In this document: positions 1 through 64,000 of the stretch, piece after piece | How positions within the stretch are numbered: the stretch's first letter is position 1 | Layout of the letters: each line of letters begins with the position of its first letter | Virus record (IMG/VR): IMGVR_UViG_3300041407_000207 | Coordinates: 52,090-116,089 of that record | Source: a virus | Lineage: Duplodnaviria > Heunggongvirae > Uroviricota > Caudoviricetes | Strand: one strand, 5' to 3' | DNA length: 64,000 nt | Notes under the pieces: model-generated | Databases searched by the model: none | Seen by the model: only the letters and a program-made list of their open reading frames with translations | What the model was told of the DNA's origin: nothing | Translations under genes and position numbers: made by a program

Positions 1-11
1 CGGAGCTAATA

Positions 12-863
12 ATGCTTGCTTATGATATGAAAGACATCCTGCTCATCGTCCCCGAAGCCGAGAGCATGACTAAAGAAGCTTCTCTACAAGAAGCATTTCC
101 CGTAGATAATCGTGACTCCGCATTTGCTTCCGGTCTACGCATTGAGTACCTGACTAAGGTTGCCGGTGAAGAAGTCAACTACGCTACTCGTGAAAAAGTA
201 GCTCGTACTTTGGAAGCTTACGGCCTCACCTCTCAGATGGAGAAGATGGCTTCGAAGATCAAGATCTTCGGTGAAGCTGAGAAACGTGCATCTCTCTACA
301 ACGCGGAAGAGACTCTTCACCTTCAAGAAGAAGTCCTTCGCGGTAATCTAGGTTTCCATCAAGATCTCCTCAAGGTAGCCAGTTACGCCGAAGACATCGT
401 CTCTCGATTTAATGGTCAAGAATTCAGCCATGAAACTCAGTTGTATTCAGGCTCCCTTCCTTTCGGTGAATCTGAAGTAGTTAACGCTTTGCAAAAACGT
501 GCCTACGCAACTGGTGATGTTCGGTACAACGACGTCTTGGGCGTAATCGCTGAGTACAGCGTTGAGTGCCTTAATCTCGGTGGTCAAGAGAAACGTGCAA
601 GCGTTGCCAAGACGGTTACTCAACTGGATCAAGAACATTTCTACAACGGTGACTTCTTCAAAGAAGCCTTTGTTAAAGAAGCTTCCTACTACGTAAACCT
701 AGGTGGTAAATCAGTTCCTTGGGAAAAGATCAACAAAGATCACGTCGGTGACGTTCTTGGTAAGGAAGTCTCCGCAGCTCTGACTGGTGACTATGCCAAT
801 GACAAGGCCGTCCTGGAATCTCTTCCACTTGATGAAAAGACTACTCTGGGGAGATTTCTTTGA
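12..863 (+). CDS. hypothetical protein (N-terminus may lie upstream of the window)
   Basis: Long ORF. Translationally coupled to the next ORF (ATGA overlap at 860). No recognisable motif. Confidence 0.4.
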   Translation: MLAYDMKDILLIVPEAESMTKEASLQEAFPVDNRDSAFASGLRIEYLTKVAGEEVNYATREKVARTLEAYGLTSQMEKMASKIKIFGEAEKRASLYNAEETLHLQEEVLRGNLGFHQDLLKVASYAEDIVSRFNGQEFSHETQLYSGSLPFGESEVVNALQKRAYATGDVRYNDVLGVIAEYSVECLNLGGQEKRASVAKTVTQLDQEHFYNGDFFKEAFVKEASYYVNLGGKSVPWEKINKDHVGDVLGKEVSAALTGDYANDKAVLESLPLDEKTTLGRFL

Positions 864-1387
864 TAGATCTAAAAGAACCTACGGAGGCGACGGAGAATAT
901 CCGTCTGCCTACCCTGCTCAAAGTATTGAAGGCTAAGTACGGAGAAGAATGGGTTGACTTGGAAGATGAAACGATCAGCCTAGATATGGGTCTAGGTATG
1001 ACTCAGATCATCCTGGATAAACTGAACGTCCTTCGTATCATCACTCTTGAACCCGAGATGTTCTACCAAGACTTTTTGTTCTTCCTCCACGCCACTGACG
1101 TATTCAATAACGTGGTAGCTGACTTCGATTCTTTCCCAATGCCTAACAGTCTTCAGATTGCGTGGTCTTCGAATGAAATCCACAATATCGTAGATGGCGA
1201 ATTTGATTACGAAGTGAAGACGGGTGTGACGAAGATTCTGAACGAAGAAGGCTTCTCTTCTTGCCCAGGTCCTTTACTGGAAGTTTGTTTCCCAGAGAAC
1301 CTGGTTCCGGGTCAAGAACAAGAAGATCGCGAAGCTAAAAATGAAGCGGTCAGACAATACATTGCTCATATGGAGACTTGGACATGA
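860..1387 (+). CDS. hypothetical protein
   Basis: Start overlaps the previous stop. Acidic protein. Confidence 0.4.
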   Translation: MIDLKEPTEATENIRLPTLLKVLKAKYGEEWVDLEDETISLDMGLGMTQIILDKLNVLRIITLEPEMFYQDFLFFLHATDVFNNVVADFDSFPMPNSLQIAWSSNEIHNIVDGEFDYEVKTGVTKILNEEGFSSCPGPLLEVCFPENLVPGQEQEDREAKNEAVRQYIAHMETWT

Positions 1388-1782
1388 GTACTAGGCAGAT
1401 AGGCCTTGGATCTGAAGCTAGATTTACCATTTCTCTAGCACCCACTACTACTGTGGTTGTCAAAGATGGAGTCATGGTTATTGCATCTGTTGAAGTTCTA
1501 CCCATTACAGGTACGACTGTATATTCTGCGTCCTTTACTCCAGTGGAAACTGGCTACTATGATTTTGTAGTAGACGGTGTAGTAATTGGATCAGTAGACG
1601 TAGTTACTCGGGATGTCTTTTCTTTCCTTCATAACCTGGAAGACCAAGCTCTGGGCGGATGGGAGTGGGACAAGAGTACCAAAGTAATGACTATCTATCG
1701 TCAGGATGGCTCTGTTCTCGGAACGTACACTTCGGATGACACTCTGGAAGCTGCGTATTCTCGACAAACGATTACTCCGTAA
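1378..1782 (+). CDS. hypothetical protein
   Basis: Overlapping start. Followed by a hairpin terminator at 1797-1830. Confidence 0.4.
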   Translation: MDMSTRQIGLGSEARFTISLAPTTTVVVKDGVMVIASVEVLPITGTTVYSASFTPVETGYYDFVVDGVVIGSVDVVTRDVFSFLHNLEDQALGGWEWDKSTKVMTIYRQDGSVLGTYTSDDTLEAAYSRQTITP

Positions 1783-1796
1783 TCTCAGAAAGTCTA

Positions 1797-1830
1797 AAAA
1801 AAGCCAGGGAATTAACCTGGCTTTTTTTAT
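1797..1830. terminator. bidirectional rho-independent terminator between convergent genes
   Basis: aaaaaaa-GCCAGG-gaattaa-CCTGGC-ttttttt; a GC stem flanked by an A-run and a T-run. Confidence 0.6.
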
Positions 1831-1839
1831 TGCGGTGAA

Positions 1840-3096
1840 TCAGTCTTCGTCAGCAGCCGCTTCAGTTTCTGGAAGTGCTGCCGCCGCAGTAGCACGGGCA
1901 TTCAACGCTTCGGTTTCCGCTTGCATTTCTGCAAGGATACGTTCAGCGATCTCATACGTACGACGATCTTCTTCGGAAGCTTCCGGAATCTGGAAGCCGG
2001 TATTCCACATTTCGATGAACGCCGGAGTGTAGAAGTCCGGGTAGTCCGCCTGGAAGATCAGGGACGGGACAAACTTGCTGCCCAGACTTGAACTGATCAT
2101 CTTCGCAGTTTCATAACGAACAGGGTTGTTGGAGAGCATTTCGTCTTCCAACGAAGAGCTCAGTTCGGTGAATACTGCATCCATGGTGCTGGAATTGGCC
2201 AACAGACTACTACGGATGGCTTCCGCAAACTGATTGACATCACGGCTTCGACCAGTAGTTTTCCACGGAGCAGCTCGTCTCAGGACTTCATTAATCGAGA
2301 TCGGGTCGTAGCTGGTACCGTTGAACAGATCGAAGCTGGTACGCCATGAACGAACCGGTTTGCCCATGAGGAAGTTCTGAGCGTAAGCGATTACCTGAGC
2401 AGCCATCAGGTTGTTGATCGCCAGAGTCTGATCGAGATCAGCACACGAACGAGTCGATTCGCCATCGAGCATTTCCGCGTAGTACGCGATATCGATAGGC
2501 AACTCGCTCAACACAGTATCGCCCGGCAGGTAGCCTTGATACCAGTTGTAGATGAACTCCAGATCTTTGGCCGAAGCCGCGTTGATCTTGCCCGTGGTAA
2601 AGAAGCTTACCTGGCCGAAGATGTCTTCGTTACCTGCGTCAATCACTACGCTGGAGTTAGGCTGACCAGCCTGAGTAGACAAACCGGATTTGAGAATCGC
2701 ACGACGAGCTGAGGCGCTATCTACGGCCAGTACGTAAAGAGTTGGACCAGTGAGACGCTCGCGAAGGTTGAACATCTCCAGCGCTTCCAGGTACTCGTCT
2801 GTACCGGCAGCCAAGGTGATGGGCGTGATCTTCAGATCGTAAGCTTTGCTGTAGCGGGCAGCCAAGGCCTGAGCCTTGTTTTTACCGACGTCTGATTTTG
2901 CGAAATTCTGACGGCTGAGATTCTTCTCCTCAACTTCGTCGAAGTCGACCAATACCATTTCAGGCATGATCAACGTAGTGAGTGTGGACATCAGTTGTGC
3001 AATCGCCGGAATCAGGCGAGAACCCGTACCACCACAACCAAAGATCACTACGGTCTGTGGGATGTATGGGAGTTGGAACGTTAAATTTGTAGACAT
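1840..3096 (-). CDS. E1-like ThiF/MoeB-family adenylyltransferase (ubiquitin-activating-like), 418 aa
   Basis: N-terminal Rossmann motif VVIFGCGGTGSRL. The ThiF signature LVDFDEVEEKNLSRQ. Later C-x-DLDQTLAINNL...FLMG. AGGAG ribosome-binding site 10 nt before the ATG. Extra C-terminal extension of about 150 aa. Confidence 0.8.
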   Translation of the reverse strand: MSTNLTFQLPYIPQTVVIFGCGGTGSRLIPAIAQLMSTLTTLIMPEMVLVDFDEVEEKNLSRQNFAKSDVGKNKAQALAARYSKAYDLKITPITLAAGTDEYLEALEMFNLRERLTGPTLYVLAVDSASARRAILKSGLSTQAGQPNSSVVIDAGNEDIFGQVSFFTTGKINAASAKDLEFIYNWYQGYLPGDTVLSELPIDIAYYAEMLDGESTRSCADLDQTLAINNLMAAQVIAYAQNFLMGKPVRSWRTSFDLFNGTSYDPISINEVLRRAAPWKTTGRSRDVNQFAEAIRSSLLANSSTMDAVFTELSSSLEDEMLSNNPVRYETAKMISSSLGSKFVPSLIFQADYPDFYTPAFIEMWNTGFQIPEASEEDRRTYEIAERILAEMQAETEALNARATAAAALPETEAAADED

Positions 3097-3152
3097 GTTG
3101 AGCCTCTCCTGAAAGACAAAAGGGTAGGAAGGAAATCTCCTCTCTACCCTTG

Positions 3153-3160
3153 TTATACCA
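3153..3160 (-). promoter_or_regulatory. extended -10 box TGGTATAAC (minus-strand reading)
   Basis: Member of the conserved cTGGTATAA(C/G) family upstream of minus-strand units. Lies in the 85-aa gene/E1 gene junction. Confidence 0.4.
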
Positions 3161-3161
3161 A

Positions 3162-3419
3162 CTACAAGCCTTGTTCTGCGAGTCGTGCTTTACCCGGAAC
3201 ACTGAGCTCGTCATGAGCCTTGCGGATTATCTCCAACAACCAATCATCTTGGTTTTGATCCGAAAGGACTTCGATGCAGTTGAGGCCGACTGCGTACGCC
3301 ATGGCTACATCGGTGCCCTCTACTTCTTCGACGACGGTGAAGTCGTCTTGTCTCGAGAACTCGATAAGCGGCATGATCGCTTTACGCAGTTCAGCCTCGT
3401 CGTACATCTCATCGCTCAT
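3162..3419 (-). CDS. small acidic hypothetical protein, 85 aa, between the JAB and E1 genes
   Basis: AGGAG ribosome-binding site 7 nt upstream. Same polarity as the operon. The opposite-strand ORF 3150-3425 was judged spurious. Confidence 0.45.
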   Translation of the reverse strand: MSDEMYDEAELRKAIMPLIEFSRQDDFTVVEEVEGTDVAMAYAVGLNCIEVLSDQNQDDWLLEIIRKAHDELSVPGKARLAEQGL

Positions 3420-3469
3420 GAATAGCTCCTGAGGATCGTAGTCAAGCGGAAGTGCTTTGTTTAGGAACC

Positions 3470-4522
3470 CTACTTCTCCGACCCATCCAAATCTTTCAGC
3501 TTCCTCTGAAGACGAGTCGAACCCGGAACCATTCGTTTGCCTTTGCGAGATTGGCGCCCCGATACCTGCGGGCGCTGCGGAAAAGGGAGGAAAGAGTCCT
3601 CCTCAGTTCCGCTACACGGAAAAGGGAAACCAAACTGATTCAGCACCTCCGTATCGTCAGCGCTCAAACCTACAGATTCCAAAGCCATCGAGCCATTATT
3701 TCCGCGAAAGCTTTCGTTGGCTACTACCCGACCTCCGGGCGTTGTAGTGGTACTTCTGTTAGCACCACCCCCAGTGGTCCCGGCCCCACTCGTATTCTGG
3801 GAATACAGAGGACGGGTGTTGTACGTCGGGGCTACATACTGCTGCTTTTTTACCTGTGCCAACCATTCGGCGGGCACCTCCGTGGTTTCATAGGTTTCGA
3901 AAATCAACTCCGGAGGAAGTGGATTGATCTTCATATTGCCAGGCAGGTTGAATCGGAAAACCTTGTCGCAGGTAGTGCTCAGCTTGCCGATTACGCCAGA
4001 AACGTAGCAGTTGCCACGGTCGTCGCTGTCATCGGTACCGCTGAAGAATGCACCCATATCGTTGTGACTATGGATGTCCAGGACGATTACGTCTTCCGAG
4101 GTCAGGAACCCAGCCCAGTTGTAGTTAACCGCACCCGCCGAAACAGTCTGCTCAGGGATTCGAACATGGTAGCCCTGGGTAGGGTTCCAGATTACGAAAG
4201 CCATAGCTTCGAGCTTGGCGCCTTTGTGTTCGATCATTACCTGCTTGAAGAATTGCTCGATCTGGTGCAGGAACTTGATAGGGATCTTGCCCGCAGGAAA
4301 GAACGAATTGGTGTCCTGCTTGCAGTCCATCAGCTCAACTTCTTTCGGAGGAGTCGGGCAGGGAACTGTAACCGAACGACCGTGAGTCAAGTTGGTACGA
4401 CGGAAACAGCCGTTACCGCTGATGATGTAGATTTCTGCGAAGTTTTCGGAGATGGCCTCGTCGAGGTCAGTCTTCGTATCAACTACGCAAGAGAAGTACG
4501 GGAGAATAATTCGTTTGGTCAT
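3470..4522 (-). CDS. JAB/MPN (JAMM) metalloprotease domain protein, 350 aa, with a low-complexity G/T-rich C-terminal tail
   Basis: Exact JAMM motif H151-S-H153-x7-S161-x2-D164 (LDIHSHNDMGAFFSGTDDSDD). Upstream Glu (IPEQ). AAGGA ribosome-binding site. Confidence 0.8.
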   Translation of the reverse strand: MTKRIILPYFSCVVDTKTDLDEAISENFAEIYIISGNGCFRRTNLTHGRSVTVPCPTPPKEVELMDCKQDTNSFFPAGKIPIKFLHQIEQFFKQVMIEHKGAKLEAMAFVIWNPTQGYHVRIPEQTVSAGAVNYNWAGFLTSEDVIVLDIHSHNDMGAFFSGTDDSDDRGNCYVSGVIGKLSTTCDKVFRFNLPGNMKINPLPPELIFETYETTEVPAEWLAQVKKQQYVAPTYNTRPLYSQNTSGAGTTGGGANRSTTTTPGGRVVANESFRGNNGSMALESVGLSADDTEVLNQFGFPFPCSGTEEDSFLPFPQRPQVSGRQSRKGKRMVPGSTRLQRKLKDLDGSEK

Positions 4523-4532
4523 GATTCAATCC

Positions 4533-5315
4533 TTAGTAGGAAACCAGTTCGTAAGGGAAACGTTTTTCTTCTTTGTAGACTTCCGCAAGTTTCTTGAACC
4601 AGCTGGAGTGGCTACTGGAGTCAAACCTGACGTTCATCAGGCGAAGGTCATTGTTGAACGGAGAGTTCGCCAAGACCTGGTAGTACGCCTGGAAAATACG
4701 GAGATCACCACCTTCAACCATGTTGAACATCTGGTTCCCACCCATGCACAACGTGTAGTTGTCATAGCAGTTCGGGAAAGGCATGTAGTTGAAGATGCCT
4801 GACAGCCGACCTGGAATAACCATCGGTAGATCATCACGAGCAACAGGAGTCGAATAGTAATAAGCGTGAGCTACCTCGTGCTTCATACCGTTGTTCGAAA
4901 CCTTGAGGACCAGATGGATCACGATGTTAGGCATCATGATCTCATACTGATTCGTTTTGCTGCTGTTGATGTGAGTCAACGTTACTGGCCGCTCTGGGTA
5001 GTAAAGAGCGAGGTTGAGATTGTTACCTGCATACGCAGTCAGGTAGCAGCCTTCTGGCAGTCGCAGAGTTTCTGCACGGGAGTAGTTGAGAACTCCCTGT
5101 GCAGATTCCGCTAAAACTGCCACGAGATCTTTGATTGAGACTGGCTTTGCGAGACTGGACCCGTGACGCGTGATATGGGCACAGTCATCGAAAAGTTCAA
5201 TCTTCATTACTGGATTGGACATTGAGCCTCCGAGTGCTAAATATTCTTCTGCACTTTGCTTATACCAAAAAGGTGTGCAGTACTTAAATGAAGTCGTCTT
5301 CGTCGTCGTTCCCAC
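4533..5315 (-). CDS. hypothetical protein, 260 aa; possible degenerate E2/UBC-like fold
   Basis: GTG start. Segment NYMPFPNCYDNYTLCMGG has the P-N-x7-C spacing of the E2 HPN...Cys active-site loop (F replaces H). Weak evidence. Confidence 0.45.
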   Translation of the reverse strand: MGTTTKTTSFKYCTPFWYKQSAEEYLALGGSMSNPVMKIELFDDCAHITRHGSSLAKPVSIKDLVAVLAESAQGVLNYSRAETLRLPEGCYLTAYAGNNLNLALYYPERPVTLTHINSSKTNQYEIMMPNIVIHLVLKVSNNGMKHEVAHAYYYSTPVARDDLPMVIPGRLSGIFNYMPFPNCYDNYTLCMGGNQMFNMVEGGDLRIFQAYYQVLANSPFNNDLRLMNVRFDSSSHSSWFKKLAEVYKEEKRFPYELVSY

Positions 5316-5778
5316 TTGCCTGGATAAACACAGGAGCCGTGTTTACGCTGCGAGTAAGAATCCGAGTATCGATAATTCCGTTCCCAGAACGAGCACGGCT
5401 TGAACCATTACCCACTACTCGTTCATGATTGGTGCGATACTGAGTAGTAGCGGCCTCGAGAGCCCCAATCTTCAGTATCATTCCTTCCAAGTATTCCCGG
5501 GTTAATTCGTCGGGAAGAGTATTGAAACTTTCACCGAGGCCAGGAGGAAACACTTCGTGACTTCCGGAGATAGTCCCTTCGTTCCAGTAATTCTCGCAGG
5601 AGAATTCGACGCCCATGGCTTCATGAACTTTTCGAATGTAATCGATCATGTTCTGAAACCCTTCTGAAGAAGGGGCATTCGATTTACACTCAGCAAACAA
5701 CATCTCGCAAGCTTCACCAAAAGTGAGGCCTGCAAAACGATCTACGGGTTCTTCAATTACGACCTGGGCTGCGTCCAT
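5284..5778 (-). CDS. hypothetical protein, 164 aa
   Basis: Overlapping start/stop with its neighbours (operon packing). Acidic C-terminus. Confidence 0.45.
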   Translation of the reverse strand: MDAAQVVIEEPVDRFAGLTFGEACEMLFAECKSNAPSSEGFQNMIDYIRKVHEAMGVEFSCENYWNEGTISGSHEVFPPGLGESFNTLPDELTREYLEGMILKIGALEAATTQYRTNHERVVGNGSSRARSGNGIIDTRILTRSVNTAPVFIQASGNDDEDDFI

Positions 5779-6677
5779 TTGTATTCTCCGGAAGAGCCTG
5801 ATGTTTGTGTGAAGGGAAGCTTGTCGCCGCTAGCAATTACGCTATAGACGTTACGATCCGAGTAGAGATCTTTGTTATTCCCGTGGAAGTTTTGATCGTA
5901 TTCCGTAAGAACACGCCAATCTCGAAAATTAACTTTTCGATTGAAATTAACGATTGGAAACTTCGGGTCTTCGCCCCAAGTACCATCATGACTTCGAATT
6001 TTCCGAGTCAGCGTGCTCAGGACTTTATTGACGCCATTGACTACTTGACCGATATCCATGGTGCGGAGGATAGCTTTCAAAGTACCGACGTTACCGTCAA
6101 ATCTTCCGCCGAGATCGTTAGCGAACTGCTCGCGAACTCGAATACACATTCCATGGATGTTTTCGCCCACGACGGCAGAGGAGTTATCGAGAGTAGCTAC
6201 CCGGCTGTTGAAGCTGTTGCCGGATCCAATGCGGATGTCGAAGAAGCCCGGATACTTCCGGAGTAGTCGGCCCAAGTAACGAATCACTGCGCCGTCTGCC
6301 GGGAGGAAGAAAACTACTTCAGAAAGACCGTTTATTTCGGTCGCTGGAATAGGCCCATTGAAGCCTTGAAGATCTACCGACGCCCAATCGTGCAGAGCTT
6401 TAAAGTAAATACTCCGGAAATCGTTAGCTCCACGGGGAGCAGAAACGGTGCCTCGAGTAGGTACCTTCATACGGTGGAAAATTTCGGTGAACATAGTACC
6501 GAGACGGCTATTGAGCAAAGCCCAGGTATTATGGCTAACGGGCTGGAACGGGGTGTACTGGTTGTTAGACAACGCCTGTGCTCGACGAGAGATCGTTCGA
6601 TTTCGATTGGCGTTGGCAATCAATTGAGTCTGAGTATTATCAATCAGAACGTTTCCGTTCTCATCAAAAGCATACAT
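5757..6677 (-). CDS. hypothetical protein, 306 aa
   Basis: Long ORF in operon polarity. Begins just downstream of the terminator at 6706-6735. Confidence 0.5.
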   Translation of the reverse strand: MYAFDENGNVLIDNTQTQLIANANRNRTISRRAQALSNNQYTPFQPVSHNTWALLNSRLGTMFTEIFHRMKVPTRGTVSAPRGANDFRSIYFKALHDWASVDLQGFNGPIPATEINGLSEVVFFLPADGAVIRYLGRLLRKYPGFFDIRIGSGNSFNSRVATLDNSSAVVGENIHGMCIRVREQFANDLGGRFDGNVGTLKAILRTMDIGQVVNGVNKVLSTLTRKIRSHDGTWGEDPKFPIVNFNRKVNFRDWRVLTEYDQNFHGNNKDLYSDRNVYSVIASGDKLPFTQTSGSSGEYKWTQPRS

Positions 6678-6705
6678 GATGGAGCCTCCTCCAAATGACT
6701 AAAAG

Positions 6706-6735
6706 AAAAGCCTCCACTAGGGAGGCTTTTTTTGG
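6706..6735. terminator. bidirectional hairpin terminator / attenuator between the 66-aa gene and the 306-aa gene
   Basis: aaagAAGCCTCC-actag-GGAGGCTTttttt; T-runs on both strands. Confidence 0.55.
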
Positions 6736-6789
6736 CTTGAGGAAAGCTAAGACTAAGTCCTAGCTTTCACTCTTGCCGACCGGGCTGGA

Positions 6790-6990
6790 TTAGCAGCCTT
6801 TGGTGCCGACGCGTGCAGCGAAGGTGATGGTACGTTCTTCGCCAGAATCGACGCTGGTGCCGTCCATGCTGTTGATGGCCGGAACGCTCGAACCGTACAT
6901 GCTTTTCACTGCTTCGACCGTTTGAGCACCTGGCAGGGTGAAGGTCTGACCGGTGGTGCTGATAACGATTTTGGTAGTGTTGATAGCCAT
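6790..6990 (-). CDS. small protein, 66 aa; candidate beta-grasp (ThiS/MoaD/ubiquitin-like) with a non-canonical C-terminus ...RVGTKGC
   Basis: AGGAG ribosome-binding site 9 nt upstream and own promoter box at 7054-7061. Length and hydrophobic/Gly pattern (INSMDG...ERTITFAARVGtkgc) parallel ThiS (...DGD.I.I...VGGG). Followed by a terminator, suggesting high expression relative to the enzymes. Confidence 0.45.
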   Translation of the reverse strand: MAINTTKIVISTTGQTFTLPGAQTVEAVKSMYGSSVPAINSMDGTSVDSGEERTITFAARVGTKGC

Positions 6991-7053
6991 GGATGAAACT
7001 CCTAATGCATTTGGGATTTTTAGCTAAAGAGATAGTTCTCTCTCGCACTATTG

Positions 7054-7061
7054 TTATACCA
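7054..7061 (-). promoter_or_regulatory. extended -10 promoter TGGTATAACAATAGTGCGAGAGAG (minus strand)
   Basis: The near-identical 24-mer recurs at 42490-42512 upstream of the non-coding RNA locus. Confidence 0.55.
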
Positions 7062-7153
7062 GACATTCACTAAATATTGAAATTTATTAGCCTAAAAAGA
7101 GCTGCGCGGAGTTTAAAGGCTCTATATCAATGCTTTCAGAGTGGCGTCTTTGG

Positions 7154-7648
7154 TCTAGACAAATCTTGTCTACGGATAAGTGCTTGATTTCATTGGGTTT
7201 AGTCAAAGTTTAGACAAAGTAGACAAAAGCTGTCTAGAGTTTGTCTACGGCTCAAACCCACGGTCCGTAAGGCCTGCAGGGGTGCGCTAGACAAAATGAC
7301 AAGATTTTTCTCTGCACATGCACTCAGAGTGTGGATTTGTCACCTCAAGAAAATAAATCAGATCCATGACAACACCCCCCCTTTTGTCTACCAGCACATG
7401 AGTATATTTATAAATATATTTATATATATATATGTAGGTAGGAGTTTCAAATCTTTTATGTGGGGTTTACAAGCTTTGAGTGCATGTGAAACTTCAAATC
7501 TTGTCATTTTGTCTAGCGCAGGATTCAAAGCCATACAGGACGTGGCCTGCAGCCCTAGACAAACCTTAGACAGCTTTTGTCTATTTTGTCTAGATTCTGA
7601 CGAAGCCCAATGAATACGGGTACTTGGCCGTAGACAAGATTTGTCTAG
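7154..7648. repeat. nested inverted-repeat region built from TAGACA/TGTCTA hexamers around an AT-rich core
   Basis: Outer inverted repeat 7154-7175 / 7627-7648 (22 bp). Middle 7220-7239 / 7566-7582. Inner 7284-7306 / 7496-7518 (23 bp). About 15 hexamer copies. Centre 7396-7432 is (TA)n-rich. Confidence 0.7.
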
Positions 7649-7855
7649 AGGATTTAGTCCATGCTGAAACTATTGAGTTAGAGCCTTCAAATGCCGCGCA
7701 GGCTCTAGAACGTTGCTTGTAGGAGTCGTGCCCTTAAGGTCTCTTCAGAATACCTCTTCGTAAGTACGTAGGAGCTCCTGAGAGCCTGCAGGAGACCCGA
7801 TCTACTGCCGACCTACCCAACGGTACTGATTACTTACTAACGGGGCTTATAGAGC

Positions 7856-7894
7856 CTCTCGATAGCTCAGCAGAGTAAACTACTCTCGATAGCT
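7856..7894 (+). repeat. 12-bp direct repeat CTCTCGATAGCT x2 flanking CAGAGTAAACTA
   Basis: Copies at 7856-7867 and 7883-7894, 50 bp upstream of the terminase start. Confidence 0.6.
7871..7882 (+). promoter_or_regulatory. candidate late-promoter element CAGAGTAAACTA
   Basis: Identical 12-mer at 51410-51421 upstream of the other isolated plus-strand fibre gene. Confidence 0.4.
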
Positions 7895-7901
7895 ACCAGG
7901 C

Positions 7902-7911
7902 CTTTAAACTG
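7902..7911 (+). promoter_or_regulatory. candidate late-promoter / leader element CTTTAAACTG
   Basis: Identical 10-mer at 57431-57440 upstream of phoH. The related TTAAACT occurs at 58272-58278. Confidence 0.35.
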
Positions 7912-7916
7912 AGATT

Positions 7917-9614
7917 ATGACTGACAAGATAACTACCCTTACACGGGCACAATTGGCGACCGCGATCCTAGAGATCAAAGGTAAGCCTCTCTCATTTAAT
8001 GAATACCTACCGTTCATCGACGTTTACGATCAGTATCCGGATGAGATGGTTCTGAAGTGTGGTCGTCAGGTAGGTAAATCGGTATCTCTATCCGGTGCTC
8101 TGGTTTCTAACAGTGCTTCTGTCCCTCACTTCAACTCTTTGTACATTGCTCCTCTCAGCCAGCAGACGAGTCGTTTCTCAACGGGATACCTCGACACCTT
8201 CATGGAGTCCCCGTTGCTTCAGAAGTACTACCGAGACACTAACTCTCGGAAGAACGTCTTTCAGAAATCGTTTAAGAACAAGTCCACGATCTATTTGGGG
8301 TATGCGGAGACCGAGGCTGATGCCGACCGTATTCGAGGCGTCAACGCTGACTTGCTCTGCGTGGATGAAATCCAAGACGTCAGCTTTGATGCCTTACCTG
8401 TTTTGTACGAAACCCTCTCTGCATCGGATTACGCATATAAGCGTCTTACCGGAACTGCCAAGACAGAGAACAACACTCTGGAGTTGAAGTGGAGAGCCAG
8501 TAACCAGTGTGAGTGGGTAATGAGGTGTGATGGATGTAGTCGTCATATTGCTGCTTACGACTACGAAACCTGCATGAAGATTCTCGAGCACAAGGACGGT
8601 CCTGGTTGTCCTCACTGCGGTCACACCATCGATGTAACCAAGGGGAGTTGGGTTTCTTTCAATCCAGAAGTTACTCGTAGCATTGGCCTGCATATCCCTC
8701 AGTTCATCATCGGGGCTCGAACCAAGCCTAAGAAATGGCGAGAACTGCAAGACAAGCTGACGATGTACAACCCTCAGAAACTTGCAAACGAGGTCTTTGG
8801 ATTAGCAGCGGGTATGGGTGGTAAGATTCTTACCCAGCGAGAAGCGATGCTTTGCTGCAATCTAGAGAAGACCGCCTTTGACGATCAGTGGCCGGTAGAT
8901 GACCGTGGTATCTTGCAGATTGCTCTCGGCGTTGACTGGTCTGTAACTTCAGCGTCTAAGTCATACACCATCATCACGGTAGTAGGGACGAATATGCTGG
9001 GTAAGATGTTTCTCCTCTACTCGGAGAGACTTAACGGTGTTGATATCCTGGACCAAGTACGGCATGTAATGTACATAGCCAGAAAATTCAAAGTTCAAAT
9101 GATCGCCTCTGACCGAGGAGTCGGGGTTCTTCAATGCCAGCTTCTTCAAAATGAACTGGGCAGAGATGTAGTTCAGCCAATTAACTACGTCGCATCTAAA
9201 GCGGCTCTTCGCTGGGATGGCATGGGCCAATATTTTGCGGCAGACCGTACGATGTGTATCGATTCGGTTATCATGAAGATGAAGCTTGGCAAAAACAGCT
9301 TTGAGACTCCGTCTTGGGATGTCACTGCTGGATTCTGGAGAGACGCTCTCAGCGTCCATGAAGAAGAGACTCGTGCAGGACGCCGTATCTATTGCAAACA
9401 TCCAGATATTCCAGATGATTGGTTGCACAGCGTTGTATTTGCTAATATCGGCTTGATGATACTTCGAAAAGAGTTCAAGTATATAGAAGCTCTCGAAGTC
9501 GGCACCAATATCCCACAAGCAATTTTCGCAGGTGGCTATGCGGATAAAGATGCGTGGGGCGCAGGAGATGACGACGACACTATGTTCGGTGGTCTCGGGC
9601 GTGAAGACTATTAA
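7917..9614 (+). CDS. terL: terminase large subunit, 565 aa
   Basis: Walker A KCGRQVGKS. Walker B LLCVDEIQD. C-terminal nuclease-like region. First gene of the late operon. Confidence 0.85.
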   Translation: MTDKITTLTRAQLATAILEIKGKPLSFNEYLPFIDVYDQYPDEMVLKCGRQVGKSVSLSGALVSNSASVPHFNSLYIAPLSQQTSRFSTGYLDTFMESPLLQKYYRDTNSRKNVFQKSFKNKSTIYLGYAETEADADRIRGVNADLLCVDEIQDVSFDALPVLYETLSASDYAYKRLTGTAKTENNTLELKWRASNQCEWVMRCDGCSRHIAAYDYETCMKILEHKDGPGCPHCGHTIDVTKGSWVSFNPEVTRSIGLHIPQFIIGARTKPKKWRELQDKLTMYNPQKLANEVFGLAAGMGGKILTQREAMLCCNLEKTAFDDQWPVDDRGILQIALGVDWSVTSASKSYTIITVVGTNMLGKMFLLYSERLNGVDILDQVRHVMYIARKFKVQMIASDRGVGVLQCQLLQNELGRDVVQPINYVASKAALRWDGMGQYFAADRTMCIDSVIMKMKLGKNSFETPSWDVTAGFWRDALSVHEEETRAGRRIYCKHPDIPDDWLHSVVFANIGLMILRKEFKYIEALEVGTNIPQAIFAGGYADKDAWGAGDDDDTMFGGLGREDY

Positions 9615-9650
9615 CTCTAAGCCTAAAATCTAACTAGAAGTGAGACATAG

Positions 9651-10157
9651 ATGAACAACGATTTTGATTTTCCAGAACAAGAAGCTAAGCCGGTTCCAAA
9701 AAAGACGAAAGGTACTAAAGCAGAGAAAGAAGTTGCTGCGGAACCCGAGGTGAATCTTCTCGAAGGAGGATCTCCAGAATTTGACGAAGCTGATCTGGAA
9801 CAGATTTTTGATGCCCTCATGTTCGACGGTTCGTATACCGAAGAAGTGAAAATCGGTAAACGTCTTTCGATAACCCTAAAGACTCGTACTGGCAAAGAAG
9901 CCCGTGAAGTTATGACTCTTCTCGATAAAGCCGGGTACAGCCTAGGCCTTACCGTAGAAAGCATTCGTGGTCTCTACAACCTAGTTCAGTCGGCCATGAT
10001 CGTAAATGGCAAGGATATCTCCGGCGAACGATTCGATAAGAAACTAGAGCTCATTGAAGAGATGCCTACTCCAGTAATTTCTGCAATGATGATCGCACTA
10101 GTTAAATTCGACCGTAAAGTAGAGGCCTCCGTACGTCACGGCGAAGAAAATTTTTAA
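9651..10157 (+). CDS. hypothetical acidic protein (scaffold-like?), 168 aa
   Basis: ORF with a ribosome-binding site. Acidic N-terminus. Confidence 0.4.
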   Translation: MNNDFDFPEQEAKPVPKKTKGTKAEKEVAAEPEVNLLEGGSPEFDEADLEQIFDALMFDGSYTEEVKIGKRLSITLKTRTGKEAREVMTLLDKAGYSLGLTVESIRGLYNLVQSAMIVNGKDISGERFDKKLELIEEMPTPVISAMMIALVKFDRKVEASVRHGEENF

Positions 10158-10186
10158 AAAGACCCTGGGCAGTACAACGAACCCGG

Positions 10187-10519
10187 ATGTATATGTCCGG
10201 GCTCGAAGTTCCGGGCCTAGGGTCGGTAAAGGATCGAGTACTTCGAAGATTCATGGACCATGAAATTCGAAGAAAGCTTAAGTCAGAGCAGATAACTTGG
10301 ACTATCGCTTATCTGGCGGCTGGGGAAGAAAACAAAGATACTTTGAAGAAACTATGGGCCGAGTTGGTTGACCTAGAGTTTGGTGGAGAAGTACCTATGA
10401 AGCCTATCCAACCAGAAGACGCAGATGAAGTCCGTTGGCTGAAAGAGTATGAAGCCATGAAGGCTAGAGATGTAAGACTGGTTCGTAAGGACGGCGTACT
10501 TAGCGTCCAGGGCCTTTAA
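10187..10519 (+). CDS. hypothetical protein, 110 aa
   Basis: ORF in operon polarity. Confidence 0.4.
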   Translation: MYMSGLEVPGLGSVKDRVLRRFMDHEIRRKLKSEQITWTIAYLAAGEENKDTLKKLWAELVDLEFGGEVPMKPIQPEDADEVRWLKEYEAMKARDVRLVRKDGVLSVQGL

Positions 10520-10540
10520 CCTTAGTAAAGAGTACCCTCT

Positions 10541-13500
10541 GTGAACTTGTTTCAAACTACTGCGAACGTCGGTAATAACTCCTTTCAGGACCCTCTGAAC
10601 CCCTTCAACACAACTCAAGGTTCCTGGGGCATTGATCCAACGTATCTCACTCCGAGCTACGCTGCACCGTATCGTCCTCAGTACCAGGGTCCACAGGGGG
10701 CTCCACCCCCAAATAATAACGTAGGATACGGAACTTCTCTGTACAACGTATTCACTCCATTCGGCGAAAGTCGGATGTATGGTGATACTGTCCAGCAAGA
10801 AGGTCCGTACTACTCCGCTCTTGCGTATAAACCTACAGATAACGCTGCGTGGGGTCTTCAACGAGGAATAGTTCCGGCCCTAGCTTTCGCTGCGGGTATG
10901 AAAGCTTCTTCCATGAAGGTCGCTTCGAATAGTGCTGCATATTCTGCAACCATGCATTCTTGGAGAGTTGCCACTGGCATGGCTCCGTCCATGGCTGCAT
11001 CTGCTTCTGCAAAAATAGGTATCGGTGCCAGAGTAGGTTCTTCGGTTGGACAGGGTCTTTCAAGAGGACTTACCGGAGGCCTCAGTGCTGCCGGAGTAAA
11101 CGTAGGTGCCAGGGCTGCTGGCGGACTAGCGGGTGCAGCAGGTTTAATTGGGGCAGGTGCGGGATCCCTTGCACTTCCACTGCTTATTGGTCAAGGTCTT
11201 AGTACGGTGGCCGATGAAGCGGTATTCGATCCATACTCGGCCACTCGATCTGGAGAGCAAAGTCTTCGTGCAAACTTCAGCCATATCATGGCAGGCCGAG
11301 GTGCTAACGGTAACTCGGTTACTGGTTTTGGGTCGTCTAGAGAATTCGCATCAGGTCTTTCTTCTAGACTGACCACCTCGAGTATTAAGGACATGAGCCT
11401 TGATACCTACGGAATGAACGACCTTACCGATATGGCGTCTAGGTCAGGTCAACTGGATGATGTTCAGTTAGAGCAACTTGAATCTCGCATGAAGAAATTG
11501 GCTAAACAAGTCAAAGTCATGATGCGTGTTGCCAACGAACCAGACTTCCGTGCAGCCATGGAGATGATGGCGGAACTGAAAATAGCAGGTGTGAGTGCAA
11601 ACACCGCAGGTAAAGTTCTGCAGAACATTGGTGGCTCATCAGCTATCGCAGGCATCTCTGCTCAAAAAATGATGAACACCGTTGGGGCTCAGGGTCAGTA
11701 CATCTATCAGAGTAACAACCTAACTCCATACATCGGTCAAACTCAGGCAGCACAGACTTACGGTGCGTTCTCTTCTGCATATCGCATGGGTCTTGTCGGA
11801 GATGCGACTATGGCCAAATTTGGTGGAAGAGAGGGGGCTACTCAACTTGCCGTTACCGGTCAAGTTAACGCAGCTCAAACTCCGTATAACCAAATAATGT
11901 TGATGAACCAGACCTTCGGTCGCGGTAATCAAGGAAGCGTCGTAGGAAACCTTTCAAGCTTTGGTCAGATGGCTGCAGCAGATCCTTTGGCGGCGGCAGG
12001 GGCCATGGGCATGTACGAAGGGGAGATGACCAGTAAACAACTGATGGAGAAAGGTCCGGGTGCAATCCTAGATCAGCTCAAGCAGATTTCTGGATCAATT
12101 CCTGGAATGCAAAACAAGGATGGTCAAATTGATGTGGAAAAAGCATTCCTGCTAATGACTCGTCAAATGGGGCTTCCGGAGATGGAAGCTAAAGCTGTTT
12201 TGAAAGAACTACAGATTTACGGCAAACAAGGCGCTAGAGACCAGATGTCTTCAGCTCTGAAAGGAAACATGCAGAGAGATACCATTAAGTTCTTAGAACA
12301 AGAAGGTATGGGCTCTGGTCGAATAAACAAACTCACGCTACCTATTAGAACTGCTTGGAAAGACTTTAAGGCAGGGGGAGCAGGTATTGTAGGTGATGTT
12401 CTCGAAGGAACTGGTGGTGTTGGGGATAGCATAGAGAACTGGGTCACCAACGCAAGATTTGGATCTTTGACCGAAGGGCTTGAAGCCAAGACTTTCAAAG
12501 ACTTCTCAGGAGAAGATGATCCCACCACCAAAGCATATGAACTAGAAGCTTCTAACGGACAGATTGCTAAAAAATGGTTTGCTAAATGGCCAGGGTCTTG
12601 GGGTGCTCAAGGTGCTTACAAGCTGGCTACTGGAAAGGACCTTATCGAAAATAATGTCGAAGCTATTGACTCGATCAATCGGTTGGTTAAATCCGGTGAC
12701 AAAGATGCTCGAATGGTTTCCGATCCAAATGCTACTCCTGATAAACGTAAGAAAGCTCTCGACAATCTGAACGCGGAAAATAAATTAAACAGGTTTTTTT
12801 CCAATACGGAACTCGATCAACTTTCCGGCCAGGTTCTTAACTCCGGAACTGTTGCAATAGAAGACGCTGGTCCGGTAACTAAGGCAGACAAAGTTCGTAA
12901 GGGAGTTACTGATTCGGTAGGTAAAGACGTAGATATGCTGAAGGGCATTTCTATTCTAGAAGCTGCTCGTAAGGTATCTACTGGTCAAGGGGACGCAGAA
13001 AGCGAGAAGCTGCTGCGAGATGTTTACGGTAAAGATTTGAACCGTACGCAGCTTAGAGAGAAATCCATCGATGTTTATAAAGCCTCTGCTCTCAACGGGG
13101 TAGCCCAACTGCCGAGCATGATGAACGGTAAATCTGCGGAAGATCTGGATAAAGCTGCACGGTCAGGAAGTACTAGTGAATTCGGCCCCGCAGCACCGGA
13201 GCTTAAGGCTGAGATCAAACGAATAGAGTCTTCTAATCTTTCTTCGGAAGAAAAGAAGAAGAAAATCAGTGAAGCTATTTCATTCTACCGCTCCAAAGCT
13301 ACTGGGATAGGTTTCTCTGCTACTTACGATCCTAAAATTCTGAGTGATAACAATCTGTCGGTTGATACCATTGATAAGGGCCTGGAAAGTTCCCGTGAGT
13401 TGTCTAAGCAGACTCTACAGATCAATGCGCTGGCGTCTCAGGGGGTTATCAACTTTGATACCAAGTACAGTTCTTTGGCAGCTCTCGATTTGACTAAAGC

Positions 13501-13639
13501 GGTAGATACTTTCGGAGAGTTTGTAGCGAAGCTTGACAGTGTAGCAGATAAATTTGAAAGAGCTGCTCCGGAGCCATCTACTAGTTGGTTTGATTTCGGA
13601 TCTAAAAATCAGAAGTCAGAAACTACGGGTAATAAATAA
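10541..13639 (+). CDS. large virion-associated protein, 1032 aa (Gly/Ala-rich N-terminal third, coiled-coil middle)
   Basis: GTG start. Position right after the terminase. Composition typical of portal-fusion or internal virion proteins. Function not assignable by eye. Confidence 0.5.
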   Translation: MNLFQTTANVGNNSFQDPLNPFNTTQGSWGIDPTYLTPSYAAPYRPQYQGPQGAPPPNNNVGYGTSLYNVFTPFGESRMYGDTVQQEGPYYSALAYKPTDNAAWGLQRGIVPALAFAAGMKASSMKVASNSAAYSATMHSWRVATGMAPSMAASASAKIGIGARVGSSVGQGLSRGLTGGLSAAGVNVGARAAGGLAGAAGLIGAGAGSLALPLLIGQGLSTVADEAVFDPYSATRSGEQSLRANFSHIMAGRGANGNSVTGFGSSREFASGLSSRLTTSSIKDMSLDTYGMNDLTDMASRSGQLDDVQLEQLESRMKKLAKQVKVMMRVANEPDFRAAMEMMAELKIAGVSANTAGKVLQNIGGSSAIAGISAQKMMNTVGAQGQYIYQSNNLTPYIGQTQAAQTYGAFSSAYRMGLVGDATMAKFGGREGATQLAVTGQVNAAQTPYNQIMLMNQTFGRGNQGSVVGNLSSFGQMAAADPLAAAGAMGMYEGEMTSKQLMEKGPGAILDQLKQISGSIPGMQNKDGQIDVEKAFLLMTRQMGLPEMEAKAVLKELQIYGKQGARDQMSSALKGNMQRDTIKFLEQEGMGSGRINKLTLPIRTAWKDFKAGGAGIVGDVLEGTGGVGDSIENWVTNARFGSLTEGLEAKTFKDFSGEDDPTTKAYELEASNGQIAKKWFAKWPGSWGAQGAYKLATGKDLIENNVEAIDSINRLVKSGDKDARMVSDPNATPDKRKKALDNLNAENKLNRFFSNTELDQLSGQVLNSGTVAIEDAGPVTKADKVRKGVTDSVGKDVDMLKGISILEAARKVSTGQGDAESEKLLRDVYGKDLNRTQLREKSIDVYKASALNGVAQLPSMMNGKSAEDLDKAARSGSTSEFGPAAPELKAEIKRIESSNLSSEEKKKKISEAISFYRSKATGIGFSATYDPKILSDNNLSVDTIDKGLESSRELSKQTLQINALASQGVINFDTKYSSLAALDLTKAVDTFGEFVAKLDSVADKFERAAPEPSTSWFDFGSKNQKSETTGNK

Positions 13640-13851
13640 TGTCGGGTAATGAACCTAAGATAGTTAACAGATTGATAGCGATGACTCCGAGAGAGATTTA
13701 TCTCCAACGAGTCAAAGCTACCTATGATGCATTTCGCTATAGCGCCGTTGGTAAAGATTACATCCCACCAAGCTTCGGCGGACTATTCGGCCAACAAGTA
13801 ATGGTCAGCAGCCCCAATATTCTCGAGCTAATCGAGTTTGAGTCCAACTAA
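13639..13851 (+). CDS. hypothetical small protein, 70 aa
   Basis: taATG coupling on both sides. Confidence 0.4.
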   Translation: MSGNEPKIVNRLIAMTPREIYLQRVKATYDAFRYSAVGKDYIPPSFGGLFGQQVMVSSPNILELIEFESN

Positions 13852-15323
13852 TGTCTAACGTAAGTAATCTGAGAGATACCGTAGGCGGAGCGGTGTCTTA
13901 CATCGGAACCGCAAAAGATACTGCGGCAGGGATGCTGAAAGATCCTCTCGGAACCCTTACCGGAAACAAGGAAGCCGCAGGAGGATCTGGTTCGTCGGGG
14001 TCAGGTACCATTCCACAATCAGAACGTGCATTTACTGTACGTCCTAGATCTACGCCTATTGATAACGACAATAAATACACTGCGAATCGTGGACCTATTG
14101 CATCTATCAAACTGATGACTGATAAATCTAGTTCTGAAGTTTTGAGTGCTATCACTTCGGGTAACGCTCCTACTTCTGGACAAGGTCTAGACTCAGTAGC
14201 CAACTCTCTTCTGAGTGATACTGGCTATACTGATTTCCTGCTTACGAACGTAGACGTGGCTTTTAACGAAAAAGTCCAGATCAATGAAGTGTTCGGAGAT
14301 TCTGAAGTAGTCTACTACTTCGGTCGAAGCCCCGTGCAGTTTAACTTCTCAGGTCTATTGTTCGACGACGTTGATAACAACTGGTTCTACCGGTTCATGG
14401 TGGCCTACTGGGGTATCCTTCGAGGAACTCAGATGGCTAAGAACCACCAGTTGGCACAGATCAATCTTCCGAACATGACTATCGTAGGCACTATAACGGG
14501 AATCAGCTATCAGCAAGATGCATCTCGAGATACTGACATTAGATTCAACATGCAGTTCTTGGCCAAGTCTATTGTTCCAAGACCTGTATTGCTTCCTTCT
14601 GAGCTATTGAACAACGATGCTTTGAAGCTGAACATCAAACAGGCAGAAACCCCGGCTAGATTCCAAGACGTAGCTTCGATAAACAATATCAAAAGAAACG
14701 TAGAAAGTGCCAAGGCATACCTCGGGTCTACCATAGGTAAAGCTGATGGGTTCATGGGGGATGTAGCTTCAAACATCGAGGGTTTTGCCGGAGGCGTCAA
14801 TGACGCAATTGGCGGAGCAATCGGTGCTGCCAGAGATTTCTTTGACAGTAACGTCGGAGGATTTCTATCGGTAGCTAGTTTGAGAGCGAACCTTATCGCA
14901 CCGGTCTATGGAGTTCTTACTACCCTTACGAAAGTAGTGAAGTCCATAACTGGCCAAGTGTTGTCTCTGTTCAACACCGGTAGCTCTTTTGTAGGAGATA
15001 TCCTGAAAGATATTCGATCGATATCTAATGAAGCTATCTCTCTGGTGAATGCCATAGAAGGAGGCATCAATGATATTGTCGGATCTTTTGAAGCTGGGGC
15101 CAACGACTTAAGGCGAACCATACAATCCATTAAAAATGCTGTCGGAGCAATAACTCGTTCTCCGGAAAACATTTCTAATATCCTGAAACGTCTATCTAAG
15201 ACTGGCCATAAGGCTGGTTACATAGCGTCCCTTAAATCAGGTCGAAGATCGGCAGCCAGGGTCGCTCTAATCAATTCTGGATCCCCGTATAATTCTGGAT
15301 CTGGAGCAACTCTCTCGGGATAA
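13851..15323 (+). CDS. virion structural protein, 490 aa (Gly/Ala/Ile repeats in the C-terminal half)
   Basis: Operon-coupled long ORF. Confidence 0.45.
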   Translation: MSNVSNLRDTVGGAVSYIGTAKDTAAGMLKDPLGTLTGNKEAAGGSGSSGSGTIPQSERAFTVRPRSTPIDNDNKYTANRGPIASIKLMTDKSSSEVLSAITSGNAPTSGQGLDSVANSLLSDTGYTDFLLTNVDVAFNEKVQINEVFGDSEVVYYFGRSPVQFNFSGLLFDDVDNNWFYRFMVAYWGILRGTQMAKNHQLAQINLPNMTIVGTITGISYQQDASRDTDIRFNMQFLAKSIVPRPVLLPSELLNNDALKLNIKQAETPARFQDVASINNIKRNVESAKAYLGSTIGKADGFMGDVASNIEGFAGGVNDAIGGAIGAARDFFDSNVGGFLSVASLRANLIAPVYGVLTTLTKVVKSITGQVLSLFNTGSSFVGDILKDIRSISNEAISLVNAIEGGINDIVGSFEAGANDLRRTIQSIKNAVGAITRSPENISNILKRLSKTGHKAGYIASLKSGRRSAARVALINSGSPYNSGSGATLSG

Positions 15324-15326
15324 TAA

Positions 15327-16193
15327 ATGGGCTCGTATTCAGGTTTTTTGCTGCTAGAAGACTTATTCGATAATTTGCCAGACATCAGTACGGCCTTGTA
15401 TAACGAGGCCCAGCAACTCTTTTCACCCACGGTTAAGGTAGTTGAAGAAAACTGCAATACTAGTTTGGGAGATAGGATTACTCTTGATTTCTCTCAAGTA
15501 GGTCAATGGGATTTAGCCCTAGATCGTAGGCTCACTCGAGAAGATATCGAATTTTTCTTGAGCCAGGGTAGTTACAACCGATTTATACGAAATCCACCAC
15601 ACTGCATAAGTCCAGGTGGGATTTGTAAAAAATGCTACCAAGCAGTGAATCCTGGAGAAGCTATTCCAGCAGTAGGCTCTACGGTAAAACTAAAAACCTA
15701 CTTAGTAGTGGCTACTCAGTACACTATGCTTAGTGAAGGTGACGGCTCCGTAATTCTAAATACTGACGGGTCTGATATCACACGCGTATCAGTATACTTC
15801 AATGATGTGTACACCTCTAACTACACGATGTCTGAGATAGATACAGGAGAACTGCGTCTTACCTATAATGGCGTAGTTACCAGCTCGGACTCTCTATTCA
15901 TTCGAATGTTTAAGGATACCTCTTCTCCGTACATGAGCTATTTGTCGGCCACGTACTCCGGAAATCTACTCGGTGCTTCATATCTGGAAACCGGGGCATT
16001 GCCAGCAAGGGCTTCCTTAATCAAAGAACGGATCACGGAAAGTCGTCTGGCATCTCTGGAAACTGCGCTTGGTGAATTTTCTCAGTACATACCACCTACC
16101 TATTTGAATTATATTGCTAATATCAAAGACCCGTTAGAGCGGGAGCTGTACATCCTAGCTTTGTACGGTGTGTTCTACGACGTGGGAGTGTAG
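15327..16193 (+). CDS. virion structural protein, 288 aa
   Basis: Operon-coupled ORF. Confidence 0.45.
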   Translation: MGSYSGFLLLEDLFDNLPDISTALYNEAQQLFSPTVKVVEENCNTSLGDRITLDFSQVGQWDLALDRRLTREDIEFFLSQGSYNRFIRNPPHCISPGGICKKCYQAVNPGEAIPAVGSTVKLKTYLVVATQYTMLSEGDGSVILNTDGSDITRVSVYFNDVYTSNYTMSEIDTGELRLTYNGVVTSSDSLFIRMFKDTSSPYMSYLSATYSGNLLGASYLETGALPARASLIKERITESRLASLETALGEFSQYIPPTYLNYIANIKDPLERELYILALYGVFYDVGV

Positions 16194-16196
16194 TAA

Positions 16197-18623
16197 ATGG
16201 GTTTCGATTTAACTGGTAACCAGAATCTTGGATCTATCGCATCAAGTCCACGGACAGATGTGATGTTCCAGGAATTCAGCTTGTACATCGAAGGTGTACA
16301 GGTCCCATTCATGGCTATCAACATACAGTCAAGCCTTGGCTCATTACCCCGCATGAATATCCAAGTCCCATCTCAAACTGGACTTATGGAGATCTGCAGG
16401 TATTACGAGCCTAAGGTGCATGTATTCTACAAAGATCCTGTGACTCAGGAGGACTGCCTGTTCTTCTCTGGAAATATCGTATCTACCACCTACTATAAAT
16501 CCACCCAATCTCCTGGACAAAAGTACATAAGTTTTAACTGTGAGCACCGCTATGCAAAACTAGACATGGTTACCATGGATTATTCCGGGTACGCCAGTGA
16601 TAGTAATGCCAGCGTGACAAACACCAACGAAGGTGAGGCGGCAGTAAAAACAAACGTTTTCAACTCCCTACAATCCATAGGCATGGCACTCACGGGGATC
16701 GATCCTCTGAAAGTCGGGGGCAGTGACGAAGTAAATATCGTAAACCTAAAAGACAAAACGAGAGTTCCCCAGTATGACTCGGTACCAAAGTACCTAGAGG
16801 ATCTGAAATACCGATTCACCGGATTTCCTGGCGTACCTCTGAACATGTGGAATCAACTGAAAGCCCAGGCTTACCAAAATCCAATGATGTACGAGGGAAT
16901 GACCCGTATGTACATTCCGATGGTGGAGCAGGGAACGCAGTTGTTCCGAAGAATCGGTGGACATTTTCCGGTAGAACAACAAATCAATGATTCCAAATGT
17001 GATCCTTGTACTTCAGAGTCTACCGGCGACCATTCTCTAGAGACTGATCCTAGGTTGATTCCTCCTGCCCACAAGACCCTTATGCAGTCTGCCGTCCAAG
17101 CAGATATCTCTACGCAAGTAATTTATACCGTAGGGCAATTCTCAGGAGAGTTGACTTCGTATCTACAGATTCTTCAGAATTTCATGATGTCTGTAGAATA
17201 CGACATGGTGTTTTTGAATGCTCCTGCGGAAGTTCCAAAAGATCCTCGAACCGCAGAAGCCGGAGTAGATACCTCGGCGATAGACGTAATCGTTAAGCCG
17301 CAGATGCCACATTACTACTCACCTGCGTGTAACGTAGTTCTCCCGCACATGATCGTCTCCCTGAATATCAACCAAGACGAACAATCGGTACCTACTCGAA
17401 TTACTGCTGTAAACGATAACGTACCTCAGAGTTCTGGACAATTTGGAGTTAACTACCGAGCCCCGCAATCCGTTCTAGAAGCCATTGCGAAAGGTATCGC
17501 TGAACTAAATGGCGATTCCGAGCACTACGCGTCTCTAGCCCGGACCACTTCGTCTTCTCAATTCAAAATTGGTAAGTACGAACAAGGTCGTGGTATTCGC
17601 CACCAGAGAATTCAACTTCCTAAGTGGCTGGCTATTCTTGCAGAAAGCATGCAGCAGGAATCTCCTAGCTCAAGTGAAACTCGTCCTGCCGATACAACCC
17701 CAGAAGGTATTCAGGTTGAGAAGTTTAGAAAAGCATGGCAGTACCGGTACGATCAGGACGAAAAGAAAAAACAACTGAATCCGTGGGATCAGTCTTCGGA
17801 GATAAACAGTTATCAAAGAATGTTGTTCGCTGCGGCCAACTATAAATTCACGACCGAGACTGCTAAAGCTAGAACGGGTAACTGCACTTTGATTTTCAAC
17901 CCGTACATTGTCCCAGGCTACCCGATGGACATCATCGACCCTACTCCTACAGAACCTAGCTTCCATGCGTTCTGCGTAGACGTCTCTCATACCATCACCT
18001 CCAGAAGTCTTCAGACAAGCGTATCTTTTGTTTCTGCAATGAGCTATCAAGAGCTTGGAAACTACGAACAGCAGTATACGCACCCCTGGCTTCAGTCAGT
18101 CACGGACACTCTTTCAGAAGAAACTGATGAGACCGGGAAAACTATCTATAAAGCAACCATCGTAAATAACACGGTTGCCAGAGACACTGCTTCCAAGTTC
18201 TACCTATCTACCCTAGGTGTCGGTGCAGCAGCTCCAGAGTTCCTGTACGACTTTTCAACCGGTACTCCATACCCACATACCAGATTGAATGGATCACCAA
18301 CTACGCTAAGCGAAGGGAGCACCACAGCCCACGTATCTGGTGAAGGGAACCTAGGCCTAGTATTTAGACCTGTTGAAACTAAAGCTCAGTACGAGGAGAG
18401 GTTCGGAGTTAAATTCATTGATATGTCTGCTGACAACTACGGCCCTATCGTATTCTCGTATGAAGAACCTATTCTTGAAGAATCAAGATTGATGGAGCCT
18501 GGAGAAAGCATGTTTTTGGATTACTCTGACGATCCTGCACCTTCACGAGATGAGATTGGGACTATCCCAACTCCAGTGGTAGCTTCAGACGACGATGGCT
18601 CCTCAGGAGAGGTAATTGCATAA
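16197..18623 (+). CDS. virion structural protein, 808 aa
   Basis: Operon-coupled long ORF. Confidence 0.5.
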   Translation: MGFDLTGNQNLGSIASSPRTDVMFQEFSLYIEGVQVPFMAINIQSSLGSLPRMNIQVPSQTGLMEICRYYEPKVHVFYKDPVTQEDCLFFSGNIVSTTYYKSTQSPGQKYISFNCEHRYAKLDMVTMDYSGYASDSNASVTNTNEGEAAVKTNVFNSLQSIGMALTGIDPLKVGGSDEVNIVNLKDKTRVPQYDSVPKYLEDLKYRFTGFPGVPLNMWNQLKAQAYQNPMMYEGMTRMYIPMVEQGTQLFRRIGGHFPVEQQINDSKCDPCTSESTGDHSLETDPRLIPPAHKTLMQSAVQADISTQVIYTVGQFSGELTSYLQILQNFMMSVEYDMVFLNAPAEVPKDPRTAEAGVDTSAIDVIVKPQMPHYYSPACNVVLPHMIVSLNINQDEQSVPTRITAVNDNVPQSSGQFGVNYRAPQSVLEAIAKGIAELNGDSEHYASLARTTSSSQFKIGKYEQGRGIRHQRIQLPKWLAILAESMQQESPSSSETRPADTTPEGIQVEKFRKAWQYRYDQDEKKKQLNPWDQSSEINSYQRMLFAAANYKFTTETAKARTGNCTLIFNPYIVPGYPMDIIDPTPTEPSFHAFCVDVSHTITSRSLQTSVSFVSAMSYQELGNYEQQYTHPWLQSVTDTLSEETDETGKTIYKATIVNNTVARDTASKFYLSTLGVGAAAPEFLYDFSTGTPYPHTRLNGSPTTLSEGSTTAHVSGEGNLGLVFRPVETKAQYEERFGVKFIDMSADNYGPIVFSYEEPILEESRLMEPGESMFLDYSDDPAPSRDEIGTIPTPVVASDDDGSSGEVIA

Positions 18624-18820
18624 TGGCCACTACATACACTACAGATACTGGCGTAGACCAGACTTCTAAACTACCTACGGGAGTTGCCTCATCCGGCAAT
18701 CTCTCGGGTACCTCTGACGCTTTGACTTGTTTTAGGGAACAGCAGTTCTCACAAAAACTACAGGTTTTCCTGGTCAGCTACGTCATGTCGGTTAGCTCTC
18801 CTTACGCGGTTTATAAGTAA
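18623..18820 (+). CDS. hypothetical small protein, 65 aa
   Basis: ATAATG-type coupling on both sides. Confidence 0.3.
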   Translation: MATTYTTDTGVDQTSKLPTGVASSGNLSGTSDALTCFREQQFSQKLQVFLVSYVMSVSSPYAVYK

Positions 18821-19515
18821 TGTCTGAAGTACGCAAGTTAGACCAAGAGTTGTTTCATACTTACCAGCAAACGAAATCCCCTCAGGATCTCCACAAGTTG
18901 GTGAACCAACTCATGCCATTGATTCATACCGAAGTCAAAAGAGCATCCGGTACTCTTCCAACTCAGGCACTTACCTCTGAAGCTAAGAAGTGGACCATCC
19001 ATGCTATAAATACGTACGATCCTTCAAAAGGTACTCAGCTTTCTACCCATGTGACCAACTACCTTCAAAAGGTACGTAGGATGAACTACAGGTATCAGAA
19101 CGCTGCACGTCTTTCGGAGAACAACCAACTCATTTTCCACAAATACAACAACGCCCAGCAAGGACTACAAGAACGACTTAGCCGAGAGCCCACTGACGAA
19201 GAACTGGCGGCGGAACTTGGTTGGTCTAAAAAGGGAGTGATAAAGTTCAAAGCAGGTATCTTCCAAGATATCGTGGAGAGCAGTAAAGAGAAAGCTAGCG
19301 AGTATTCTCGATTCGATACTGGCAAACCTCTATTTGAACACATGATGGAGCAGTTGACTCCCGAAGAACATTTGATCATGACTCATACTGGAGAGCTCTC
19401 TTCCGGAGAACTTGCAGATAAGCTCGGGGTTAACGTCAACCGTCTTAACTACTTGAAAGGTAAGATGGTTAAGAAATTAAAAGACATTCAAGATGAAATG
19501 TCGAGGTATCAATAA
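18820..19515 (+). CDS. sigma-70-family RNA polymerase sigma factor, 231 aa
   Basis: Region-2-like segment (WTIHAINTYDPSKGTQLSTHVTNYLQKVRR). C-terminal region-4 helix-turn-helix (LTPEEHLIMTHTGELSSGELADKLGVNVNRLNYLKGKMVKKLK). Confidence 0.6.
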   Translation: MSEVRKLDQELFHTYQQTKSPQDLHKLVNQLMPLIHTEVKRASGTLPTQALTSEAKKWTIHAINTYDPSKGTQLSTHVTNYLQKVRRMNYRYQNAARLSENNQLIFHKYNNAQQGLQERLSREPTDEELAAELGWSKKGVIKFKAGIFQDIVESSKEKASEYSRFDTGKPLFEHMMEQLTPEEHLIMTHTGELSSGELADKLGVNVNRLNYLKGKMVKKLKDIQDEMSRYQ

Positions 19516-19895
19516 TGGCGGATAGCTCCATAGGTCAGGCCCAAGCTTTTTACGGAGCAATGAGCACTTACTTCAATGCCACCCGTGCGTATTACCAAGA
19601 CGCTACGGTGACCCCACCTAATTTTATGGAGCTTCTGCCAAGTCTTTCCTTCACACAACTGATCACTGAATCTCAAAAGGCCGCCAAAGGAAATCCATCT
19701 ATGGTATCCGGGGCGTTGATAGAAACCACTAGTTCTATCTTCGCCGTCCTACGGGAAGCTGGGATGAGGGCTAAGATCCGTTCAGATTACTTCGCAGACG
19801 CAGAGGGGTCAGCATCAGAGGATGCTAACTTCTATCAAACCCAAGGCCAGTCGATGATTAGTTTCATCAACGGTCGAAACGACATGCAGAACTAA
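19515..19895 (+). CDS. hypothetical virion protein, 126 aa
   Basis: Coupled ORF. Confidence 0.4.
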   Translation: MADSSIGQAQAFYGAMSTYFNATRAYYQDATVTPPNFMELLPSLSFTQLITESQKAAKGNPSMVSGALIETTSSIFAVLREAGMRAKIRSDYFADAEGSASEDANFYQTQGQSMISFINGRNDMQN

Positions 19896-19896
19896 T

Positions 19897-20406
19897 ATGG
19901 CCGCAGGAAAACTTCTCAGATTAGGTATCTCAAACAACCTGGAAGCCGGAGGCACATATGATATGTTGCTTATGGATTTCTCGGGTGGATTCCCCGTAGG
20001 TGCCGTAGATTTCACGTTGACGAATACCCCGCGTAAGATAACGGGTATTCAAAAAGTAGCTCAGACGTTTCTTCTTACACTGATGACTACCCGTGGCTCA
20101 GATGCCCTGAGGCCAAACAAAGGGACTAAATTTTCTGCATTGGCTATGTACGCAAACCGAGTAGGTACTGCGGCAAACGTAGAAGCAGAGTTGGTCGATG
20201 AGATAACGGATGCAGAGGCTCAGGTAAAATACATACTAAATAGATCTTCCGGCGATCTTACAAGCCAGCTTGACCGAGTTCAGGTTCTGGCGATAGATGT
20301 TGGTGAAGAATCTATTACAATGTTTCTATACCTAATCACTCGTGCAGGTGAACGCGCTCAAGTAGCGATACCGTTCCCGCAATTGGACATGAGACTGGCT
20401 GAATAA
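19897..20406 (+). CDS. hypothetical virion protein, 169 aa
   Basis: Coupled ORF. Confidence 0.4.
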   Translation: MAAGKLLRLGISNNLEAGGTYDMLLMDFSGGFPVGAVDFTLTNTPRKITGIQKVAQTFLLTLMTTRGSDALRPNKGTKFSALAMYANRVGTAANVEAELVDEITDAEAQVKYILNRSSGDLTSQLDRVQVLAIDVGEESITMFLYLITRAGERAQVAIPFPQLDMRLAE

Positions 20407-20436
20407 CACGGCCAGCTCCAATCAGGACTGGTCTAC

Positions 20437-22383
20437 GTGGCTACCGATCTCTATACAGTACTACCTGGTCTTGAAGTATCTCAAGACGAAATCCTTCAAG
20501 CAGAAATGGCTGCTGAAAAAATCCTATCGTCAAGATATCCAGACCTAGATCTTCGTCAGGGTACAGGCCTTAGAGATTTGGTCATCCGTCCTTCGGCAAC
20601 TCTTCTCGCTTTGGTGAACAAAGCAGTCATCTACTATTTTTCTCAGAACACTCTTCCGGGAGTAACTGATAACTCTCCTACAGAAATCGTAGACAAGATT
20701 TTGTCAAACTGGTTTGTAGAGCGTAAAGCTGGGAAAAAATCAGTAATCAGTGCCCGTCTATTTTTTGCAACTAAGAAAAATATAACAGTAGGTACTGAGG
20801 TGTTCTTCTCACCAGATAACATCAAGAAGTTCTATCCAGTAAACACTTACTCTTTTTCACCCGCCGAACTTCAGTACGAAAGTTTTTCCGGTGAGTACTA
20901 TGTCGACATAGATTTGGTAGCAGATAAAGAGGGTAATGACTACGACCTAACTTCTGGTAGCCTTTTGTATTTCTCTAACTTCGATGCTTATTTCCTTCGT
21001 GGAGAGATCAACTACCTGAGAGAAATGGCATCGGTTACTGAAACCAACACTAATTTCATCGCACGTACTAAGACCGCAGTTTCTACTCGCAACCTTATTA
21101 ACGTTCCGTCTATCGACGCACGTCTGCGAGAAGACTTCGATTACATCACTGCCGTTACTACCGTTGGGTACGGTGACGAAGAGATGTATCGAGATCAAGT
21201 CACAGTAATGGCTCCGCCAGCAGTAGATCCGATCCTTATCCATATCGGAGGCAAGACCGACGTCTATACTCGCGTTCCGTTGCAGACTCAAGTCCTTCAG
21301 TACCCAACTGATGCAAATGGTATTGCGGAAGTAGTAGGACCGTACCTTGAACTAGAAAGAAGCACTATATCCGGTGGGGCGGAAGAAGATACCGTGCCCG
21401 TATACAGAAACGTCTCAGTTACTAATATTACTTTTTCTGGGAATATCGCCACAGTCAATGCCACTGCCCATGGATTCACCGTAGGTCAGGCCATCATTAT
21501 CAGCGGGGCAACTCCTACCGTATACAACGGGTCTTTCTCAGTATCTTTAGTAAGCAATCCGAACACCTTCACCTACGTACTTCCAAGCACTCCTGCATCT
21601 GTCCCTACCGGTACTATAATTGCAAAAACGTTGACTGCATTCGAAGTAACGTACCCTAACCGGAAAGTACTAAACGCTTCATTCACAAAGTCTGGAAACG
21701 TAGTTACGGTCACTTCTGCGGATCACGGTGTTATTGCCGGACGTTATGTCCTGCTTACCGGTGCTGCTCAGTCTGGATACAACGGTTGGTTCTTAGTCAA
21801 TACCGTAACTAAAGACACTCTCACCGTTACTAACGCTGCGACCCTATCGTCACCAGCAACGGGTGCCCCACTCCTAACTTTGACTAATTACATGCAGGAT
21901 AATGGACTGTCTCCACTTCAGACTATCCATGCAAATTTCGGAGTAGAGAACGCAAATAAAACCGTTAGCTTTACTACTCTTGGGTTACAGGGACTTGACG
22001 GTATACAGACGTATATGAACCAAGAAACTCGAAAGGTTCTTGCCGGGGACATACTGGCTCGCGGATACAACATCTACTATCTGTCGATGAACATCGTCGG
22101 TTATAACAGCGCCCCTCCAAGCGCAGTGGAGTGTGCCGGAGTTGCAAAAGAATACCTAGATTCATTGGATCCAGGTGCTCCATTTATTATGGCAGATCTA
22201 ATTTCACTGCTTAACAAGGCTGGAGTGATTACTATCAAAACTCCAATCGATGTGAGCTACAGATATTTCCACCGTGATAACATACCTCCAGTAGACGGAG
22301 TTATCTCAGATTTCCTTGATCCTTCTGACCGTACTGCAATCTTCATGCTTGAGTCCCTAACTACGGCGAATGAGTATCTTTAA
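20437..22383 (+). CDS. tail/baseplate-type structural protein, 648 aa
   Basis: GTG start. Long ORF, beta-rich composition. Confidence 0.45.
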   Translation: MATDLYTVLPGLEVSQDEILQAEMAAEKILSSRYPDLDLRQGTGLRDLVIRPSATLLALVNKAVIYYFSQNTLPGVTDNSPTEIVDKILSNWFVERKAGKKSVISARLFFATKKNITVGTEVFFSPDNIKKFYPVNTYSFSPAELQYESFSGEYYVDIDLVADKEGNDYDLTSGSLLYFSNFDAYFLRGEINYLREMASVTETNTNFIARTKTAVSTRNLINVPSIDARLREDFDYITAVTTVGYGDEEMYRDQVTVMAPPAVDPILIHIGGKTDVYTRVPLQTQVLQYPTDANGIAEVVGPYLELERSTISGGAEEDTVPVYRNVSVTNITFSGNIATVNATAHGFTVGQAIIISGATPTVYNGSFSVSLVSNPNTFTYVLPSTPASVPTGTIIAKTLTAFEVTYPNRKVLNASFTKSGNVVTVTSADHGVIAGRYVLLTGAAQSGYNGWFLVNTVTKDTLTVTNAATLSSPATGAPLLTLTNYMQDNGLSPLQTIHANFGVENANKTVSFTTLGLQGLDGIQTYMNQETRKVLAGDILARGYNIYYLSMNIVGYNSAPPSAVECAGVAKEYLDSLDPGAPFIMADLISLLNKAGVITIKTPIDVSYRYFHRDNIPPVDGVISDFLDPSDRTAIFMLESLTTANEYL

Positions 22384-24617
22384 TGCGTTCTGAATTCGAT
22401 GGCTCTACCGGATTTTTTCAATCAGAAGAGGGTTCTACTCGAAATATGACCATGCTGTATGGTCTGTCTGATTTCTGGCACCTCCTATTCGAAGATTCTG
22501 AAAAAATAGATTTGCTCCTAGAAGCAAACGCGATCATAGCCTCAGATGTTTACAGCCGATTTCTTCAACTGACAAGTTCCATTACTCTGGAAGATATCCA
22601 GACGAACATAGGGACTCAGTTGAAGCTCGTCTTGATTTCTAAAAAAGACTTCGTCCAAGGCTCATTGGCTACATACACTCTGCCGGAAGGTCTTCAAGAT
22701 GCCCGGTACTTGGCCAATCGACCATTTCTCGCCACGGTCACATATGAAGACAGTACCAACTATCTGATCGACATTGATGCGAATACTATTCAATTTGCGT
22801 CAGACCCTTTTGATGATAAATTTCCTCGCAGAGTTAACTCGGCTGGTTTCGAAGAAATAGCCCTGTGGGCAATCGACGTCGAAACTGACGAAAAGATGAT
22901 GTACAACCACTACGGAAAGTTGATAGGGGTAGATCCACAAGAATCCACTGAAAAGTATAAGGATTTTCTATACGGACTATTCTATCTCTACGTCCACGGT
23001 CCTGACCTGGCTATGGTTCGCCGAGGGCTCAATGTTGCCTTAGGAGTTCCTTTGGCAAGGGACAACGAAACCGTTCTTTCGATTAGAAAATACCCAGGCT
23101 CAGGTCAGTATTTCGTAATTACAGATTTGAACTCGTACATCCTACCATTCGGTCTTATTCCTACCGTTTCGGAAGGTGACACTCTTACCGTGGGTGACGA
23201 AGTAACTACCTGGGTTGAAGTGAAAGATTACGTCACAGATGGTGACTGGTGGATAAACCTAGAGATTCCGAAATCTCTACTCCCGTACGTTCCAGAGGAT
23301 CAACCGGACTCATACGCTAAGCCCGGCACTTACGCAGATTACTTAATGCGTAACTACCTACGTCATCACACCTTCTTGGTAAAGGTAAACGTCACTACTT
23401 TTAAAAATATCGAATCATTTCAGCAACTCGGCGATATCATTAAGAGAGTCAAGCCTTCGTACACTACTCCGATCTACATTTGGTCGGTACCTATCGAAGA
23501 TGAAATAATTCGACTTATCGAAGAGGAGACTTCTACTCGTAGAGATACCAATCGTTGTGACTTGGTATTTGCCCAGATTGCCCGCATGAGAAGAAACGCT
23601 CAAGATCCGGTGCATCGTGGCTGTCCGAAATGGATTCGCTCCAACCTAGGTCAGCATGAATATTCTGTTCTGGGACTAGACCCCTACACTAACGGGATCA
23701 CCTCCCCAGTTATGGGCGGTAATGCTACAGGATTCATAAACAGGCCCTCTGCACTTAGAGAAAATACTGGTTATGAAAAAGCGTTGATGGCCGCTAAGTT
23801 TCGTAGGGATGATCGTAATGTCCCACATCTTCGGTCCAAAATTGCGTACGCCCGGGATATCCAGTTACCAGATCATACCGGGCAATGCTATAACCCTTGG
23901 CCGGAGTTCATACCGATAAACATGTGGTCGGTACCTCTGTACATAACTACACTTGCCGATCTTCAAACTAGGTTCAGATCTATCACGGTCCCAGTACCAG
24001 AAGGTGGATCCGCGTTTACTCTCATGCAGCCATACTGGACTGACGGGGCAATAAACGATCTTGGAATTAACGAAGGTGTACAAATTTCTCAATATCAATT
24101 AATGATTGAAAAATACACCACGGTATTTACAAAAGGTCCGAAGGGGAACTACGCAGGTAACTTCGTACCTGATAGTGCCTTGGGTACGTATAAACCTCCG
24201 GTAACCGAGATCCGAGAAACGGATTACCTTCTATGCACTCAGATCTACGAACAGACTTATGCAGTCTACTGGATTACTTCGTCGTACTCAGGATCCGCAA
24301 TCAATTACAAATCGGTAGCCCTAATGTCGGATCCCGACACCATTAGAATAGCTCAGGCTAACATGCCTATGACTAGAGGATTGGCCCCGGCTATTAACGC
24401 CCCGATATACATGACCCGAGGCGGGATACTGAACGACGGCGGCACTCCTTCTTCGCATACTATAAACGCAAATGGTATAAACGAAGATCCTTCGGGAGCT
24501 CCAGTTACAGGCCTTACCTACTCCGATCTTGTAAATCTGAATGCTCCAAAGACAAGGGGTTCAGCTAAAATTAGTGTCGATGCCATTCTCGGAGCGGATA
24601 TAAATCCCCCGGCTTAA
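22383..24617 (+). CDS. tail/baseplate-type structural protein, 744 aa
   Basis: Coupled (TAATG) long ORF. Confidence 0.45.
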   Translation: MRSEFDGSTGFFQSEEGSTRNMTMLYGLSDFWHLLFEDSEKIDLLLEANAIIASDVYSRFLQLTSSITLEDIQTNIGTQLKLVLISKKDFVQGSLATYTLPEGLQDARYLANRPFLATVTYEDSTNYLIDIDANTIQFASDPFDDKFPRRVNSAGFEEIALWAIDVETDEKMMYNHYGKLIGVDPQESTEKYKDFLYGLFYLYVHGPDLAMVRRGLNVALGVPLARDNETVLSIRKYPGSGQYFVITDLNSYILPFGLIPTVSEGDTLTVGDEVTTWVEVKDYVTDGDWWINLEIPKSLLPYVPEDQPDSYAKPGTYADYLMRNYLRHHTFLVKVNVTTFKNIESFQQLGDIIKRVKPSYTTPIYIWSVPIEDEIIRLIEEETSTRRDTNRCDLVFAQIARMRRNAQDPVHRGCPKWIRSNLGQHEYSVLGLDPYTNGITSPVMGGNATGFINRPSALRENTGYEKALMAAKFRRDDRNVPHLRSKIAYARDIQLPDHTGQCYNPWPEFIPINMWSVPLYITTLADLQTRFRSITVPVPEGGSAFTLMQPYWTDGAINDLGINEGVQISQYQLMIEKYTTVFTKGPKGNYAGNFVPDSALGTYKPPVTEIRETDYLLCTQIYEQTYAVYWITSSYSGSAINYKSVALMSDPDTIRIAQANMPMTRGLAPAINAPIYMTRGGILNDGGTPSSHTINANGINEDPSGAPVTGLTYSDLVNLNAPKTRGSAKISVDAILGADINPPA

Positions 24618-24636
24618 CAGAGGAATTACGCTCTAA

Positions 24637-25116
24637 ATGAAAATCAGATCAGGTTGGGAAGTTGTTGAAGGAACTCTGGGTGCTTGGAAGGTATTTCCCG
24701 ACGGCACCAAGGAAGAGATCTTTCTTAAAAAAAACCTAATTATCAGGCTTGCAAAGCTCCATTTGCTTTCAGCCCTTTATAACCCGTCTTTTGTCCAGGA
24801 TCGTATTACTACGTTCAAACTGGGGACAGGAGGGGCTATTGACCCAGAAGGTCTTTTTCCAAAACCTGAAAATGCGGAGCAGACTGATCTCATCACTCCT
24901 CAAATTTCAGTACAGACTTCCTACGTAGAATATCCACTAGATGTAAAAGTTACTTATCTAGCGGATTTGGATCAATCTGAAGGAAATGGTTTGAAGATTA
25001 CTGAGGCAGGATTATTCAAAGCGTCCGGTGCTATTTTCAACGTTAAGAACTTCCCAGCTGTTCCTAAAACTTCTGAATTCGGTCTTCACTTCGAATGGTC
25101 AATCAAGGCGGTGTAA
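24637..25116 (+). CDS. hypothetical structural protein, 159 aa
   Basis: ORF with a ribosome-binding site. Confidence 0.4.
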   Translation: MKIRSGWEVVEGTLGAWKVFPDGTKEEIFLKKNLIIRLAKLHLLSALYNPSFVQDRITTFKLGTGGAIDPEGLFPKPENAEQTDLITPQISVQTSYVEYPLDVKVTYLADLDQSEGNGLKITEAGLFKASGAIFNVKNFPAVPKTSEFGLHFEWSIKAV

Positions 25117-25117
25117 T

Positions 25118-25480
25118 TTGACTAACTCAGTCACCATCACCAAAAGATTGACCAATGACGGTTGGAGCATAACCGGTTCTCTAGGGGCTGGAGGTACCAT
25201 ACCGACGGATATCTTCGTCTATGAAAATTCCGGGACCACCACGTTGGGGAGTTGGCATTCGGTAGTAACCATCTCCGATATGACTAAGATACCTAGATGG
25301 ACCGGCGTAGCAATACCAATATCAAAGTCCCCTTGGGTAAGAGCTTCCACTATTAAAATACTGGTAGACACCACCCATAACGTGGACGAAGTAATCCTTA
25401 ATCTAAAAGGGTCTCTTCAAAAATTCGTAAAAGAATTCAACTCCGAAAAAGAGTCTACTAAAACTTATGTCCTCGACTGA
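25118..25480 (+). CDS. hypothetical protein, about 121 aa (TTG start)
   Basis: The table ORF 25028-25480 overlaps the previous gene. An in-frame TTG at 25118 with AAGGCGG upstream is the likely start. Confidence 0.35.
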   Translation: MTNSVTITKRLTNDGWSITGSLGAGGTIPTDIFVYENSGTTTLGSWHSVVTISDMTKIPRWTGVAIPISKSPWVRASTIKILVDTTHNVDEVILNLKGSLQKFVKEFNSEKESTKTYVLD

Positions 25481-26240
25481 TATCCAGCTGTACGGGAACA
25501 ATGCAAAGTCAACCCTGCTACTAGCAATTGGCCCTACGGATACCGTGTTTTCGGTCGTTTCTGGTCAAGGAAGTAGATTTCCGACAATAGCTAGCGCAAA
25601 AGAATTTTTCTTAATTACCTTTGAAAGCGCAGGCCTCATTGAGGTTTGTAAGGTAATTTCTAGAATCGGTGATAGTTTCACCGTAGAGAGATCTCAAGAA
25701 GGCACGATTGCAAACTCTTTCCCCATCGGTGCTCAGGTGCAGATGCGTGTTACGAAAGATACTTTGGCAAGAATGGCTAGACTTACAGACCGTCTCGGGG
25801 ATATTGATACCGTAGACAATCTGCCAGCAGTTTCTACGGCTACCGGTAACTCCTTTCTTTGCACATCAGCTGACGACGGCGGCAACCCTATCATGGCCAC
25901 TAAAGGGGTTGATAGATGGAGATTCCCAACACACAGCGTAGTTGCAGTGGCTACTGTTTCTTCAGGATCAACTACTACCAGCATTACTTCTGCAGGTTTT
26001 AACTCCTTACCAGTAGCTACCGGACGATACATTCTAAATTTTCTGACAGGCCCCTTCGCAGGTCAAAGTCGTCTGATAACTGCAATCGTTGGAACTACGC
26101 TAAGCTGGAGTCTACCAACTTCGTCTGCTCCGGCAAATGGTACTCAGGTAGAACTTTTAGTAAGTAACGCATATCAGATTTCACTCCTTTCTGCATTGAG
26201 TGATGAATCCATAATTAACGCAATCATTTTCGGATCTTAA
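25467..26240 (+). CDS. hypothetical structural protein, 257 aa
   Basis: Coupled ORF. Confidence 0.4.
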   Translation: MSSTDIQLYGNNAKSTLLLAIGPTDTVFSVVSGQGSRFPTIASAKEFFLITFESAGLIEVCKVISRIGDSFTVERSQEGTIANSFPIGAQVQMRVTKDTLARMARLTDRLGDIDTVDNLPAVSTATGNSFLCTSADDGGNPIMATKGVDRWRFPTHSVVAVATVSSGSTTTSITSAGFNSLPVATGRYILNFLTGPFAGQSRLITAIVGTTLSWSLPTSSAPANGTQVELLVSNAYQISLLSALSDESIINAIIFGS

Positions 26241-26243
26241 GAA

Positions 26244-26564
26244 ATGGCCGCATCACTCAAAAAAGCATCTGCTCTAATCGGTAGCACTCGAACTTTAGTA
26301 CTGACCGCCACCACCGGCATTCAGACCATCATCATTGGCGGGACCATTTCTAATATCGATGCTACCGAAGCCTATCACGGTGTTACGGTAGAAGTTCAAG
26401 CGTTGGACTCCAACTACACTGTACTTGTCAAGAACGCCCCTGTAAGCGTCGGTGGGTCTTTGATTCTTCCAAAATTCGTACTAGGCCCTGGGGAGAAAAT
26501 CTACATGACCGCTGACGCAGCTTCTTTTATTCAAGCCTACGTCTCTTACGTGGAGAAAACCTAA
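26244..26564 (+). CDS. hypothetical structural protein, 106 aa
   Basis: Coupled ORF. Confidence 0.4.
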   Translation: MAASLKKASALIGSTRTLVLTATTGIQTIIIGGTISNIDATEAYHGVTVEVQALDSNYTVLVKNAPVSVGGSLILPKFVLGPGEKIYMTADAASFIQAYVSYVEKT

Positions 26565-27587
26565 TTGAGTATCTTCGGTCAAAACCCGGCAGATATCACT
26601 GGTGCAGTCTTTAAGTCTAAAAACTTTTCAGACATTCCAGATAAAGCTGCTGCACGAAATAACCTAAATGTACCGAGTAAAGACGAAGTTCTTTACAACT
26701 CAGTACCCGTAGGTATGATTCTACCGTACTGGGGTTCTGTAGCTCCTGCAGGGTATCTGCCGTGTTCAGGGCAAACAGTTACTTCCGGAACATTTCCGGA
26801 ACTTGTTGCTTTTTTAGGTGGCGGAGCCTCGCAAGTAATTCCGGATCTTCGAGGAGAGTTTCTTCGAGGTTGGGATAACGGTCGTGGAACAGATTTGGGG
26901 CGAGCCATTAAGACTGCTCAAGATGCCCAGACAGAAGATCACAGCCACGTAACTCCCGTGAATGATACGGCGTCTCTCGTAAATATACAAATTGCTAGAG
27001 GTACTGGCAGTTGGCCGTATGGATCATCTTCAGGAATCCTAGTAGGGACTAATACTATTACTTCCGGTGTTTCCTACATCTCTTCTGGAGAAGACAGTTG
27101 GCTTAATACCGGTCCAAACATTAAATTGACAGCCGGAGAGACTCGTCCTCGCAACGTTTCTGTCCTGTATTGCATCAAAGCGTACAGTTCAGTAGCCAAC
27201 TACACTTCTAGCGTTAATATAGCTGGATTGATAAGTGATTATTCCACTCTGAACTCTGCGGCGGTTAAATACGCTGATTTCTTAGGTAGTAATCAGCAAG
27301 TACTTTCTTCAGGATACCAAAAATTGCCAGGAGGCATAATACTTCAGTGGATTCCAGTAGCTATGCCCACTACTGCTTCTGCCAGTACTGCATTTACCTA
27401 TCCAATTGCATTCCCAACAGCGGTTGCTACACTTGCACTGGCCTCTAACCACACCATGAGTACTGCGGGGATTGTTGGTCTCACTATAAATAACCGGAAT
27501 AACTCCGGAGCTAGTTTGATGTGTACTGGATTTACTGGGACAATAGGTGCAGTAGTAGCTACTACCGTAATTGCCATTGGTTATTAA
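26565..27587 (+). CDS. tail fibre protein paralog 1 with phage tail-collar motif, 340 aa
   Basis: TTG start after GGAGAAAA. N-terminus MSIFGQNP..DIPDKAAARNNL. Collar motif LPDLRGEFLRGWDNGRGTDLGRAIKTAQDA. Confidence 0.7.
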   Translation: MSIFGQNPADITGAVFKSKNFSDIPDKAAARNNLNVPSKDEVLYNSVPVGMILPYWGSVAPAGYLPCSGQTVTSGTFPELVAFLGGGASQVIPDLRGEFLRGWDNGRGTDLGRAIKTAQDAQTEDHSHVTPVNDTASLVNIQIARGTGSWPYGSSSGILVGTNTITSGVSYISSGEDSWLNTGPNIKLTAGETRPRNVSVLYCIKAYSSVANYTSSVNIAGLISDYSTLNSAAVKYADFLGSNQQVLSSGYQKLPGGIILQWIPVAMPTTASASTAFTYPIAFPTAVATLALASNHTMSTAGIVGLTINNRNNSGASLMCTGFTGTIGAVVATTVIAIGY

Positions 27588-27602
27588 TTTAAGGAACATA
27601 AG

Positions 27603-28169
27603 ATGACTCTTTTTTACAGCCCGTCTAACGCTGGTTTTTACGATGATGAAATTCACACCACTATTCCTTCTGACGGAGTGGAAATCACTAAATCAGAACA
27701 CACGGCTCTGCTCACCGCCCAGTCGGAAGGTCGAGTTATCTGTGTAGGAGAAGATGGTAAACCCACCACCAAACTTCCAGATAAGCCAGATCTCCCAACC
27801 TACAAACGACAGGCTAAAGATAAAATCGACGGTATCCGGAAAGATACTGAAGAAAAAGGTCTTACCTACGTTTTCCCAGACGAAGTAACCGACGTAATTC
27901 AGCTTAGAAATAACCGAGATCTACTAAACGTCTCATCTATGGTTACTTCAGCTCAGTTGCTCAAAGCTTCTGGATTTACTGGCACAATGAAATTTCAGGC
28001 GGAGAGTAACACTACGCATGAAATGACTGCTGATGAACTAATTACCATGGGTCTAGAAGTTGGGTTTTATATCCAGTCTCTTTACACTAAAGCTTGGCCA
28101 ATCAAGGCCGCTATCGACGCTGCTGCAGATTATGATGAAGTAGATGCCTTAGCGGTATGGCCAGAATAA
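27603..28169 (+). CDS. hypothetical protein, 188 aa (possible fibre assembly/chaperone)
   Basis: Sits between fibre paralogs. Followed by a terminator. Confidence 0.35.
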   Translation: MTLFYSPSNAGFYDDEIHTTIPSDGVEITKSEHTALLTAQSEGRVICVGEDGKPTTKLPDKPDLPTYKRQAKDKIDGIRKDTEEKGLTYVFPDEVTDVIQLRNNRDLLNVSSMVTSAQLLKASGFTGTMKFQAESNTTHEMTADELITMGLEVGFYIQSLYTKAWPIKAAIDAAADYDEVDALAVWPE

Positions 28170-28195
28170 GTCAAGTTAAAATTCAGTAAGACCAA

Positions 28196-28227
28196 TAGGG
28201 GACCCCCAACAAGGTCCCCTTAGTTTT
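28196..28227 (+). terminator. rho-independent terminator
   Basis: GGGGACCCCC-aacaa-GGTCCCCT-tagtttttt. Confidence 0.6.
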
Positions 28228-28242
28228 TTCTACGGAGTCACA

Positions 28243-29202
28243 ATGTCTCAATTCGGTCAACCACCTCTCGCCGCTTTTCTCCCGCTAAGGGCTGGTCAAA
28301 ACCTGTCCGACTTGCCTGATAAACCTGCGGCTCTTGCAAATCTCGGGACGCTGAGTACTTCAGATATCATGATGAACTCCGTCCCAATAGGCACCATCAT
28401 CCCATTCTGGGGTAACACTGCTCCAGTAGGATATTTGCCATGTAACGGACAAACTGTCAACTCTGGTACTTTTCCTGACCTTGTTACTTTTCTAGGTGGT
28501 GGCAGTTCACAGGCGCTTCCGGATCTTCGTGGAGAATTCCTCCGTGGATGGGATAATGGTCGTGGGACGGATTTGGGCAGAGCTATTAAAACTGCTCAAG
28601 CAGATGCCCTTAAAAACCACTTCCACTATTTGCCAACCGAAAGCGGTGCGGGCTCGACTTTTGATCCAGCAGGTATAGTTCCGACTATAGTCCTTAAAGA
28701 TGCCCCCGCAGATTGGGTAACAAGAGTAGCAAGTGACAACAATATTTTCGGAACCCCAGCAGGTACGGTAAGAACGTATAGCCAAAGTGCTGACGTAGAG
28801 ACCCGACCTCGCAACATCTCAGTTCTCTACTGCATGAAAGCCTACGGAGCTTTGGTAAACACCTCTACTGCCAATATAGGCAACGTTCTTACCGAACTCA
28901 GTCAATGTACTAAGTTGACTCAATTTGAAGTTTCTCTTTCAGGAAACGGATACCAAAAATTTCCAAACGGTTTGATTATGCAGTGGGGTACGACTTATAT
29001 AAATGCTACAACTGGCTCCGTAACTTTCCCTATAGTTTTCCCAAGTGCATGTACATCAGTAATGACTAATAAACAAACTACTTCGGATGCCCGTAGAACA
29101 AGTACTAGCGCAGCCACCACTGCCGGATTTTCAATATACGGTTGGTCGGGTGCTTCTGCAGCGAACATAGATACTGCCTACTGGATGGCCATAGGATACT
29201 AA
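28243..29202 (+). CDS. tail fibre protein paralog 2 with tail-collar motif, 319 aa
   Basis: N-terminus MSQFGQPP...DLPDKPAALANLG. LPDLRGEFLRGWDNGRGTDLGRAIKTAQADA identical to paralog 1. Confidence 0.7.
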   Translation: MSQFGQPPLAAFLPLRAGQNLSDLPDKPAALANLGTLSTSDIMMNSVPIGTIIPFWGNTAPVGYLPCNGQTVNSGTFPDLVTFLGGGSSQALPDLRGEFLRGWDNGRGTDLGRAIKTAQADALKNHFHYLPTESGAGSTFDPAGIVPTIVLKDAPADWVTRVASDNNIFGTPAGTVRTYSQSADVETRPRNISVLYCMKAYGALVNTSTANIGNVLTELSQCTKLTQFEVSLSGNGYQKFPNGLIMQWGTTYINATTGSVTFPIVFPSACTSVMTNKQTTSDARRTSTSAATTAGFSIYGWSGASAANIDTAYWMAIGY

Positions 29203-29211
29203 GGAAAAATC

Positions 29212-30189
29212 ATGTCTGATTACTTCGGCCAGTCTCCGGACGGCTATCAAAAACCACTCTACGCTGCTAGTAATTTCAGTGATGTAGTAGATAAGCCTGC
29301 AGCCCTTGTTAACCTCGGTGCAGCTTCGGCGGACGACGTTCTAAAAGCAGCAAACCCAATCGGCACCATCATTGCCTTCTACGGGAGTGTTGCCCCGTAC
29401 GGCTACCTCCCTTGCTCGGGTCAAACCGTCTCTAGTTCTACTTTCCCAAGCTTAGTTACTTTCTTGGGCGGAACTACTTCGGCAACTCTTCCGGATCTTC
29501 GGGGGGAATTCCTCCGTGGATGGGATAATGGTAGAGGGATCGATACGGGTCGCACAATTCGAAGTAACCAGAAAGGATCTCTCCTCTATGGAAATGACGA
29601 TAACGGAGCAGAGGTACATGGACTAAATAGCATCAGTGCTAATAGGGCTGGACTTGGATGGGACGTACCTACTATAACGGAATATTCTGGGGTAGGAACC
29701 TATACCAATAGCGGAGTAATAGTACCTGGAAGTGTTTTATTTTCGGCTGCACATTACGGTACTTCCCGCCCACGAAACGTTTCGGTCCTCTACTGCATAA
29801 AAGCCTACGATTCTCCAGTTAACGCAGGTATTTTGAACGTTGCTACTCTGGCTAGTGAAATGGCTCTTAAAACTGCTCTTGCGGATTTCACGGGTACTAA
29901 TCAGACAAAAGCCAATATTGGTTACCAAAAACTTCCAGGAGGAATGATTATTCAATGGGGTGAATCCGTTACTACGAGCGGGACTGGAAATTTGGTTTTC
30001 CCAATAGCTTTCCCGACTGCAGCTGCGCAATTTATCGCAACTGCAACGGCATCTTCACCGGCTAACTATATTGTTACCTGCGGTTCACTAAGCCCTTCAA
30101 ATATCTCGGTATTTACCACAGGAGCAGTAGCTGGATCAACCCCAGTAGCTATCGCGATAGGCTATCGTTGGGTAGTTCTAGGCTATTAA
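29212..30189 (+). CDS. tail fibre protein paralog 3 with tail-collar motif, 325 aa
   Basis: N-terminus MSDYFGQSP..VVDKPAALVNLG. LPDLRGEFLRGWDNGRGIDTGRTIRSNQ. Confidence 0.7.
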   Translation: MSDYFGQSPDGYQKPLYAASNFSDVVDKPAALVNLGAASADDVLKAANPIGTIIAFYGSVAPYGYLPCSGQTVSSSTFPSLVTFLGGTTSATLPDLRGEFLRGWDNGRGIDTGRTIRSNQKGSLLYGNDDNGAEVHGLNSISANRAGLGWDVPTITEYSGVGTYTNSGVIVPGSVLFSAAHYGTSRPRNVSVLYCIKAYDSPVNAGILNVATLASEMALKTALADFTGTNQTKANIGYQKLPGGMIIQWGESVTTSGTGNLVFPIAFPTAAAQFIATATASSPANYIVTCGSLSPSNISVFTTGAVAGSTPVAIAIGYRWVVLGY

Positions 30190-30210
30190 TTTTCAACCGG
30201 AGTTATAAAG

Positions 30211-30618
30211 TTGACGACTTCATCCCCTCAACTCGAAAATAGAGTAATAGAAATTCTCGATGCAATTCGAGAGGTGTTGAACCGTCTAGCTACTCTAGAA
30301 GAAAAAACTGTTTGGCACAACAATTACATGAACCAGTTGAGTAATGGTCAAAAGGAAATGGCGGATCGTATTTCAGATCTTGCTCAGGACCGTGGCCGTA
30401 TTGCTCTTCTCGAGAGAGAAGTTCAGTACTTGACTGGCGACGTTAACAAACAAGCCAAACAGCTAGAGACTTTGACAGGTCTAGTTCAAGAATTGACTAC
30501 AAACGATAAGATGCAGGGTAAAACTACGGGCTTCATTGAGAAGTTTGCATCGTCATTCATACTTGCATTGGGTTCTGCCGGTGCAGGTGCCGGAGCTATT
30601 AAGTTCTTCGGCGGCTAA
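30211..30618 (+). CDS. coiled-coil protein with a Gly/Ala-rich hydrophobic C-terminus, 135 aa
   Basis: TTG start. First gene of the lysis-region cluster. Confidence 0.4.
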   Translation: MTTSSPQLENRVIEILDAIREVLNRLATLEEKTVWHNNYMNQLSNGQKEMADRISDLAQDRGRIALLEREVQYLTGDVNKQAKQLETLTGLVQELTTNDKMQGKTTGFIEKFASSFILALGSAGAGAGAIKFFGG

Positions 30619-30633
30619 TTTAGGAGTTTCAAA

Positions 30634-30885
30634 ATGGATCAAATCGACGTTGTAGCAGTAGGCTTTCTGGTCTCTCTGGCCAAAGCAACTATTTCTGTGC
30701 TCATGTTCTCCACCATCACCTTTCTTCTATTGAGAGTGGCTAACAAGCTTTCCGGAATACGTTTCGAACATGCATACCTGGTTGTCGGGACCGATCCCAA
30801 AGCCCTATCCATGTACCTGAGCGTTCGTTATGCAGTTCTAGGCCTGGGAAACGCGTACATCATTGCTTCAAACTTCCTTTACTGA
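30634..30885 (+). CDS. putative holin, 83 aa, 2-3 transmembrane segments
   Basis: Hydrophobic helices (VVAVGFLVSLAKATISVLMFSTITFLLL; LSVRYAVLGLGNAYIIA). Immediately upstream of the endolysin. Confidence 0.45.
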   Translation: MDQIDVVAVGFLVSLAKATISVLMFSTITFLLLRVANKLSGIRFEHAYLVVGTDPKALSMYLSVRYAVLGLGNAYIIASNFLY

Positions 30886-30895
30886 GGTCGTAGAC

Positions 30896-31489
30896 ATGAA
30901 AGTCTTAGCCGTAATTCTAGCATTCCTTTTTACGGCTACTTCGGTAGAGGCGGCCCCGCCTCCGCTAAAGAGCAAGTACGATGGGTTCTTCATAAAGTAC
31001 ACCCAGATGTACCTACCGGGTGTCGACTACGATTTGATAAAGGCTCAGTGCTGGCAGGAGTCTAGATTCAAAGAGCAGGCGGTTTCCCCGGTAGGGGCCG
31101 CTGGCGTCTGTCAGTTCATGCCCGGTACTTGGAAAGACACTAGAAAAGCACTGAAGATTTCCGAGAGTATCTCGGTGTTCCATCCTGAGTACAACATCCA
31201 AGCTGCGGCCTACTACATGGGTACGCAGTACAAGATGTGGAAGTCTCCTAGACCGATGCAAGACAGACATAACCTTGCTACCGCGAGCTACAACGCGGGG
31301 GCAGGTCATTTGATCACTGCACAAAAACTCTGTGGGGGCCCGGCTCTCTACAAAGAAATTATCCCATGCCTGCCTAGGGTGACAGGTAAGAACAGCAAAG
31401 AAACAATGGATTACGTAGTTCACATCCGTAATTTCTACGCCGATCTAAAAAAAGCCAAGAACGAGGTAGTTCCAAATGACGGTCTCTAA
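30896..31489 (+). CDS. lytic transglycosylase (SLT domain) endolysin with N-terminal signal peptide/SAR
   Basis: CWQESRFKEQAVSPVGAAGVCQFMPGTW (catalytic E-S, GLMQ-like). ASYNAGAG. Likely start MKVLAVILAFLF at 30896 (GAGG ribosome-binding site); the table ORF begins at 30863. Confidence 0.75.
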   Translation: MKVLAVILAFLFTATSVEAAPPPLKSKYDGFFIKYTQMYLPGVDYDLIKAQCWQESRFKEQAVSPVGAAGVCQFMPGTWKDTRKALKISESISVFHPEYNIQAAAYYMGTQYKMWKSPRPMQDRHNLATASYNAGAGHLITAQKLCGGPALYKEIIPCLPRVTGKNSKETMDYVVHIRNFYADLKKAKNEVVPNDGL

Positions 31490-31739
31490 ACTTGAATACG
31501 CAAAAGCAAAAGTGTCTTTGTATTTTTGGAACTTCTTGGTTGCAGTAGATCAGCTTGCCAATACTGCCCTCGGAGGTGATCCTGATGAAACCCTATCGTC
31601 TCGAATGGGCAAGAACGTACGTGCTGGCAGATGCAAACTGTGCAAAGTGATTTGCTATCTACTAAACAAAATTGACCCTAACCACTGTGAGAAATCTATC
31701 GAGCCTGATGAAGGTTCTCGGCAGGTGTCCGGTGATTGA
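31476..31739 (+). CDS. hypothetical small Cys-containing protein, 87 aa
   Basis: ORF within the lysis cassette. CKLCKVIC motif. Confidence 0.3.
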   Translation: MTVSKLEYAKAKVSLYFWNFLVAVDQLANTALGGDPDETLSSRMGKNVRAGRCKLCKVICYLLNKIDPNHCEKSIEPDEGSRQVSGD

Positions 31740-32145
31740 CTGGGTAAACAAAGCTATCATGGGCCTACTTTTGTCGGCCCTTGTTTCCTGTGCAGGTTAC
31801 ATCGTGTATCTGCGAGTAGAGGTATCTAATCTTACTCAAGATGTTTCCGACAGAGATGACGTAATCGATGCTAACAAACTTGTAATCGACAGGTACGTTT
31901 CCAACGCTGCGGAAAACGATGCGATCATCTCAGACTTCCGAAAGTCTCTAGAGGAGGTCAAGAGACTGCAACTACTAAAAGCAGAGCAGATTTCTAAAGC
32001 CATTGCAGACGCAGAGAAAGTGGTGAAAGAACGTGAATCTTATTCAGCTTCTCTACTGGCCACTATTCCAAAATCGTCTAACATGTGTAAAGAAGCCGAC
32101 GATATGATTAATTCTTATTTGGCCAAAGAGCGGGGTGAAAAATGA
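31672..32145 (+). CDS. putative i-spanin (N-terminal transmembrane segment plus coiled coil)
   Basis: GLLLSALVSCAGYIVYL transmembrane segment then helical region. True start possibly the ATG at 31759. Overlaps the o-spanin start. Confidence 0.45.
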   Translation: MTLTTVRNLSSLMKVLGRCPVIDWVNKAIMGLLLSALVSCAGYIVYLRVEVSNLTQDVSDRDDVIDANKLVIDRYVSNAAENDAIISDFRKSLEEVKRLQLLKAEQISKAIADAEKVVKERESYSASLLATIPKSSNMCKEADDMINSYLAKERGEK

Positions 32146-32429
32146 AAGTATTACTTTTTCTATTCACCCTGTTTCTTCAAGGCTGTTTCGGCTTGAACTC
32201 TAAACCACAACCTTTAGTAGAAACTGTCTATATTCGTGTTCCGGTCCCTGGACCACCAGTTCCTTGCAAGATTGATAGGGTAGAACCTCCGGTTGATCTT
32301 TTTATGAACTTGAAGAAAACAGACGATATTCACTACAAGGTAAAAACTCTGCTTGCAGGTAGGGAGTTAGATAAAGCTTATCGTGTCAAGTTGGAGACGG
32401 CGATCAACTCATGCAACCAAAAAGACTAA
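32142..32429 (+). CDS. putative o-spanin, outer-membrane lipoprotein, 95 aa
   Basis: Lipobox LFLQGC. Pro-rich. Start overlaps the i-spanin end. Confidence 0.6.
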   Translation: MKVLLFLFTLFLQGCFGLNSKPQPLVETVYIRVPVPGPPVPCKIDRVEPPVDLFMNLKKTDDIHYKVKTLLAGRELDKAYRVKLETAINSCNQKD

Positions 32430-33244
32430 TAGGGTATGACACATTCCATCTGCCACTCGATGAAGGAATGGACCATACGTTCAAATTCATCTACGTAGAT
32501 GAAAGCACACTACTCCCTATAGATTTGACGGGGTATCGGGCTGATCTTTATGTCCGCATGGTTCCCGGAAGTACTCAGGTACTAAAAGGCCTTTCCACTT
32601 CGTACTCATACGCAGACGGTTCTATATCCCTCGGGGCTGACGGGGAGATAACCTTAAGAATTACAGGCGGATTTACTACGAATTTGAATTGGTCAAGCGG
32701 TATCTACGATATGGTTTTGACCGACCCTGACCAGAATAGATCCAAGATTTTGAAAGGGTTTGTGAACATCTACAATACCAATACCTTTCCTTTGGAATAT
32801 TCGCCGATACAGCCAGCAGACGCATTGGTCCTTACCTCAGGCAAGACTCTTCTTCCTAACGGCATTGACCTTTACGGCTACATGAACCCTATCAAGCTAG
32901 GTATCGGGGGAGGTCTCCTTCTTACCGGTAGCCTAAGACCTGCGATCTATATGGGTCATGAAGTAGTTGAACTGAGTTATACAGGCGGAAGCCTACGAGT
33001 TACGTTCTCCGGTAACATGCCGGGTTCAAACGTTTTCAGCATGAAGATTGGAACCCAGGTGTTCCCGGTTTCAACTTCTGAAGGCAGAGTATTTAATGAG
33101 AGTGGGGCCGCAGGTCTTGGCCTTACTTACTGGGAATGGAGGGGATTGCTTAATCCGTTTGGTGATGTAGAAGGTTGGGCAGTAGCAGTAACGTTTACCC
33201 CAGAAGAAGAACCTGAAATGGTTATAGACGGGGGTACTTTCTAA
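32411..33244 (+). CDS. hypothetical structural protein, 277 aa
   Basis: ORF. Confidence 0.4.
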   Translation: MQPKRLIGYDTFHLPLDEGMDHTFKFIYVDESTLLPIDLTGYRADLYVRMVPGSTQVLKGLSTSYSYADGSISLGADGEITLRITGGFTTNLNWSSGIYDMVLTDPDQNRSKILKGFVNIYNTNTFPLEYSPIQPADALVLTSGKTLLPNGIDLYGYMNPIKLGIGGGLLLTGSLRPAIYMGHEVVELSYTGGSLRVTFSGNMPGSNVFSMKIGTQVFPVSTSEGRVFNESGAAGLGLTYWEWRGLLNPFGDVEGWAVAVTFTPEEEPEMVIDGGTF

Positions 33245-33495
33245 TGGCAGCCAGGTCTGGTGACGTATTGATAAAAAGGGGGCTAAGGTCCAACCTCCCA
33301 AATCGAGCAGAGTTAGCACAGCCATTGTTCGCCACAGATACTGGTGAATTGTTTATCGGACTAGGAAATGATAGGCCACCTTTAAAAATCGGAAAGTCCG
33401 ATTATGAAATTTGGCTGTCTCAAGGTAATACAGGCACCGTAGAAGATTTCTACAACGCCACCACTAGACAGACCTGGCAGCAGGCGGAATGGTAA
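33244..33495 (+). CDS. hypothetical protein, 83 aa
   Basis: TAATG coupling. Confidence 0.35.
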   Translation: MAARSGDVLIKRGLRSNLPNRAELAQPLFATDTGELFIGLGNDRPPLKIGKSDYEIWLSQGNTGTVEDFYNATTRQTWQQAEW

Positions 33496-33498
33496 ACA

Positions 33499-34074
33499 AT
33501 GGCTACTCTAAATTTCTACAAAGTCACATCTCTCCCAGGAACTCTGGTAGCAGACTCTCTTTATTTCGTAAGTAACGGTTCAGTAGCAGAATCGTACATT
33601 ACGGATTCTTCTGGTGTATCGAAATCCCTAGGTAACACTTCGATGATTACGTCGATTGTTACCTCTCAGATGGCCTCTACTCTGGCTTCCTATAACGCCA
33701 TGGAGATCGTGGCCACCATAGCGGCTCGTAATACGCTCGCTGCGACTCTTAATCGCAACCTTCTTGTCCTAGTGTCAGATGCGACTGGAGACGCCACCGT
33801 AGCCTCCGGAGCAGCTCTATACGCCTTCAACAACACTGGCGATACTTGGACTAAAGTAACTGAGTATGAATCTTTAGATGTCACCCTGACTTGGGCTTCC
33901 CTTCAGAACAAACCGACGTCTTCCGTAGCTCAGATTGATACCGCAGTAAGTCAGTCCCACGCCCATTCCAATAAGATTTATTTGGACAAGATAGGGGAGA
34001 CAGGTGGTGTTATGACTTACGATGGTTCTGCAGTTGGCGGAGGCACCACTAACTGGACAACTTTGAATTGGTAA
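33499..34074 (+). CDS. fibre-like protein, 191 aa (paralog of the next gene)
   Basis: N-terminus FYKVTSLPGTLVADSLYFVSNG parallels the next protein's HKVVSTLPTPLVASSIYYVRVG. Confidence 0.45.
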   Translation: MATLNFYKVTSLPGTLVADSLYFVSNGSVAESYITDSSGVSKSLGNTSMITSIVTSQMASTLASYNAMEIVATIAARNTLAATLNRNLLVLVSDATGDATVASGAALYAFNNTGDTWTKVTEYESLDVTLTWASLQNKPTSSVAQIDTAVSQSHAHSNKIYLDKIGETGGVMTYDGSAVGGGTTNWTTLNW

Positions 34075-34077
34075 TTT

Positions 34078-34599
34078 ATGGCCGCTGTACTCCATCATAA
34101 AGTCGTATCCACCCTGCCTACTCCCTTAGTGGCTAGTTCTATTTACTACGTCCGCGTAGGGAGTGGGTTCGATGTTTATGTCACCAATGAAACTGGTACT
34201 GTAGTTTCTTATCCGATAAACAATGCTAAAGCTGGAGCTAACTCGGACATCACTTCTATACGTGCGAGTCAGTACGTAGACAAGGTCTATGTGAATGCTA
34301 CGACCACAGGCACGGTTAACTTGGATTTATCTGCCTACACCGTATTTGACTTGACCCTAACGGGCAACACTACTCTTACGTTTTCGAATTTTCCGACGTT
34401 ATCTGCAGAGGGTCTGACTATAGTGATAAGACTTACTTGCGGGGCTACACCGTATTCTATAGCGTGGTTTTCCGGTCTAACGTGGTTGACGACTGGCGGA
34501 GCTGTGCCGACCGCGCCGCTGGCGAACAAGATAGCGGAGTTCGTAGTCACCTCACAAAATGGGACTGCTTTTTTGGGACGGAAGGGAGCTTCCAATTGA
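34078..34599 (+). CDS. fibre-like protein paralog, 173 aa
   Basis: See the previous gene. Confidence 0.45.
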   Translation: MAAVLHHKVVSTLPTPLVASSIYYVRVGSGFDVYVTNETGTVVSYPINNAKAGANSDITSIRASQYVDKVYVNATTTGTVNLDLSAYTVFDLTLTGNTTLTFSNFPTLSAEGLTIVIRLTCGATPYSIAWFSGLTWLTTGGAVPTAPLANKIAEFVVTSQNGTAFLGRKGASN

Positions 34600-35243
34600 A
34601 TTTAGGCAGAGCCTTGTTGGCTTCTTGGCCATCATCAATACCCGTAGACACCAGGCCTATTGGTCAATCTTACGGAGGGGGATATTACGCTGGAAGAATT
34701 CAGATAGGCTCAAATGTCTACGAGCTCGTAGTAGCCCCTAAAGAAGTTGGGGAAGCGACTCTAGCGAATCAGGCCTGGAACTTCTCCTTTACCGGTAACA
34801 CTTCTCTGAACGACGGTAAGCTGACTCAATCGAATATGGTAGCGTATGGGATAAGTTCATTCCCTGCTCAGCAAGCAGTTATTTCTAGCGTAAACGCTGG
34901 GGGATTCACTGATTGGTATATCGGGTCTAAAGAAGAGATGGAAGTAATATACAGAGCACTTAAGCCGTCTACTACGGTCAACGTAACTACCTCGGGAGTG
35001 AACTCTAGCTCCATCCCTACCACCTCAAACTATACAACTACAAATCCACCACAGACATCTGTTGCTATTTTTAGAACGGGTGGAGCTCAGCAATTCGCGG
35101 CTAGCCCGTACGCATCTGTTACCCAAGGATCTGGCGGACCACTGTACATGCACACCAAATCTTTTTCAGATGGATCGGACGCGTCTATAGTAAACGATTC
35201 TTACACATTAGTACGGGCAATACGCCGTATCCTAGTTGCATAA
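34596..35243 (+). CDS. hypothetical structural protein (TTG start), about 215 aa
   Basis: The table ORF 34437-35243 overlaps upstream. GAAGGGAG ribosome-binding site 7 nt before the TTG at 34596. Confidence 0.4.
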   Translation: MNLGRALLASWPSSIPVDTRPIGQSYGGGYYAGRIQIGSNVYELVVAPKEVGEATLANQAWNFSFTGNTSLNDGKLTQSNMVAYGISSFPAQQAVISSVNAGGFTDWYIGSKEEMEVIYRALKPSTTVNVTTSGVNSSSIPTTSNYTTTNPPQTSVAIFRTGGAQQFAASPYASVTQGSGGPLYMHTKSFSDGSDASIVNDSYTLVRAIRRILVA

Positions 35244-35255
35244 AGGCTAAAAAAA

Positions 35256-35558
35256 ATGGCTCAAAAACAAGTAGCAAGAGTTGGAGATATCGGTATCGGT
35301 GTTTGCCCAAACCATGGGGCACCTTTGATTTACACTACCACCTTCACTTCTGGGGAAGCCACGTTTTTGGCAGACGGGAAATTAGTTTGTACTGTGGGGT
35401 CGTTCGGTAATTCAACTTGTGGCCATCAGACAACAGCTCTGACCGGAAGCGCTATTTCTAAAGCAAATGGGAAGTTGCTTCACAGAGTAGGCGATACCGG
35501 TCAGAACTATGGTCAGTACACAGTTACGTCAGGAAGTCCGACGGTTTCTTCAGAGTAG
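35256..35558 (+). CDS. hypothetical protein, 100 aa; last gene of the late operon
   Basis: Followed by the hairpin at 35612-35635. Confidence 0.4.
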   Translation: MAQKQVARVGDIGIGVCPNHGAPLIYTTTFTSGEATFLADGKLVCTVGSFGNSTCGHQTTALTGSAISKANGKLLHRVGDTGQNYGQYTVTSGSPTVSSE

Positions 35559-35906
35559 TTCCGGGGCTGCTTGCTCAAAAAGAGCATCATAGCCATAGAT
35601 AGAACCCGTCACTTCAGACGGGTCTTTTATGCGCTCCACAAAAGTGCCTGTCATCCCGTGTCGTTTCATGATGAACGCCTGGACTGAAAGGTTATCTGCC
35701 AGAGTGGTCATTACCAGATTGAACTTTGGAACATCGACCTCAGGATCCCAATCGCCGCTTCCGCCGAAGAATACTTCCGCCCCGTAATCGTTCGGAGAAA
35801 TCTCCGGAAGATCAGGCATGTAGTTCATCGCGATCAGGTAGTTGTTAACTTGGTTGAACGCTGCGATTACAAACGATTTAGGGATGTTGTTTTTAAACGA
35901 TGACAT
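35550..35906 (-). CDS. hypothetical protein, 118 aa
   Basis: ORF. Confidence 0.4.
   Translation of the reverse strand: MSSFKNNIPKSFVIAAFNQVNNYLIAMNYMPDLPEISPNDYGAEVFFGGSGDWDPEVDVPKFNLVMTTLADNLSVQAFIMKRHGMTGTFVERIKDPSEVTGSIYGYDALFEQAAPELL
35612..35641 (+). terminator. rho-independent terminator of the late operon
   Basis: ACCCGTC-acttcag-ACGGGTC-ttttat. Lies inside the 3' end of the convergent gene 35550-35906. Confidence 0.5.
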
Positions 35907-36510
35907 GCTCCACCTCTTCCAAATTAATAGGGAGTCCTTCCTCTACAGGCCCCAAAATACTTCCGGGACGATACAGAGGAACCCATTCATCTGGAGGGAT
36001 TAAGTCTCCAGATCTGGTGTGTATCAGCTTCCCGGCCTTCACCCCTAGAAACTGAGTGTCTAAATCGTGGTGGCCGGTTGTCGATGCGGGAATTTTAAGA
36101 AGAGCTTTTGCTCGGCTGACAGCCATGCTGCCCAGAGTAGCTCCTGAATACTTAATTTCCTCGATAAAGAGGATTCCGCTACCAGAACCTGCGCGATTTC
36201 GGATTTCCCTCATATCTACTAAGCCTAGCTTTATAGCGATGCCTCGGTCTAGTAGGTACTGGTTGACGTAGGCCTGCTCCCTGAAAAACTTCCCCTTGAA
36301 CTCCACTTGTCCAGTCATGATAGTCATGTGAAAAGACCCTTGCAGGCTATTCTCTTCGAAATTAGGACTATACCTAAGATCTTCTCGTTCTCTAGAATGA
36401 TGGGGGTAATTACAAACAGAGTACAGGAAATTCCCTAACGACTGAGGGGAGTTAGCCCTCTTCAACATCGTTATCGGGCTGTGCTCCATAAACACAATCT
36501 GTGAGGTCAT
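35893..36510 (-). CDS. hypothetical protein, 205 aa; possible PD-(D/E)xK nuclease fold
   Basis: LVDM...GILFIEEIKYSG resembles the D...ExK core. Weak. Confidence 0.35.
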   Translation of the reverse strand: MTSQIVFMEHSPITMLKRANSPQSLGNFLYSVCNYPHHSREREDLRYSPNFEENSLQGSFHMTIMTGQVEFKGKFFREQAYVNQYLLDRGIAIKLGLVDMREIRNRAGSGSGILFIEEIKYSGATLGSMAVSRAKALLKIPASTTGHHDLDTQFLGVKAGKLIHTRSGDLIPPDEWVPLYRPGSILGPVEEGLPINLEEVEHVIV

Positions 36511-36952
36511 CGATCTCCCCTCGTATAGCTACCAACTCAATGAACGTAAAAACTACCGAAGTTGCGATGTGAATTGCGGCAAGGAGTACGAAGAAACTTT
36601 CGAATATCCAAAGCATCTTCGCGAACCCCATCCACAGAATCACAACCAATAGAATCAGAGTCGTACTGCCAGTGACTCTGAACATAGTGGATGCATCTTC
36701 GGAAAGCAAAGTTTGAGCGGTAGAGTTTGAAAGACCTGTTTCAGCAAGTTTTTGAAAATTCTTTCTGATCCAGATAAACAGAATTCCTGAAATAGCAGCG
36801 ATAGAAACCACTGCTACTAGGAAATACTGCGCCACCCATCCTGGAACTATAGGAGCCAAGAACAGGGATAGAAAAATACTAATCCCGATAGACCGGGAGA
36901 AGAACTCTAAATAGTATGCGCCTTCGTCTTCTTCAAGCATTTCCGACTCCAA
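36452..36952 (-). CDS. integral membrane protein, 166 aa
   Basis: Four hydrophobic helices. Confidence 0.45.
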   Translation of the reverse strand: MESEMLEEDEGAYYLEFFSRSIGISIFLSLFLAPIVPGWVAQYFLVAVVSIAAISGILFIWIRKNFQKLAETGLSNSTAQTLLSEDASTMFRVTGSTTLILLVVILWMGFAKMLWIFESFFVLLAAIHIATSVVFTFIELVAIRGEIDDLTDCVYGAQPDNDVEEG

Positions 36953-37001
36953 GTTAACTACGTTTAATCGATGATAGCTCGGAGTCGGCTAAGTTGAAAG
37001 C

Positions 37002-37445
37002 TCAGAGTGCATCACCCAGATCGAGAGCTTCGTGAGGCTCAGGCAGGGAGTAGCGCCAGAAGAGGACATCTTCACGGTAGAAGACTTGGCCGCTTTCTTC
37101 AGGAGGCTCGTGGAACGAACCTGAAGAAGCATCCCACATACCGAAGATACGACCGTGATCCGACGTGGTACCAACGAAGATCTCGAAGATCTCACCGTCG
37201 AAATCATCGTCCGGGCTGAACTCGTCGAAGTCGTAGCATTCCAAAGTATCGATCAGACCTTGGATCTTCGTCTTGATGGACTCGTAGGAACGTTCCATGC
37301 CCAGGATTTCACGCTCCTGTTCGTTAATGGTTCCTAGCAAGGATTTAACCTGGCTCACCTTCAACTCGAACTTGGAGTCCAGACCGCCAGCAGCTTCGGC
37401 AGCGTTGCAGAGATTGCGGATAGCATCGATCACGTTAATTTCCAC
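37002..37445 (-). CDS. hypothetical acidic protein, 147 aa
   Basis: ORF. Confidence 0.4.
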   Translation of the reverse strand: MEINVIDAIRNLCNAAEAAGGLDSKFELKVSQVKSLLGTINEQEREILGMERSYESIKTKIQGLIDTLECYDFDEFSPDDDFDGEIFEIFVGTTSDHGRIFGMWDASSGSFHEPPEESGQVFYREDVLFWRYSLPEPHEALDLGDAL

Positions 37446-37596
37446 GGCTAATGGCCTTTTTCTTTTTGATTACGATTCGGGCAACCCCAACGAGGTTGGT
37501 CTTCTTTTCGATGCAGAACTTGGCACGATCACGCATCAGAGATATTTCGAAAGCCTTCATCGGGTTGATGTCGGCAAGGCAAAGTTTCTTCCACAT
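37435..37596 (-). CDS. possible small basic protein, about 53 aa (not in the ORF table, below size cut-off)
   Basis: The ATG immediately follows the DHH gene stop and reads MWKKLCLADINPMKAFEISLMRDRAKF.... Confidence 0.25.
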   Translation of the reverse strand: MWKKLCLADINPMKAFEISLMRDRAKFCIEKKTNLVGVARIVIKKKKAISRGN

Positions 37597-37598
37597 GG

Positions 37599-38576
37599 TT
37601 ACAGTCCTCGTTTGGCAAGAGCTTTATCTTGGTGGCTACTCCCGTGAAGGAAATCCACCCAACGTTCAAGTTCACAGACGCCACCTGCGGCGTTAACGTG
37701 GCCACCCCCTTCGAACATCTTGGCCATTTGCGACACATCTACTGAATGAGCAGCACCCTGCTTGCTGCGCATGCTCAGAGCTACTTCCCCACCACGAGTA
37801 GCATTGTAGGCAATCACGAAAGGAACTTCGTGACGGTCGTACAGGTACTGGCAAACTTCGGACTGGTAGCACGAGGCATTTACTACGATGCCGCCACCAT
37901 AACCCTGGACTTCAAGATAACGGTAGGAGCTGGCCATCTTTTTGATCTGGGTATCCATCTCCTTGCAGAGAAAGGATCCTGCCTTGATACACTCTTCGGG
38001 AAAGAGACTGAAATCGTAGATTGCGAGTAGGTATGACGCCGGGTCATTGGTTTCTGCCGATGCCGACATCCACGCGATAACTTCTCTAGTCCTAGGCATC
38101 GCCCAAGTCCAGAGATCACGATCTTCTACGTGAAGAGCGAGGTTCGGTATCCCCGAAGGGTTCTCAACGCCTTTACGGAAATACTCCCATGCCAAACGAG
38201 CACCAGATTTCGTCATATCGAAAATCAGATCAAGGCCCTTCATCCCTTCCAACTGTTTCGCATCATCGCGAGCAGTTTTGTGATGGTCTAGGATAACTAC
38301 CTTGATCTCTACTGAGAGTAGATCCTGAACCACTACAGGCTTAGGACAGAAGTCCACAAAAATAATCTGCTCAACATTTTGTGCCAGCGCCAATTGGTAC
38401 GGTGCTTTTGGATCTTCTGCGAAGAATCCATCCCAGTCAGACTGGTTGTAGCCGATAGGGATCAACCCTTCTTTTTCATCACAGTCCAATCGACCTTCAC
38501 GAATTGCTTCCAGAGCTGCCGCAGCAGCCATGGTCCCGTCGAAGCAATGAGAGTGATAAAACACTACTGTTTTCAT
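37599..38576 (-). CDS. DHH-DHHA1 phosphoesterase (NrnA-like nanoRNase/pAp phosphatase family), 325 aa
   Basis: Motif I YHSHCFDGT (DHH-family Asp cluster). Motif III ILDHHK. DHHA1 GGGH motif (MFEGGGHVNAAG). Confidence 0.75.
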   Translation of the reverse strand: MKTVVFYHSHCFDGTMAAAAALEAIREGRLDCDEKEGLIPIGYNQSDWDGFFAEDPKAPYQLALAQNVEQIIFVDFCPKPVVVQDLLSVEIKVVILDHHKTARDDAKQLEGMKGLDLIFDMTKSGARLAWEYFRKGVENPSGIPNLALHVEDRDLWTWAMPRTREVIAWMSASAETNDPASYLLAIYDFSLFPEECIKAGSFLCKEMDTQIKKMASSYRYLEVQGYGGGIVVNASCYQSEVCQYLYDRHEVPFVIAYNATRGGEVALSMRSKQGAAHSVDVSQMAKMFEGGGHVNAAGGVCELERWVDFLHGSSHQDKALAKRGL

Positions 38577-38624
38577 TAGATCATCCAGTACAGAGTTACG
38601 TTGATGGAAAGTACTGCAACTTTC

Positions 38625-46614: not shown

Positions 46615-47196
46615 CTACTGAACTTTCCAGTTCTTAAGATTTTCGTAACTTAGGGGGTGAAGTTCCGATTTATAAAACTCCGCAAGTTCCTCCAAGTACG
46701 TTGATTTCATTTTTAAATACGATGCCCCGGCCTCGTCCTCATTTACGAAATACTGACAACGCCTCTTACCGTTACCTACTCTAATTTTTGCTATGAACCT
46801 CTTATCCCGGTTACACCAGTGAACCCCAACATATCTGGAATTTTTGCAAACGTCAGGGACTATTATTGAGCTGTTCACTATTGCCGGGACAAGATCGCAG
46901 GTTTCCGGCCCGTAAATTTTATTACCTGGATACTTTAAATCTTTATCAATTTGATATCCCTTTTTCCCATAGTTTTTGTGCTCGGTATACCACTTTGCAA
47001 AAACTTGGAAGTGATGCCAAGGCTCTACGACAGAACACCCAACATAAGTTGGTAGCTCTCGTTGATAGTTTTCGTCATAGCATCTGGATATCATATCAAA
47101 CCAAGTATTGTACTCCTTGGTATGCTTACCGTTTTCACAACTGGCGTAGAGGCCCCTCCCCAGGACCCCCACACCTTTAACAAGTTTTTCTCTCAC
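46615..47196 (-). CDS. HNH/AP2-domain homing-endonuclease-like protein, 193 aa
   Basis: C-terminal AP2-type DNA-binding segment YVGVHWCNRDKRFIAKIRVGNGKRRCQYFVNEDEAGASY. N-terminal NTWFDMISRCYDEN...YVGCSV box typical of HNH-AP2 endonucleases. Confidence 0.4.
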   Translation of the reverse strand: MREKLVKGVGVLGRGLYASCENGKHTKEYNTWFDMISRCYDENYQRELPTYVGCSVVEPWHHFQVFAKWYTEHKNYGKKGYQIDKDLKYPGNKIYGPETCDLVPAIVNSSIIVPDVCKNSRYVGVHWCNRDKRFIAKIRVGNGKRRCQYFVNEDEAGASYLKMKSTYLEELAEFYKSELHPLSYENLKNWKVQ

Positions 47197-48056
47197 TTTT
47201 TACCTACGTCAAGGAATGGTACCGCGCTACTAGGAATCATAGTGGTTGGCAGTACTCCATTCCATTTTTCTACGCGAGTAAGGTCTACCAGATTTTGGTT
47301 TTGAGCCAGAGCTTTGGCCTTGACTTCGATAGCATACGCGTCTGCTTCACCGCGCATGCGAGTAGCCGTAGCCTCCGCAGTTGCTTTTGCCACCGTTGCT
47401 TCCGCTTCCGCAGTAGCCCGGTTTACGTTCTGGAGGTTGGTCTCGCCTTGACGCAAGGTTTCGTTTTTCTGGGTAAGAATCTCGACATTCTTCTCCATCA
47501 TTTTGCGGATGTTGCCTTCATACGAATCATCGAAGTCAATATTCTCAACCTGTACAGAGTCAACGACCAGAGGTCCTACAAGAGACTCCCGAACAGATTT
47601 CTCGATGCTCGCACCGAATGCCACCCGCTTAACTACAGAATCCGCTGCGGTGTATTGACCGAAAACGTTTTCAACTTGGGTAGGAACCTGGCGTTCGATC
47701 AGACGACTTTGCAAGCCTTCCAAAGAAGAAAACTTGGAATAGACGTTGGCCACCTCGGCTTCCGGTACATGATACGAGACCGAGACTCGCAAAGTAGCCG
47801 TTTGCTGGTCTTTGGAATACGCAGTCACGCCCGTGAAAGCAATGCTTTGGTTTTGCGTAGAAATAAAGACTACGCTCTGAACGAAAGGCATCTTCACATG
47901 CAGGCCCGGCTCGGCGATGCCGGTAACTTTGCCGTTGGTAAGAATCACTCCACGCTCACGGTCATTGACCGTGTACATGCCGCTGAACACGGCAGAGGCG
48001 ATGATGACGGCGAGAATCGCCAGGAGAATGTTGCGGGTAGACATATGGTTAATCAC
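47193..48056 (-). CDS. SPFH/band-7 (HflC/HflK/prohibitin-like) membrane protein, 287 aa
   Basis: N-terminal transmembrane segment. RGVILTNGKVTGIAEPGLHVKMPFVQSVVFISTQ matches the band-7 core. C-terminal coiled coil. Confidence 0.65.
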   Translation of the reverse strand: MINHMSTRNILLAILAVIIASAVFSGMYTVNDRERGVILTNGKVTGIAEPGLHVKMPFVQSVVFISTQNQSIAFTGVTAYSKDQQTATLRVSVSYHVPEAEVANVYSKFSSLEGLQSRLIERQVPTQVENVFGQYTAADSVVKRVAFGASIEKSVRESLVGPLVVDSVQVENIDFDDSYEGNIRKMMEKNVEILTQKNETLRQGETNLQNVNRATAEAEATVAKATAEATATRMRGEADAYAIEVKAKALAQNQNLVDLTRVEKWNGVLPTTMIPSSAVPFLDVGKK

Positions 48057-48177
48057 TGTTGTTCTTCCTTTTTGGTTTTCGAGGTTTTTGCTTTGAAGTC
48101 ATCGTAGAAACCGGCTGCACCGCGAAGTACCAGTGCAATAACTACGAGTCCACCGATGATGCTGGTGAGAGTGCTCA
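48052..48177 (-). CDS. small single-transmembrane protein, 41 aa (below the ORF-table cut-off)
   Basis: MSTLTSIIGGLVVIALVLRGAAGFYDDFKAKTSKTKKEEQQ. Stop overlaps the SPFH gene start (GTGA). Confidence 0.35.
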
Positions 48178-48180
48178 TGT

Positions 48181-48516
48181 TTAATTTTCTCCGTCAAGTA
48201 CGTCGTCACCGAGAGTTACGATGACGCCTTCTAGGGATATAGAAACTTTCTGAATTCGTATATCTCCTGCAGAGGTCCCAGAATGCCACGATCCGTTCTG
48301 TATTACAAACTTAGGTTCTACACGTTTCCGCATAGCAAACTTAGGTTCTACACGTTTCCGCATAGCATATTCGTTATACCCTAATTTGCGTAGTTTCCAG
48401 GTACCATTTGTTATGTAGAATTCCGTCAGGCGGTCGTCTCGTATGAACAGAAGGTTATCAACCACCAGTTCAGGAAGCTTTCGAAGGAAAGCATTAAGGG
48501 ATACTGTAGCTACCAT
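48181..48516 (-). CDS. small protein family member A, 111 aa; contains an in-frame 30-bp tandem duplication
   Basis: AMRKRVEPKF x2 encoded by the perfect tandem repeat 48306-48365. Confidence 0.4.
   Translation of the reverse strand: MVATVSLNAFLRKLPELVVDNLLFIRDDRLTEFYITNGTWKLRKLGYNEYAMRKRVEPKFAMRKRVEPKFVIQNGSWHSGTSAGDIRIQKVSISLEGVIVTLGDDVLDGEN
48306..48365. repeat. perfect 30-bp x2 tandem direct repeat inside a coding sequence
   Basis: caaacttaggttctacacgtttccgcatag twice, in frame. Confidence 0.8.
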
Positions 48517-48802
48517 TCCGAGTACCTCTCCCGAGAAAAACTTTGATGTTCTTTTTGCCGAATTTCTCCATGGAAAGAATTTCTACATTGAACGTGTCCT
48601 TCTCCGCAGTCCAACCCATGCCGATGCCCTCTACTACGAATCGAAAAGGGTCCCGACTAGCCACATCTCGTCTGAGCTTCATCAACTCCCCCTTAGGGAA
48701 GTACTGGTCCCACAGTTCATGCCGGGTTTCTCGAATAAAGAATATCCGTTTGAAATCAAGATGCTCGGCCAGAGCTTCTCTTAGAAATCTATTAAGGTTC
48801 AT
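48494..48802 (-). CDS. small protein family member B, 102 aa
   Basis: N-terminal MNLNRFLREAL... parallels members A and C. Confidence 0.4.
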   Translation of the reverse strand: MNLNRFLREALAEHLDFKRIFFIRETRHELWDQYFPKGELMKLRRDVASRDPFRFVVEGIGMGWTAEKDTFNVEILSMEKFGKKNIKVFLGRGTRNGSYSIP

Positions 48803-49116
48803 CGAATTAGCCCCTCACCACTACATTTCCTCCCGAGCTTGACGAGGATTTTCTGGCCCCCTACCAATTTCTTACCAGAGATCCTTCTGAGGTCGATAAT
48901 TTCAGACGACCCTGACTGGAGACTCAATCCCCAGCGGTGGGTAGCCCCGTTTTCGTTTGTCATTACTAGCCCATCGAAGCTACCTTCTCGAGGGGCAATT
49001 GTAAGAAGACCGACACCCATATCGTAAGTGCCTCGACGGAATTCCACCAATAACGACGATAGAATCCCCGCTTTCTTCGCTCTCCTCAAAAATCCATTAA
49101 GGTCTATGACGTACAT
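48799..49116 (-). CDS. small protein family member C, 105 aa
   Basis: N-terminal ...LNGFLRRAKK. Overlapping start/stop with B. Confidence 0.4.
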   Translation of the reverse strand: MYVIDLNGFLRRAKKAGILSSLLVEFRRGTYDMGVGLLTIAPREGSFDGLVMTNENGATHRWGLSLQSGSSEIIDLRRISGKKLVGGQKILVKLGRKCSGEGLIR

Positions 49117-49124
49117 GATTCCTC

Positions 49125-49730
49125 CTACACCATAGTTTTGAGAATCTGAGCCACGTTCTCCGCATCGCTCAGAGCTCGGTGATGTTGGCCGATGAACTCA
49201 AGCTTCTTGTACTCGATGGCCTTGTTCAGACCGAAGCCGTTTTTCTTACCCAGGAGCTTGCTGAACCACACTTTCAGGTTGAAGTGATTGTGGGGCTCAA
49301 GGAGGGGGCTGAGTCCATGAAGAACGCCGTCCTGAATGAAAATGTTCTTGTCGAACGCACCCCAGGAACACCAGCAAAAATCATCACCGAAACGAGCAGT
49401 GAATGCTTTGAGCAAGGTCAACGCCCATACGTAGGTACGACCTTCGTCAACTTGCTCTTGAGTGATGTGAGTCAACTCTTTGCAGAAGGGAGTTAACGTG
49501 GTGTGAATCGTGGGTTTGATAAAGAACTCAACCCGTTCGATTACCTCCATAGTATCCCGGTCGAGAAGGACGCCACCGAACTCGATGACCTCCATCTCTT
49601 CTCTCGGGACCGAGGCATCGTTAGAACAGGTGGCTTCTACGTCTACACAGAAGATATACTTTTTGAGCAGACGATTGAACTGCACTTGTTTTTGAGCCAG
49701 ATCCATAGATACCTCAGAGCAATAAGCCAA
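49125..49730 (-). CDS. DEDDh 3'-5' exonuclease (DnaQ/RNase T-like), 201 aa
   Basis: Exo I FCVDVEATC (D-x-E). Exo III GQHHRALSDAENVAQIL (H-x4-D). Confidence 0.55.
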   Translation of the reverse strand: MAYCSEVSMDLAQKQVQFNRLLKKYIFCVDVEATCSNDASVPREEMEVIEFGGVLLDRDTMEVIERVEFFIKPTIHTTLTPFCKELTHITQEQVDEGRTYVWALTLLKAFTARFGDDFCWCSWGAFDKNIFIQDGVLHGLSPLLEPHNHFNLKVWFSKLLGKKNGFGLNKAIEYKKLEFIGQHHRALSDAENVAQILKTMV

Positions 49731-50313
49731 CTAACAAAATGATTTCTGCAACGCACCCACCTGCAAGAACGAAGAAGCTCGCTATGCAGAGGTTGTCGTC
49801 AGCTCTATTCCACGTAGAGTAGACTGGCTTGTCATGAGTCCAAGTCCACCACGCAAATTTTCGCTCTACCGGTTCCGAGCCAACTTTCCAAAGCACCTGA
49901 AGGATCCGCTTTGTAACTACGAACACCGCGTACATAGCCAGGAACTTCAGGATAGATACCCCGATTACTTTCCAGAGAATGACGCCGATAGTGATAAGGC
50001 CAGCTGGAGTTTTGATGAACTCGTTTACCGAGATGTTCAACTGCTTAGCCGCTGCGCCCATCGCGTTAGCAAAGCCTTCTGCTACCTGAGCCCAACCGGT
50101 GATTCGCTCCGGGGTGATCATTGGTGCATTTTTTTCAGTAGTTTTTTCCAAAGCTTCTTTGCGGATTTGATCGAGACGAAGAGTCTCACAATCGGCCTTG
50201 AGCTTTTGAACCACAGCGTCCGGAAGGCCAGAGTTACCGATTTCGCAAGTACCGTACGCGGCGAACGCACCTGAGCTGAACATCATTGCAACTACGAGAA
50301 AAATACGTTTCAT
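49714..50313 (-). CDS. secreted/membrane protein with signal peptide, 199 aa
   Basis: MKRIFLVVAMMFSSGAFA signal. Two further hydrophobic helices. Confidence 0.45.
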   Translation of the reverse strand: MKRIFLVVAMMFSSGAFAAYGTCEIGNSGLPDAVVQKLKADCETLRLDQIRKEALEKTTEKNAPMITPERITGWAQVAEGFANAMGAAAKQLNISVNEFIKTPAGLITIGVILWKVIGVSILKFLAMYAVFVVTKRILQVLWKVGSEPVERKFAWWTWTHDKPVYSTWNRADDNLCIASFFVLAGGCVAEIILLVGLLL

Positions 50314-50735
50314 TTGATTTCCTTAGTCAGAACTGGGATAGGCAATTCATTAAACCAATTTTCAACTGCCTGTTTGAATTCCTTGCAAGAAGAAGGGTCT
50401 TCCAAAGCCCCTGAGAGCCAGCCGCCAAGCTCATCTTCGGCAGGGGTCATTTTCTCTTCATACTTGCGGACGAACACTTTGTCTTGGACAAACCGCTCAA
50501 GCGTCTGAGACCAGTATTTGCCCTGAGCGTAGTAGCACACCGTTACTAGGTAGTCAGGTTTAGTTGCGTGCTCGTTGGTCAGAAGAATTGTGGTGTACTC
50601 CTGACCGTCTTCGTGCCGCCAGATCTGATCATCGGAAACCGAGGCCATTAACTTCTTTTTGGCATCGGCCTCCCGTTTCTCTTTCCGCTGACGTGGGCTC
50701 AGGGTGATCGTTACTACTTTCTTTGGCTGCTTCAT
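50310..50735 (-). CDS. hypothetical protein, 141 aa
   Basis: ORF. Confidence 0.4.
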   Translation of the reverse strand: MKQPKKVVTITLSPRQRKEKREADAKKKLMASVSDDQIWRHEDGQEYTTILLTNEHATKPDYLVTVCYYAQGKYWSQTLERFVQDKVFVRKYEEKMTPAEDELGGWLSGALEDPSSCKEFKQAVENWFNELPIPVLTKEIK

Positions 50736-51163
50736 CAGACCAACTCCTGTTGAACTTTAATTTCCGGACGGAGAGCGTCGAGACGTTTTTGAGAATCTTG
50801 GAGTTCTTTCTCCGCAATTCGGAACGCCTCTTTCCCTTCTTTTTCTAGGATGACCAAAACGTCGTCAAGAAGATCTGGCAATTTATCAGTTATAGCCGTT
50901 GCCAGAGCATTCAAAAACGAAGGGTCATTGAGATGAAAACTCCCAGAGCGCCCATCTGGAATCTGTGCTGAAAGAAGGAAGGTAAGTGGATACGGGCTTT
51001 TAGAAGCGTGAACTCCTGCAGTAGTATTCCTCATCTCCAACTTCCTATTGCTAGAGGAACCTAGCCGGACACCTTCCTTAGTTACCCCCTTAGCTTCCAG
51101 GAATTGCCAGCTAAGACGTTTATGAAGGTCCCGCAAATCCCTAGCTTTGTTGAGACTGTCCAT
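50735..51163 (-). CDS. hypothetical protein, 142 aa
   Basis: ORF. Confidence 0.4.
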   Translation of the reverse strand: MDSLNKARDLRDLHKRLSWQFLEAKGVTKEGVRLGSSSNRKLEMRNTTAGVHASKSPYPLTFLLSAQIPDGRSGSFHLNDPSFLNALATAITDKLPDLLDDVLVILEKEGKEAFRIAEKELQDSQKRLDALRPEIKVQQELV

Positions 51164-51365
51164 TGCACACCCCGCACAATTTATCGGTAAACTTCTTTAC
51201 TACTTCAGGAGTAGCGTCATAGGCTTTTGCCAGAAACAACGCCTTGGCGTCTTTGAACTGGGCCTCGGTAATAGGAGTGCCACGGTTCAAAAGGCCTTGG
51301 GCCATCAACATGATAAAACGTTCTTTACCATTAGGTTTATGAAAACTCATCAGGTCTACCCTCAC
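51141..51365 (-). CDS. hypothetical protein, 74 aa
   Basis: First gene after the promoter box at 51396-51403. Confidence 0.4.
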   Translation of the reverse strand: MRVDLMSFHKPNGKERFIMLMAQGLLNRGTPITEAQFKDAKALFLAKAYDATPEVVKKFTDKLCGVCNGQSQQS

Positions 51366-51395
51366 ACAATCTAATTAGAATCTTTCTCAATTTAC

Positions 51396-51403
51396 TTATA
51401 CCA
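51396..51403 (-). promoter_or_regulatory. extended -10 box TGGTATAAGTA (divergent from the plus-strand late element at 51410-51421)
   Basis: Motif family. Confidence 0.45.
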
Positions 51404-51409
51404 GGTTGT

Positions 51410-51421
51410 CAGAGTAAACTA
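51410..51421 (+). promoter_or_regulatory. candidate late-promoter element CAGAGTAAACTA
   Basis: Identical to 7871-7882. 22 nt before the ATG at 51444. Confidence 0.4.
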
Positions 51422-51443
51422 GGCAAATACGTCAAATTATTTA

Positions 51444-53663
51444 ATGAGGAACTTCTGCGTGTCCACACCAATTCTCCAAGACCCTACTTCTGAATTTCAG
51501 CCAGTAGAATTCTACACTGATAAGGACCCCTACTACTATGTCATAGATAACCGTCCGTTACGGAATCTAGACGCGAACATTGCCCAACTGGCAGGTAGTC
51601 TCGATGGCGTTAGTAGATCTGTACTTACAGAAGCAGTCGCAGCCTCGGCAGAAGATGCAGGTCTATACAAAGTAGGGACTAAGACCCTAGGCCTAGAAGC
51701 ATTCCAATACTCAGAAGGGGTGTTCTCCCTAACCCCAGGGGTCCTGTTTCAGTCCGCATCAATAAATTCCGGAGATTCTACCCAAGTACTCAAAAAGGCT
51801 TCGTACCCAGTCTCCACTGCTATCAGTGTCCCAAACACGGTAACTTCCGGGAAAGAACGTAATTACCTCATTCAGGTTCGACTGGTTGACGGTGGTGATG
51901 GTAACCCCTCGTTTTATGACGATGGTACAAATCCTACTACTGCACAAACTTTATTTAATGGCAAATTAGAGGTTGCCGCAGTAGCTGGCTCTGACGCGAA
52001 TATCGGCTCCGCTACCGTACCCGCTGTTACTTCTGGCTGGATTCCGATGTACGTTGTGAAGCGGACTTTCGGCGTAACCGACATGGCCATTTCATCTCAC
52101 GTAAACGCCCCTCCCCGAGCTACTTTGGCTAATGGCACTGCGGTAGAAGGGGTAGTCGTAGAAGCCACTGCCGCAAGGACTATCACGGACGCAGACGCAG
52201 GGTCCTTTATCACAACTACTAGTAGTTCTTCAGTAACTATTACTATCCCTGCTCAGGCCGTAACGCCTTGGGCTGATTCCACTGAAATATTTGTGGAACA
52301 ACTTGGCACCGGTCAAGTTACTTTCGTAGGTGCTAGTGGGGTTACTATCCGGGTTCCAGTAGGATCGGTGGCATCTTCCGCAGGACAATATTCAGTAATG
52401 AGGTTGAAACGTACGGGCCTAAACACTTGGACCGTATTCGGAGATATCGTCCGTGGTGTTCATAACGGTGAAAATTTAGTAACGAACTCCGCGTTCCTAA
52501 CCAGCGGGCTTCTGTACACGTTTTCCAGCGCTAACGGTACTTTGTCGTATGTAGATGCTACTGATGGATCGGTCCCAACTCCTTGCCCCGTAACTAGAGT
52601 TGCAGTTTCTACAAAACTTACCGCTGGAACTTTGGCATTCTCGCAATTTCCTTTGAAAAACGGGAGTACTACTATACGAGTGAGTCCTTCCGAAGTACTA
52701 GATCTTTCTATCTGGGCATGTGTTACTGGCGGAGCTGCTAACTCTGCACGAATGGTAGTGGTGGAGAGTACGCCAGACGGTACTTTTATAGCGAACACCC
52801 GAGTTCTTGCCTACAACAACACCGTTGGGGGCTGGCAGCAACTCTCCGGTTCTATTACTGTTTCCGCTACTACTGGGCTAATTTCTGTTGGTATGTGGAA
52901 CGAGTCTTCGATGCCGGCTGGTGGAGTTATTTATTACGGAGAGCCAGCGATTACCCGTCGAAACTCCTCTATCGCTATTCTTCAAACTACAAAAGCCCCG
53001 GTTGCTAACCCTAGATTTGTAACCGGTTCGGTATCTATCTCCGCCACTGCGGGTCAAGAGCCTCTGCCGGTACTGACTTCTGGGTACACTTCAGGACTTT
53101 CAGGATATAACACGGTAGGTCCTTCCGGCAGCCCGTTGACTCAATTTTGCGCACAAGGATATAGTTTTAGTACCGCAAACTTCGGGCCTGCGTTCATCGG
53201 AGCGAGATCACAAGGGACTTACGGCGCCCACGGGGCAGTCTCTGCAGGTAGATCTTGTTTGACTCTGATGGGGGAAGGTAGTGACGGCACTAACTATCAA
53301 CCAGTAGGTCGTATAGATTTCTATGCAGACGCAACTCCTACTTCGACAAGTTCACCCGGTAGCGTTCAGATTCTTACCACTCCAGTTGGTGCAGTACGAC
53401 CAGCTATTGCGGCCACGTTTGCTAGCAATGGTGCTTTAGCCGTAGTTGCAGGCGCTTCATTCGGTGGTTCGGTAGCTATTACTGGTGGGCTAACAGTAAC
53501 GGCCCCATCCCAACTAGGTCAGTTCACCTTGACCACCCTACCAAGTGCTTCAGCATTCAACGGATACATAATTGATGTGACAAACGCAACTGGCGGGGCT
53601 AAAGTATGTCGCTCTAACGGAACTGTTTGGCAAATCCTTAACACTACTACTACTGTGAGCTAA
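51444..53663 (+). CDS. Ser/Thr/Gly-rich tail fibre or tailspike-like protein, 739 aa
   Basis: Beta-rich low-complexity composition typical of fibres. Conserved-looking N-terminal 150 aa. Confidence 0.5.
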   Translation: MRNFCVSTPILQDPTSEFQPVEFYTDKDPYYYVIDNRPLRNLDANIAQLAGSLDGVSRSVLTEAVAASAEDAGLYKVGTKTLGLEAFQYSEGVFSLTPGVLFQSASINSGDSTQVLKKASYPVSTAISVPNTVTSGKERNYLIQVRLVDGGDGNPSFYDDGTNPTTAQTLFNGKLEVAAVAGSDANIGSATVPAVTSGWIPMYVVKRTFGVTDMAISSHVNAPPRATLANGTAVEGVVVEATAARTITDADAGSFITTTSSSSVTITIPAQAVTPWADSTEIFVEQLGTGQVTFVGASGVTIRVPVGSVASSAGQYSVMRLKRTGLNTWTVFGDIVRGVHNGENLVTNSAFLTSGLLYTFSSANGTLSYVDATDGSVPTPCPVTRVAVSTKLTAGTLAFSQFPLKNGSTTIRVSPSEVLDLSIWACVTGGAANSARMVVVESTPDGTFIANTRVLAYNNTVGGWQQLSGSITVSATTGLISVGMWNESSMPAGGVIYYGEPAITRRNSSIAILQTTKAPVANPRFVTGSVSISATAGQEPLPVLTSGYTSGLSGYNTVGPSGSPLTQFCAQGYSFSTANFGPAFIGARSQGTYGAHGAVSAGRSCLTLMGEGSDGTNYQPVGRIDFYADATPTSTSSPGSVQILTTPVGAVRPAIAATFASNGALAVVAGASFGGSVAITGGLTVTAPSQLGQFTLTTLPSASAFNGYIIDVTNATGGAKVCRSNGTVWQILNTTTTVS

Positions 53664-53665
53664 TA

Positions 53666-54028
53666 ATGGCACTTATCGAACGAAACAGAGATTATGAAAT
53701 TCTTATCCGGATTAGCGAAGATGGTTCCGTAGGTTCTCACTACGTTTCTATCACCGAAATCGTAAAGGACGGTGTGGTAATTAACGCCTCCCTATCTCAA
53801 CCAATTGCTTTGGGTGAAGTAGGTGGGACTACTCTGAATGACAAGCTCGGGGAAATATCTGCCAATACTTTGATTTCAAATGCTAGCCTAACCGCTCAGG
53901 TTGGAGTGCTTACTTCTCAAATCGATGATCTAGGAGATTTGCTTAAGAAATCAGAGAGCGACTTGGAAGAAGCAGAAAATGAAATTTCTAGGCTACAAGG
54001 ATTATTGAACGAATCTCTAGAAAACTAA
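53666..54028 (+). CDS. small coiled-coil protein, 120 aa (possible fibre chaperone)
   Basis: TAATAATG coupling. Confidence 0.4.
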   Translation: MALIERNRDYEILIRISEDGSVGSHYVSITEIVKDGVVINASLSQPIALGEVGGTTLNDKLGEISANTLISNASLTAQVGVLTSQIDDLGDLLKKSESDLEEAENEISRLQGLLNESLEN

Positions 54029-54029
54029 A

Positions 54030-54062
54030 AGAAAAGCCCCGAATTAACGGGGCTTTTTTATT
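54030..54062. terminator. bidirectional rho-independent terminator
   Basis: aaaagaaaAGCCCCG-aattaa-CGGGGCTtttttatt. Confidence 0.65.
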
Positions 54063-54070
54063 ACTCTAAC

Positions 54071-55819
54071 TCACGCCGCCATAGGAAGAGATTCCGTCAG
54101 GTTTGTACGCAGCGATGTCATCGTCGCTTCCGAGAGGACTTGACTGTTACGCAGCACACAGTTCAAATCCCCGTTGTAGCCGACCGGCTTACCTTCGACG
54201 AGTTCATACTCGTTGTCTTGATCGAGTTCAAGAGACAACCAGCCTTTCGCAGACTTTTTGCCAGGGTCGGTCTTCGGCGCTTTGTAGACGTCGATCTTCA
54301 TGTTGCCTACTTCGCCATAGGTGAGCTTCATTGCGAAGCCCAACGAATCTCGAGTCAGGTACTGGAGACTGTAGCTGCCTACGCCTACCACGATGTTTTC
54401 CGCAGAGAAGCCCATTTCCATCAAACGTTGCAGAATTGCTTCGAAACGCTGGATGGTGATGGAGTCGCCGTAGATCATGCGGATGTGTGGGTCCAGGACT
54501 TTGAAACCCTTGGAGTTCACAGTGCCGCCGAATACGTTCCACAGATGTTGGACAGTACCGGTCTCTTCTACCGTGGGAGTGGTAGGTTCGAACTGAGTTA
54601 CTGTTTTGCCGTCCATGTAGTAGAACTGTCTGTCTTTGCGGTTCCATTCGATGGAGACGGTGTAGCGATACACTTGACCTTTCCAACGAGCCAGGCCAGA
54701 AACTTCGCTTTCGCCATGCTGGCCGTGTTCAGTTTCGTCTTGGACTTTTTCAGTAACGTAGTCCAGTACCCAACCGCTAGCGTGTTTCTCAGTCTCGGCT
54801 TCATCTCCGATTTCAAAGATTTCAGCGGTTCCGCAGATCACTTCGATAGGGACGCCAGTATCCGGACGAACTACGAATGGGCCCCCTTCACGAGCCATGA
54901 TCTTGTCTTTGAGACGAGGCAGGGCGTATTCCAGCATGCCGTAATAGTCGTAGCTGTCCATAACGAAGCTGATGGGGCCGACGTTGTCCAGGTAGTCAGA
55001 TAGGAAGGCAATTTCTGCTTCCAGCAGTGAACAGCCACGAACAGCTGCGATCATCTGAATGTTGAGGGTGGTTAGAGAGTGCTCGGTGGCCATGATCGAA
55101 CCGAAGTCCGCCTTGGTTGCACCGTACTCATGCATTGCAGCCAAGCAGCCAGGGATGTTATCCGAACCACTGAACGCAGCCAGGAAAGGAGCACCAGTTT
55201 TGTAGCCAGCAGTCATCCCGGTAAGTCCCCGGAGACTGAAGTCGTGACACTGGTACTTAACGTAGCCATTGTCGTCTGCAGTCAGTGCTGCGTACTTCTC
55301 AGCAACGATGCGGTATTCACGAGCAGCAGTGGCTACGGTACTTGGATACCACAGCTCGTTACTGAAGTGATCCTCCATGTAGCTTGCAAGCCACGCAAAG
55401 TCGTCATGCGTGTTGGTCACCAGCATGATCGGGGTGTTTGCTTTTACTACTCGGCCTTCTTCTACTGCATGGACTTCGATAGGCAAATAGCCAAGAGCGT
55501 GCAGATCCGAAAGACGAGTGAGGTCTGCGTTCGGAATGGTCGCCTCGATCAATGGCCGAATCACTTCTTCAACTTCGTCCCACGAGTCTTCGAAGAACAA
55601 GTTCCAAGCATGGTTGATAGCGCACATCCCCTGGAGAATGCCCGCTGCGACGATCTTACCGTCGTACATCGAGCTGCCTTGGAAGTGCTTGGTATTTCGA
55701 GGAGTAAAGTTACCTTGACCCTTCGTGTAGCCTTTTGGGTACAGACCTGGGTGACAGAACTTGTAAGCGTCACAGAGGATGGCTGCGTACAGTTTTGCTG
55801 GGGGGGTACTCATTCGCAT
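54071..55819 (-). CDS. nicotinamide phosphoribosyltransferase-family enzyme (Nampt/NadV or the NARP1 Namat variant), 582 aa
   Basis: MDSYDYYG and VVRPDTGVP match Nampt VSDSYDIY and IIRPDSGNP. IRMIYGDSITIQRF...VGVGSYSLQYLTRD matches LRVIQGDGVD...FGSGGALLQKLTRD. C-terminal KAPKTDPGKKSAKGWLSL matches KDPVADPNKRSKKGRLSL. Confidence 0.85.
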   Translation of the reverse strand: MRMSTPPAKLYAAILCDAYKFCHPGLYPKGYTKGQGNFTPRNTKHFQGSSMYDGKIVAAGILQGMCAINHAWNLFFEDSWDEVEEVIRPLIEATIPNADLTRLSDLHALGYLPIEVHAVEEGRVVKANTPIMLVTNTHDDFAWLASYMEDHFSNELWYPSTVATAAREYRIVAEKYAALTADDNGYVKYQCHDFSLRGLTGMTAGYKTGAPFLAAFSGSDNIPGCLAAMHEYGATKADFGSIMATEHSLTTLNIQMIAAVRGCSLLEAEIAFLSDYLDNVGPISFVMDSYDYYGMLEYALPRLKDKIMAREGGPFVVRPDTGVPIEVICGTAEIFEIGDEAETEKHASGWVLDYVTEKVQDETEHGQHGESEVSGLARWKGQVYRYTVSIEWNRKDRQFYYMDGKTVTQFEPTTPTVEETGTVQHLWNVFGGTVNSKGFKVLDPHIRMIYGDSITIQRFEAILQRLMEMGFSAENIVVGVGSYSLQYLTRDSLGFAMKLTYGEVGNMKIDVYKAPKTDPGKKSAKGWLSLELDQDNEYELVEGKPVGYNGDLNCVLRNSQVLSEATMTSLRTNLTESLPMAA

Positions 55820-55830
55820 TGGGCTACTCC

Positions 55831-56670
55831 TTAGTAGTTTTCACGGGTTACGTTGAGGATACGGAGGTTACCTTCGCCTTGCAGCTCACGATGGTAACTG
55901 TTGGTGGAGATTACTTCGTCGTAGATACCGGTAACGACGGCAGTCCCCTTGGAGAACAGACCGTGGGTCACTGCCAAGCTTACCGAAGCAGCGCCCTGTT
56001 CTTTCAGGGAGTGATACAGCGGCACGAATGTACCGCAGCCATCACCGATATCATCCAGGACCAGCAGAGTACGACCTTCGACAGTATCGTTGACCCGGGT
56101 TCCGGAGATAGAACCAGTTGCGAGGTCACGAACCTTGGTGCAGTGAATTACGCCAGCCGCACCTACTTTTCTGGCGAACGATTCCGCCTTCTTAGCAGCA
56201 CCACCATCTGGAGCTGCGATATAGACTTCACGCCACGAGGTATAGATATCACGGAAGATATCGAACTGGGTCACAACTTCCAGGCGGTTGAACAGAGCCG
56301 ATGTAACCTCGCTGTGAGGGTCCAGGATCTTCACGCTGGCAAAGTTACAGGCGTTGATATGCTTAGCCACCACGGCGATGCTGAGAGGCTCACCTGGGTT
56401 GCAAACACGGTCTTGTCGGGCGTATGGCATGTACGGGATGAAGGCAGAGACGTCTGCACGAGGATAGACTCGACGAACAGCGTCCTCGATAAACAGCAGG
56501 TTCAAGAGATCGCCCTGAGTAGTGAGTCGAGCTACAATTTCGACCGACTCTACTTTCTCTGGATAGAGACCTCCGTCCTGGATTTGAGGAACTACTTCAC
56601 CACCTGGAAAGTGAATGTAGGTGATTTCTTCGGTGCAGTTGCCTTTGCGCAGATAAATAGTGCCTTTCAT
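55831..56670 (-). CDS. ribose-phosphate pyrophosphokinase-family enzyme (Prs, or the ADPR-pyrophosphorylating Adps variant), 279 aa
   Basis: IPYMPYARQDR (Prs IPYFGYARQDR). PRPP-binding loop LVLDDIGDGCGT (Prs LVDDMIDTGGT). Confidence 0.75.
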   Translation of the reverse strand: MKGTIYLRKGNCTEEITYIHFPGGEVVPQIQDGGLYPEKVESVEIVARLTTQGDLLNLLFIEDAVRRVYPRADVSAFIPYMPYARQDRVCNPGEPLSIAVVAKHINACNFASVKILDPHSEVTSALFNRLEVVTQFDIFRDIYTSWREVYIAAPDGGAAKKAESFARKVGAAGVIHCTKVRDLATGSISGTRVNDTVEGRTLLVLDDIGDGCGTFVPLYHSLKEQGAASVSLAVTHGLFSKGTAVVTGIYDEVISTNSYHRELQGEGNLRILNVTRENY

Positions 56671-57383
56671 TTTTGTTTCCCCTTTCGGAAGCTGTGTTTA
56701 TCGAAGCCGTGAGCCTGGATCAGTTCCTGGTCACTGGCGGTGTGTTTCATTTGATTGGCGGTGTTCAGGGTACCGGAAATAAATGCCGAGATCTCCTGGA
56801 ATACTGAAACGCCATCTTTGAACTTGGTGAGACCCCATTCTTTCAAGCAGGGGTTGGTTATGAGAGTATTGTCGAAAGCGATGAACATCGGTACGTTCAA
56901 AGCAGTGAACACCTCTACGTTTTCACGAAACACCGGAGTTTCGAAGTCTTCGAACAAAGTTCTCTCAGTTCTCCAATTCCGGTACTGGCCATACCAATCC
57001 GCAGGTAGGGCAGTTTTATCGAAAGCTGCGACATAGCTCTTTTTATCGAAAATAGATGAGTGGAGCATTACGCTGAGGTTAGTGGGTTTAGTCTCTCGAA
57101 AAAGAACTACCCGGTGAAGGACTCCGCAGAACCCGAACACTACAACGTCGTAAGGATCTCGACGTGCAATCGTGTCCGCAAAATCTCCGGTGAGACGACG
57201 GCCCCAACCATCACATGCATTGATGACCATTTGGTGGACTGGAGAAGGATTGTCCATCCGCTTACCCGGAGAGTACGGGGTCATGCGGACCTTTTCTTCC
57301 TCCCGGTTGTAACGAACTTGAGTATCCACGCCATACGCAGCGCAGTTATCATAGAAATCACGAAACTTCGAAGTAATTAGCAT
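56667..57383 (-). CDS. hypothetical protein, 238 aa; first gene of the NAD-module operon
   Basis: Overlaps the Prs-like start. No motif recognised. Confidence 0.45.
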   Translation of the reverse strand: MLITSKFRDFYDNCAAYGVDTQVRYNREEEKVRMTPYSPGKRMDNPSPVHQMVINACDGWGRRLTGDFADTIARRDPYDVVVFGFCGVLHRVVLFRETKPTNLSVMLHSSIFDKKSYVAAFDKTALPADWYGQYRNWRTERTLFEDFETPVFRENVEVFTALNVPMFIAFDNTLITNPCLKEWGLTKFKDGVSVFQEISAFISGTLNTANQMKHTASDQELIQAHGFDKHSFRKGKQK

Positions 57384-57408
57384 TTTGTTTCCTCCTTTGC
57401 TAAAGTTC

Positions 57409-57416
57409 TTATACCA
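57409..57416 (-). promoter_or_regulatory. extended -10 box TGGTATAAGAAC
   Basis: Motif family. Divergent from the plus-strand element at 57431-57440. Confidence 0.45.
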
Positions 57417-57430
57417 GGTTCCGACCTGCG

Positions 57431-57440
57431 CTTTAAACTG
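57431..57440 (+). promoter_or_regulatory. candidate promoter/leader element CTTTAAACTG
   Basis: Identical to 7902-7911. Confidence 0.35.
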
Positions 57441-57469
57441 TAAATACCAGTATCTTTCCGAGGTGGTCT

Positions 57470-58228
57470 ATGAGCAGATATAAAACGCCAGAAACACGTC
57501 AAGCTAGTCGGAACAAGAAGAACGCAGGGAAATTCCCCGAATTGGTCGCCGGGCAGAGTGAGTTGGATGCTCATCTAGAGCAGCAGATGAACAAAATTCG
57601 GTTTGGACCCCTCCAAGGTCGAAATGCCAAACAGAATTTCATGATTCAGACGATAAAGGATAAGAGAATCTCCTTTATCATTGGCCCTGCCGGTACTGGT
57701 AAGACTTTCGTAGCTACTTCCATGGCTTGCGAAATGCTGGAAGCTGACCTTATTGAGAGGATCACCATCGTTCGGCCTATGGTGGGCTGTGAAGAAGAGA
57801 TGGGTTTCGTGCCTGGGACGGAATATGAGAAATACGCTCAATGGCTAGGCCCTTTTCTCGATGTACTAGAAGGTAAGTTAGGAAAAACCAAGGTTGCTTC
57901 CTATCTCAAGTATGGAAAGATCGTAGCCAGCCCCCTAATGACCATGCGTGGATCTACTTTCCGTAACGCAATGGTTATCCTGGACGAAGCTCAGAACACT
58001 ACTCCGGGCCAAATGAAGATGTTCCTGACCCGTTTGGGCGAAGGTTCTCGGGTAGTGGTAGACGGAGACCTTGAACAGTCAGATTTGCCGTACGGAAAAG
58101 ACAACGGTCTGGCCGATGCTCTTCAGAAAATGGAAAACTCTAACTCTGCAGGATTCGTAGAGTTCACTGAGGATGAGATCACGAGAGATCCACTAGTACG
58201 AGAAATCGTAATGGCATACCGCAAGTAA
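57470..58228 (+). CDS. phoH: PhoH-family ATPase, 252 aa
   Basis: Walker A GPAGTGKT. ILDEAQN. Confidence 0.75.
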   Translation: MSRYKTPETRQASRNKKNAGKFPELVAGQSELDAHLEQQMNKIRFGPLQGRNAKQNFMIQTIKDKRISFIIGPAGTGKTFVATSMACEMLEADLIERITIVRPMVGCEEEMGFVPGTEYEKYAQWLGPFLDVLEGKLGKTKVASYLKYGKIVASPLMTMRGSTFRNAMVILDEAQNTTPGQMKMFLTRLGEGSRVVVDGDLEQSDLPYGKDNGLADALQKMENSNSAGFVEFTEDEITRDPLVREIVMAYRK

Positions 58229-58231
58229 ATT

Positions 58232-58255
58232 AGGGGAGGCGAAAGCCTCCCTTTC
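58232..58255 (+). terminator. hairpin terminator
   Basis: GGGAGGC-gaaa-GCCTCCC-tttctct. Confidence 0.5.
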
Positions 58256-58271
58256 TCTATTCCGAATCCTA

Positions 58272-58278
58272 TTAAACT
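58272..58278 (+). promoter_or_regulatory. candidate promoter element TTAAACT
   Basis: 32 nt upstream of the TTG start of the helicase gene. Confidence 0.3.
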
Positions 58279-58309
58279 CTCTTTACTAAACCCATTCGGA
58301 ATAACTGCA

Positions 58310-59782
58310 TTGAACCAGTACCTAACCAAGATCGCCAAACAGTCTGAAAAGAAGAACAAGGACTCAAGCCGTCATCACGACAAAGTCTTGGAGATGCTGG
58401 ATAAAGGAAATGGCGCAGTTGCTCAACATTCCATGGGCTCGGGTAAAACCCTGCTGGCTTTGAAAGCGGCTGCCCGTGCTCAAAAACGCAATCCGCACAA
58501 AGATGTGATTATCTCGGCCCCGGCTTCTGTGATTAAACAGTTCCCGGAAGAAGCTAAGAAATTCGGTATCAAGCTAAATGATAAACATACCAAGTACTTC
58601 TCTCACGAAGAGCTGGTGAACAAAGCCGAGTCTCTGGCTAAGAATAAAAACTCTCTCCTCATCATTGATGAAGGCCATCGTCTTCGCAACAAAGATACCG
58701 CTAAGAATCGTGCCCACGCCTTAGTCCGTGGTTCCTCTGACAAAGCACTGATCCTCAGCGGGACCAGCATGTACAATAAACCACACGACATCGCTGCTTT
58801 AGTGAACCTAGCAACTGGCAAGGAAACTCTTCCAGATTCAGAAGCCAAGTTCAGAGAGAAGTTCATAGCTACTGAAAAAGTAAGTCCAGGCTTTATGAGG
58901 ACTCTGTTCGGAGCCAAACCTGGTGAGAAGGAACGTCTTCGTAACGGCAATGAGCTGAAGAAACTCCTTAAGGGCACAGTTCATAACTATGATGCCCAGA
59001 CTGATATGCCTGAAGAGTTTGCAACTACCACGGAAACTATTCACAAGACCCCTATGTCTAAGGAGCAGGATAGGTACTACCGTTTTGCAGAGAATAATAT
59101 CCCTTGGCCTATCCGGGCAAAGATACGTGCAGGCCTACCACTATCTAAAAAAGAGAATGCTTCCCTGAATGCGTTCTCCTCAGGTGTCCGCCAAATTTCC
59201 AACAGCTATGCTTCTTATACTATGGACCCCTCGAAAGTAGAGGCATCTCCTAAGTTCCAAGAGATGATCAATCACTCAGACGAACTTCGTAAGAAGCAGA
59301 AGAAAGGATACAGGAACGTAGTCTACTCTAACTACCTCGGCAGTGGTCTGGCCCACTACAGTAAACAGTTGAAAGACAAAGGCATTTCTCACGGAGTCTA
59401 CACCGGTGAGCTGAGCAAGACCGAGAAGAAAAAGATGGTTGACGAGTACAACGATGGGGAATTCGACACTCTGCTCCTATCCAGCTCTGGGGCAGAAGGT
59501 TTGAATTTGAAAGGCGTTACTCACATGCAAGTCATGGAGCCGCACTGGAATGACTCAAAGATTCGTCAAGTAATCGCCCGTGCGGTTCGTAGAGGAAGCC
59601 ATGCTCACCTAGAAAAAGCAGATCGTCATGTACAGGTAGACCACTACCACTCCGAGCTTCCAAAAGGATTTTTGGGCAAGGCCAAAGGTAAGTCCATCGA
59701 CGAATACCTCTACTCTATGAGCCAGGATAAAGAAGTTCTGAAGAAAGATATAAACAAACTGATTGACGCAAACTCTAAATAA
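58310..59782 (+). CDS. SF2 (SNF2/DEAD-like) helicase, 490 aa
   Basis: TTG start. Motif I MGSGKT. Motif II IIDEGHRL. Motif III LSGT. C-terminal SSSGAEGLNL and QVIARAVRRGS. Confidence 0.6.
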   Translation: MNQYLTKIAKQSEKKNKDSSRHHDKVLEMLDKGNGAVAQHSMGSGKTLLALKAAARAQKRNPHKDVIISAPASVIKQFPEEAKKFGIKLNDKHTKYFSHEELVNKAESLAKNKNSLLIIDEGHRLRNKDTAKNRAHALVRGSSDKALILSGTSMYNKPHDIAALVNLATGKETLPDSEAKFREKFIATEKVSPGFMRTLFGAKPGEKERLRNGNELKKLLKGTVHNYDAQTDMPEEFATTTETIHKTPMSKEQDRYYRFAENNIPWPIRAKIRAGLPLSKKENASLNAFSSGVRQISNSYASYTMDPSKVEASPKFQEMINHSDELRKKQKKGYRNVVYSNYLGSGLAHYSKQLKDKGISHGVYTGELSKTEKKKMVDEYNDGEFDTLLLSSSGAEGLNLKGVTHMQVMEPHWNDSKIRQVIARAVRRGSHAHLEKADRHVQVDHYHSELPKGFLGKAKGKSIDEYLYSMSQDKEVLKKDINKLIDANSK

Positions 59783-59794
59783 CAGGACTTAAAT

Positions 59795-60418
59795 ATGTTT
59801 TACTTCGGAAATATCACTGCTCACGGTACTACCTATCGGTACCCCGAAAAACCTCCTCAAAATCTAATGTGGGTCGATCCAAAAGGTCATACCAACTTCT
59901 GGTGCTCCGTTCTCGGTGATTTGTCAGGATCAAGTTCTAGCCCTAGAACTGAGACTCGGGAAACACTACCATGCTCTGGAGACCCCTACAACTGGCGGGC
60001 AGGTGACGCCGTACACACTATGACCGGTAAGGTTCGTCTGGAGCTCATTCCGAGTTCTGGAAAAGTAATCATAGGTCAGATCCATGCTCACAAGGCTCCG
60101 AATCCATTCTTGATGGTTACTTGGTGGAACGGGGTTGCCCGGTTCGATTTTAGAGAAATTCCATCAGGCCTCTCCACTAAAGTTCTTTCCGTGCCATGTC
60201 CTCTAGGGGAATCGTTCGAGTACACGGTGAAAATAGATAAGTCTGGCCTGCTTACCGGTACTATCAACGGTCTCGGTTTCCAAACTCAAGTAAACCCCCT
60301 GTGGACTGCGTATCCGTTCTACTTTAAAGCAGGTGCGTACGTAATAGACAACTCTGGTCCTGCAACTGAAGGTGGCTGGGTAGTCTATGAGAACTTCGAA
60401 GTTTCTCACGTAATCTAA
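59795..60418 (+). CDS. polysaccharide lyase family 7 (alginate lyase-like) protein, 207 aa
   Basis: PL7 triad of blocks: RLEL (R-x-E-L); QIHAH (QIH); YFKAGAYVID (YFKAG-x-Y). Confidence 0.6.
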   Translation: MFYFGNITAHGTTYRYPEKPPQNLMWVDPKGHTNFWCSVLGDLSGSSSSPRTETRETLPCSGDPYNWRAGDAVHTMTGKVRLELIPSSGKVIIGQIHAHKAPNPFLMVTWWNGVARFDFREIPSGLSTKVLSVPCPLGESFEYTVKIDKSGLLTGTINGLGFQTQVNPLWTAYPFYFKAGAYVIDNSGPATEGGWVVYENFEVSHVI

Positions 60419-60420
60419 AA

Positions 60421-60444
60421 AAGGGCCGAAAGGCCCTTATCGTT
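60421..60444. terminator. hairpin terminator
   Basis: aaaaGGGCC-gaaa-GGCCCtt. Confidence 0.5.
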
Positions 60445-60748
60445 CTGCATCAAATGCTTGAAGTACTAAGGTCATGCTGACGAGTGATTTTTTACGGCTC
60501 AAGTCAGTTATCTCAACCCGCCTCAAGAAATCACTCTCTACCTTCCTGTTCCAGTAGTATTGCATGAGGTCGCTCTCGCCGCTCGGCCTGACTCTTGCAA
60601 ACTTGATTACGTTGTCTCTTAGAGATAGTTTTTTAAAGATAAGAATATAGTTTCTATCGGTTTCATGTCTTTGAGAAACTGCGATCTCTATATTTTGCGC
60701 AGAACCCCTCTCAGTGAAAAGTTCATTCAAAAATCTGAAAAGTTTCAA
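60437..60748 (-). CDS. hypothetical small protein, 103 aa
   Basis: ORF. N-terminal FRFLNELF. Confidence 0.35.
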   Translation of the reverse strand: MKLFRFLNELFTERGSAQNIEIAVSQRHETDRNYILIFKKLSLRDNVIKFARVRPSGESDLMQYYWNRKVESDFLRRVEITDLSRKKSLVSMTLVLQAFDAER

Positions 60749-61071
60749 TCGCTACTCTCCCGTGTATTTACCAGGGTCACAATTATCTTATTATTACTCC
60801 CTATCCTGCCAATTTTCGAAGCCTCTCTGCCAATAGCTTTTACGCAATAAGAACCATAAACACCTTGGCGAGTCTTACTATCGAACCAATGAAATGAAGC
60901 ATTCTCCCGTTTACCACTGGAACTTATCCGGGTACATTCCAAGTGGTATCTGCCGAGATGTCGTATTTCGTATTTATTTGCAAGAGAAGAACTTACGAAA
61001 GTTATCTTGGAGATATCCCCACCAAGGTCTATAAACTTACTGAGAAAATCTCGGAAGTAAAGTTGGTTCAT
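60745..61071 (-). CDS. hypothetical small protein, 108 aa
   Basis: ORF. Shares the ASFHWFDSK / ARFDWAKY block with the next gene. Confidence 0.35.
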   Translation of the reverse strand: MNQLYFRDFLSKFIDLGGDISKITFVSSSLANKYEIRHLGRYHLECTRISSSGKRENASFHWFDSKTRQGVYGSYCVKAIGREASKIGRIGSNNKIIVTLVNTRESSD

Positions 61072-61096
61072 CGTTGATTCCTCGGTATCTTATGGG

Positions 61097-61402
61097 CTAA
61101 CGGTGTTTATGTCCATGTAGGACTACTCGTACTTTGCTACCACTCCGAGAAATCAACTCCCCAACCCCGCGTGCCACCGTCACTTCACCTACCGTATGAC
61201 TTTTTATATTTGAATATTTCGCCCAATCGAATCTTGCAGTGTCTTTTCGAGTTGGACTCGTGCAGTCCAATCTCATACCCGCGCCGGATCCAGAAATACC
61301 ATGAGGGATATACCAATTCTCCATCCACGTCGCTTTGAATATAATGGAATTCAGAGGGATACCCTCTGCCGTCAATAGGTTGATCAACTGGTCAAAGTTC
61401 AT
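61097..61402 (-). CDS. hypothetical small protein, 101 aa
   Basis: ORF. Confidence 0.35.
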   Translation of the reverse strand: MNFDQLINLLTAEGIPLNSIIFKATWMENWYIPHGISGSGAGMRLDCTSPTRKDTARFDWAKYSNIKSHTVGEVTVARGVGELISRSGSKVRVVLHGHKHR

Positions 61403-61421
61403 TACTAATCCCCAGACAAAA

Positions 61422-61440
61422 GAAAAGCCCTCACTCGGAG
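61422..61440. terminator. bidirectional hairpin terminator
   Basis: GCCCTC-actcg-GAGGGC flanked by T/A runs. Confidence 0.5.
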
Positions 61441-61596
61441 GGCTCGTTTATTTCTGATTTATCCCATTGTCGCCCGTACTTGTGGCTCTTGATAGAGCCA
61501 GAGACTCTGACGTGGATTTTCCCCATGCCAAACCTTCTATACGTCTGACAACCTTTTCCGTACACTCTTTTAGATCCGTATGGAAACATTCCTACC

Positions 61597-61836
61597 TCAT
61601 ACTAATTTACCGAAGCTAATTACCCATCTACTGCCCTCCTCAATAGGAGTAACGTAGTGATACGAGTCATCAGCTCTGAAAAGAAACATCCTACCCCATG
61701 ACCAGATCTTCTTATTACAGACGAACTGCCCACCTTTCTTAGCAGAGACCAGTTCTATGTTGAACCGGTATAGCTTCTTACCTTTTGACGGATCTTTATG
61801 CTTTGGGATGTAGGAGCCGGTCTTGTAATGGAACAA
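61597..61836 (-). CDS. hypothetical small basic protein, 79 aa
   Basis: ORF. Confidence 0.35.
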   Translation of the reverse strand: MFHYKTGSYIPKHKDPSKGKKLYRFNIELVSAKKGGQFVCNKKIWSWGRMFLFRADDSYHYVTPIEEGSRWVISFGKLV

Positions 61837-61962
61837 GTAACAATCAAAGCCGAATCGCTTACTGAACGCTAGGGTGAAGATTCGATACCCAGTGTCGTGG
61901 ACGTCGCTACCCCAACGCCAGAGACGAAGTGTAGGCTTGGTTAATTTGCGGGTCTATACGGA

Positions 61963-62020
61963 TTTATGCATGATCGTCAATTCCTAATCGTTTTTATGCA
62001 GGGATGATCGTTTTTGTGCA
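61963..62020. repeat. three spaced copies of GATCGT...TTTT(A/G)TGCA
   Basis: tttatgcatgatcgt (61963-61977), atcgtttttatgca (61987-62000), atcgtttttgtgca (62007-62020). Lie between tRNA-Arg and the next minus-strand gene. Confidence 0.4.
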
Positions 62021-62095
62021 AATGGTGTCTCTACCCAGACACGATCTGGGAGTCCGTGGTTTTAGAGGCCTGGACCGACCATCTAGAGACGAACT

Positions 62096-62172
62096 TGGTA
62101 ACCGGTAAGGGATTCGAACCCATAACCTACGAGGTAGAAGCTCGTAGCTCTATCCAGTTGAGCTAACCGGTT
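62096..62172 (-). tRNA. tRNA-Arg(UCU)
   Basis: Acceptor AACCGGT/ACCGGTT. D-arm GCTC-AACTGGAT-AGAGC. Anticodon stem ACGAG/CTCGT with loop CTTCTAC. T-arm ATGGG-TTCGAAT-CCCTT (one mismatch). Encoded CCA. Confidence 0.7.
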
Positions 62173-62177
62173 TTTGA

Positions 62178-62573
62178 TTACTTTACAAGCCTCAGGAACG
62201 AAGGCTTTGGTACCGTGGCCGCTTCTTCCGTTGGAGCAAAGACCGGTTCTTCACTATCAGGCTCGAGCTCATCAAATATCATGCCCTGACCAGTTTCTCT
62301 AGAGTAAACGGCCCGCACTGCTTGAATAGGGATTACAAGGGTATGTTTAACGCCCTTGAACCCCCCTATGAAAGAAACTATCTCATTGCCCATGTGGAGA
62401 TTACTAACTGCTCCAGGAGAGAGGTTCAGGACAATCTCACCGTCGTTATCAAATCCACTTGGAACTTCTACTCCTTTCATTTCAGTGTTGACCAGAATGT
62501 GTGGAGTTTCGTTGTTATCGTTGATCCACTCATATAGAGCTCGGATCAGATACGGGCGACTAGATGTCATGGT
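62178..62573 (-). CDS. sspB: SspB-like ClpXP specificity-enhancing adaptor, about 131 aa
   Basis: RPYLIRALYEWINDNNETPHILVN...DGEIVLNLSPGAVSNL...IPIQAVRAVYSRETGQGMIF is collinear with E. coli SspB (RPYLLRAFYEWLLDNQLTPHLVVD...DGQIVLNIAPRAVGNL...VPLAAVLAIYARENGAGTMF). C-terminal KPSFLRLVK resembles the ClpX-binding tail RPALRVVK. Start placed at the internal Met (62573) to avoid overlap with tRNA-Ser. Confidence 0.75.
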   Translation of the reverse strand, partial: TMTSSRPYLIRALYEWINDNNETPHILVNTEMKGVEVPSGFDNDGEIVLNLSPGAVSNLHMGNEIVSFIGGFKGVKHTLVIPIQAVRAVYSRETGQGMIFDELEPDSEEPVFAPTEEAATVPKPSFLRLVK

Positions 62574-62592
62574 AGATACTCTTGTGTAAAGG

Positions 62593-62682
62593 TGGAGGAA
62601 CAATCCAGATTCGAACTGGAGGAGCTATTTCTAACCCGACGATTTAGCAAACCGTTACCTTAAGCCACTCGGTCATTGTTCC
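62593..62682 (-). tRNA. tRNA-Ser(GCU), type II
   Basis: Acceptor GGAACAA/TTGTTCC. Anticodon stem ACGGT/ATCGT with loop TTGCTAA. Long variable arm. T-arm CCAG-TTCGAAT-CTGG. Discriminator U. Encoded CCA. Confidence 0.65.
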
Positions 62683-62687
62683 AAATA

Positions 62688-62775
62688 TGGAGGCGGGTTA
62701 GGGATTCGAACCCTAGGAGCCTTTCGACCCGACTGATTTCAAGTCAGTTACCATAGACCACTCGGTCAACCCGCC
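62688..62775 (-). tRNA. tRNA-Ser(UGA), type II
   Basis: Acceptor GGCGGGT/ACCCGCC. Anticodon stem ACTGA/TCAGT with loop CTTGAAA. Long variable arm. T-arm TAGGG-TTCGAAT-CCCTA. Encoded CCA. Confidence 0.7.
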
Positions 62776-62796
62776 AGAAAAAGTAGGACTATTTCA

Positions 62797-62815
62797 AGTC
62801 CTGAAAGAACATAGT
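62797..62815 (-). terminator. hairpin plus T-run just upstream of the tRNA cluster
   Basis: Minus strand AGGACTTGAAATAGTCCTACTTTTTCT. Confidence 0.4.
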
Positions 62816-62953
62816 TGATCAGACTACCGTTACAGCGAAACTATACATAAGGAAACTCCTCGTGAGGTGATGCCACCTGTACGTCCACTGCCACACGTTG
62901 TTCTAACTAAAACCAATACTGAGTCCGCAATAACCGGTTGCTACAGTAGTGGA

Positions 62954-63145
62954 TCACTGCTTTAGAGAGTTCATCCACTCTCGAATACTTTCAGGAGTCG
63001 CAACTCGGTTGCGTTCAAGCTCTCGTCTGCCAGCTTCTATCTGCTCTGGCGTCATCTGCTTGATTTCCCATAACATTCTGCACTCTTCACAATCAGCGGT
63101 TGGTTTCCGCATTACCTTGTAAGTAGGGTGTTTAGAACATTTCAT
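62954..63145 (-). CDS. small zinc-ribbon protein, 63 aa
   Basis: MKCSKHP ... CEEC. Confidence 0.4.
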   Translation of the reverse strand: MKCSKHPTYKVMRKPTADCEECRMLWEIKQMTPEQIEAGRRELERNRVATPESIREWMNSLKQ

Positions 63146-63159
63146 ATTAGTTACCTAAT

Positions 63160-63236
63160 TGGTGGGCCCTGAGTGACTTGAACACTCGACCAAGCGATTA
63201 TGAGTCGCCTGCTCTGACCAACTGAGCTAAGGGCCC
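63160..63236 (-). tRNA. tRNA-Met(CAU) (elongator/initiator/Ile2 not distinguishable by eye)
   Basis: Acceptor GGGCCCT/AGGGCCC. D-arm GCTC-AGTTGGTC-AGAGC. Anticodon stem GGCGA/TCGCT with loop CTCATAA. T-arm GAGTG-TTCAAGT-CACTC. Encoded CCA. Confidence 0.7.
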
Positions 63237-63244
63237 CAACTTCT

Positions 63245-63538
63245 TCAACTGTAATTGACGTAGAACTTATAGTCAACGCTTATAACGAAATCCTTGTCAC
63301 CCGTAATGAAGTTATGAAGTACTGGTACGTGAGCTTTGATCAAGTTCATCCAGCGAACATTGAACTCAATAGATTCCAGAGGGAGTAGCTCTATACTTCT
63401 GTGGAAGTACGGATCTATCGACTCTTTAAGCTTGGCTACTGCGTCTTCATCAGTTACTTGATAAGAGTTAGTGAAGATTACCTTAAGAGTATGACCTTCG
63501 CCAGTAGCCATGTAGTCATATACTAAAACTGATTTCAT
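63245..63538 (-). CDS. hypothetical protein, 97 aa
   Basis: ORF. Confidence 0.4.
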   Translation of the reverse strand: MKSVLVYDYMATGEGHTLKVIFTNSYQVTDEDAVAKLKESIDPYFHRSIELLPLESIEFNVRWMNLIKAHVPVLHNFITGDKDFVISVDYKFYVNYS

Positions 63539-63750
63539 TACGCGTTACCTGTACGGCACGCATCTACTTTCAAACCTTCTACTACACCAATTGATTGGCC
63601 GAAGGTGAGATTGCCACAAGTATTGCCGCGAGCGTAGACCACCGTGATTACAGAGGTAGGATTGTACCCTGCAAGAGTAACGACCTGCTCGTAGGAGATC
63701 TTGTCTTCTTCAGAGAGTTCGTGCTCTTTGCCATTGATCGAAATCTTCAT
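63538..63750 (-). CDS. hypothetical small protein, 70 aa (possible beta-grasp-like)
   Basis: MKISINGKEHEL...VTLAGYNP pattern faintly ThiS-like. ATGA coupling to the downstream gene. Weak. Confidence 0.35.
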   Translation of the reverse strand: MKISINGKEHELSEEDKISYEQVVTLAGYNPTSVITVVYARGNTCGNLTFGQSIGVVEGLKVDACRTGNA

Positions 63751-63793
63751 GTGAACCTCTTCTATCTAAAGTAGTTGAGGGCCGAAGCCCTCG

Positions 63794-63862
63794 AACAAAC
63801 AGGGCTCGAACCTGCAACTCACGACAATTCGTGCATTCTACCGATTGAAATATTGTTCTTCC
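63794..63862 (-). ncRNA. tRNA-like RNA with a truncated anticodon arm, own promoter and a 3' UUCG hairpin
   Basis: D-loop AATCGGTAGAAT. T-arm GCAGG-TTCGAGC-CCTGT. 6-bp acceptor GAACAA/TTGTTC with a 1-72 mismatch. The anticodon region folds only as CACGA-ATTG-TCGTG (4-nt loop), so there is no canonical anticodon loop. Followed by GAGGGC-TTCG-GCCCTC (63777-63792). Confidence 0.4.
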
Positions 63863-63872
63863 TACAAAGTAC

Positions 63873-63880
63873 TTATACCA
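63873..63880 (-). promoter_or_regulatory. extended -10 box TGGTATAAGTAC driving the tRNA-like RNA
   Basis: Motif family. Predicted transcription start about 63865, at the 5' end of the tRNA-like element. Confidence 0.45.
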
Positions 63881-64000
63881 GCTACTTACCTGAGATACGA
63901 AAACCAACCCACCAGAGATCGAGTCGTACATACCAAAGGGTCTTTTCCAGACCTCCTCGTAATCCAATCTTTCGATTCTGTTCGTCCATGGGGATCTTGG

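What the first reader, a model, noticed from the sequence alone, without database searches (positions are those of the whole stretch)
1840..6990. Phage-encoded ubiquitin-like conjugation-type operon: E1-like enzyme, JAB/JAMM protease, possible E2 and beta-grasp protein, plus three unknowns
Seven tightly packed minus-strand genes with overlapping starts and stops make up this operon.
- The 418-aa protein has unmistakable ThiF/MoeB E1 signatures: VVIFGCGGTGS and LVDFDEVEEKNLSRQ.
- The 350-aa protein carries a perfect JAMM motif, H-x-H-x7-S-x2-D (HSHNDMGAFFSGTDD).
- The 260-aa protein has an E2-like P-N-x7-C loop (FPNCYDNYTLC).
- A 66-aa protein at the operon head has ThiS/MoaD-like length and pattern but ends ...RVGTKGC rather than GG. 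It has its own strong promoter (TGGTATAACAAT) and is followed by an attenuator-like hairpin, which would suit a substrate protein made in excess.

E1+E2+JAB+Ubl operons are known from bacteria, where Bil/Bub-type systems conjugate a Ubl to phage tail proteins as defence. A complete set inside a virulent phage, placed back-to-back with its virion operon, is unusual. It could modify the phage's own virion proteins or host proteins, or serve counter-defence. The three co-operonic unknowns (306, 164 and 85 aa) may be targets or specificity factors.

An alternative is a sulfur-carrier or biosynthetic role of the CysO/Mec+ or TtuB/TtuC type. That is not favoured, because no PP-loop ATPase or sulfurtransferase is present, but it is not excluded.
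Basis: partly seen in the sequence, partly recalled or inferred. Interest (0 to 1): 0.88.

Follow-up and report, generated by a model that had tools for sequence, protein, structure and literature searches.

The report
Phage-encoded ubiquitin-like protein-tagging gene cassette
A large uncultured phage carries a complete ubiquitin-like tagging kit (tag, activating enzyme, carrier enzyme, trimming protease) that is a divergent relative of an uncharacterised plasmid system, so some phages probably tag proteins much as eukaryotic cells do, on targets still unknown.

Summary
The seven minus-strand genes are real, syntenic in at least seven metagenomic relatives, and under purifying selection (dN/dS 0.08-0.24).

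Four form a ubiquitin-like conjugation core:
- a 65-residue Ubl ending in an invariant T-K-G (the window adds one Cys)
- a 229-aa UBC-like E2, not 260 aa, with invariant P-x-x-N-x7-C
- a JAMM protease
- a ThiF-type E1 with an intact adenylation site and an invariant Cys218

The closest family is not Bil or Bub. It is the uncharacterised plasmid/ICE PRTRC cassette (operon type 6d of Iyer 2006), which has the same gene order and the same GTKG Ubl terminus. All HMM scores fall below the family cut-offs, ParB is absent, and one family-specific E2 histidine is replaced.

The core recurs next to the terminase gene in Salmonella phage Arash and Vibrio phage D69. It also occurs in Bacillus jumbo phages. 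In several of these the Ubl is a head-to-tail polyubiquitin-like array of 2-5 units, each ending GTKG.

The 306-, 164- and 85-aa proteins are clade-restricted orphans.

Three conserved TGGTATAA promoter-like boxes and a covarying terminator after the Ubl gene organise expression.

Conjugation chemistry is likely. Target and biological role remain unknown. This is a new variant of a known kind.

The parts
7053..7081 (-). Promoter-like element for the Ubl gene. It has TTCAAT, a 17-nt spacer and an extended -10 (TGGTATAAC).
   Evidence: It is the only such match in the window. Both hexamers are conserved and the spacer is variable in L008, L015, L013, L014, L005 and L016. TGGTATAA occurs 10 times in the window against 1.3 expected.
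7021..7050 (-). Conserved 5'-UTR stem-loop between the promoter-like box and the Ubl Shine-Dalgarno site.
   Evidence: It folds at -10.3 kcal/mol with z -3.65. The sequence is conserved in relatives, and L016 has a different stem sequence at the same place.
6790..6990 (-). Ubl precursor of 66 aa. The mature Ubl is residues 1-65 (6796-6990), ending T63-K64-G65. Cys66 (6793-6795) is a one-residue C-terminal extension.
   Evidence: - Best family hits are PF14454 Prok_Ub (E 0.036) and TIGR03738 PRTRC_C (E 0.015).
- T63 and G65 are invariant.
- Relatives end at GTKG.
- Tandem arrays occur in L016, D69, L003 and WH1.
- hhalign against the WH1 repeat gives 93% probability, E 3.6e-7.
6706..6730 (-). 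Intrinsic-terminator-like hairpin plus T-run between the Ubl and p306 genes (attenuator).
   Evidence: Found (-14.6 kcal/mol, z -3.4). Four stem pairs carry compensatory changes and TTTTCTTTTAGT is invariant across 6 relatives.
5757..6677 (-). p306, a clade-restricted accessory protein in the position of the 'rapidly diverging' middle protein of PRTRC-type operons. Function unknown.
   Evidence: - 21 homologue clusters, all from this clade.
- Only 15 hits among 1.84 billion representatives.
- AF2 pLDDT 83 with no convincing PDB or BFVD match.
- Invariant PADGAVIRYL motif.
- dN/dS 0.12.
5284..5778 (-). p164, a clade-restricted accessory protein with an invariant acidic C-terminus ...DDF[IL]. 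Function unknown.
   Evidence: - 19 clusters, all in this clade.
- Alignment.
- No family or PDB hit.
- dN/dS 0.11.
5260..5267 (-). TGGTATAA promoter-like box in the p164-E2 gap, followed by a small stem-loop.
   Evidence: The box is conserved in all seven relatives. The stem-loop is weak in the window (-6.0 kcal/mol, z -2.2) and stronger in L007 and L016.
4533..5222 (-). E2-like (UBC-fold) protein of 229 aa after correcting the start. The motif F-P-N151-x7-C159 holds the candidate catalytic Cys159.
   Evidence: - PF14460 Prok-E2_D at E 0.024 for the window protein; 9 of 14 aligned members hit it, best 1.7e-46.
- P148, N151, C159 and G161 are invariant.
3470..4522 (-). JAB/JAMM metalloprotease of 350 aa. 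It has an N-terminal JAB-N-like region, the JAMM core (E105, H151, H153, S161, D164) and a low-complexity C-terminal tail.
   Evidence: PF14464 at E 6e-9 and TIGR03735 PRTRC_A at 68 bits, E 7e-19, against a cut-off of 101.8. The JAMM residues are invariant.
3162..3419 (-). p85, a small acidic clade-restricted protein. Function unknown.
   Evidence: It is syntenic in all relatives that cover the position. No family hit. dN/dS 0.08.
3122..3160 (-). TGGTATAA promoter-like box (3153-3160) followed by a strong stem-loop and T-run (3122-3149), upstream of the E1 gene.
   Evidence: Searches show it conserved in L008, L015, L013, L014, L005 and L007. The fold is -18.4 kcal/mol with z -3.7.
1840..3096 (-). 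ThiF/E1-like adenylating enzyme of 418 aa. It has a Rossmann adenylation domain, an invariant Cys218 (SCADLDQ) and a clade-specific extension of about 140 aa at the C-terminus.
   Evidence: - PF00899 at E 1e-14 and TIGR03736 PRTRC_ThiF at 83.8 bits, E 1e-23, against a cut-off of 144.75.
- Invariant residues.
- The profile hits the adenylation domains of MccB, UBA3, Uba1, Uba5, ThiF, MoeB and Cap2.

Best explanation
The cluster is a phage-borne, highly diverged PRTRC-type (Iyer 2006 type 6d) ubiquitin-like protein-conjugation cassette.

Proposed mechanism (inferred from the families involved, not demonstrated):
1. The Ubl gene is transcribed from its own conserved extended -10 promoter. A conserved terminator attenuates read-through, so the tag is made in excess over the enzymes.
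2. The JAMM protease trims the precursor after ...T-K-G65. In this phage it removes one Cys. In relatives it would cut tandem poly-Ubl arrays into monomers.
3. The E1 adenylates Gly65 with ATP/Mg2+ and probably takes it as a thioester on Cys218.
4. The Ubl passes to Cys159 of the UBC-like E2.
5. The Ubl is transferred to lysines of target proteins. The JAB enzyme can reverse this.

p306, p164 and p85 are lineage-specific accessory factors, either adaptors or targets.

The three promoter-like boxes are of the class that precedes non-structural genes in this window (RNase H, a DUF3268 zinc-finger gene, an NAD-salvage-like pair). I therefore think the system acts in the infected cell during the non-late programme, on host or phage replication or takeover proteins, rather than as part of the late virion programme. 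That last step is the weakest.
For: Shown here:
- All four core proteins have PRTRC-family models as their best or only hits.
- The gene order Ubl-X-E2-JAB-E1 is the same as in the Azospira pAZI09 PRTRC operon, and the Ubl ends in the same GTKG.
- HMMs built from phage sequences alone pick PRTRC protein C and a PRTRC-operon E2 as their best non-phage hits.
- Catalytic residues are invariant: the E1 adenylation set plus C218, E2 N151/C159 and the JAMM motif.
- Poly-Ubl arrays have every unit ending GTKG. They occur in L016 (2 units), D69 (3), L003 (5) and Bacillus phage WH1 (5 units plus a C-terminal cap). This implies endoproteolytic maturation at Gly.
- Purifying selection acts on all seven genes.
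- Group I introns with homing endonucleases have invaded the JAMM motif at two different sites in relatives. This fits a conserved catalytic core.
- TGGTATAA boxes number 10 against 1.3 expected, 9 of them on the minus strand. None precedes a plus-strand structural gene, and several precede RNase H, DUF3268 and a Prs-like/NAPRTase block.
- The terminator shows covariation.
Against: - No biochemical data exist for any PRTRC-type system, as stated in PMC13366799.
- All window HMM scores are below the curated cut-offs.
- The Ubl fold was not modelled, and hhalign to E. coli ThiS and MoaD found nothing.
- The equivalence of Cys218 to an E1 catalytic Cys is inferred from invariance only (alignments stop before it).
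- The histidine downstream of the E2 Cys, described as absolutely conserved in type 6d, is Asn/Asp in the phage proteins.
- The expression timing rests on a sequence motif alone.
- Two phage annotations label cassette proteins as virion-associated: the Arash E1 and E2 homologues, and the WH1 poly-Ubl. This points the other way for the target.
Confidence: 0.6

Rival explanations
1. The chemistry is the same, but the targets are the phage's own virion proteins. The Ubl is conjugated to head, tail or baseplate proteins for stabilisation, assembly control or masking against host Bil-type tagging. Alternatively, the machinery is packaged into the virion and injected.
For: - The cassette lies between the tail/baseplate module and the terminase gene in the window, Arash and D69.
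- The GenBank record of Arash labels the E1 and E2 homologues (gp246c, gp248c) 'structural protein', from particle mass spectrometry.
- Bacillus phage WH1 annotates its 5-unit poly-Ubl gp211 as 'virion structural protein'.
Against: - The Arash particle proteome lists 116 proteins, including ribonucleotide reductases and kinases, so it is not specific.
- The basis of the WH1 label could not be found.
- Plasmid and ICE PRTRC homologues have no virion.
- The cassette's promoter-like boxes are shared with non-structural genes and are absent from the plus-strand structural block.
Confidence: 0.25
2. The cassette is a counter-defence or host-takeover device whose main activity is the protease. JAB removes host Ubl-type marks (Bil, CBASS Cap2 conjugates), while Ubl, E1 and E2 act as decoy or competitor.
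For: - Bil and type II CBASS use E1/E2/JAB chemistry (PMC11601603).
- The same promoter-like box precedes an NAD-salvage-like Prs/NAPRTase pair. From my own knowledge, not tested here, that pair resembles known counter-defence genes.
- On the one PRTRC plasmid examined, the cassette sits among DNA-entry and establishment-type genes: dnaN, an N6 methylase and nucleases.
Against: - There is no specific similarity to Cap3, BilC, BilA or BilB.
- A complete and conserved E1/E2/Ubl set, with poly-Ubl amplification, is more than a decoy would need.
- No experiment exists.
Confidence: 0.15
3. It is a sulfur-carrier or small-molecule biosynthetic system of the ThiS/ThiF, MoaD/MoeB, CysO or MccB type. 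The E1 only adenylates, or thiocarboxylates, the small protein, and no protein conjugation occurs.
For: - The E1 belongs to the ThiF/MoeB/MccB superfamily, and MccB is its best PDB sequence hit.
- NCBIfam ThiF and MoeB models hit the Rossmann region weakly.
Against: - None of the seven cassette proteins matches a rhodanese, PP-loop or sulfurtransferase family.
- A UBC-like partner with an invariant Cys is always present.
- The terminus is T-K-G, not GG.
- Poly-Ubl arrays make little sense for a sulfur carrier.
- The best family matches are PRTRC, not cofactor pathways.
Confidence: 0.05
4. It is a plasmid-derived maintenance, partition or addiction module, as PRTRC is often glossed, carried passively by the phage with no role in lytic infection.
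For: - PRTRC is named for its link with ParB and is called a 'partitioning cassette' in the literature.
- Iyer 2006 speculated on addiction-like behaviour.
Against: - tblastn detects no ParB or other PRTRC accessory protein in the 64-kb window.
- The cassette holds the same position across a deeply diverged phage clade whose terminases are 43-52% identical.
- It is under purifying selection.
- Homing endonucleases have colonised it, as happens with core phage genes.
Confidence: 0.07

Closest known systems
PRTRC system (ParB-related, ThiF-related cassette; TIGR03734-03742), which is operon type 6d of Iyer, Burroughs & Aravind 2006 (PMC1779556)
   Same: - The same four core proteins are present: a Prok_Ub Ubl with a C-terminal Gly, an E2 of Prok-E2_D type lacking the HPN histidine, a Prok-JAB protease with an N-terminal extension, and a stand-alone ThiF E1 without rhodanese.
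- The order is the same: Ubl, variable middle protein(s), E2, JAB, E1.
- The Ubl terminus is the same GTKG as in the Azospira pAZI09 protein C.
   Different: - All scores fall below the family cut-offs.
- No ParB, DnaN or PRTRC D/E/F proteins are present.
- The type-6d histidine downstream of the E2 Cys is Asn/Asp.
- The E1 and JAB carry long clade-specific C-terminal extensions.
- The middle proteins (p306, p164, p85) are unrelated orphans.
- The host replicon is a large phage of roughly 170-190 kb (from relatives), not a plasmid or ICE.
- Relatives encode poly-Ubl arrays.
- The function of PRTRC itself is unknown.
Canonical PRTRC cassettes in temperate Burkholderia/Ralstonia phages (AB2, BgVeeders33, Dina; PMC13366799, 2026)
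   Same: They are phage-borne PRTRC-type cassettes. BgVeeders33 appears in the E1 tblastn search at 28.7% identity.
   Different: Those cassettes are canonical. They include ParB and score as PRTRC A, B, C, E and F. They sit in small temperate phages of about 33 kb and were read as partition modules.
Bil (BilABCD) and Bub bacterial ubiquitination-like defence operons
   Same: Both have separate Ubl, E1, E2 and deconjugating peptidase, and both perform protein conjugation chemistry (PMC11601603).
   Different: - Only a weak BilD hit (E 5.5e-4) to the E1 Rossmann region was found, with no BilA, BilB or BilC hits.
- Bil and Bub are encoded by bacteria as anti-phage defence.
[quoted passage not shown] Nothing there suggests these are cut apart. 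Here each repeat ends in the same conjugation-type terminus as a free Ubl, which suggests cleavage.
Type II CBASS Cap2 (E2-E1 fusion) / Cap3 (JAB)
   Same: It combines E1, E2 and JAB chemistry. PADLOC E1-E2 models and PDB Cap2 hit the E1.
   Different: - The hits cover only the Rossmann segment.
- The E2 is not fused to the E1 here.
- No CD-NTase is present.
- A dedicated small Ubl is present instead.
Eukaryotic ubiquitin pathway, including polyubiquitin genes (UBB/UBC)
   Same: - It runs as an E1-E2 cascade with (H)PN-x7-C spacing in the E2.
- A JAMM protease is involved.
- The tag ends in basic-Gly.
- Head-to-tail tag arrays occur, with a short C-terminal cap in WH1 (GLEFFKAIAPKLRKK) and one Cys in the window.
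   Different: - No detectable sequence similarity to ubiquitin.
- A single terminal Gly preceded by Lys.
- No RING or HECT E3 was recognised.
- The E1 is a small single-domain ThiF-type enzyme.
Lambda/T1 tail-assembly TAPI (Ubl) / TAPK (JAB + NlpC/P60)
   Same: It pairs a phage-encoded Ubl with a JAB peptidase next to tail genes (PMC1779556).
   Different: No E1 or E2 is present there. Here there is no NlpC/P60 domain and no TAPJ neighbour, and the JAB family is different.

Membership tests
PRTRC / Iyer type 6d | Small stand-alone Ubl (Prok_Ub / PRTRC protein C) with a conserved C-terminal glycine | tested here: met
   - G65 and T63 are invariant across 17 units.
- The GTKG end is identical to that of Azospira PRTRC C.
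- HMM hits are sub-threshold: PF14454 at 14.3 bits against 25, and TIGR03738 at 15.5 against 45.95.
- A phage-only HMM retrieves PRTRC C as its best non-phage hit.
PRTRC / Iyer type 6d | E2/UBC-like protein (Prok-E2_D) with a conserved Cys and without the classical HPN histidine | tested here: met
   - The motif is F-P-N151-x7-C159, with P148, N151, C159 and G161 invariant.
- PF14460 hits 9 of 14 aligned members, best 1.7e-46. The window protein reaches only 14.8 bits against 25.
PRTRC / Iyer type 6d | An 'absolutely conserved' histidine downstream of the E2 cysteine | tested here: not met
   Plasmid members have SH or GH at this place. All phage members have the invariant N190-N191-D192 (SPFNNDL).
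PRTRC / Iyer type 6d | JAB peptidase with a complete JAMM motif (PRTRC protein A) | tested here: met
   H151, H153, S161 and D164 are invariant. TIGR03735 scores 68.1 bits, E 7e-19, below the cut-off of 101.8.
PRTRC / Iyer type 6d | JAB-N domain with strictly conserved Arg and Trp | tested here: inconclusive
   An N-terminal region of about 95 aa is present. A G-[ND]-G stretch and a nearby Arg align loosely with the Azospira and Leptolyngbya proteins. No Trp is conserved in the phage members, and the region lies outside the HMM match (78-196).
PRTRC / Iyer type 6d | Stand-alone ThiF-type E1 without rhodanese (PRTRC ThiF) | tested here: met
   TIGR03736 is the best NCBIfam hit at 83.8 bits, E 1e-23, below the cut-off of 144.75. 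The adenylation residues are invariant.
PRTRC / Iyer type 6d | Gene order Ubl, rapidly diverging middle protein, E2, JAB, E1 | tested here: met
   The window was compared with Azospira pAZI09, the Leptolyngbya plasmid, Arash, D69, L003 and WH1.
PRTRC / Iyer type 6d | Linked ParB-family protein and PRTRC proteins D/E/F | tested here: not met
   tblastn of the Aeromonas, Azospira and Leptolyngbya neighbours (ParB, DnaN, protein E and the middle proteins) against the 64-kb window gave nothing significant. NCBIfam found no D/E/F hit in the cassette. The search was at BLAST level and covered only this window.
Bil (BilABCD) | Sequence membership of BilA (Ubl), BilB (E2), BilC (JAB) and BilD (E1) | tested here: not met
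   PADLOC gave BilD at E 5.5e-4 on the Rossmann segment only, and no hits for the other three proteins.
Type II CBASS Cap2/Cap3 | E2-E1 fusion protein plus CD-NTase substrate | tested here: not met
   E1 and E2 are separate genes. PADLOC E1-E2 hits cover only E1 residues of about 11-145. No CD-NTase is in the cassette.
Sulfur-carrier systems (ThiS/ThiF, MoaD/MoeB, CysO) | GG-ended carrier, E1 with or near a rhodanese or sulfurtransferase, and downstream biosynthetic enzymes | tested here: not met
   - The terminus is TKG.
- None of the seven proteins has a rhodanese or biosynthetic domain.
- hhalign of the Ubl profile against ThiS and MoaD found nothing.
- ThiF and MoeB models score far below their cut-offs.
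Ubiquitin-like beta-grasp fold (Ubl proper) | Beta-grasp three-dimensional fold of the 65-aa protein | not tested
   Both structure-prediction jobs went to the E2 and p306. The fold is inferred only from homology to Prok_Ub, which Iyer 2006 assigned to beta-grasp. No solved structure matches by sequence.
UBC/E2 fold | Alpha1, four-stranded beta-meander, active-site loop carrying the Cys, then C-terminal helices | tested here: met

The most novel reading that the evidence does not exclude
Several unrelated lineages of large phages encode a working ubiquitin-like conjugation pathway of their own, including polyubiquitin-style precursor genes that a JAMM protease cuts into monomers. The lineages are the Arash/D69/window clade and Bacillus jumbo phages. 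On this reading the phage uses the pathway to tag host or phage proteins during infection, and possibly carries the tag or the enzymes in the virion. This would be the first viral Ubl-E1-E2-DUB system in prokaryotes. It would also give the long-orphaned PRTRC family its first function.
Probability: 0.4. Interest if true: 0.9.

Novelty: new variant of a known kind. Interest (0 to 1): 0.74.

Why it matters
Ubiquitin-like conjugation in bacteria has so far been shown experimentally only for host defence systems (type II CBASS, Bil, Bub). The PRTRC/type-6d family, predicted in 2006, still has no known function.

A conserved version encoded by phages turns the question around: what does a virus gain from tagging proteins?

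It also offers tractable models. Salmonella phage Arash, Vibrio phage D69 and Bacillus phage WH1 are all cultured.

The head-to-tail poly-Ubl genes with a C-terminal cap closely parallel eukaryotic polyubiquitin genes. That bears on how ubiquitin gene architecture and DUB-dependent maturation arose.

One practical point: trypsin would leave a mono-Gly remnant on target lysines, because the Ubl ends ...K-G. That remnant is isobaric with carbamidomethylation, so standard proteomics would have missed these conjugates.

Tried and rejected
- **Near-identical DNA.** Megablast of the region against 50,697 phage records found no match.
- **Bil or CBASS membership.** PADLOC gave only Rossmann-segment hits, so this was rejected.
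- **PHROGs.** Nothing useful for any of the seven proteins.
- **Sequence matches to solved structures.** Nothing for the E2, the Ubl, JAB, p164 or p306.
- **p306.**
  - A profile search of 1.84 billion representatives returned only its own clade.
  - hhalign against the positional counterparts in Arash, Azospira, L003 and WH1 showed no similarity.
- **p164.**
  - hhalign against the small proteins before the E2 gene in Arash, D69 and L003, and against WH1 gp212, showed no similarity. This is despite a MAFFT alignment that looked suggestive and a shared ...DFI end. I do not claim homology.
  - From memory, the acidic ...DDF[IL] tail resembles SSB and T7 gp2.5 tails. This is a lead only.
- **Ubl profile against E. 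coli ThiS and MoaD.** Nothing found.
- **ParB and other PRTRC accessory proteins in the window.** None by tblastn.
- **Arash 'structural protein' labels.** Examined and down-weighted, because the particle proteome lists 116 proteins including metabolic enzymes. The paper's gp numbers could not be mapped safely onto GenBank tags.
- **Literature.** Searches for a described phage Ubl-conjugation system of this type found none. One search failed on a term that was too short. No paper on WH1 is held.
- **Rfam.** At gathering threshold there was nothing in the introns of relatives. Sub-threshold group I hits were found with the E-value search.

Full report
**1. Observation**

The region 1840-6990 holds seven minus-strand ORFs exactly as listed:
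- E1-like, 418 aa (1840-3096)
- p85 (3162-3419)
- JAB, 350 aa (3470-4522)
- p164 (5284-5778)
- p306 (5757-6677)
- a 66-aa protein (6790-6990)

They are genes, not chance ORFs. The full set is syntenic in seven independent metagenomic contigs at 31-100% protein identity: L005, L007, L008, L013, L014, L015 and L016. Nei-Gojobori dN/dS against L015 is 0.08-0.24 for every gene.

One correction concerns the E2-like protein. All 16 full-length database homologues are 225-231 aa. A GGAGG site precedes Met32, and a conserved promoter-like box lies in the supposed extension. The protein is therefore 229 aa (4533-5222). Only p306 and p164 then overlap.

**2. The four core proteins**

E1:
- It hits Pfam ThiF at 1e-14. 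The best NCBIfam model is PRTRC_ThiF (TIGR03736) at 83.8 bits, against a cut-off of 144.75.
- In an alignment with phage and plasmid relatives, G20-C-G-G-T-G-S26, D51, N59, R62, Q63, K74, D126, R131, D153 and C218 are invariant. The adenylation site is intact.
- A profile matches the adenylation domains of MccB, UBA3, Uba1, UBA6/7, Uba5, ThiF, MoeB and Cap2.
- Cys218 (SCADLDQ) is the candidate thioester site. This is inferred from invariance only.

JAB:
- It hits Prok-JAB at 6e-9 and PRTRC protein A (TIGR03735) at 68 bits against a cut-off of 101.8.
- H151, H153, S161 and D164 are invariant.

E2:
- For the window protein alone, Prok-E2_D gives only E 0.024. Nine of 14 aligned family members hit it, the best at 1.7e-46.
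- P148, N151, C159 and G161 are invariant. The Asn-to-Cys spacing (N-x7-C) is, from my own knowledge, that of classical HPN...C E2s, with Phe in place of His.
- An AlphaFold2 model (pLDDT 68, pTM 0.60) has the expected topology: helix, beta-meander, active-site loop, helices.
- This is moderate support, not strong. The active-site loop itself is modelled at low confidence.

Ubl:
- Its only family hits are Prok_Ub (E 0.036) and PRTRC protein C (E 0.015).
- The decisive evidence is comparative.
  - Close relatives are 65 aa and stop at ...R[VT]GTKG. The window and L008 add one Cys.
  - Canonical PRTRC protein C of Azospira pAZI09 also ends GVGTKG.
  - T63 and G65 are invariant across 17 units.
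- The beta-grasp fold itself was not modelled. It is inferred from membership of the Prok_Ub lineage, which Iyer et al. assigned to beta-grasp.

**3. Poly-Ubl precursors**

Several relatives encode the Ubl as a tandem array:
- In L016 it is a seamless tandem dimer (GTKG|AITSTK...GTKG).
- In Vibrio phage D69 it is a 263-aa protein with three units.
- In the IMG/VR contig L003 it is a 368-aa protein with five units, each ending [RK]TGTKG.
- Bacillus jumbo phage vB_BceM_WH1 has gp211, annotated 'virion structural protein'. It consists of five head-to-tail 57-aa units, each ending QAGTKG, followed by a 15-residue cap. The same gene is in phages Edson and KLEB27-3.

The WH1 unit matches the Ubl profile at 93% probability, E 3.6e-7, end to end. 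The protein two genes downstream of the WH1 poly-Ubl, gp214, matches the E2 profile at 95%, E 3.9e-8. A JAB (gp215) and a ThiF (gp216) follow it.

Arrays in which each unit ends with the conjugation-type terminus call for endoproteolytic maturation, for which the co-encoded JAMM protease is the obvious agent. This is an inference.

**4. Family placement**

The gene order Ubl, middle protein(s), E2, JAB, E1 is the same as in the PRTRC operon of Azospira pAZI09, which runs C-hyp-hyp-B-A-ThiF. It also matches Aeromonas and Leptolyngbya plasmids.

It corresponds to operon type 6d of Iyer et al. 2006. That type has a Ubl with a C-terminal Gly, a rapidly diverging middle protein, an E2 lacking the classical His, a JAB with a JAB-N domain, and an E1.

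HMMs built from phage sequences alone pick Azospira PRTRC C, and the E2 of the Aeromonas PRTRC operon, as their best non-phage hits among 1,199 ORFs.

Differences from PRTRC:
- All scores are below the curated cut-offs.
- No ParB, DnaN or PRTRC D/E/F proteins are detectable in the window.
- The type-6d histidine downstream of the E2 Cys is replaced by an invariant NND.
- The E1 and JAB carry long clade-specific tails.

Bil and CBASS models hit only the Rossmann part of the E1, so those memberships are rejected.

No function has been established for PRTRC. A 2026 paper that noted canonical PRTRC cassettes in temperate Burkholderia phages says the function is unstudied.

**5. The three unknowns**

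p306, p164 and p85 are conserved within the clade but evolve about twice as fast as E1 and E2.

p306 has 21 clusters among 5.8 billion proteins and 15 hits among 1.84 billion representatives, all from its own clade. Its model is confident (pLDDT 83), yet it has no convincing structural neighbour.

Profile comparisons with the positional counterparts in Arash, D69, L003, Azospira and WH1 are all negative.

The core is therefore four genes with a lineage-specific accessory set. This echoes the 'rapidly diverging' middle protein of type 6d. Whether the accessory proteins are adaptors or targets is open.

**6. Phage context**

The terminase at 7917-9614 is 52% identical to that of Salmonella phage Arash (181 kb) and 43% identical to that of Vibrio phages D69, D181 and D148 (187 kb).

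In those genomes the terminase gene is at the start of the record and the Ubl cassette at the end. The cassette is therefore adjacent and divergent to the terminase gene there too. It is an ancestral feature of this orphan clade.

GenBank labels the Arash E1 and E2 homologues 'structural protein', from particle mass spectrometry. That proteome lists 116 proteins, including ribonucleotide reductases, so the label is weak evidence.

**7. Expression signals**

Upstream of the Ubl gene lies TTCAAT-17 nt-TGGTATAAC. Both hexamers are conserved and the spacer is variable in six relatives.

TGGTATAA occurs 10 times in the window against 1.3 expected, and nine of these are on the minus strand. Three are in the cassette: before the Ubl, E2 and E1 genes. 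All three are conserved in relatives, and each is followed by a stem-loop.

Others lie 25-60 nt upstream of:
- RNase H
- a DUF3268 zinc-finger gene
- a block ending in a Prs-like/NAPRTase pair

None precedes a plus-strand structural gene. I infer that the cassette belongs to a non-late promoter class. This rests on the motif alone.

The hairpin after the Ubl gene is a conserved intrinsic terminator. It folds at -14.6 kcal/mol, has four pairs with compensatory changes, and has an invariant T-run.

**8. Mechanism and rivals**

Best-supported reading: a genuine Ubl conjugation cascade. JAB matures the Ubl, the E1 adenylates Gly65 and forms a thioester at C218, the Ubl passes to E2 C159, and it is then transferred to a lysine. 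JAB also deconjugates. The components and their conservation are shown here; the steps are inferred from them.

The target is unknown. I lean towards proteins of the infected cell, based on the promoter class and the plasmid ancestry. The virion-target model has two independent annotation hints and keeps substantial weight.

Sulfur-carrier and MccB-like chemistry is unlikely, given the E2, the TKG end, the poly-Ubl arrays and the absence of sulfurtransferase domains. A passive plasmid-style partition module is unlikely, given the lack of ParB, the fixed position in a deep phage clade, and purifying selection.

**9. Novelty**

The kind of system (type 6d/PRTRC) has been known from sequence since 2006, and canonical copies in small temperate phages were noted in 2026.

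New here:
- a strongly diverged, ParB-less version that is core to a clade of large phages, with a related core in Bacillus jumbo phages
- polyubiquitin-like precursor genes
- lineage-specific accessory proteins

Literature searches found no description of this.

I rate it a new variant of a known kind, with high interest for the bacterial-ubiquitin and phage fields. The rating is tempered by the complete lack of functional data.

Noticed in passing
window 7156-7647: Thirteen of the window's 21 exact TTGTCTA/TAGACAA heptamers cluster in about 500 bp of the 925-bp gap between the Ubl gene and the terminase gene. They occur in both orientations, including two perfect TAGACAA-N3-TTGTCTA palindromes. 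About 10 are expected in the whole 64 kb. The same array of 11 copies lies in the equivalent gap of L005 (5616-6106). It could be an operator, iteron, pac or origin array. Unexplained.
   Followed up: partly
L005 9206-10253; L013 3056-4172; L014 3155-4273; L016 4463-5511: In these relatives the JAB gene is interrupted inside the JAMM motif by an insert of about 1.1 kb carrying a LAGLIDADG homing-endonuclease ORF. There are two different insertion sites: HSH|NDMG in L013 and L014, with the ORF on the opposite strand, and HSHNDMG|AFFSG in L005 and L016. Rfam Intron_gpI scores 43 bits (E 2.7e-9, below gathering) in L005 and 19 bits in L013. These are probably group I introns. The window's JAB gene is uninterrupted.
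   Followed up: partly
L003 8138-8683: A 181-aa ORF sits between the JAB and E1 genes of the IMG/VR relative. By eye it resembles an HNH/AP2-type homing endonuclease, which would be a second kind of selfish element colonising the cassette. It was not scanned against any family library.
   Followed up: no
L001 102-320 (Salmonella phage Arash, OQ632216): GenBank gp251c (72 aa) appears to be called in the wrong frame. The overlapping ORF at L001 107-307 encodes a 66-aa Ubl homologue ending RRTGTKG.
   Followed up: yes
L018 4789-5688 (Bacillus phage vB_BceM_WH1 gp211): A 299-aa protein annotated 'virion structural protein' is in fact five head-to-tail Ubl repeats, each ending QAGTKG, plus a 15-residue C-terminal cap. 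A protein ending ...ESDFI, a 509-aa protein, an E2-like protein, a JAB and a ThiF follow it. The same gene is in phages Edson and KLEB27-3.
   Followed up: partly
window 3153-3160, 5260-5267, 7054-7061, 39140-39147, 41182-41189, 42505-42512, 51396-51403, 57409-57416, 63873-63880 (all minus strand): A recurrent TGGTATAA extended -10-like box lies 25-65 nt upstream of the minus-strand gene starts checked. In the three cassette gaps examined it is followed by a stem-loop. From memory, this resembles the promoter/stem-loop cassettes of T4-type phages. It is likely a promoter class for non-structural genes.
   Followed up: partly
window 54071-56670 (-): A 582-aa NAPRTase-family protein lies next to a 279-aa PRPP-synthetase-like protein. 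From memory, this resembles phage NAD+-reconstitution (NARP1-type) counter-defence pairs. It is driven by the same TGGTATAA box at 57409-57416.
   Followed up: no
window 39140-40645 (-), 38625-39095 (-), 37599-38576 (-): A phage-encoded Ro60/TROVE + vWA protein (501 aa) lies next to RNase H and a DHH/DHHA1 phosphoesterase. No Y-RNA-like RNA was found by Rfam at gathering threshold.
   Followed up: no
window 44673-44746 and 62096-63236 (-): Five tRNA genes are present: Gly-tcc, Arg-tct, Ser-gct, Ser-tga and Met-cat.
   Followed up: no
L002 8001-8987 (Vibrio phage D69): The E1 homologue aligns from 8001, but the annotated CDS starts at 8232 and a small minus-strand CDS is called at 8021-8110. 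This is probably a frameshift or a mis-annotation of the E1 gene.
   Followed up: no
window 18820-19515 (+): A 231-aa sigma-factor-like protein (phrog_351) lies inside the plus-strand block that follows the terminase gene. It suggests the phage has its own transcription programme.
   Followed up: no

Follow-up and report, generated by a model that had tools for sequence, protein, structure and literature searches.

A clade-conserved extended −10 motif predicted to act as a phage-specific promoter at the head of minus-strand gene blocks

Within a 64-kb stretch of phage DNA (the window), the sequence TGGTATAA(G/C) is predicted to be the core of a promoter class that is specific to one phage clade and has a sigma-70-family architecture. 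We lean towards a reading in which this class is used by a phage-encoded sigma factor, sigma-1, together with the multisubunit RNA polymerase (RNAP) of the clade rather than by host sigma-70.

The exact motif TGGTATAA(C/G) (TGGTATAAS) occurs nine times in the window, always on the minus strand, whereas dinucleotide shuffling gives a mean of 0.74 copies and none of 100 shuffles reached nine. The −10 hexamer ends in C at five of these sites, in G at four and in T at none. There were 22 non-exact, one-mismatch variants in the window against about 21 expected, and the lack of such a halo defines a sharp motif family. A sequence-only reading of the same DNA had listed eight copies, all of which exist; their coordinates were each 1 too high (the true low ends are 3152, 7053, 39139, 41181, 42504, 51395, 57408 and 63872), and a ninth exact copy at 5259–5267, upstream of a gene with its ATG at about 5224, had been overlooked. 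Its statement that the motif is absent before plus-strand late genes agrees with the scan, which found no plus-strand copy in the 64 kb; far from being equally frequent on both strands, the motif is distributed nine to zero. The sites were scored with a position weight matrix (PWM) trained on clade sites, the null being the maximum in shuffled sequence (10–13.7). The predicted promoters, with the genes that they would drive, are as follows.

Promoter 1, 3145–3180, minus strand: core TGGTATAAC at 3152–3160 (exact motif), predicted +1 at 3145, PWM 20.1; 56 nt from the motif at 3152 to the ATG at 3096 of a ThiF/E1-like gene (1840–3096, Pfam ThiF); a hairpin and T-run (about 3110–3148) overlap the predicted start, and the orthologous site in relative L005 keeps both TGGTATAAC and the hairpin.
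Promoter 2, 5252–5287, minus strand: core TGGTATAAG at 5259–5267 (exact motif), predicted +1 at 5252, PWM 33.2, the top score among the sites; 35 nt from the motif at 5259 to the ATG at about 5224 of a gene with the ribosome-binding site GGAGG, followed by a JAB-domain gene (3470–4522, Pfam Prok-JAB); conserved in L005.
Promoter 3, 7046–7081, minus strand: core TGGTATAAC at 7053–7061, −35 TTCAAT at 7076–7081, predicted +1 at 7046, PWM 29.4; 63 nt from the motif at 7053 to the ATG at 6990 of a 66-aa gene (6790–6990); −35 and core both conserved in L005.
Promoter 4, 39132–39167, minus strand: core TGGTATAAC at 39139–39147, predicted +1 at 39132, PWM 20.3; 44 nt from the motif at 39139 to the ATG at 39095 of an RNase H gene (38625–39095, Pfam RNase_H); the stop codon of Ro60 (Pfam TROVE/vWA_Ro60) at 39140–39142 falls within the motif, and a terminator-like hairpin (39111–39130) lies directly downstream.
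Promoter 5, 41174–41209, minus strand: core TGGTATAAG at 41181–41189, predicted +1 at 41174, PWM 18.5; 38 nt from the motif at 41181 to the ATG at 41143 of a DUF3268 zinc-finger gene (40664–41143), with Ro60 also driven; preceded by a terminator of the RNA locus.
Promoter 6, 42497–42532, minus strand: core TGGTATAAC at 42504–42512, −35 TTCAAC, predicted +1 at 42497, PWM 27.1; about 199 nt from the motif at 42504 to the first of two YrlA-like (Y RNA-like) genes of a non-coding locus (42166–42305 and 41810–41922; Rfam YrlA, E = 7.7e-7 and 1.9e-4, both under the gathering score).
Promoter 7, 51388–51423, minus strand: core TGGTATAAG at 51395–51403, predicted +1 at 51388, PWM 23.2; 43 nt from the motif at 51395 to an ATG at about 51352; divergent to a plus-strand gene at 51444.
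Promoter 8, 57401–57436, minus strand: core TGGTATAAG at 57408–57416, predicted +1 at 57401, PWM 22.5; 25 nt from the motif at 57408 to the ATG at 57383, heading an NAD-salvage block (56667–57383; PRPP synthetase, 55831–56670; NAPRTase-family gene, 54071–55819); divergent to a PhoH gene at 57470.
Promoter 9, 63865–63900, minus strand: core TGGTATAAG at 63872–63880, predicted +1 at 63865, PWM 26.1; motif at 63872, 13 nt from the tRNA end at 63859, and promoter 6 nt ahead of this tRNA gene (63791–63859; Rfam tRNA, 43.1 bits where the gathering score is 29; not called by ARAGORN), the first of a tRNA/small-ORF block.
Borderline tenth site, 48366–48401, minus strand: one-mismatch match GGGTATAAC at 48373–48381, PWM 14.5, barely above noise; in or at the start of ORF 48181–48516, and either a weak internal promoter or a chance match.

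All nine exact copies are either intergenic or overlap the end of a gene, and each points the same way as the gene, tRNA or Y-RNA-like gene that follows it. The distance had been put at 30–60 nt, which is roughly right; it ranges from 13 to 63 nt to a minus-strand start codon or tRNA and comes to about 200 nt at the Y-RNA-like gene. The claim that the motif heads every minus-strand block holds, since a copy stands at the upstream end of all four (1840–7066, headed by promoter 3; 35550–51365, a long block headed by promoter 7; 54071–57383; and 60437 to the window end). Motif copies are often found directly beside terminators. The near-identical 24-mer reported at two sites was borne out by alignment of 7038–7061 with 42489–42512 (22 identical bases, then A/G, then G), and their extra identity is not kept in L005; the pair has the appearance of a promoter cassette that was copied within the genome. 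The co-regulation also proposed, of the Ubl gene with the RNA locus, holds only in the trivial sense that all nine units have one promoter class in common.

The anatomy of the sites agrees with the earlier proposal of an extended −10 promoter family. A 17-bp spacer ending in TGG leads into the −10 element TATAA(G/C) and an A-rich 6-nt discriminator, with flanking bases at fixed spacing: T at −1 in 10/10 window sites and 30/34 sites of Salmonella phage Arash, and a purine at +1 in 10/10 and 34/34, respectively. The proposal had dispensed with a −35 box; in fact, a weak TTCAAT(A) lies 17 bp upstream of the −10 at several sites. At one promoter in Arash (69569) and three in Vibrio phage D69 (78487, 74587 and 85619), the Shine-Dalgarno sequence GGAGG starts exactly at the predicted +1, so that transcription must begin no further downstream than that base.

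The motif is conserved across the whole phage clade. GGTATAAS occurs 34 times on the minus strand and once on the plus strand of Arash; D69 carries the form G(T/G)TATAAG, with 24 minus- and one plus-strand copies of TG.TATAAG; and 44 metagenomic IMG/VR relatives hold 228 minus- and 20 plus-strand copies of GGTATAAN. In L005, which is only about 70% identical in DNA, three orthologous promoters retain the core, even with the same −7 base, and the orthologous positions conserve the core only, not the flanks. The promoter position ahead of RNase H is shared with Arash, where GGTATAAG at 109240 lies directly upstream of RNase H gp184c.

A candidate reader of the motif is encoded in the window itself.

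Sigma-1, 18820–19515, plus strand: sigma-70-family factor of 231 aa in the virion module (Pfam Sigma70_r3).

Its profile matches cover RpoS/SigA regions 2.1–3.1, FliA regions 3–4 and SigF over the full length, and region 1 is absent from these profile and structure-family matches. In group-1 sigma factors, region 1.2 forms part of the pocket for the −7 T. Sigma-1 is 41% identical to Arash gp10 and has >180 homologs, many on contigs of 150–190 kb. Clade genomes carry genes for a beta/beta'-N fusion and a beta'-C subunit of RNAP, and for two sigma factors, either of which could on sequence grounds read the motif; the second is Arash gp196 and D69 VPHD69_0246. Both polymerase genes are found on one contig in a relative with a 90%-identical terminase, from which we infer that this phage carries them outside the window. 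The genes for sigma-1, the polymerase subunits and an SNF2 helicase, the last adjoining the beta'-C gene, are all located among virion genes, on the plus strand, which is free of the motif. Mass spectrometry of Arash virion preparations detected gp10, the sigma-1 counterpart, as well as both polymerase subunits and the SNF2 helicase, gp206 being the most abundant (PMC10585845). The same proteome also holds many clearly non-structural enzymes, e.g., ribonucleotide reductases and RNA ligases, and its authors raise possible contamination by abundant proteins (PMC10585845), for which reasons packaging of the polymerase is a tentative reading.

The sequence-only reading had assigned the motif to host sigma-70, and strong early extended −10 promoters used by the unmodified host holoenzyme, with phage RNAP and sigma factors serving later classes, are a serious but clearly less probable possibility. 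The geometry fits, as in the bacterial consensus TGnTATAAT: TG at −15/−14, T at −12, A at −11, a weak −35-like hexamer at 17 bp (TTCAAT, a 3/6 match to TTGACA) and a purine start 7 nt past the hexamer with a T before it. Arash and D69 both infect gammaproteobacteria, whose sigma-70 specificity is the same, and conservation between these two phages alone is therefore compatible with host reading. Precedent exists in Thermus phage P23-45, whose middle and late promoters have a conserved extended −10 and are read by the host polymerase; the uncertain packaging of the phage enzyme also leaves room for the host's. The −7 base weighs against it. At sigma-70 promoters, no contacts are better conserved than T at −7 and A at −11. 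The −7 T is found at 0/9 window sites and at 9 of the 228 minus-strand GGTATAAN sites of the 44 relatives (G 176, C 24, A 19), about 4%, which is near the plus-strand background, whereas T4-type phages, which depend on host sigma-70, retain it whatever their host group (TATAAT, TAYWAT, TAWWAT; PMC4122927). A standard sigma-70 scan requiring T at hexamer position 6 recovered none of the motif sites and no excess elsewhere. TATAAT is under-represented two- to threefold in the window and in Arash, with no depletion in D69. Other departures from the bacterial promoter are the base at −13, almost always G in the window and in Arash and either T or G in D69, and far lower degeneracy. The near-absence of the −7 T argues against host sigma-70 and favours a phage sigma factor, in a clade with its own RNAP and sigma factors; host reading would also leave a late-made, apparently packaged polymerase and sigma-1 without a conserved promoter. 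A TG-extended −10 with A at −11 could still permit some initiation by host sigma-70 despite the poor −7 and weak −35.

It is rather unlikely that these are middle-type promoters at which a phage factor synthesized after infection (the second sigma or, as with T4 MotA/AsiA, an appropriator) redirects the host core, with a separate, unrecognized immediate-early class elsewhere in the genome. The clade does encode a second sigma, a D69 gene is annotated as an Srd-like anti-sigma factor, and the window shows only 64 kb of a genome of about 165–185 kb. However, in D69 the gene for the second sigma is itself preceded by promoters of this class, which would create a bootstrapping problem; no other conserved class emerged from motif searches of minus-strand intergenic DNA in the window, Arash and D69; and the motif heads essentially all minus-strand blocks, the outermost included. 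A strand-specific intergenic signal other than a promoter (an RNA processing site, translation signal, protein-binding repeat or mobile cassette) is very improbable: the longer 24-mer is common to two copies and some copies adjoin hairpins, as in T4-type repeated terminator/promoter cassettes (PMC4122927), but hairpins are no general feature of the leaders (z ≤ −2 in 1/9), the core without its flanks is what orthologous positions conserve, start-codon distances of 25–63 nt and targets that include tRNA and Y-RNA-like genes rule against a translation signal, and the −35-like element at 17 bp with T/purine 7 nt downstream is exact promoter geometry.

Among known systems, T4-type early promoters and PeSLs, which are composite terminator/promoter cassettes, are similar in that a large myovirus carries many near-identical strong promoters among small early genes, often abutting a terminator stem-loop (PMC2839356, PMC4122927); the consensus likewise drifts between subgroups of the phage family, and near-identical copies in one genome could mediate recombination. 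Unlike here, where G/C at −7 goes with a phage polymerase and sigma factors, T4-type phages encode no polymerase and keep the −7 T in the early −10; the stem-loop here sometimes lies downstream of the start (39111–39130) or overlaps it (about 3110–3148). The group-3 factor sigma-28 (FliA) recognizes TAAA-N15-GCCGATAA, which resembles our motif in its 8-mer −10 ending in ATAA and specificity bases just upstream. Sigma-1 is comparably short, with regions 2–4 only, and its best solved-structure matches include FliA over regions 3–4 and SigF over the full length. Where the sigma-28 box has its critical CGA, our motif has GTA, and the −35 is also different; we see no sign that the host flagellar sigma is in use.

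The logic that we propose is similar to that of phage N4, whose virion RNA polymerase, made late and carried in the particle, transcribes early genes from a phage-specific promoter. It also resembles that of the phiKZ/AR9 jumbo phages, in which a late-made virion RNAP serves early genes through a short, highly conserved, phage-specific motif (PMC7598289, PMC5312081), and the SNF2 helicase gene beside the beta'-C gene parallels a helicase–RNAP gene association noted in a jumbo-phage review (PMC7824862). The phiKZ/AR9 polymerases consist of 4–5 fragments without a sigma homolog (PMC7824862) and use AT-rich motifs that are not sigma-70-like, unlike the canonical −35/−10 geometry and bona fide sigma-70-family genes here; N4 differs in its single-subunit enzyme and hairpin promoters.

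In the reading that we favour, sigma-1 and the polymerase would be synthesized late from the plus strand and packed into the virion, and the carried enzyme would transcribe the genes of the minus strand when the next cell is infected. The promoters would fire leftward into each of the minus-strand blocks, with their non-structural genes, tRNAs and Y-RNA-like genes, restarting transcription at internal points that often adjoin terminators. The early/late partition by strand proposed from sequence stands in that the motif occurs on the minus strand alone and at the head of each block there, and the label "early" presumably applies to those blocks. A two-class strand partition is plausible because the plus strand of relatives has a motif of another kind (TAAAATA(T) in D69, 27 plus- versus 5 minus-strand copies), to which the second sigma, a minus-strand product in D69, may turn the polymerase.

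The nonamer TGGTATAAS occurs nine times in the 64-kb window, always on the minus strand and never on the plus strand, compared with a mean of 0.74 in dinucleotide-preserving shuffles, none of which reached nine. The sequence-only reading had listed eight sites; all eight exist, but each coordinate was one too high, and a ninth exact site at 5259-5267 had been overlooked. The motif family is sharply bounded because one-mismatch variants, sought in the window as weaker promoters, did not exceed the chance level. Scored with a PWM trained on the relatives only, the nine sites reach 18.5-33.2 versus maxima of 10-13.7 from shuffled sequences, and one extra site at 48373 (GGGTATAAC) is borderline with a score of 14.5. 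Each site, named here by its low coordinate, is intergenic or overlaps a gene end and is directed into a minus-strand gene or RNA; at site 39139, the stop codon of the Ro60 gene falls within the motif. All four minus-strand blocks in the window carry a copy at their upstream end, and the strand partition claimed earlier is supported.

Since Megablast with 12 kb found no close DNA relatives among GenBank phages, we reached relatives via their proteins. The nearest by protein is Salmonella phage Arash (terminase 52% identical), which shares most of its gene order with the window, and the terminases of Vibrio phages D69, D181 and D148 are 43% identical. We also analyzed 45 relative loci, comprising 44 IMG/VR loci taken around the polymerase gene of the clade and L005, a metagenomic relative with a 90% identical terminase and approximately 70% identical DNA.

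Strand counts of the motif and its variants in relatives
Arash, TGGTATAAN: 24 minus, 0 plus
Arash, GGTATAAS: 34 minus, 1 plus
D69, TG.TATAAG: 24 minus, 1 plus
45 relative loci, GGTATAAN: 228 minus, 20 plus

Almost every copy in Arash resides just upstream of leftward genes or tRNAs. The exact window motif shows no strand enrichment in D69 (GGTATAAS, 11 plus and 10 minus); unbiased k-mer enrichment in the intergenic DNA of this phage revealed the variant G(T/G)TATAAG-TAATATAG, which has the same TTCAATAA upstream and a T/purine downstream. L005 retains three of three orthologous promoters with the same bases at -7 (C, G, C), and their flanks have diverged. The promoter upstream of RNase H is found at the same position in the window and Arash. 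Kept across such deep divergence, the pattern is a phylogenetic footprint of a functional element.

The sole plus-strand GGTATAAG in Arash (L001 11588-11595, plus strand) ends 4 nt short of the gp9 ATG, and gp9 in turn immediately precedes the sigma gene gp10. This copy is either a chance occurrence or would supply the sigma gene through a leaderless start; the window has no such copy at the equivalent place. At Arash 171072, 173177 and 139398, the motif is followed by a good ribosome-binding site and an ATG, yet the GenBank record leaves these stretches without a leftward gene or places a rightward gene there, probably reflecting leftward genes missed in the published annotation.

The earlier interpretation of these sites as promoters is supported; the sites have a full promoter anatomy, and the class extends to the whole clade. 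Alignment of the window sites with those of the relatives revealed a weak upstream element, TTCAAT(A), located 17 bp from TATAAS. Between TTCAAT and the hexamer there is usually a C, then a T and an invariant GG; the hexamer, TATAA plus G or C, leads into an A-rich stretch with an A two bases past the hexamer (in 9 of 10 sites of the window and 28 of 34 in Arash) and, further downstream, a conserved T preceded by G or T. TGG precedes TATAAS at all nine window sites, providing the TG at -15/-14 of extended -10 promoters; T occupies -15 in 19 of the 34 Arash sites, and the G at -14 is invariant in the relatives by the definition of the search. The A at -11 is present, and the base at -7 is C or G at nine of nine window sites, where the sigma-70 hexamer TATAAT has T. 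The differences from the host consensus are at positions -7, -13 and -35.

With TATAAS placed at -12 to -7, the T/purine pair falls at -1/+1, which is the usual start context: T at the predicted -1 in 10 of 10 window and 30 of 34 Arash sites, and a purine at the predicted +1 in all sites of both sets (10 of 10 and 34 of 34). At four sites (Arash 69569; D69 78487, 74587 and 85619), the Shine-Dalgarno sequence GGAGG starts exactly at the predicted +1, so the mRNA has to start at or before this base. We also considered an alternative register. Past the -7 base, an A at 2 nt and a T at 6 nt are conserved; their 4-nt spacing is that of A-11 and T-7, so they could form a hexamer nAnnnT, and TGGTATAA would then be bound by a factor upstream of it. 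At the four sites, the Shine-Dalgarno sequence begins 7 nt past the -7 base. This register was rejected because the start would fall downstream of the Shine-Dalgarno sequence at these sites, and TTCAAT would be 23 bp instead of 17 bp from the hexamer.

The motif also precedes non-coding genes, which identifies it as a transcription signal rather than a translation signal: downstream of site 63872, the tRNA gene begins 6 nt past the predicted +1, and site 42504 heads a locus with two YrlA-like RNAs adjoining the Ro60 gene.

Features of the window
1840-3096, minus: ThiF/E1-like protein, in the leftward operon 1840-6990
about 3110-3148, minus: terminator-like hairpin and T-run, across the predicted start of site 3152
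3470-4522, minus: JAB-domain protein, in the leftward operon 1840-6990
6790-6990, minus: 66-aa gene, called beta-grasp/Ubl-like in the sequence-only reading; no Pfam match
39111-39130, minus: terminator-like hairpin and T-run, immediately past the predicted start of site 39139
39140-40645, minus: Ro60 ortholog (TROVE and vWA_Ro60), downstream of the two YrlA-like matches
41810-41922, minus: YrlA-like (Y RNA-like) match, E = 1.9e-4, below the Rfam gathering score
42166-42305, minus: YrlA-like (Y RNA-like) match, E = 7.7e-7, below the Rfam gathering score
59795-60418, plus: alginate-lyase-family protein (Pfam Alginate_lyase2, 3e-31), closing a plus-strand block
63791-63859, minus: tRNA, found by Rfam (43.1 bits; gathering score, 29) but not by ARAGORN

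A hairpin in the 5' leader is not a general part of these promoters: notable folding is confined to the leader of site 39139 (z = -2.0), and z ranges from -1.2 to +0.6 in the others. The predicted start of site 3152 is inside the 5' arm of its hairpin; read-through transcripts could therefore terminate there, and transcripts begun at this site would be unable to form the hairpin. This hairpin and its T-run are kept in L005 even though the stem sequence has changed, and the same layout of hairpin and start is found at Arash 68703 and 87295.

The shared 24-mer reported earlier is present at 7038-7061 and 42489-42512, and the extra identity between the two copies is not conserved in L005. As for the suggested co-regulation of the Ubl-like gene with the RNA locus, both indeed belong to one promoter class; the data carry the claim no further. 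The Ro60 gene and the YrlA-like matches, with RNase H adjoining, would be a candidate phage-borne Ro60/Y-RNA module. The operon 1840-6990 may encode a ubiquitin-like conjugation module. Its homologs in Arash, gp246c-gp248c, are located at the right end of that genome, and three motif-class promoters are spread through the operon, compared with one in the Arash counterpart. Between this leftward block and the terminase gene, the region 7102-7701 contains an inverted repeat whose 228-nt arms (7102-7329 and 7474-7701) are 76% complementary, with an AT-rich palindromic core between the arms (7398-7436). Four perfect 17-bp palindromes, TAGACA-N5-TGTCTA, at 7156, 7220, 7567 and 7631 (0.17 expected) and extra half-sites accompany it. 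The region resembles an origin of replication or an array of operators; its inverted structure is present in L005 as well, and the ORF 7296-7613 inside the repeat is probably spurious. The alginate-lyase-family protein may act as a depolymerase of capsule or exopolysaccharide and gives a hint about the host.

The plus-strand (virion) genes of D69 (loci L006-L009) and Arash (loci L001-L004) carry another motif, short and AT-rich, at a distance of 25-40 nt upstream of the start codon. TAAAATA(T) is found 27 times on the plus and 5 times on the minus strand of D69 (11 and 4 in Arash), and TAAAATAT 17 and 2 times in D69, likely representing a late-promoter class. The window counterpart looks like TTTAAAC or CTAAAAT, with counts too low for statistics; candidates on the plus strand are at 7900-7906, 57447-57453, 58270-58280 and 9620-9630. 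In divergent regions, the two signals stand back to back, with the plus-strand motif directly adjoining the leftward -10 box.

The clade encodes its own RNA polymerase. Arash gp206 is a fusion of beta and the N-terminal part of beta' (domains Rpb2_6, Rpb2_3, Rpb1_1 and Rpb1_2), gp216 is the C-terminal part of beta' (Rpb1_5), and gp10 and gp196 are sigma-70-family proteins. L047, which shares a contig with L005, carries homologs of gp206 and gp216; neither gene lies inside the window, and the polymerase is predicted for the window phage via this close relative. The gp10 homolog, which we call sigma-1, is encoded within the virion module of the window (18820-19515, plus strand), and its gene is met in several metagenomes, with more than 180 metagenomic homologs. 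The family profile of sigma-1 aligns from region 2.1 through 3.1 of RpoS/SigA, with regions 3-4 of FliA, and with SigF over the full length, but has no region 1; its region 3.0 bears an invariant PEN.QL where sigma-70 has PVHMIE.

Mass spectrometry of Arash virion preparations detected gp206 as the most abundant protein, together with gp216, the sigma factor gp10 and the SNF2 helicase gp217, all in abundance (PMC10585845). The particle proteome also contains many metabolic enzymes, for which the authors raise possible carry-over (PMC10585845). The window encodes a gp217 homolog (58310-59782, plus strand), an SNF2-family helicase 38% identical to gp217, which may assist the phage polymerase in the manner of RapA. 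Whereas Arash gp217 (L003 41261-42679) directly follows the gene for the C-terminal part of beta', the window helicase follows a PhoH-like gene (57470-58228) instead. The genes for the polymerase, sigma-1 and the helicase lie on the motif-free plus strand among structural genes. The gene for the second sigma factor (gp196 in Arash, VPHD69_0246 in D69) resides on the minus strand of D69, downstream of motif-class promoters.

The sequence-only reading attributed recognition of the motif to host sigma-70, and a TG-extended -10 element can give some sigma-70 activity. However, sigma-70 reads two flipped-out bases, one of which is the T at -7, and in group-1 sigma factors region 1.2 helps to form the pocket for this T. 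The -7 T is essentially absent from the clade: on the antisense strand of the 45 loci, G is found 176 times, C 24, A 19 and T 9, over a background of 3-7 per base on the sense (plus) strand. T4-type phages, which rely on the sigma-70 of their enterobacterial and Vibrio hosts, retain it, as in TATAAT, TAYWAT and TAWWAT (PMC4122927). A standard sigma-70 scan recovered none of the nine sites and no excess of sites. As the clade also has its own polymerase and sigma factors, the attribution to host sigma-70 is probably wrong. Host hexamers are modestly depleted (TATAAT, 5 observed versus 11-16 expected in the window and 11 versus 21-24 in Arash; TTGACA, 11 versus 20-27 in the window), with no such depletion in D69; this weak hint may reflect avoidance of host sigma-70 sites. 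Host sigma-28 was rejected because the box has ATAA in common with its promoters but is without the critical CGA.

The motif class probably represents phage-specific promoters paired with the phage sigma factor and polymerase. A polymerase and sigma-1 made late and packaged would need promoters in the next cell, and the motif is the only strongly conserved one in these genomes, which leads to the simplest model: the virion-borne polymerase with sigma-1 would read TGGTATAAS and transcribe the leftward genes, including the second sigma factor, which would in turn direct transcription of the rightward virion genes. We slightly favor this model. More tentatively, the motif is a candidate cognate promoter of a virion-delivered, sigma-dependent phage multisubunit polymerase, for which the region-1-less sigma factor, G/C at -7 and G at -13 would provide insulation from the host, with the second sigma factor switching the same polymerase to the TAAAATA-type late class.

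Compared with known systems, the motif is built like an extended -10 promoter, yet departs from sigma-70 at -7. Its many copies next to terminators resemble the PeSL cassettes of T4-type early promoters, which differ in having the sigma-70 consensus at -7. The order of terminator and then promoter is found at window site 41181 and many D69 sites (...TTTTTTAG-TTCAAT...), unlike sites 39139 and 3152, where the hairpin follows or overlaps the start site. By analogy, the two near-identical 24-mers could be copies of a PeSL-like cassette. The proposed logic of a virion-delivered phage polymerase is like that of the phiKZ, AR9 and N4 early promoters, and, as in those phages, a short, highly conserved, phage-specific motif unlike the host consensus lies upstream of the putative early genes. 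A 2021 survey of jumbo phages found those encoding polymerases to be without sigma factors and those encoding sigma factors to be without polymerases (PMC7824862), whereas the clade of Arash and the window phage has both. In our literature search, neither the motif nor a sigma-using phage polymerase proved to have been described; an apparent GGTATAAG match in a paper on the E. coli nirB promoter was irrelevant, and promoters are not mentioned in the Arash paper (PMC10585845).

For this clade of 165-190 kb phages, which is widespread but has hardly been studied, the motif provides a ready map of transcription, and in the published genome of Arash it already points to leftward genes that lack annotation. 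Because the promoter departs from the host consensus mainly at one well-understood position, -7, a small protein and a 9-bp site would allow a direct test of how a sigma factor changes its -10 specificity, and an orthogonal sigma/promoter pair of this kind could serve as an expression tool. A sigma-using phage multisubunit polymerase would fall between the sigma-less phage polymerases and the phages that only supply sigma factors to the host enzyme (PMC7824862). If the model is true, these phages would carry a self-contained two-sigma transcription programme, unlike the sigma-less phiKZ and AR9 enzymes.

Follow-up and report, generated by a model that had tools for sequence, protein, structure and literature searches.

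A large palindrome carrying phased sequence words upstream of a phage terminase gene: a plausible replication origin in two or three copies per genome

What is the role of the repeat-rich DNA that separates the leftward and the rightward transcription units of this tailed phage? The window, that is the whole stretch of 64,000 nucleotides that was analysed, carries at this place a structure for which an earlier, sequence-only reading had envisaged three possibilities, a replication origin, a multi-operator switch and a packaging or terminus structure. The present analysis describes the 600-bp stretch upstream of the terminase gene as one imperfect palindrome, continuous and almost ungapped, hereafter the element. 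The explanation that fits best is that each phage genome has a replication origin in two or three copies and that the element is one of them, a proposal whose chances of being right or wrong we consider to be evenly balanced. Its features, by position in the window, are as follows (contigs X, L088 and L089 are relatives described further on).

6790–6990, minus strand: left flanking gene, 66 aa, first gene of the minus-strand ThiF/JAB unit
7053–7081, minus strand: sigma-70-type promoter of the leftward unit, read from the sequence (−35 TTCAAT at 7076–7081, 17-nt spacer, extended −10 TGGTATAAC at 7053–7061)
7102–7329, unstranded: left arm of the palindrome, with outer dyad, four-word cluster, GC-rich spacer and inner word pair (from the mirror alignment and the nine-arm footprint)
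7156–7172, unstranded: left outer dyad, TAGACAAATCTTGTCTA, whose TAGAC...TGTCTA columns are invariant in nine arms
7211–7247, unstranded: left four-word cluster, with TAGACA at 7211 and 7220 and TGTCTA at 7231 and 7242, holding the dyad 7220–7236
7284–7306, unstranded: left inner site, GCGCTAGACAAAATGACAAGATT, perfect mirror of 7497–7519
7330–7473, plus strand: polar core between the arms, with an extra TGTCTA at 7385–7390, on the left side only
7403–7452, unstranded: (TA)n or AT-rich tract, candidate DNA-unwinding element, weakest 50-stack duplex of the window
7474–7701, unstranded: right arm, mirroring the left one, with 86% identity to the polymerase-proximal copy of L089
7497–7519, unstranded: right inner site, perfect 23-bp mirror of 7284–7306
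7556–7592, unstranded: right four-word cluster, with TAGACA at 7556 and 7567 and TGTCTA at 7578 and 7587, holding the dyad 7567–7583
7631–7647, unstranded: right outer dyad, TAGACAAGATTTGTCTA; contigs with an alternative junction change to the polymerase-type flank at 7637
7694–7709, plus strand: right-edge motif, CCGCGCAGGCTCTAGA, common to both copies of X, L088 and L089
7772–7782, plus strand: right-flank patch, GAGCTCCTGAG, a single occurrence in the window
7917–9614, plus strand: right flanking gene, large terminase subunit (TerL; PHROG 675 at 3e-56, Pfam GpA_ATPase)

A repeat search and a mirror alignment delimit two arms of 228 nt each, 76% complementary and centred at 7401.5, with a 144-nt asymmetric segment between them. 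The palindrome scores 93, whereas 200 first-order Markov shuffles of the region give 10 on average and at most 15.5, and no other palindrome within the 64 kb reaches a score of 25. The three concentric inverted-repeat pairs reported earlier are indeed present, but they are the best-kept patches of this one palindrome rather than separate repeats, and the coordinates of their right arms needed correction. The outer pair is, as claimed, a perfect 22 bp, with its right arm shifted by one base (7154–7175 / 7628–7649); the same one-base shift applies to the inner pair, perfect over 23 bp (7284–7306 / 7497–7519). The middle pair matches at 18 of 20 positions once it is placed at 7220–7239 / 7564–7583.

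Several trivial or special origins of such a structure were considered. An assembly artefact was rejected, the arms being 76% and not 100% identical and the element being conserved in independent assemblies. A protelomerase telomere-resolution site of the telRL type was also rejected, in view of the 76% complementarity of the arms, the 144-nt asymmetric core, and the flanks, which are TerL and the 66-aa protein. Because the arms are only 76% complementary and a non-palindromic core of 144 nt stands between them, extrusion of the whole structure as a cruciform from duplex DNA, for which assays had been suggested earlier, would be unlikely. As single-stranded DNA, the element has a predicted fold of −165 kcal/mol (z = −19), a figure that restates the palindrome and is no separate evidence.

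The arms had been described as made of 'TTGTCTAGACAA-type units'. A repeated motif does exist, but this description is loose: the real unit is a single word, TAGACA(A), used in both orientations. The count of about 15 hexamers was accurate, since exactly 15 of the 37 TAGACA/TGTCTA hexamers of the window fall within the 492 bp from 7156 to 7647. For the 5-mer AGACA, 15 occurrences are observed in the element with 0.75 expected from the remainder of the window. The perfect composite TAGACA-N5-TGTCTA, a 17-bp dyad, occurs four times in the window, each time inside the element. The word centres follow a periodicity of 10.75–11 bp in the window copy (W) and in the two copies, X1 and X2, of relative X. 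When nine arms of the window's clade are aligned as a footprint, the words appear as invariant columns and the spacers drift; the motif TGCGCTAGACA..GACA of the inner site is near-invariant. The two half-sites of the dyad are separated by N5 in W and X, by N4 in L086 and, in the case of X's middle site, by N6. Such variable spacing suits word-by-word binding, as at iterons or DnaA boxes. A dimeric-repressor operator of the lambda OR/OL type was rejected; in addition to the spacing not being fixed, the sites do not overlap recognisable promoters.

The element does not seem to act through a protein or an RNA product. Its sole open reading frame (7296–7613, 105 aa) was rejected as a gene: it gives partial tblastn matches on both strands of relatives, because it is the palindromic DNA that is conserved, and its paralogue carries single-base indels. 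The earlier statement that the region contains no credible ORF thus stands, conservation being at the DNA level and not of a coding type. In the deposited records of phages D69 and Arash, small hypothetical ORFs are annotated across the elements. A search of Rfam with the element returned no significant match; the sub-threshold matches were only to miRNA hairpins, because of the palindrome, and a known structured RNA was rejected, no match being found at the gathering score. A scan of the whole window at gathering threshold returned tRNAs only. The arm mismatches (15 G:T versus 7 A:C) are unconvincing as a strand bias of an RNA hairpin.

The centre of the palindrome is the easiest DNA to open in the window. 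By nearest-neighbour calculation, the 50-bp stretch from 7403 has a ΔG of −48.2 kcal/mol. Over the window the mean is −68.5 with an sd of 3.8, so that this stretch exceeds it by more than 5 sd, and the second-weakest duplex of the window is at −54.3 kcal/mol. In X1, X2, L086 and Arash, too, no point of the locus is less stable than the core, and the three cores of D69 rank 4th to 6th weakest in 186.7 kb. This core is asymmetric and is the best-conserved segment among paralogous copies in relatives. Between the two copies of X, the core is 95% identical versus 79% for the left arm (core plus right arm, 93–95% alike between the two loci); between the copies of D69, the cores are 91–96% identical versus 64–78% for the arms. 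A conservation of 91–96% exceeds what a simple unwinding element needs, and it counts against a plain origin reading.

How widely is this arrangement distributed? The group of the window, as delimited with the TerL protein, consists of phages of about 165–190 kb and of many metagenomic contigs. TerL of Salmonella phage Arash is 52% identical to that of the window and those of Vibrio phages D69, D181 and D148 are 43% identical; at the DNA level, megablast and blastn searches with the region found no match in deposited phages. Contig X, a 165-kb IMG/VR contig, encodes a TerL that is 90% identical. Its TerL-proximal copy of the element has the same position and the same word, with 242-nt arms at 89–91% and a TA-rich core. 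Some 68 kb from it there is a second copy in the opposite orientation, which has an intrinsic terminator on one side and an extended −10 promoter on the other and immediately precedes the UDG plus 3′-5′ exonuclease family-A polymerase (PolA) gene. Arms and copies appear to be homogenised within a genome, the two arms of X being 91% alike versus 73–77% in all between-genome arm comparisons.

The polymerase-side copy of the window's own genome falls beyond the window, whose copy adjoins TerL. Regions upstream of four polymerase homologues (62–89% identical; L086, L087, L088 and L089) were retrieved, and the polymerase-proximal copy or its edge is present in all four. L086 covers the complete copy, TAGACA words included. 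The other three contigs reach only the right edge of the copy or stop within it; such portions of the arm as L088 and L089 include have TAGACA words, and L089, which starts exactly in the TA core, matches the core and right arm of the window at 86%. The right-edge motif CCGCGCAGGCTCTAGA has only two matches in IMG/VR, which are the two copies of X, and the patch GAGCTCCTGAG is kept beside TerL-proximal and polymerase-proximal copies alike.

In Vibrio phage D69 the complete element is found three times, near 67.4, 125.2 and 185.4 kb. The first copy is embedded in a block of co-directional genes, and no operon starts on its 'downstream' side; the second is inverted and located between ligase and exonuclease genes; the third is 1.1 kb upstream of TerL. 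The arrangement near TerL is repeated in the Vibrio-clade contigs L047/L048 and L077. Arash has a reduced element, at about 100.1–100.4 kb, which precedes the gp169c-gp168c polymerase operon and is flanked by a terminator and a TGGTATAAC promoter. Looking for the hexamer array in related phages was a check named beforehand, and it recovered the plan of the array with a word that is specific to each lineage. In every version, an outer word cluster is followed by a GC-rich spacer of about 35 nt, an inner word pair, an AT/TA-rich core of about 100–170 nt, and the mirror image. The word is TAGACA in the window's clade, TTGCNACA / GTTACA in D69 (17 of 22 genome-wide sites inside the three elements) and TGTAACC in Arash (five of six sites in 19 kb inside the element); within the elements of L077 and L048, TTGCTACA and TGTCACA, respectively, are present. 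The lineage words that were counted are nearly confined to the elements. The polymerase-proximal copy is conserved in all three clades (X/L086/L088/L089, D69 and Arash). The location of copies between an intrinsic terminator and an outward promoter, and the insulation that this provides, point to an element that works at the DNA level. Full-text literature searches found nothing comparable, and the paper on Arash makes no mention of termini or of an origin.

The promoters surrounding the element bear on a regulatory interpretation, in which the arrays would be operators or enhancers for a phage transcription factor (for example of the ribbon-helix-helix or HTH type) acting by looping or silencing. 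The targets would be the early leftward and the late TerL units here, and the polymerase operon at the other copy. Copies do stand at the heads of major operons, the 17-bp dyads look like dimer operators, and a gene for an Arc-like regulator lies just upstream of the second copy of X. Moreover, TAGACA resembles a −35 hexamer, and a consensus scan yields promoter-like sites in both arms, all of them weak matches. However, the recognisable promoters are of the sigma-70 type with an extended −10 and lie outside the arrays, at a variable distance of about 80–285 nt beyond the outermost words. X and Arash have kept the leftward promoter at 7053–7081, just outside the palindrome. TGGTATAA is found at nine places on the minus strand of the window and at one on the plus strand; at least six of the minus-strand sites are just 5′ of minus-strand ORF starts. 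For a late-promoter motif shared by plus-strand units, the occurrences of TATAAATA are too few to judge, and the plus-strand 'intergenic' stretches that were extracted are mostly coding. Further points against regulation are the non-conserved spacing of the half-sites, the 67-kb copy of D69, which heads no operon, and the Arc-like gene, which is not conserved; the extremely unstable core and its conserved polar sequence would also be left unaccounted for. The multi-operator switch proposed earlier is accordingly disfavoured by the N4/N5/N6 spacing and by the position of the promoters, and we regard a regulatory hub as unlikely.

The proximity to TerL, which heads the plus-strand structural unit with structural and tail genes after it, brings to mind an initiation site for packaging (pac or cos). 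In this reading, the hexamer arrays would be bound by terminase subunits, with cleavage inside the core or close to it. The model is P1 pac, whose hexamer arrays around a central region are reminiscent of the element. The copy is directly upstream of TerL in the window, X and L047/L048, and within 1–2 kb of it in D69 and L077. On the other side, genomes have two or three copies, one of which is beside polymerase genes, and no small terminase gene was recognised beside the element. No comparable palindrome was found upstream of TerL in 20 Arash-clade loci, two of which have only a repeat with 31-nt arms about 1.2 kb away; Arash itself has no element near TerL, where only about 100 bp are available. 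It may be added, as a weak argument, that full-length contigs of 165–183 kb neither start nor end at the element. The packaging or terminus option of the earlier reading therefore does not fare well, and we consider it highly improbable.

The element is also a place where assemblies break. Among the contigs encoding exactly the 66-aa protein of the window, six of eight end 107–627 nt upstream of its gene, and all eight contigs with exactly the window's TerL end 45–555 nt upstream of that gene, inside the element. In two samples, the genome is in two contigs (100,080 + 69,845 bp and 99,498 + 66,062 bp), both of which terminate, at the TerL-proximal locus, within the element; in the sample assembled with MEGAHIT (k141), the two contigs overlap by about one k-mer there. 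In the 69.8-kb contig, TerL is terminal and the polymerase operon is situated towards the opposite end. Furthermore, the contigs L091 and L098, which come from separate projects, run from the 66-aa flank through the left arm, the core and the right arm and then continue into a flank of the polymerase type. The switch occurs at window position 7637, and the identity of L091 to the window is 99.5%. This junction would be expected either from recombination of inverted copies or from the path of an assembler through a repeat, two cases that short-read contigs cannot tell apart. The reciprocal junction (TerL, element, 65-aa gene) was sought among TerL-side contigs, all eight of which stop inside the element, and by exact-protein look-up, which gave no match.

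Another reading is a foldback or MITE-like mobile repeat, or a recombination hotspot whose main effect would be to invert the arc of about 70 kb between the two inverted copies, with no role in initiation. The element is indeed multi-copy, palindromic and homogenised within a genome, the junction of L091 and L098 is of the inversion type, and HNH/homing endonuclease genes abut two of the D69 copies. Nevertheless, the polymerase-proximal position is syntenic across clades whose TerL is 43–52% identical to that of the window, each clade having its own word, which argues for long vertical inheritance rather than recent mobility. Copies number no more than two or three in a genome, inspection of the edges by eye reveals no target-site duplication, and alternative junctions can be produced by assemblers. 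A MITE or foldback transposon was rejected on the synteny of both the TerL- and polymerase-proximal positions together with the edges, and the mobile or recombinational reading as a whole is very unlikely.

A last alternative is that a protein-coated array would serve some other purpose at the DNA level, as a centromere-like or anchoring site or as a barrier insulating transcription units. Short phased words in both orientations resemble omega-type centromeres, copies lie between terminators and promoters, and the PHROG matches of the Arc-like protein of X include families labelled 'partition protein ATPase'. However, no partition ATPase was found nearby, a phage of virulent type and of this size has no obvious need for partition, and the unstable, conserved core would have no explanation. 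Such a role appears very improbable indeed.

Of the three options raised at the outset, the replication origin is the one best supported, by the least stable duplex, the exclusive phased words and the clade-wide copy in the replication module. That there are several copies, a conserved polar core and other words in distant relatives was beyond the reach of a reading of the window alone. More precisely, the signature of an origin lies in the combination of exclusive word arrays, helical phasing, a symmetrical layout of the arrays about the DNA that melts most easily, a word specific to each lineage and an insulated position in the replication module. The same architecture with a word that changes from lineage to lineage is the pattern expected of an initiator and its sites that co-evolve. 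The following scheme may be imagined. A phage-encoded protein would recognise the single word TAGACA(A), and this putative initiator would load cooperatively on about seven sites per arm. As the sites are about one helical turn apart, the bound molecules would be on one face of the DNA. The two mirror-image arrays would bracket and strain the 144-nt core, whose (TA)n tract, the easiest DNA of the region to open, would melt and admit helicase/primase and polymerase, possibly in both directions. Further copies of the element would act as additional origins. Because the polarity of the core is fixed and its sequence conserved, the core probably also holds a specific start signal, for example a promoter for a primer or a site for entry or nicking. 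What has been observed is the anatomy of the element and its statistics, its conservation, the number and position of its copies, the instability of its duplex and the fact that it is non-coding; that a protein binds it, that it melts and that replication initiates there is inferred.

Some observations do not favour the origin. The copy of the window adjoins TerL and not replication genes, and the Arash clade lacks that copy. When neighbouring genes were scanned for a cognate initiator, by annotation and tblastn, the only candidate was the Arc-like gene beside the second copy of X, which is absent elsewhere. In the hunt for a binding protein, a protein of 55–65 aa was found to be common to the window's clade only. 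As to GC skew, which was followed inside the long co-directional block of D69, it tracks transcription only and has no step at the 125-kb copy, so that it is uninformative on origins and no argument against them.

It is useful to compare the element with known systems. The closest working analogue is found in herpes simplex virus, where oriL and oriS are AT-centred palindromes flanked by inverted initiator sites, occur in two or three copies, one of them beside the DNA polymerase gene, and where inverted copies of the origin are associated with genome isomers. The palindrome around an AT tract, the copy number, the intergenic location and the link of one copy to a polymerase are shared. However, there is no sequence or protein homology, the domain of the host differs, and the arms of the phage element are much longer (228 nt, about seven words) and 76% complementary, around a core that has 144 nt and is asymmetric; initiation at the phage element is, for its part, a prediction. 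Short phased words that are confined to a locus and adjoin an AT-rich unwinding element are also found at lambda ori, plasmid oriV and bacterial oriC, lambda ori and oriC being the nearest concepts known from phages and bacteria. Lambda ori is inside the initiator gene and has four iterons on one side of its AT tract, whereas the arrays of the element are mirrored on both sides, intergenic and multi-copy, with no initiator gene recognised nearby.

The occurrence of the same short repeats at two distant loci of one genome has parallels in satellite phage P4 (ori and crr) and in Bacillus phage SPP1 (oriL and oriR), each pair of loci being served by one replication protein. In SPP1 one repeat locus is in the replication module; P4 crr is not itself an origin. 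Unlike the element, these loci are not large palindromes with a central unwinding core, and homology is not apparent. On the packaging side, the closest look-alike is the pac site of phage P1, with hexamer clusters on both sides of a centre and packaging genes adjoining. P1 pac is a single-copy site of about 160 bp with seven hexamers carrying Dam sites, whereas the phage element is multi-copy and its conserved copy adjoins replication genes. Finally, the omega heptads of pSM19035 and the MetJ boxes (AGACGTCT) are short phased words that occur both as direct and as inverted repeats; the AGAC/GTCT half-sites recall those of MetJ, and an Arc-like gene is beside one copy of X. Those arrays are contiguous and overlap promoters, whereas the words of the element are spread over 500 bp around an unwinding core and the Arc-like gene near it is not conserved.

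The origin reading and the assembly breaks can be combined. In such a model, the inverted copies would be bidirectional replication origins that, by recombining, also flip the structural/replication arc of about 70 kb relative to the remainder of about 100 kb. This extension is decidedly unlikely. If it is true, the phage population would comprise genome isomers, as in herpesviruses or chloroplasts, organised around a palindromic, multi-copy class of origins that, to our knowledge, has not been described for tailed phages. If the arc flips, the genome map of these phages would not be unique.

In the group that includes Arash, D69, D181, D148 and the metagenomic genomes, no origin, packaging site or regulatory element has been mapped so far. 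The anatomy and the conservation of the element are solid, and its function as an origin is plausible. Its presence explains the repeated assembly of these genomes into two contigs of about 70 and 100 kb, as well as the spurious small ORFs in deposited records at these loci. With its lineage word, the element of 0.3–0.8 kb is a concrete target for finding the initiator. Functional tests are straightforward in the culturable relatives Arash and D69. In this context, the element would allow multi-origin replication to be tested in a phage and would support the construction of shuttle and engineering vectors.

The metagenomic contigs of the window's phage clade, some of them 66-100 kb long, almost always end within the palindromic element, a copy of which precedes the TerL gene in the window, or no more than about 300 nt from its edge (contigs L092-L097, L099-L106, L037 and L087-L089). 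Because of these end positions, the assemblies of the window's close relatives fall into two parts, one of about 70 kb and the other of about 100 kb. Two contigs from different projects, L091 (1-1300) and L098 (1-1570), carry another arrangement, in which the side of the element bearing the gene of a 66-aa protein is joined to the polymerase-gene flank and not to TerL; the comparison point in the window is position 7637. Such a junction is as predicted for a flip of the arc of about 70 kb lying between inverted copies of the element, and it could have arisen in this way. It could also reflect a path taken by the assembler through the repeat.

Two of the three copies of the element in Vibrio phage D69 are directly abutted by HNH/homing endonuclease genes (OZ195729.1 65922-67355 and 185661-186284), and a TnpB (OrfB_IS605) fragment (228-779) lies about 2 kb from the copy of the relative L086. 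In contig X, whose TerL is 90% identical to that of the window, the polymerase-proximal copy is preceded by the following gene:

L024 5992-6345: Arc-like ribbon-helix-helix gene, just upstream of the copy

No homologue of this gene was found in the window, in L082-L084 or L086, in Salmonella phage Arash (L090) or in D69. In the deposited records, very small 'hypothetical proteins' are annotated across the elements themselves, and these ORFs are probably not genes:

OZ195729.1 185267-185568, 125092-125391 and 67494-67592: D69
OQ632216.1 gp171c: Arash

On its left side, the element of the window is flanked by a gene cluster:

1840-6990, minus: ThiF/E1-like gene, JAB-domain gene, three unknown genes and the gene of the 66-aa protein

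PADLOC matches of the ThiF/E1-like gene to E1-E2/BilD are weak, and the 66-aa protein ends in ...VGTKGC. The cluster may be a phage-encoded ubiquitin-like conjugation set. The exact 66-aa protein is present in at least 19 metagenomic contigs, and its gene is followed by the 306-aa, 164-aa and JAB genes in most of the eight contigs displayed.

The window has nine minus-strand sites and a single plus-strand site of an extended -10 motif, TGGTATAA. Of the minus-strand sites, at least six immediately precede ORF starts on that strand, and the motif is probably the early/middle promoter type. No promoter of this type precedes TerL in the window; a direct repeat is found there, with its two copies 27 nt apart and sharing a 10-mer, CTCGATAGCT, absent elsewhere in the window:

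3153, 5260, 7054, 39140, 41182, 42505, 51396, 57409 and 63873, minus: TGGTATAA
7856-7867 and 7883-7894: 12-nt exact direct repeat CTCTCGATAGCT, shortly before the start codon of TerL

Further genes of the window are as follows:

39140-40645, minus: Ro60/TROVE + vWA homologue
54071-56670, minus: nicotinamide phosphoribosyltransferase (NAMPT) gene and adjoining PRPP-synthetase-like gene

No Rfam Y-RNA family reached threshold anywhere in the window. The NAMPT and PRPP-synthetase-like genes, the latter with Pfam matches taken from its homologue in L082, are an NAD-salvage pair, which is also carried by D69; Arash has the NAMPT gene.

Follow-up and report, generated by a model that had tools for sequence, protein, structure and literature searches.

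Candidate promoter classes on opposite strands of a tailed-phage genome and the sigma factor encoded among its virion genes

Which element starts transcription of the plus-strand late units of this tailed phage, and is it read by the sigma factor encoded among the phage's own virion genes? The initial annotation of the 64,000-nt stretch of DNA analysed here (the window) proposed as late promoters exact copies of a 12-mer (CAGAGTAAACTA) or a 10-mer (CTTTAAACTG), sharing a TAAACT core and lying 22–37 nt upstream of start codons, with the phage sigma as their reader by analogy with T4 gp55. We re-examined the element, its counterpart on the minus strand (TGGTATAA) and the sigma itself (Table 1).

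Table 1. Coordinates of promoter-like elements and associated genes in the window
Feature	Position	Strand	Remark
TGGTATAA box	3153..3160	-	
TGGTATAA box	5260..5267	-	
TGGTATAA box	7054..7061	-	
Mirrored TAAACT, leftward	7110..7115	-	AGTTTAAAGGC (7110-7120) is the reverse complement of GCCTTTAAACT (7900-7910)
Direct repeat CTCTCGATAGCT x2	7856..7894	+	Copies at 7856-7867 and 7883-7894; not conserved in relatives
Distal terminase TAAACT	7876..7881	+	Within 12-mer 7871-7882; second copy of a lineage-specific duplicated promoter unit
Terminase-proximal TAAACT	7905..7910	+	Read as -10; predicted start 7917, the A of the terminase ATG
Large terminase gene	7917..9614	+	Heads long virion operon running to about 35558
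TAAAAT in CCTAAAAT	9624..9629	+	Upstream of the 9651 gene, after the terminase gene
Sigma-70-family factor, 231 aa	18820..19515	+	Sigma-28-like; orthologue of Arash virion protein gp10
TAAAAT, then terminator-like hairpin	28177..28182	+	Before the 28243 fibre gene
TGGTATAA box	39140..39147	-	
TGGTATAA box	41182..41189	-	
TGGTATAA box	42505..42512	-	Directly upstream of Y-RNA-like genes
TGGTATAA box	51396..51403	-	Read as -15 to -8 element; back to back with fibre-gene TAAACT, 11 nt apart
TAAACT of isolated fibre gene	51415..51420	+	Predicted start 51427
TGGTATAA box	57409..57416	-	Back to back with phoH TAAACT, 17 nt apart
TAAACT of phoH	57434..57439	+	Predicted start 57446, followed by Shine-Dalgarno GAGGTGG
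TAAACT of SNF2 helicase	58273..58278	+	Between inverted repeat arms 58258-58267 and 58294-58303
SNF2-type helicase gene	58310..59782	+	Orthologue of Arash gp217
TGGTATAA box	63873..63880	-	

A hexamer at the heads of plus-strand units

The proposed words are present where they were described: the 12-mer is exact at 7871-7882 and 51410-51421, the 10-mer at 7902-7911 and 57431-57440, TTAAACT occupies 58272-58278 and CTCTCGATAGCT is duplicated around the distal terminase copy. Their common core is real, since an unbiased ranking of all hexamers, in the sense orientation upstream of plus-strand genes, placed TAAACT first (5 observed, 0.14 expected, p = 3.8e-7). TAAA[AC]T as a whole occurs seven times in 1,044 nt of upstream DNA, a count for which the window rate predicts 0.24 and composition-matched shuffles 0.94 (seven copies reached in 0/5,000), and TAAACT is depleted window-wide (17 versus 41 expected). 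The longer words, with mismatches allowed, were not enriched (8 matches versus 6.3 expected for the 12-mer, 6 versus 5.55 for the 10-mer). We conclude that the probable promoter element of the plus-strand late units is a -10-type hexamer, TAAA[A/C]T, rather than the 12-mer or 10-mer.

The original list of sites was accurate but incomplete, having missed the TAAAAT before the 9651 gene, a probable internal promoter 3' of the terminase gene, as well as the mirrored minus-strand copy and the TAAAAT at 28177, whose status as a promoter is ambiguous. The stated spacing also breaks down at the terminase, where the proximal hexamer ends 6 nt before the ATG; the distance to the start codon is variable, between 6 and about 80 nt, and most often 27–31 nt. 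TTTACT lies 18 nt upstream of the TAAACT of the isolated fibre gene, a cassette missing from the closest relative, and the phoH terminator (58233-58254) precedes the TAAACT of the helicase. The hexamer conforms to the ordinary TAnnnT rule.

Upstream of the terminase gene, TAAA[AC]T is the sole sequence conserved among eight related lineages. Its distance to the ATG, 7 nt in L112 and 6 nt in the other seven, implies a leaderless terminase mRNA. Seven relatives with 80–90% identical terminases lack the 12-mer, the 10-mer and the direct repeat that flanks the terminase copy; these are specific to this genome and cannot be upheld as the motif. A tandem duplication of about 27 nt, marked by the repeat, created the second terminase hexamer, the distal TAAACT being missing in L005 and L109–L114. 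The clade-wide late consensus is TAAAAT: the CTAAAAT upstream of the 9651 gene is kept in six relatives, in five of them as CCTAAAAT, which also stands upstream of gp2 of Salmonella phage Arash, and the phoH site reads TAAACT in the window versus TAAAAT at the same position in L006. L006 has an additional ORF in front of the helicase and does not keep the helicase TAAACT.

Across about 60 related contigs, TAAA[AC]T precedes the portal and RNA-polymerase genes, in some cases with TTGACA 17 bp upstream. Among 73 non-identical late sites (portal, beta'C and other late genes), collected with a pattern that itself fixed T1, A2, A3, A4 and T6, position 5 was A in 63 and C in 10, an A lay 7 nt downstream in 54, and TTG appeared at the -35 position. 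Some late loci have a perfect TTGACA-N17-TAAAAT, and seven other loci form a second class exactly 6 nt from the start codon; late promoters have no conserved extended -10.

Could TAAA[AC]T be no promoter at all, but a chance A-rich word or a translational or RNA-level signal by start codons? It does occupy the place of a ribosome-binding region before the terminase and the second gene, and in several relatives a transcript from the predicted start would lack part of that second gene's Shine-Dalgarno sequence. We nevertheless consider this highly improbable: the hexamer is confined to transcription-unit heads (divergent junctions and 3' of terminators) and missing before the many operon-internal genes, its distance to the start codon is variable, one subclade has TTGACn exactly 17 bp upstream, and chance is contradicted by the enrichment. 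Sequence comparison instead supports a TAAACT core that marks plus-strand virion-gene units and behaves like a sigma-70-family -10 element. Also well supported is a predicted start at the purine 7 nt downstream, in units that would comprise the terminase and ejection proteins, fibres, phoH and the SNF2 helicase; at the terminase this purine would be the A of the ATG.

An invariant box on the minus strand

The candidate minus-strand promoters have an invariant layout, TTCAA (-36 to -32)-N16-TGGTATAAG (-15 to -7), in which the box ends in ATAA and lacks T at -7, with T at -1 and a purine at +1; position -7 is G at 183 and C at 55 of 304 sites. The box is all-or-none, with no one-mismatch variants of TGGTATAA in intergenic DNA. 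Its reported absence from plus-strand units requires one qualification, a single plus-strand copy at 24473 that is gene-internal and missing in the close relative L066; Arash has 24 copies on the minus strand and none on the plus strand.

Both classes might be read by host RNA polymerase with sigma-70, TGGTATAAG acting as a strong extended -10 early and TAAA[AC]T as a weak late promoter dependent on a phage activator in the manner of N4 late genes; the phage's own sigma and polymerase would then serve just a small promoter set or a very late function. TGGTATAA agrees with the TGnTATAA portion of the extended -10 consensus, conservation of both boxes extends over phages of probably different hosts, as that of host sigma-70 specificity does, and some late promoters are perfect sigma-70 promoters. 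We judge this unlikely, because the early box, all-or-none and without T at -7, is unlike degenerate host sigma-70 promoters, TTCAA sits too far upstream for sigma-70 geometry, by one to two positions, and a very abundant virion polymerase, together with its sigma, would have no task.

The sigma factor and the phage RNA polymerase

The initial annotation was right that 18820-19515 encodes a sigma-70-family protein. It is a genuine three-domain factor with regions 2, 3 and 4 (Pfam Sigma70_r3, 30.9 bits versus a cutoff of 25.3; PHROG 351), and the T4 analogy is rejected, gp55 being small and region-2-only. Its best NCBIfam and PDB profile match is FliA/WhiG and the top Foldseek match of its AlphaFold2 model is Bacillus subtilis SigD, making the sigma-28 type its closest relatives, albeit with a family score far under the cutoff (40.7 versus 189.6 bits). 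Arash gp10, 41% identical, also matches FliA/WhiG best, and Arash gp196 matches RpoD/RpoS/RpoH. In region 3.0, E100, N101, Q103 and L104 are invariant or nearly so within the family; the extended -10-reading residues of sigma-70 (H455, E458) and of sigma-28 (R97) are not conserved in the window sigma. Orthologues of Arash virion proteins gp8 and gp12–15 flank the gene in a conserved block in 12/12 loci.

Sigma-28 promoters consist of (-36)TCTAAAG(-30) and (-15)GCCGATAA(-8) (PMC12784957), with an 8-bp element that ends in ATAA, an unconserved -7 and a -35 element whose first position is -36; the TGGTATAA box is in the same register. The words themselves differ. Two points argue against pairing this sigma with TGGTATAA: the arginine that reads the extended -10 is not conserved, and TGGTATAAG is also near the host extended -10 consensus TGnTATAAT.

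Evidence for packaging comes from Arash only. In its virion mass-spectrometry data, unique peptides numbered 128 for gp206, 40 for gp216, 38 for gp217 and 24 for the sigma gp10 (PMC10585845), with the caveat that the same proteome held clearly non-structural enzymes, those with two peptides being read here as contaminants. Arash gp206 comprises Rpb2 and Rpb1 N-terminal domains with the catalytic DYDGD motif, Rpb1 domain 5 is found in gp216, and gp217, the SNF2 helicase, is a virion protein in these data whose gene adjoins the beta' C-terminal half. The polymerase genes fall outside the window and were seen in a relative contig only; in all loci covering both genes (>50, including the close relative L063), the polymerase gene follows the portal gene. 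The genes for all components also lie downstream of TAAAAT promoters, so that polymerase synthesised from them could just as well act late. Arash gp196, which has its own canonical promoter (TTGACT-N17-TACTAT), is missing from the part of the peptide table examined (PMC10585845). Neither the window nor the examined parts of the relative contig yielded a second phage sigma, and the packaged sigma could therefore be the sole one in this lineage.

Which sigma reads which promoter

A TAAACT -10-like element at virion units and a genuine sigma survive from the original interpretation; the long words, the gp55 analogy and the link between sigma and TAAACT do not. That link is doubtful, as nothing ties the two together, the protein is sigma-28-like, its Arash orthologue is a virion protein, and the TGGTATAA register matches. 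A late sigma that, with host or phage core, reads TAAA[AC]T at its own operon and other virion units is a tentative possibility. The gene's place within a TAAACT-driven operon would provide positive autoregulation, the A at -11 and T at -7 of TAAA[AC]T are usable by any sigma-70-family region 2, no other candidate was found in the sequence covered, and a holoenzyme made late from TAAAAT-driven polymerase genes could act late. Against it, a sigma produced solely from a late unit can initiate late transcription only if the virion delivers it, in which case late genes would fire at time zero; sigma-28 promoters share their 8-bp layout with TGGTATAA; and the canonical TTGACA-N17-TAAAAT of one subclade fits a group-1-type sigma.

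Arash (OQ632216; PMC10585845) resembles the window in gene order around the terminase, ejection-protein block, sigma, SNF2 helicase and both boxes (minus-strand copies of TGGTATAA, and TAAAAT/TTAAACTA ahead of genes on the plus strand). It differs in protein identity (just 30–52%), in its second sigma, gp196, and in a terminase mRNA with a leader and Shine-Dalgarno sequence, where the window's is predicted to be leaderless. The Arash paper (PMC10585845) reports the virion proteome and lacks the words promoter and terminator, hence contains no promoter analysis. In phiKZ and AR9 (PMC7598289, PMC7824862), phage beta/beta' homologues likewise include a virion copy that serves early genes, and the beta' C-terminal gene is linked to an SNF2 helicase, but there are two enzymes, split into four or five polypeptides, whereas here a single beta-beta'N fusion is joined by beta'C and by one or two genuine sigma-70-family factors.

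The window phage would also share with N4 a packaged polymerase on conserved unusual early promoters and weak sigma-70-type late promoters, although its enzyme is of the multisubunit beta/beta' type and apparently paired with a sigma-70-family factor. The N4 virion polymerase, which transcribes early genes from unusual, highly conserved promoters, is single-subunit, recognises DNA hairpins and uses no sigma; N4 late promoters are weak and sigma-70-type. The T4 late promoter TATAAATA is read by gp55, which needs gp33 and the sliding clamp; a short -10-only word with a phage-specified reader is the likeness, but the late word here follows TAnnnT and, in some of the clade, is accompanied by a -35. 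The phiEco32 sigma gp36 redirects transcription between temporal classes. The SPO1 gp28/gp33-34 cascade does the same (PMC13401047). The sigmas of both phages differ in using host core, in not being known as virion components and in each being encoded in the temporal class preceding the one it activates.

The best model, to which we give about an even chance, has two sigma-70-type promoter classes split by strand, the packaged sigma reading the early one and another sigma the late one. The more likely reason for a sigma among virion genes is that it is packed with the phage RNA polymerase and switches on early genes in the next infection. Made late from the virion operon, it would be packaged with the two-polypeptide polymerase (beta-beta'N fusion and beta'C) and the SNF2 helicase, be ejected along with the DNA, and steer the polymerase to the minus-strand TTCAA-N16-TGGTATAAG promoters of early and metabolic genes, tRNAs and Y-RNA-like genes. 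TAAA[AC]T would then be read by the host's sigma-70 or by another phage sigma, RpoD/RpoS-like and akin to Arash gp196, and the back-to-back -10 boxes at divergent junctions would make early and late promoter occupancy mutually exclusive.

Phage clade, gene layout and notable loci

A near-identity DNA search against phage records returned no match to the window. The nearest isolate by protein similarity is Salmonella phage Arash (OQ632216; 180.8 kb), with a terminase 52% and a sigma factor 41% identical, followed by three Vibrio phages. A much closer metagenomic relative, IMG/VR contig UViG_3300046692_000144 (165 kb; terminase 90%, sigma 87% identical), was examined as four loci (L005, L006, L063 and L066). 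The window phage belongs to a widespread clade with genomes of ~165-190 kb, whose RNA polymerase is found in >50 IMG/VR contigs and whose sigma factor falls into at least 180 protein clusters (228-267 aa). The plus strand of the window encodes the terminase, a block of large virion proteins, the sigma factor, baseplate and fibre proteins, PhoH and an SNF2 helicase, and the minus strand RNase H, RNase T, Ro60, NAPRTase, a PRPP-synthetase-like protein, a phosphoesterase, tRNAs and small genes.

Positions of features in the window and in related genomes
Sequence	Position	Strand	Feature	Detail
Window	1843-3096	-	ThiF/E1-like gene	
Window	3473-4522	-	Prok-JAB gene	
Window	4536-5243	-	Prok-E2-like gene	weak match
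Window	7054	-	TGGTATAA promoter	
Window	7067-7916		region upstream of terminase	iterated TAGACAA-n-TTGTCTA palindromes; repeated AGAGCCT words
Window	7102-7329 / 7474-7701		inverted repeat	228 nt, 76% complementary
Window	7110-7115	-	TAAACT, mirrored	
Window	7296-7613		ORF spanning palindrome centre	probably not a gene
Window	7398-7436		palindromic centre	AT-rich
Window	7917	+	terminase ATG	
Window	9624-9629		TAAAAT	
Window	18667		TAAACT	within the gene preceding sigma
Window	18820-19515	+	sigma gene	231 aa
Window	24473	+	TGGTATAA copy	intragenic
Window	26565-27587, 28243-29202, 29212-30189		tail-fibre/tail-collar genes	three tandem paralogues; phrog_523, 1e-39 to 1e-44
Window	39143-40645	-	Ro60/TROVE gene	vWA_Ro60 8e-44, TROVE 1e-11
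Window	41810-41922	-	YrlA-like Y-RNA candidate	E = 8e-7, under Rfam gathering score
Window	42166-42305	-	YrlA-like Y-RNA candidate	E = 2e-4, under Rfam gathering score
Window	42505-42512	-	TGGTATAA box	directly upstream of Ro60/Y-RNA candidates
Window	51444-54028		isolated fibre gene and small ORF	own promoter
Window	54029-54070		terminator of fibre-gene unit	
Window	54074-56670	-	NAPRTase-family gene adjoining PRPP-synthetase-like gene	
L063 (relative)	9983-14487		beta-beta'N gene	two overlapping ORFs, 1118 and 383 aa
Arash (L004)	120656-121693 (30656-31693)		gp196 as annotated	start overlaps divergent ORF

Several loci stand apart from the promoters. The isolated fibre-gene unit is absent from the closest relative and looks like an exchangeable cassette. 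The E1, JAB and E2 genes (1843-5243) are predicted to make up a ubiquitin-like conjugation triad, and the Arash homologues gp246c and gp248c are labelled structural proteins by mass spectrometry. The NAPRTase and PRPP-synthetase-like pair suggests a phage NAD-salvage module, with a nicotinamide phosphoribosyltransferase (gp157c) and a nicotinamide-nucleotide adenylyltransferase (gp160c) as the Arash counterparts, and Ro60 with its YrlA-like neighbours looks like a phage-borne Ro/Y-RNA module. The inverted-repeat region ahead of the terminase may be a replication origin, a packaging site or an operator region. Each of the six metagenomic contigs compared there (L109-L114) stops 90-336 nt upstream of the terminase start, either at a physical genome end or where the large palindrome breaks assemblies.

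A conserved hexamer upstream of plus-strand units

The initial annotation had proposed a 12-mer and a 10-mer with a shared TAAACT core as late-promoter motifs of the plus-strand units, and every motif sequence it quoted, with the direct repeat at the terminase, was found in place. Enrichment belongs to the core: in an unbiased ranking of all hexamers, TAAACT came first upstream of plus-strand genes in sense orientation (5 observed, 0.14 expected, p = 3.8e-7), whereas the 12-mer and 10-mer were not enriched with mismatches allowed. Nor does the core recur at random at similar density; it is depleted window-wide (17 copies against 41 expected), yet is the top upstream hexamer. The wider pattern TAAA[AC]T occurs seven times in the 1,044 nt upstream of plus-strand genes, where 0.24 copies are expected from the window rate and 0.94 from composition-matched shuffles, and none of 5,000 such shuffles reached seven. 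The 2,272 nt upstream of minus-strand genes hold two copies in sense orientation. The TAAAAT at 9624 and the mirrored TAAACT on the minus strand had been overlooked. A generic scan for sigma-70 promoters and terminators revealed no enrichment.

Upstream of the terminase, TAAACT or TAAAAT is the sole sequence conserved between the window and seven relatives (terminases 80-90% identical). Its distance to the ATG is 6 nt in the window and in six of the relatives, and 7 nt in the seventh; the reported distance of 22-37 nt from motif to start codon is wrong for this proximal copy. No Shine-Dalgarno sequence was found upstream of the terminase in the eight lineages, and an Rfam search of the region gave chance microRNA-type matches alone. 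Among the terminase lineages compared, the window alone has the distal 12-mer and the CTCTCGATAGCT repeat, which are a local tandem duplication of ~27 nt.

At other unit heads, CTAAAAT upstream of the gene at 9651 is kept in six relatives, in five of them as CCTAAAAT, which Arash also has there, and TAAACT upstream of phoH is replaced by TAAAAT in the close relative. The fibre-gene site has no footprint comparison in that relative, whose genome is without the cassette, and the hexamer upstream of the helicase is not conserved in it. In Arash, 13 heads of plus-strand units have TAAAAT(A) or TTAAACTA 14-32 nt before them, and almost all of ~60 non-identical contigs have the hexamer ahead of their portal and beta'C genes. 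The TAAACT at 18667, within the gene preceding sigma, was rejected as a sigma-specific internal promoter because L066 of the relative reads TAAGAT there.

We aligned 73 sites on the hexamer; they were collected with the pattern TAAA[AC]T, which fixes T1, A2, A3, A4 and T6. At position 5, 63 sites have A and 10 have C; a pyrimidine precedes the hexamer in 64; and A stands 7 nt after it in 54 (five of six window sites), with T just before that position in 40. TAAA[AC]T has the form of a sigma-70-type -10 element, TAnnnT with a purine start ~7 nt downstream. TTG at -23 to -21 marks a -35 element at 17-bp spacing, perfect in one subclade (L038 and L044-L057; for example, TTGACA-N17-TAAAAT in L054) and TTGAGT in L063; at the window sites the -35 is weak or absent, the best being TTTACT, 18 nt before 51415. 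Distances from hexamer to start codon cluster at 27-31 nt, with a second class of exactly 6 nt in seven other loci. For the 6-nt class, the usual geometry makes the A of the ATG the start site, so these mRNAs are predicted to be leaderless. We infer, with good support, that TAAA[AC]T is a conserved promoter -10 element.

The minus-strand box, the sigma factor and the phage polymerase

A second box, TGGTATAA, read here as an early -10 element, occurs ten times in the window against 1.3 expected. Plus-strand units had been said to lack it, which agrees with nine of the ten copies lying on the minus strand; the exception at 24473 was rejected as a promoter, being intragenic and absent from L066. 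Arash has 24 copies on the minus strand and none on the plus strand. The box is all-or-none, with no one-mismatch variant in intergenic DNA, and aligned sites extend it to TTCAA at -36 to -32 and T-15 G G T A T A A-8, flanked (n = 304) by G at -7 in 183, T at -1 in 210 and a purine at +1 in 245. The promoters at 7054 and 42505 share 22 identical bases (TGGTATAACAATAGTGCGAGAG) and a similar AATTTCAA upstream, which suggests a duplicated promoter-leader unit.

At divergent junctions, late and early -10 boxes stand back to back, 11 and 17 nt apart in the window and often a single nucleotide apart in Arash (CTTATACC-C-TAAAAT), so two polymerases could hardly bind at once. Because the spacing from TAAACT to TGGTATAA differs between the two window junctions, we rejected the idea that CAGAGTAAACTA is simply a -35 element for the minus-strand promoter facing the other way.

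The product of the sigma gene had been described as a sigma-70-family protein with region 2 and a region-4 helix-turn-helix, and regions 2, 3 and 4 could all be identified. Region 3 (residues 108-140) matches Pfam PF04539 with 30.9 bits (gathering cutoff 25.3), a domain annotated in most of 120 homologues among the matches listed. Region 2 is not significant in Pfam alone; residues ~30-100 align to region 2 of SigA, RpoS and WhiG, and residues ~180-228 to region 4 of Aquifex FliA. The protein also aligns to regions 2-3 of SigA and RpoS and regions 3-4 of FliA, and matches a PHROG family of phage sigma factors. An AlphaFold2 model (mean pLDDT 74.7) matches sigma chains along its whole length, with B. 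subtilis SigD as top match and region-4 helices at 181-189, 195-202 and 206-230 (pLDDT >80). The best NCBIfam matches of the protein and of its Arash orthologue gp10 are FliA/WhiG, far under the curated cutoffs (TIGR02479, 40.7 bits against 189.6). By these matches it is a sigma-28-like member of the sigma-70 family outside the FliA/WhiG subfamily, with core binding and promoter specificity predicted. The analogy once drawn with T4 gp55 does not carry over: gp55 is a small region-2-only late sigma with a TATAAATA promoter, whereas three domains and the motif TAAA[AC]T are found here.

In all 12 loci examined, the sigma gene lies between orthologues of the Arash virion proteins gp8 and gp12-15. 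In the part of the Arash virion proteome consulted (PMC10585845), mass spectrometry found gp206 most abundant (128 unique peptides), with 40 unique peptides for gp216, 38 for helicase gp217 and 24 for sigma gp10; replication enzymes had 2 each, and we read these as contaminants. Packaging evidence for polymerase and sigma comes from Arash alone, a distant relative with contaminants in its proteome, and packaging in the window phage is presumed from it. gp206 is beta fused to the N-terminal half of beta', with the catalytic DYDGD motif, and gp216 is the C-terminal half of beta'. As expected of a virion RNA polymerase, the genes sit in the late/structural module, behind TAAAAT promoters, and the polymerase gene follows the portal gene in every locus covering both (>50, including L063). 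The two ORFs in L063, against a single 1525-aa fusion in Arash, reflect either a true split or a frameshift.

Arash has a second sigma factor, gp196, which resembles RpoD, RpoS and RpoH, fits TTGACn-N17-TAAAAT and is not among the virion proteins in the portion of the published table covered (PMC10585845). Its annotated start appears ~45 codons too far upstream; the shortened gene is preceded in five lineages by a conserved canonical promoter (TTGACT-N17-TACTAT or TTGACT-N17-TACTATAC), which suggests expression by the host polymerase. Profile HMMs found no gp196-type sigma in the window or in L005, L006, L063 and L066, which cover the relative contig in part, and that contig was not among the returns of an IMG/VR pattern scan for such a sigma. 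One weak gp196 match in L005, an ORF equivalent to window 4533-5315, is an E2-like protein of the E1/E2/JAB cluster and not a sigma.

These comparisons bear on which box the packaged-type sigma reads. Sigma-28 promoters have the form (-36)TCTAAAG(-30) plus (-15)GCCGATAA(-8) (PMC12784957), and like TGGTATAA their downstream element is an 8-bp box in the same register, ending in ATAA and lacking a conserved -7. The initial annotation had paired this sigma with TAAACT, a reading that we doubt and consider unlikely: the register of sigma-28 promoters fits TGGTATAA, late promoters of the form TTGACn-N17-TAAAAT fit gp196, and gp10 is a virion protein together with gp206 and gp216 in the portion of the Arash proteome consulted. 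Region 3.0 of the packaged-type sigma is moreover invariant or nearly so in the family, and an extended -10 is conserved in the early box only. Reading of TGGTATAA by this sigma has weak points. The window sigma has not kept the residues with which sigma-70 and sigma-28 recognise the extended -10, and TGGTATAAG also comes close to the extended -10 consensus of the host; a mainly host-driven transcription scheme seems to us improbable. One residue is inserted in the region 3.0 helix of the early-box subclade with TGTTATAA, but covariation between region 3.0 and early-box position -13 was rejected as evidence, as a single event fully confounded with phylogeny.

A proposed transcription programme

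A sigma and a polymerase packaged together must act at the start of infection, and the abundant early-type promoters are the TGGTATAA boxes. We propose that the packaged holoenzyme would transcribe the TGGTATAA units, that host sigma-70 or a gp196-type sigma would then transcribe the TAAA[AC]T units, and that the latter would encode the sigma, polymerase and helicase destined for the next particle. The full three-step model seems to us evenly poised between right and wrong; it is weakened by the negative search for a second sigma in the window and in the four loci of the relative. We advance tentatively, at slightly below an even chance, the proposal that a sigma-28-like factor is packaged with a two-polypeptide phage RNA polymerase and an SNF2 helicase and that, once ejected, this complex uses an invariant TTCAA-N16-TGGTATAAG promoter to transcribe all early genes. 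The two motifs exist and are conserved, and the proteins are identified; any mechanism past these points we infer.

The strategy resembles that of N4, which uses a virion polymerase early and weak sigma-70 promoters late. The likeness to phiKZ and AR9 (PMC7598289, PMC7824862) lies in beta/beta' enzymes of phage origin and an SNF2 helicase linked to them; a jumbo-phage review reports that no sigma factor is found in the phiKZ group. Neither "promoter" nor "terminator" occurs in the text of the Arash paper (PMC10585845), and our literature search found no paper describing such a pairing of phage polymerase with sigma.

No sigma factor is reported to accompany the multisubunit RNA polymerases known from phages (phiKZ, AR9), and known phage sigma factors use the host core enzyme. 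This clade joins a phage polymerase with sigma-70-family factors and two sharply defined, strand-separated promoter words. If the packaging proposal is true, the ejected complex would be the first virion-delivered, sigma-dependent holoenzyme and a link between bacterial RNA polymerase and the phage enzymes of phiKZ type, which lack sigma. The experimental system is simple, since Arash grows on Salmonella, and could show sigma sharing between, or specificity for, viral and cellular core enzymes, as well as the handover from packaged holoenzyme to late transcription. The promoter words are an immediate aid to annotating transcription units, leaderless mRNAs included, across the genomes of the clade.
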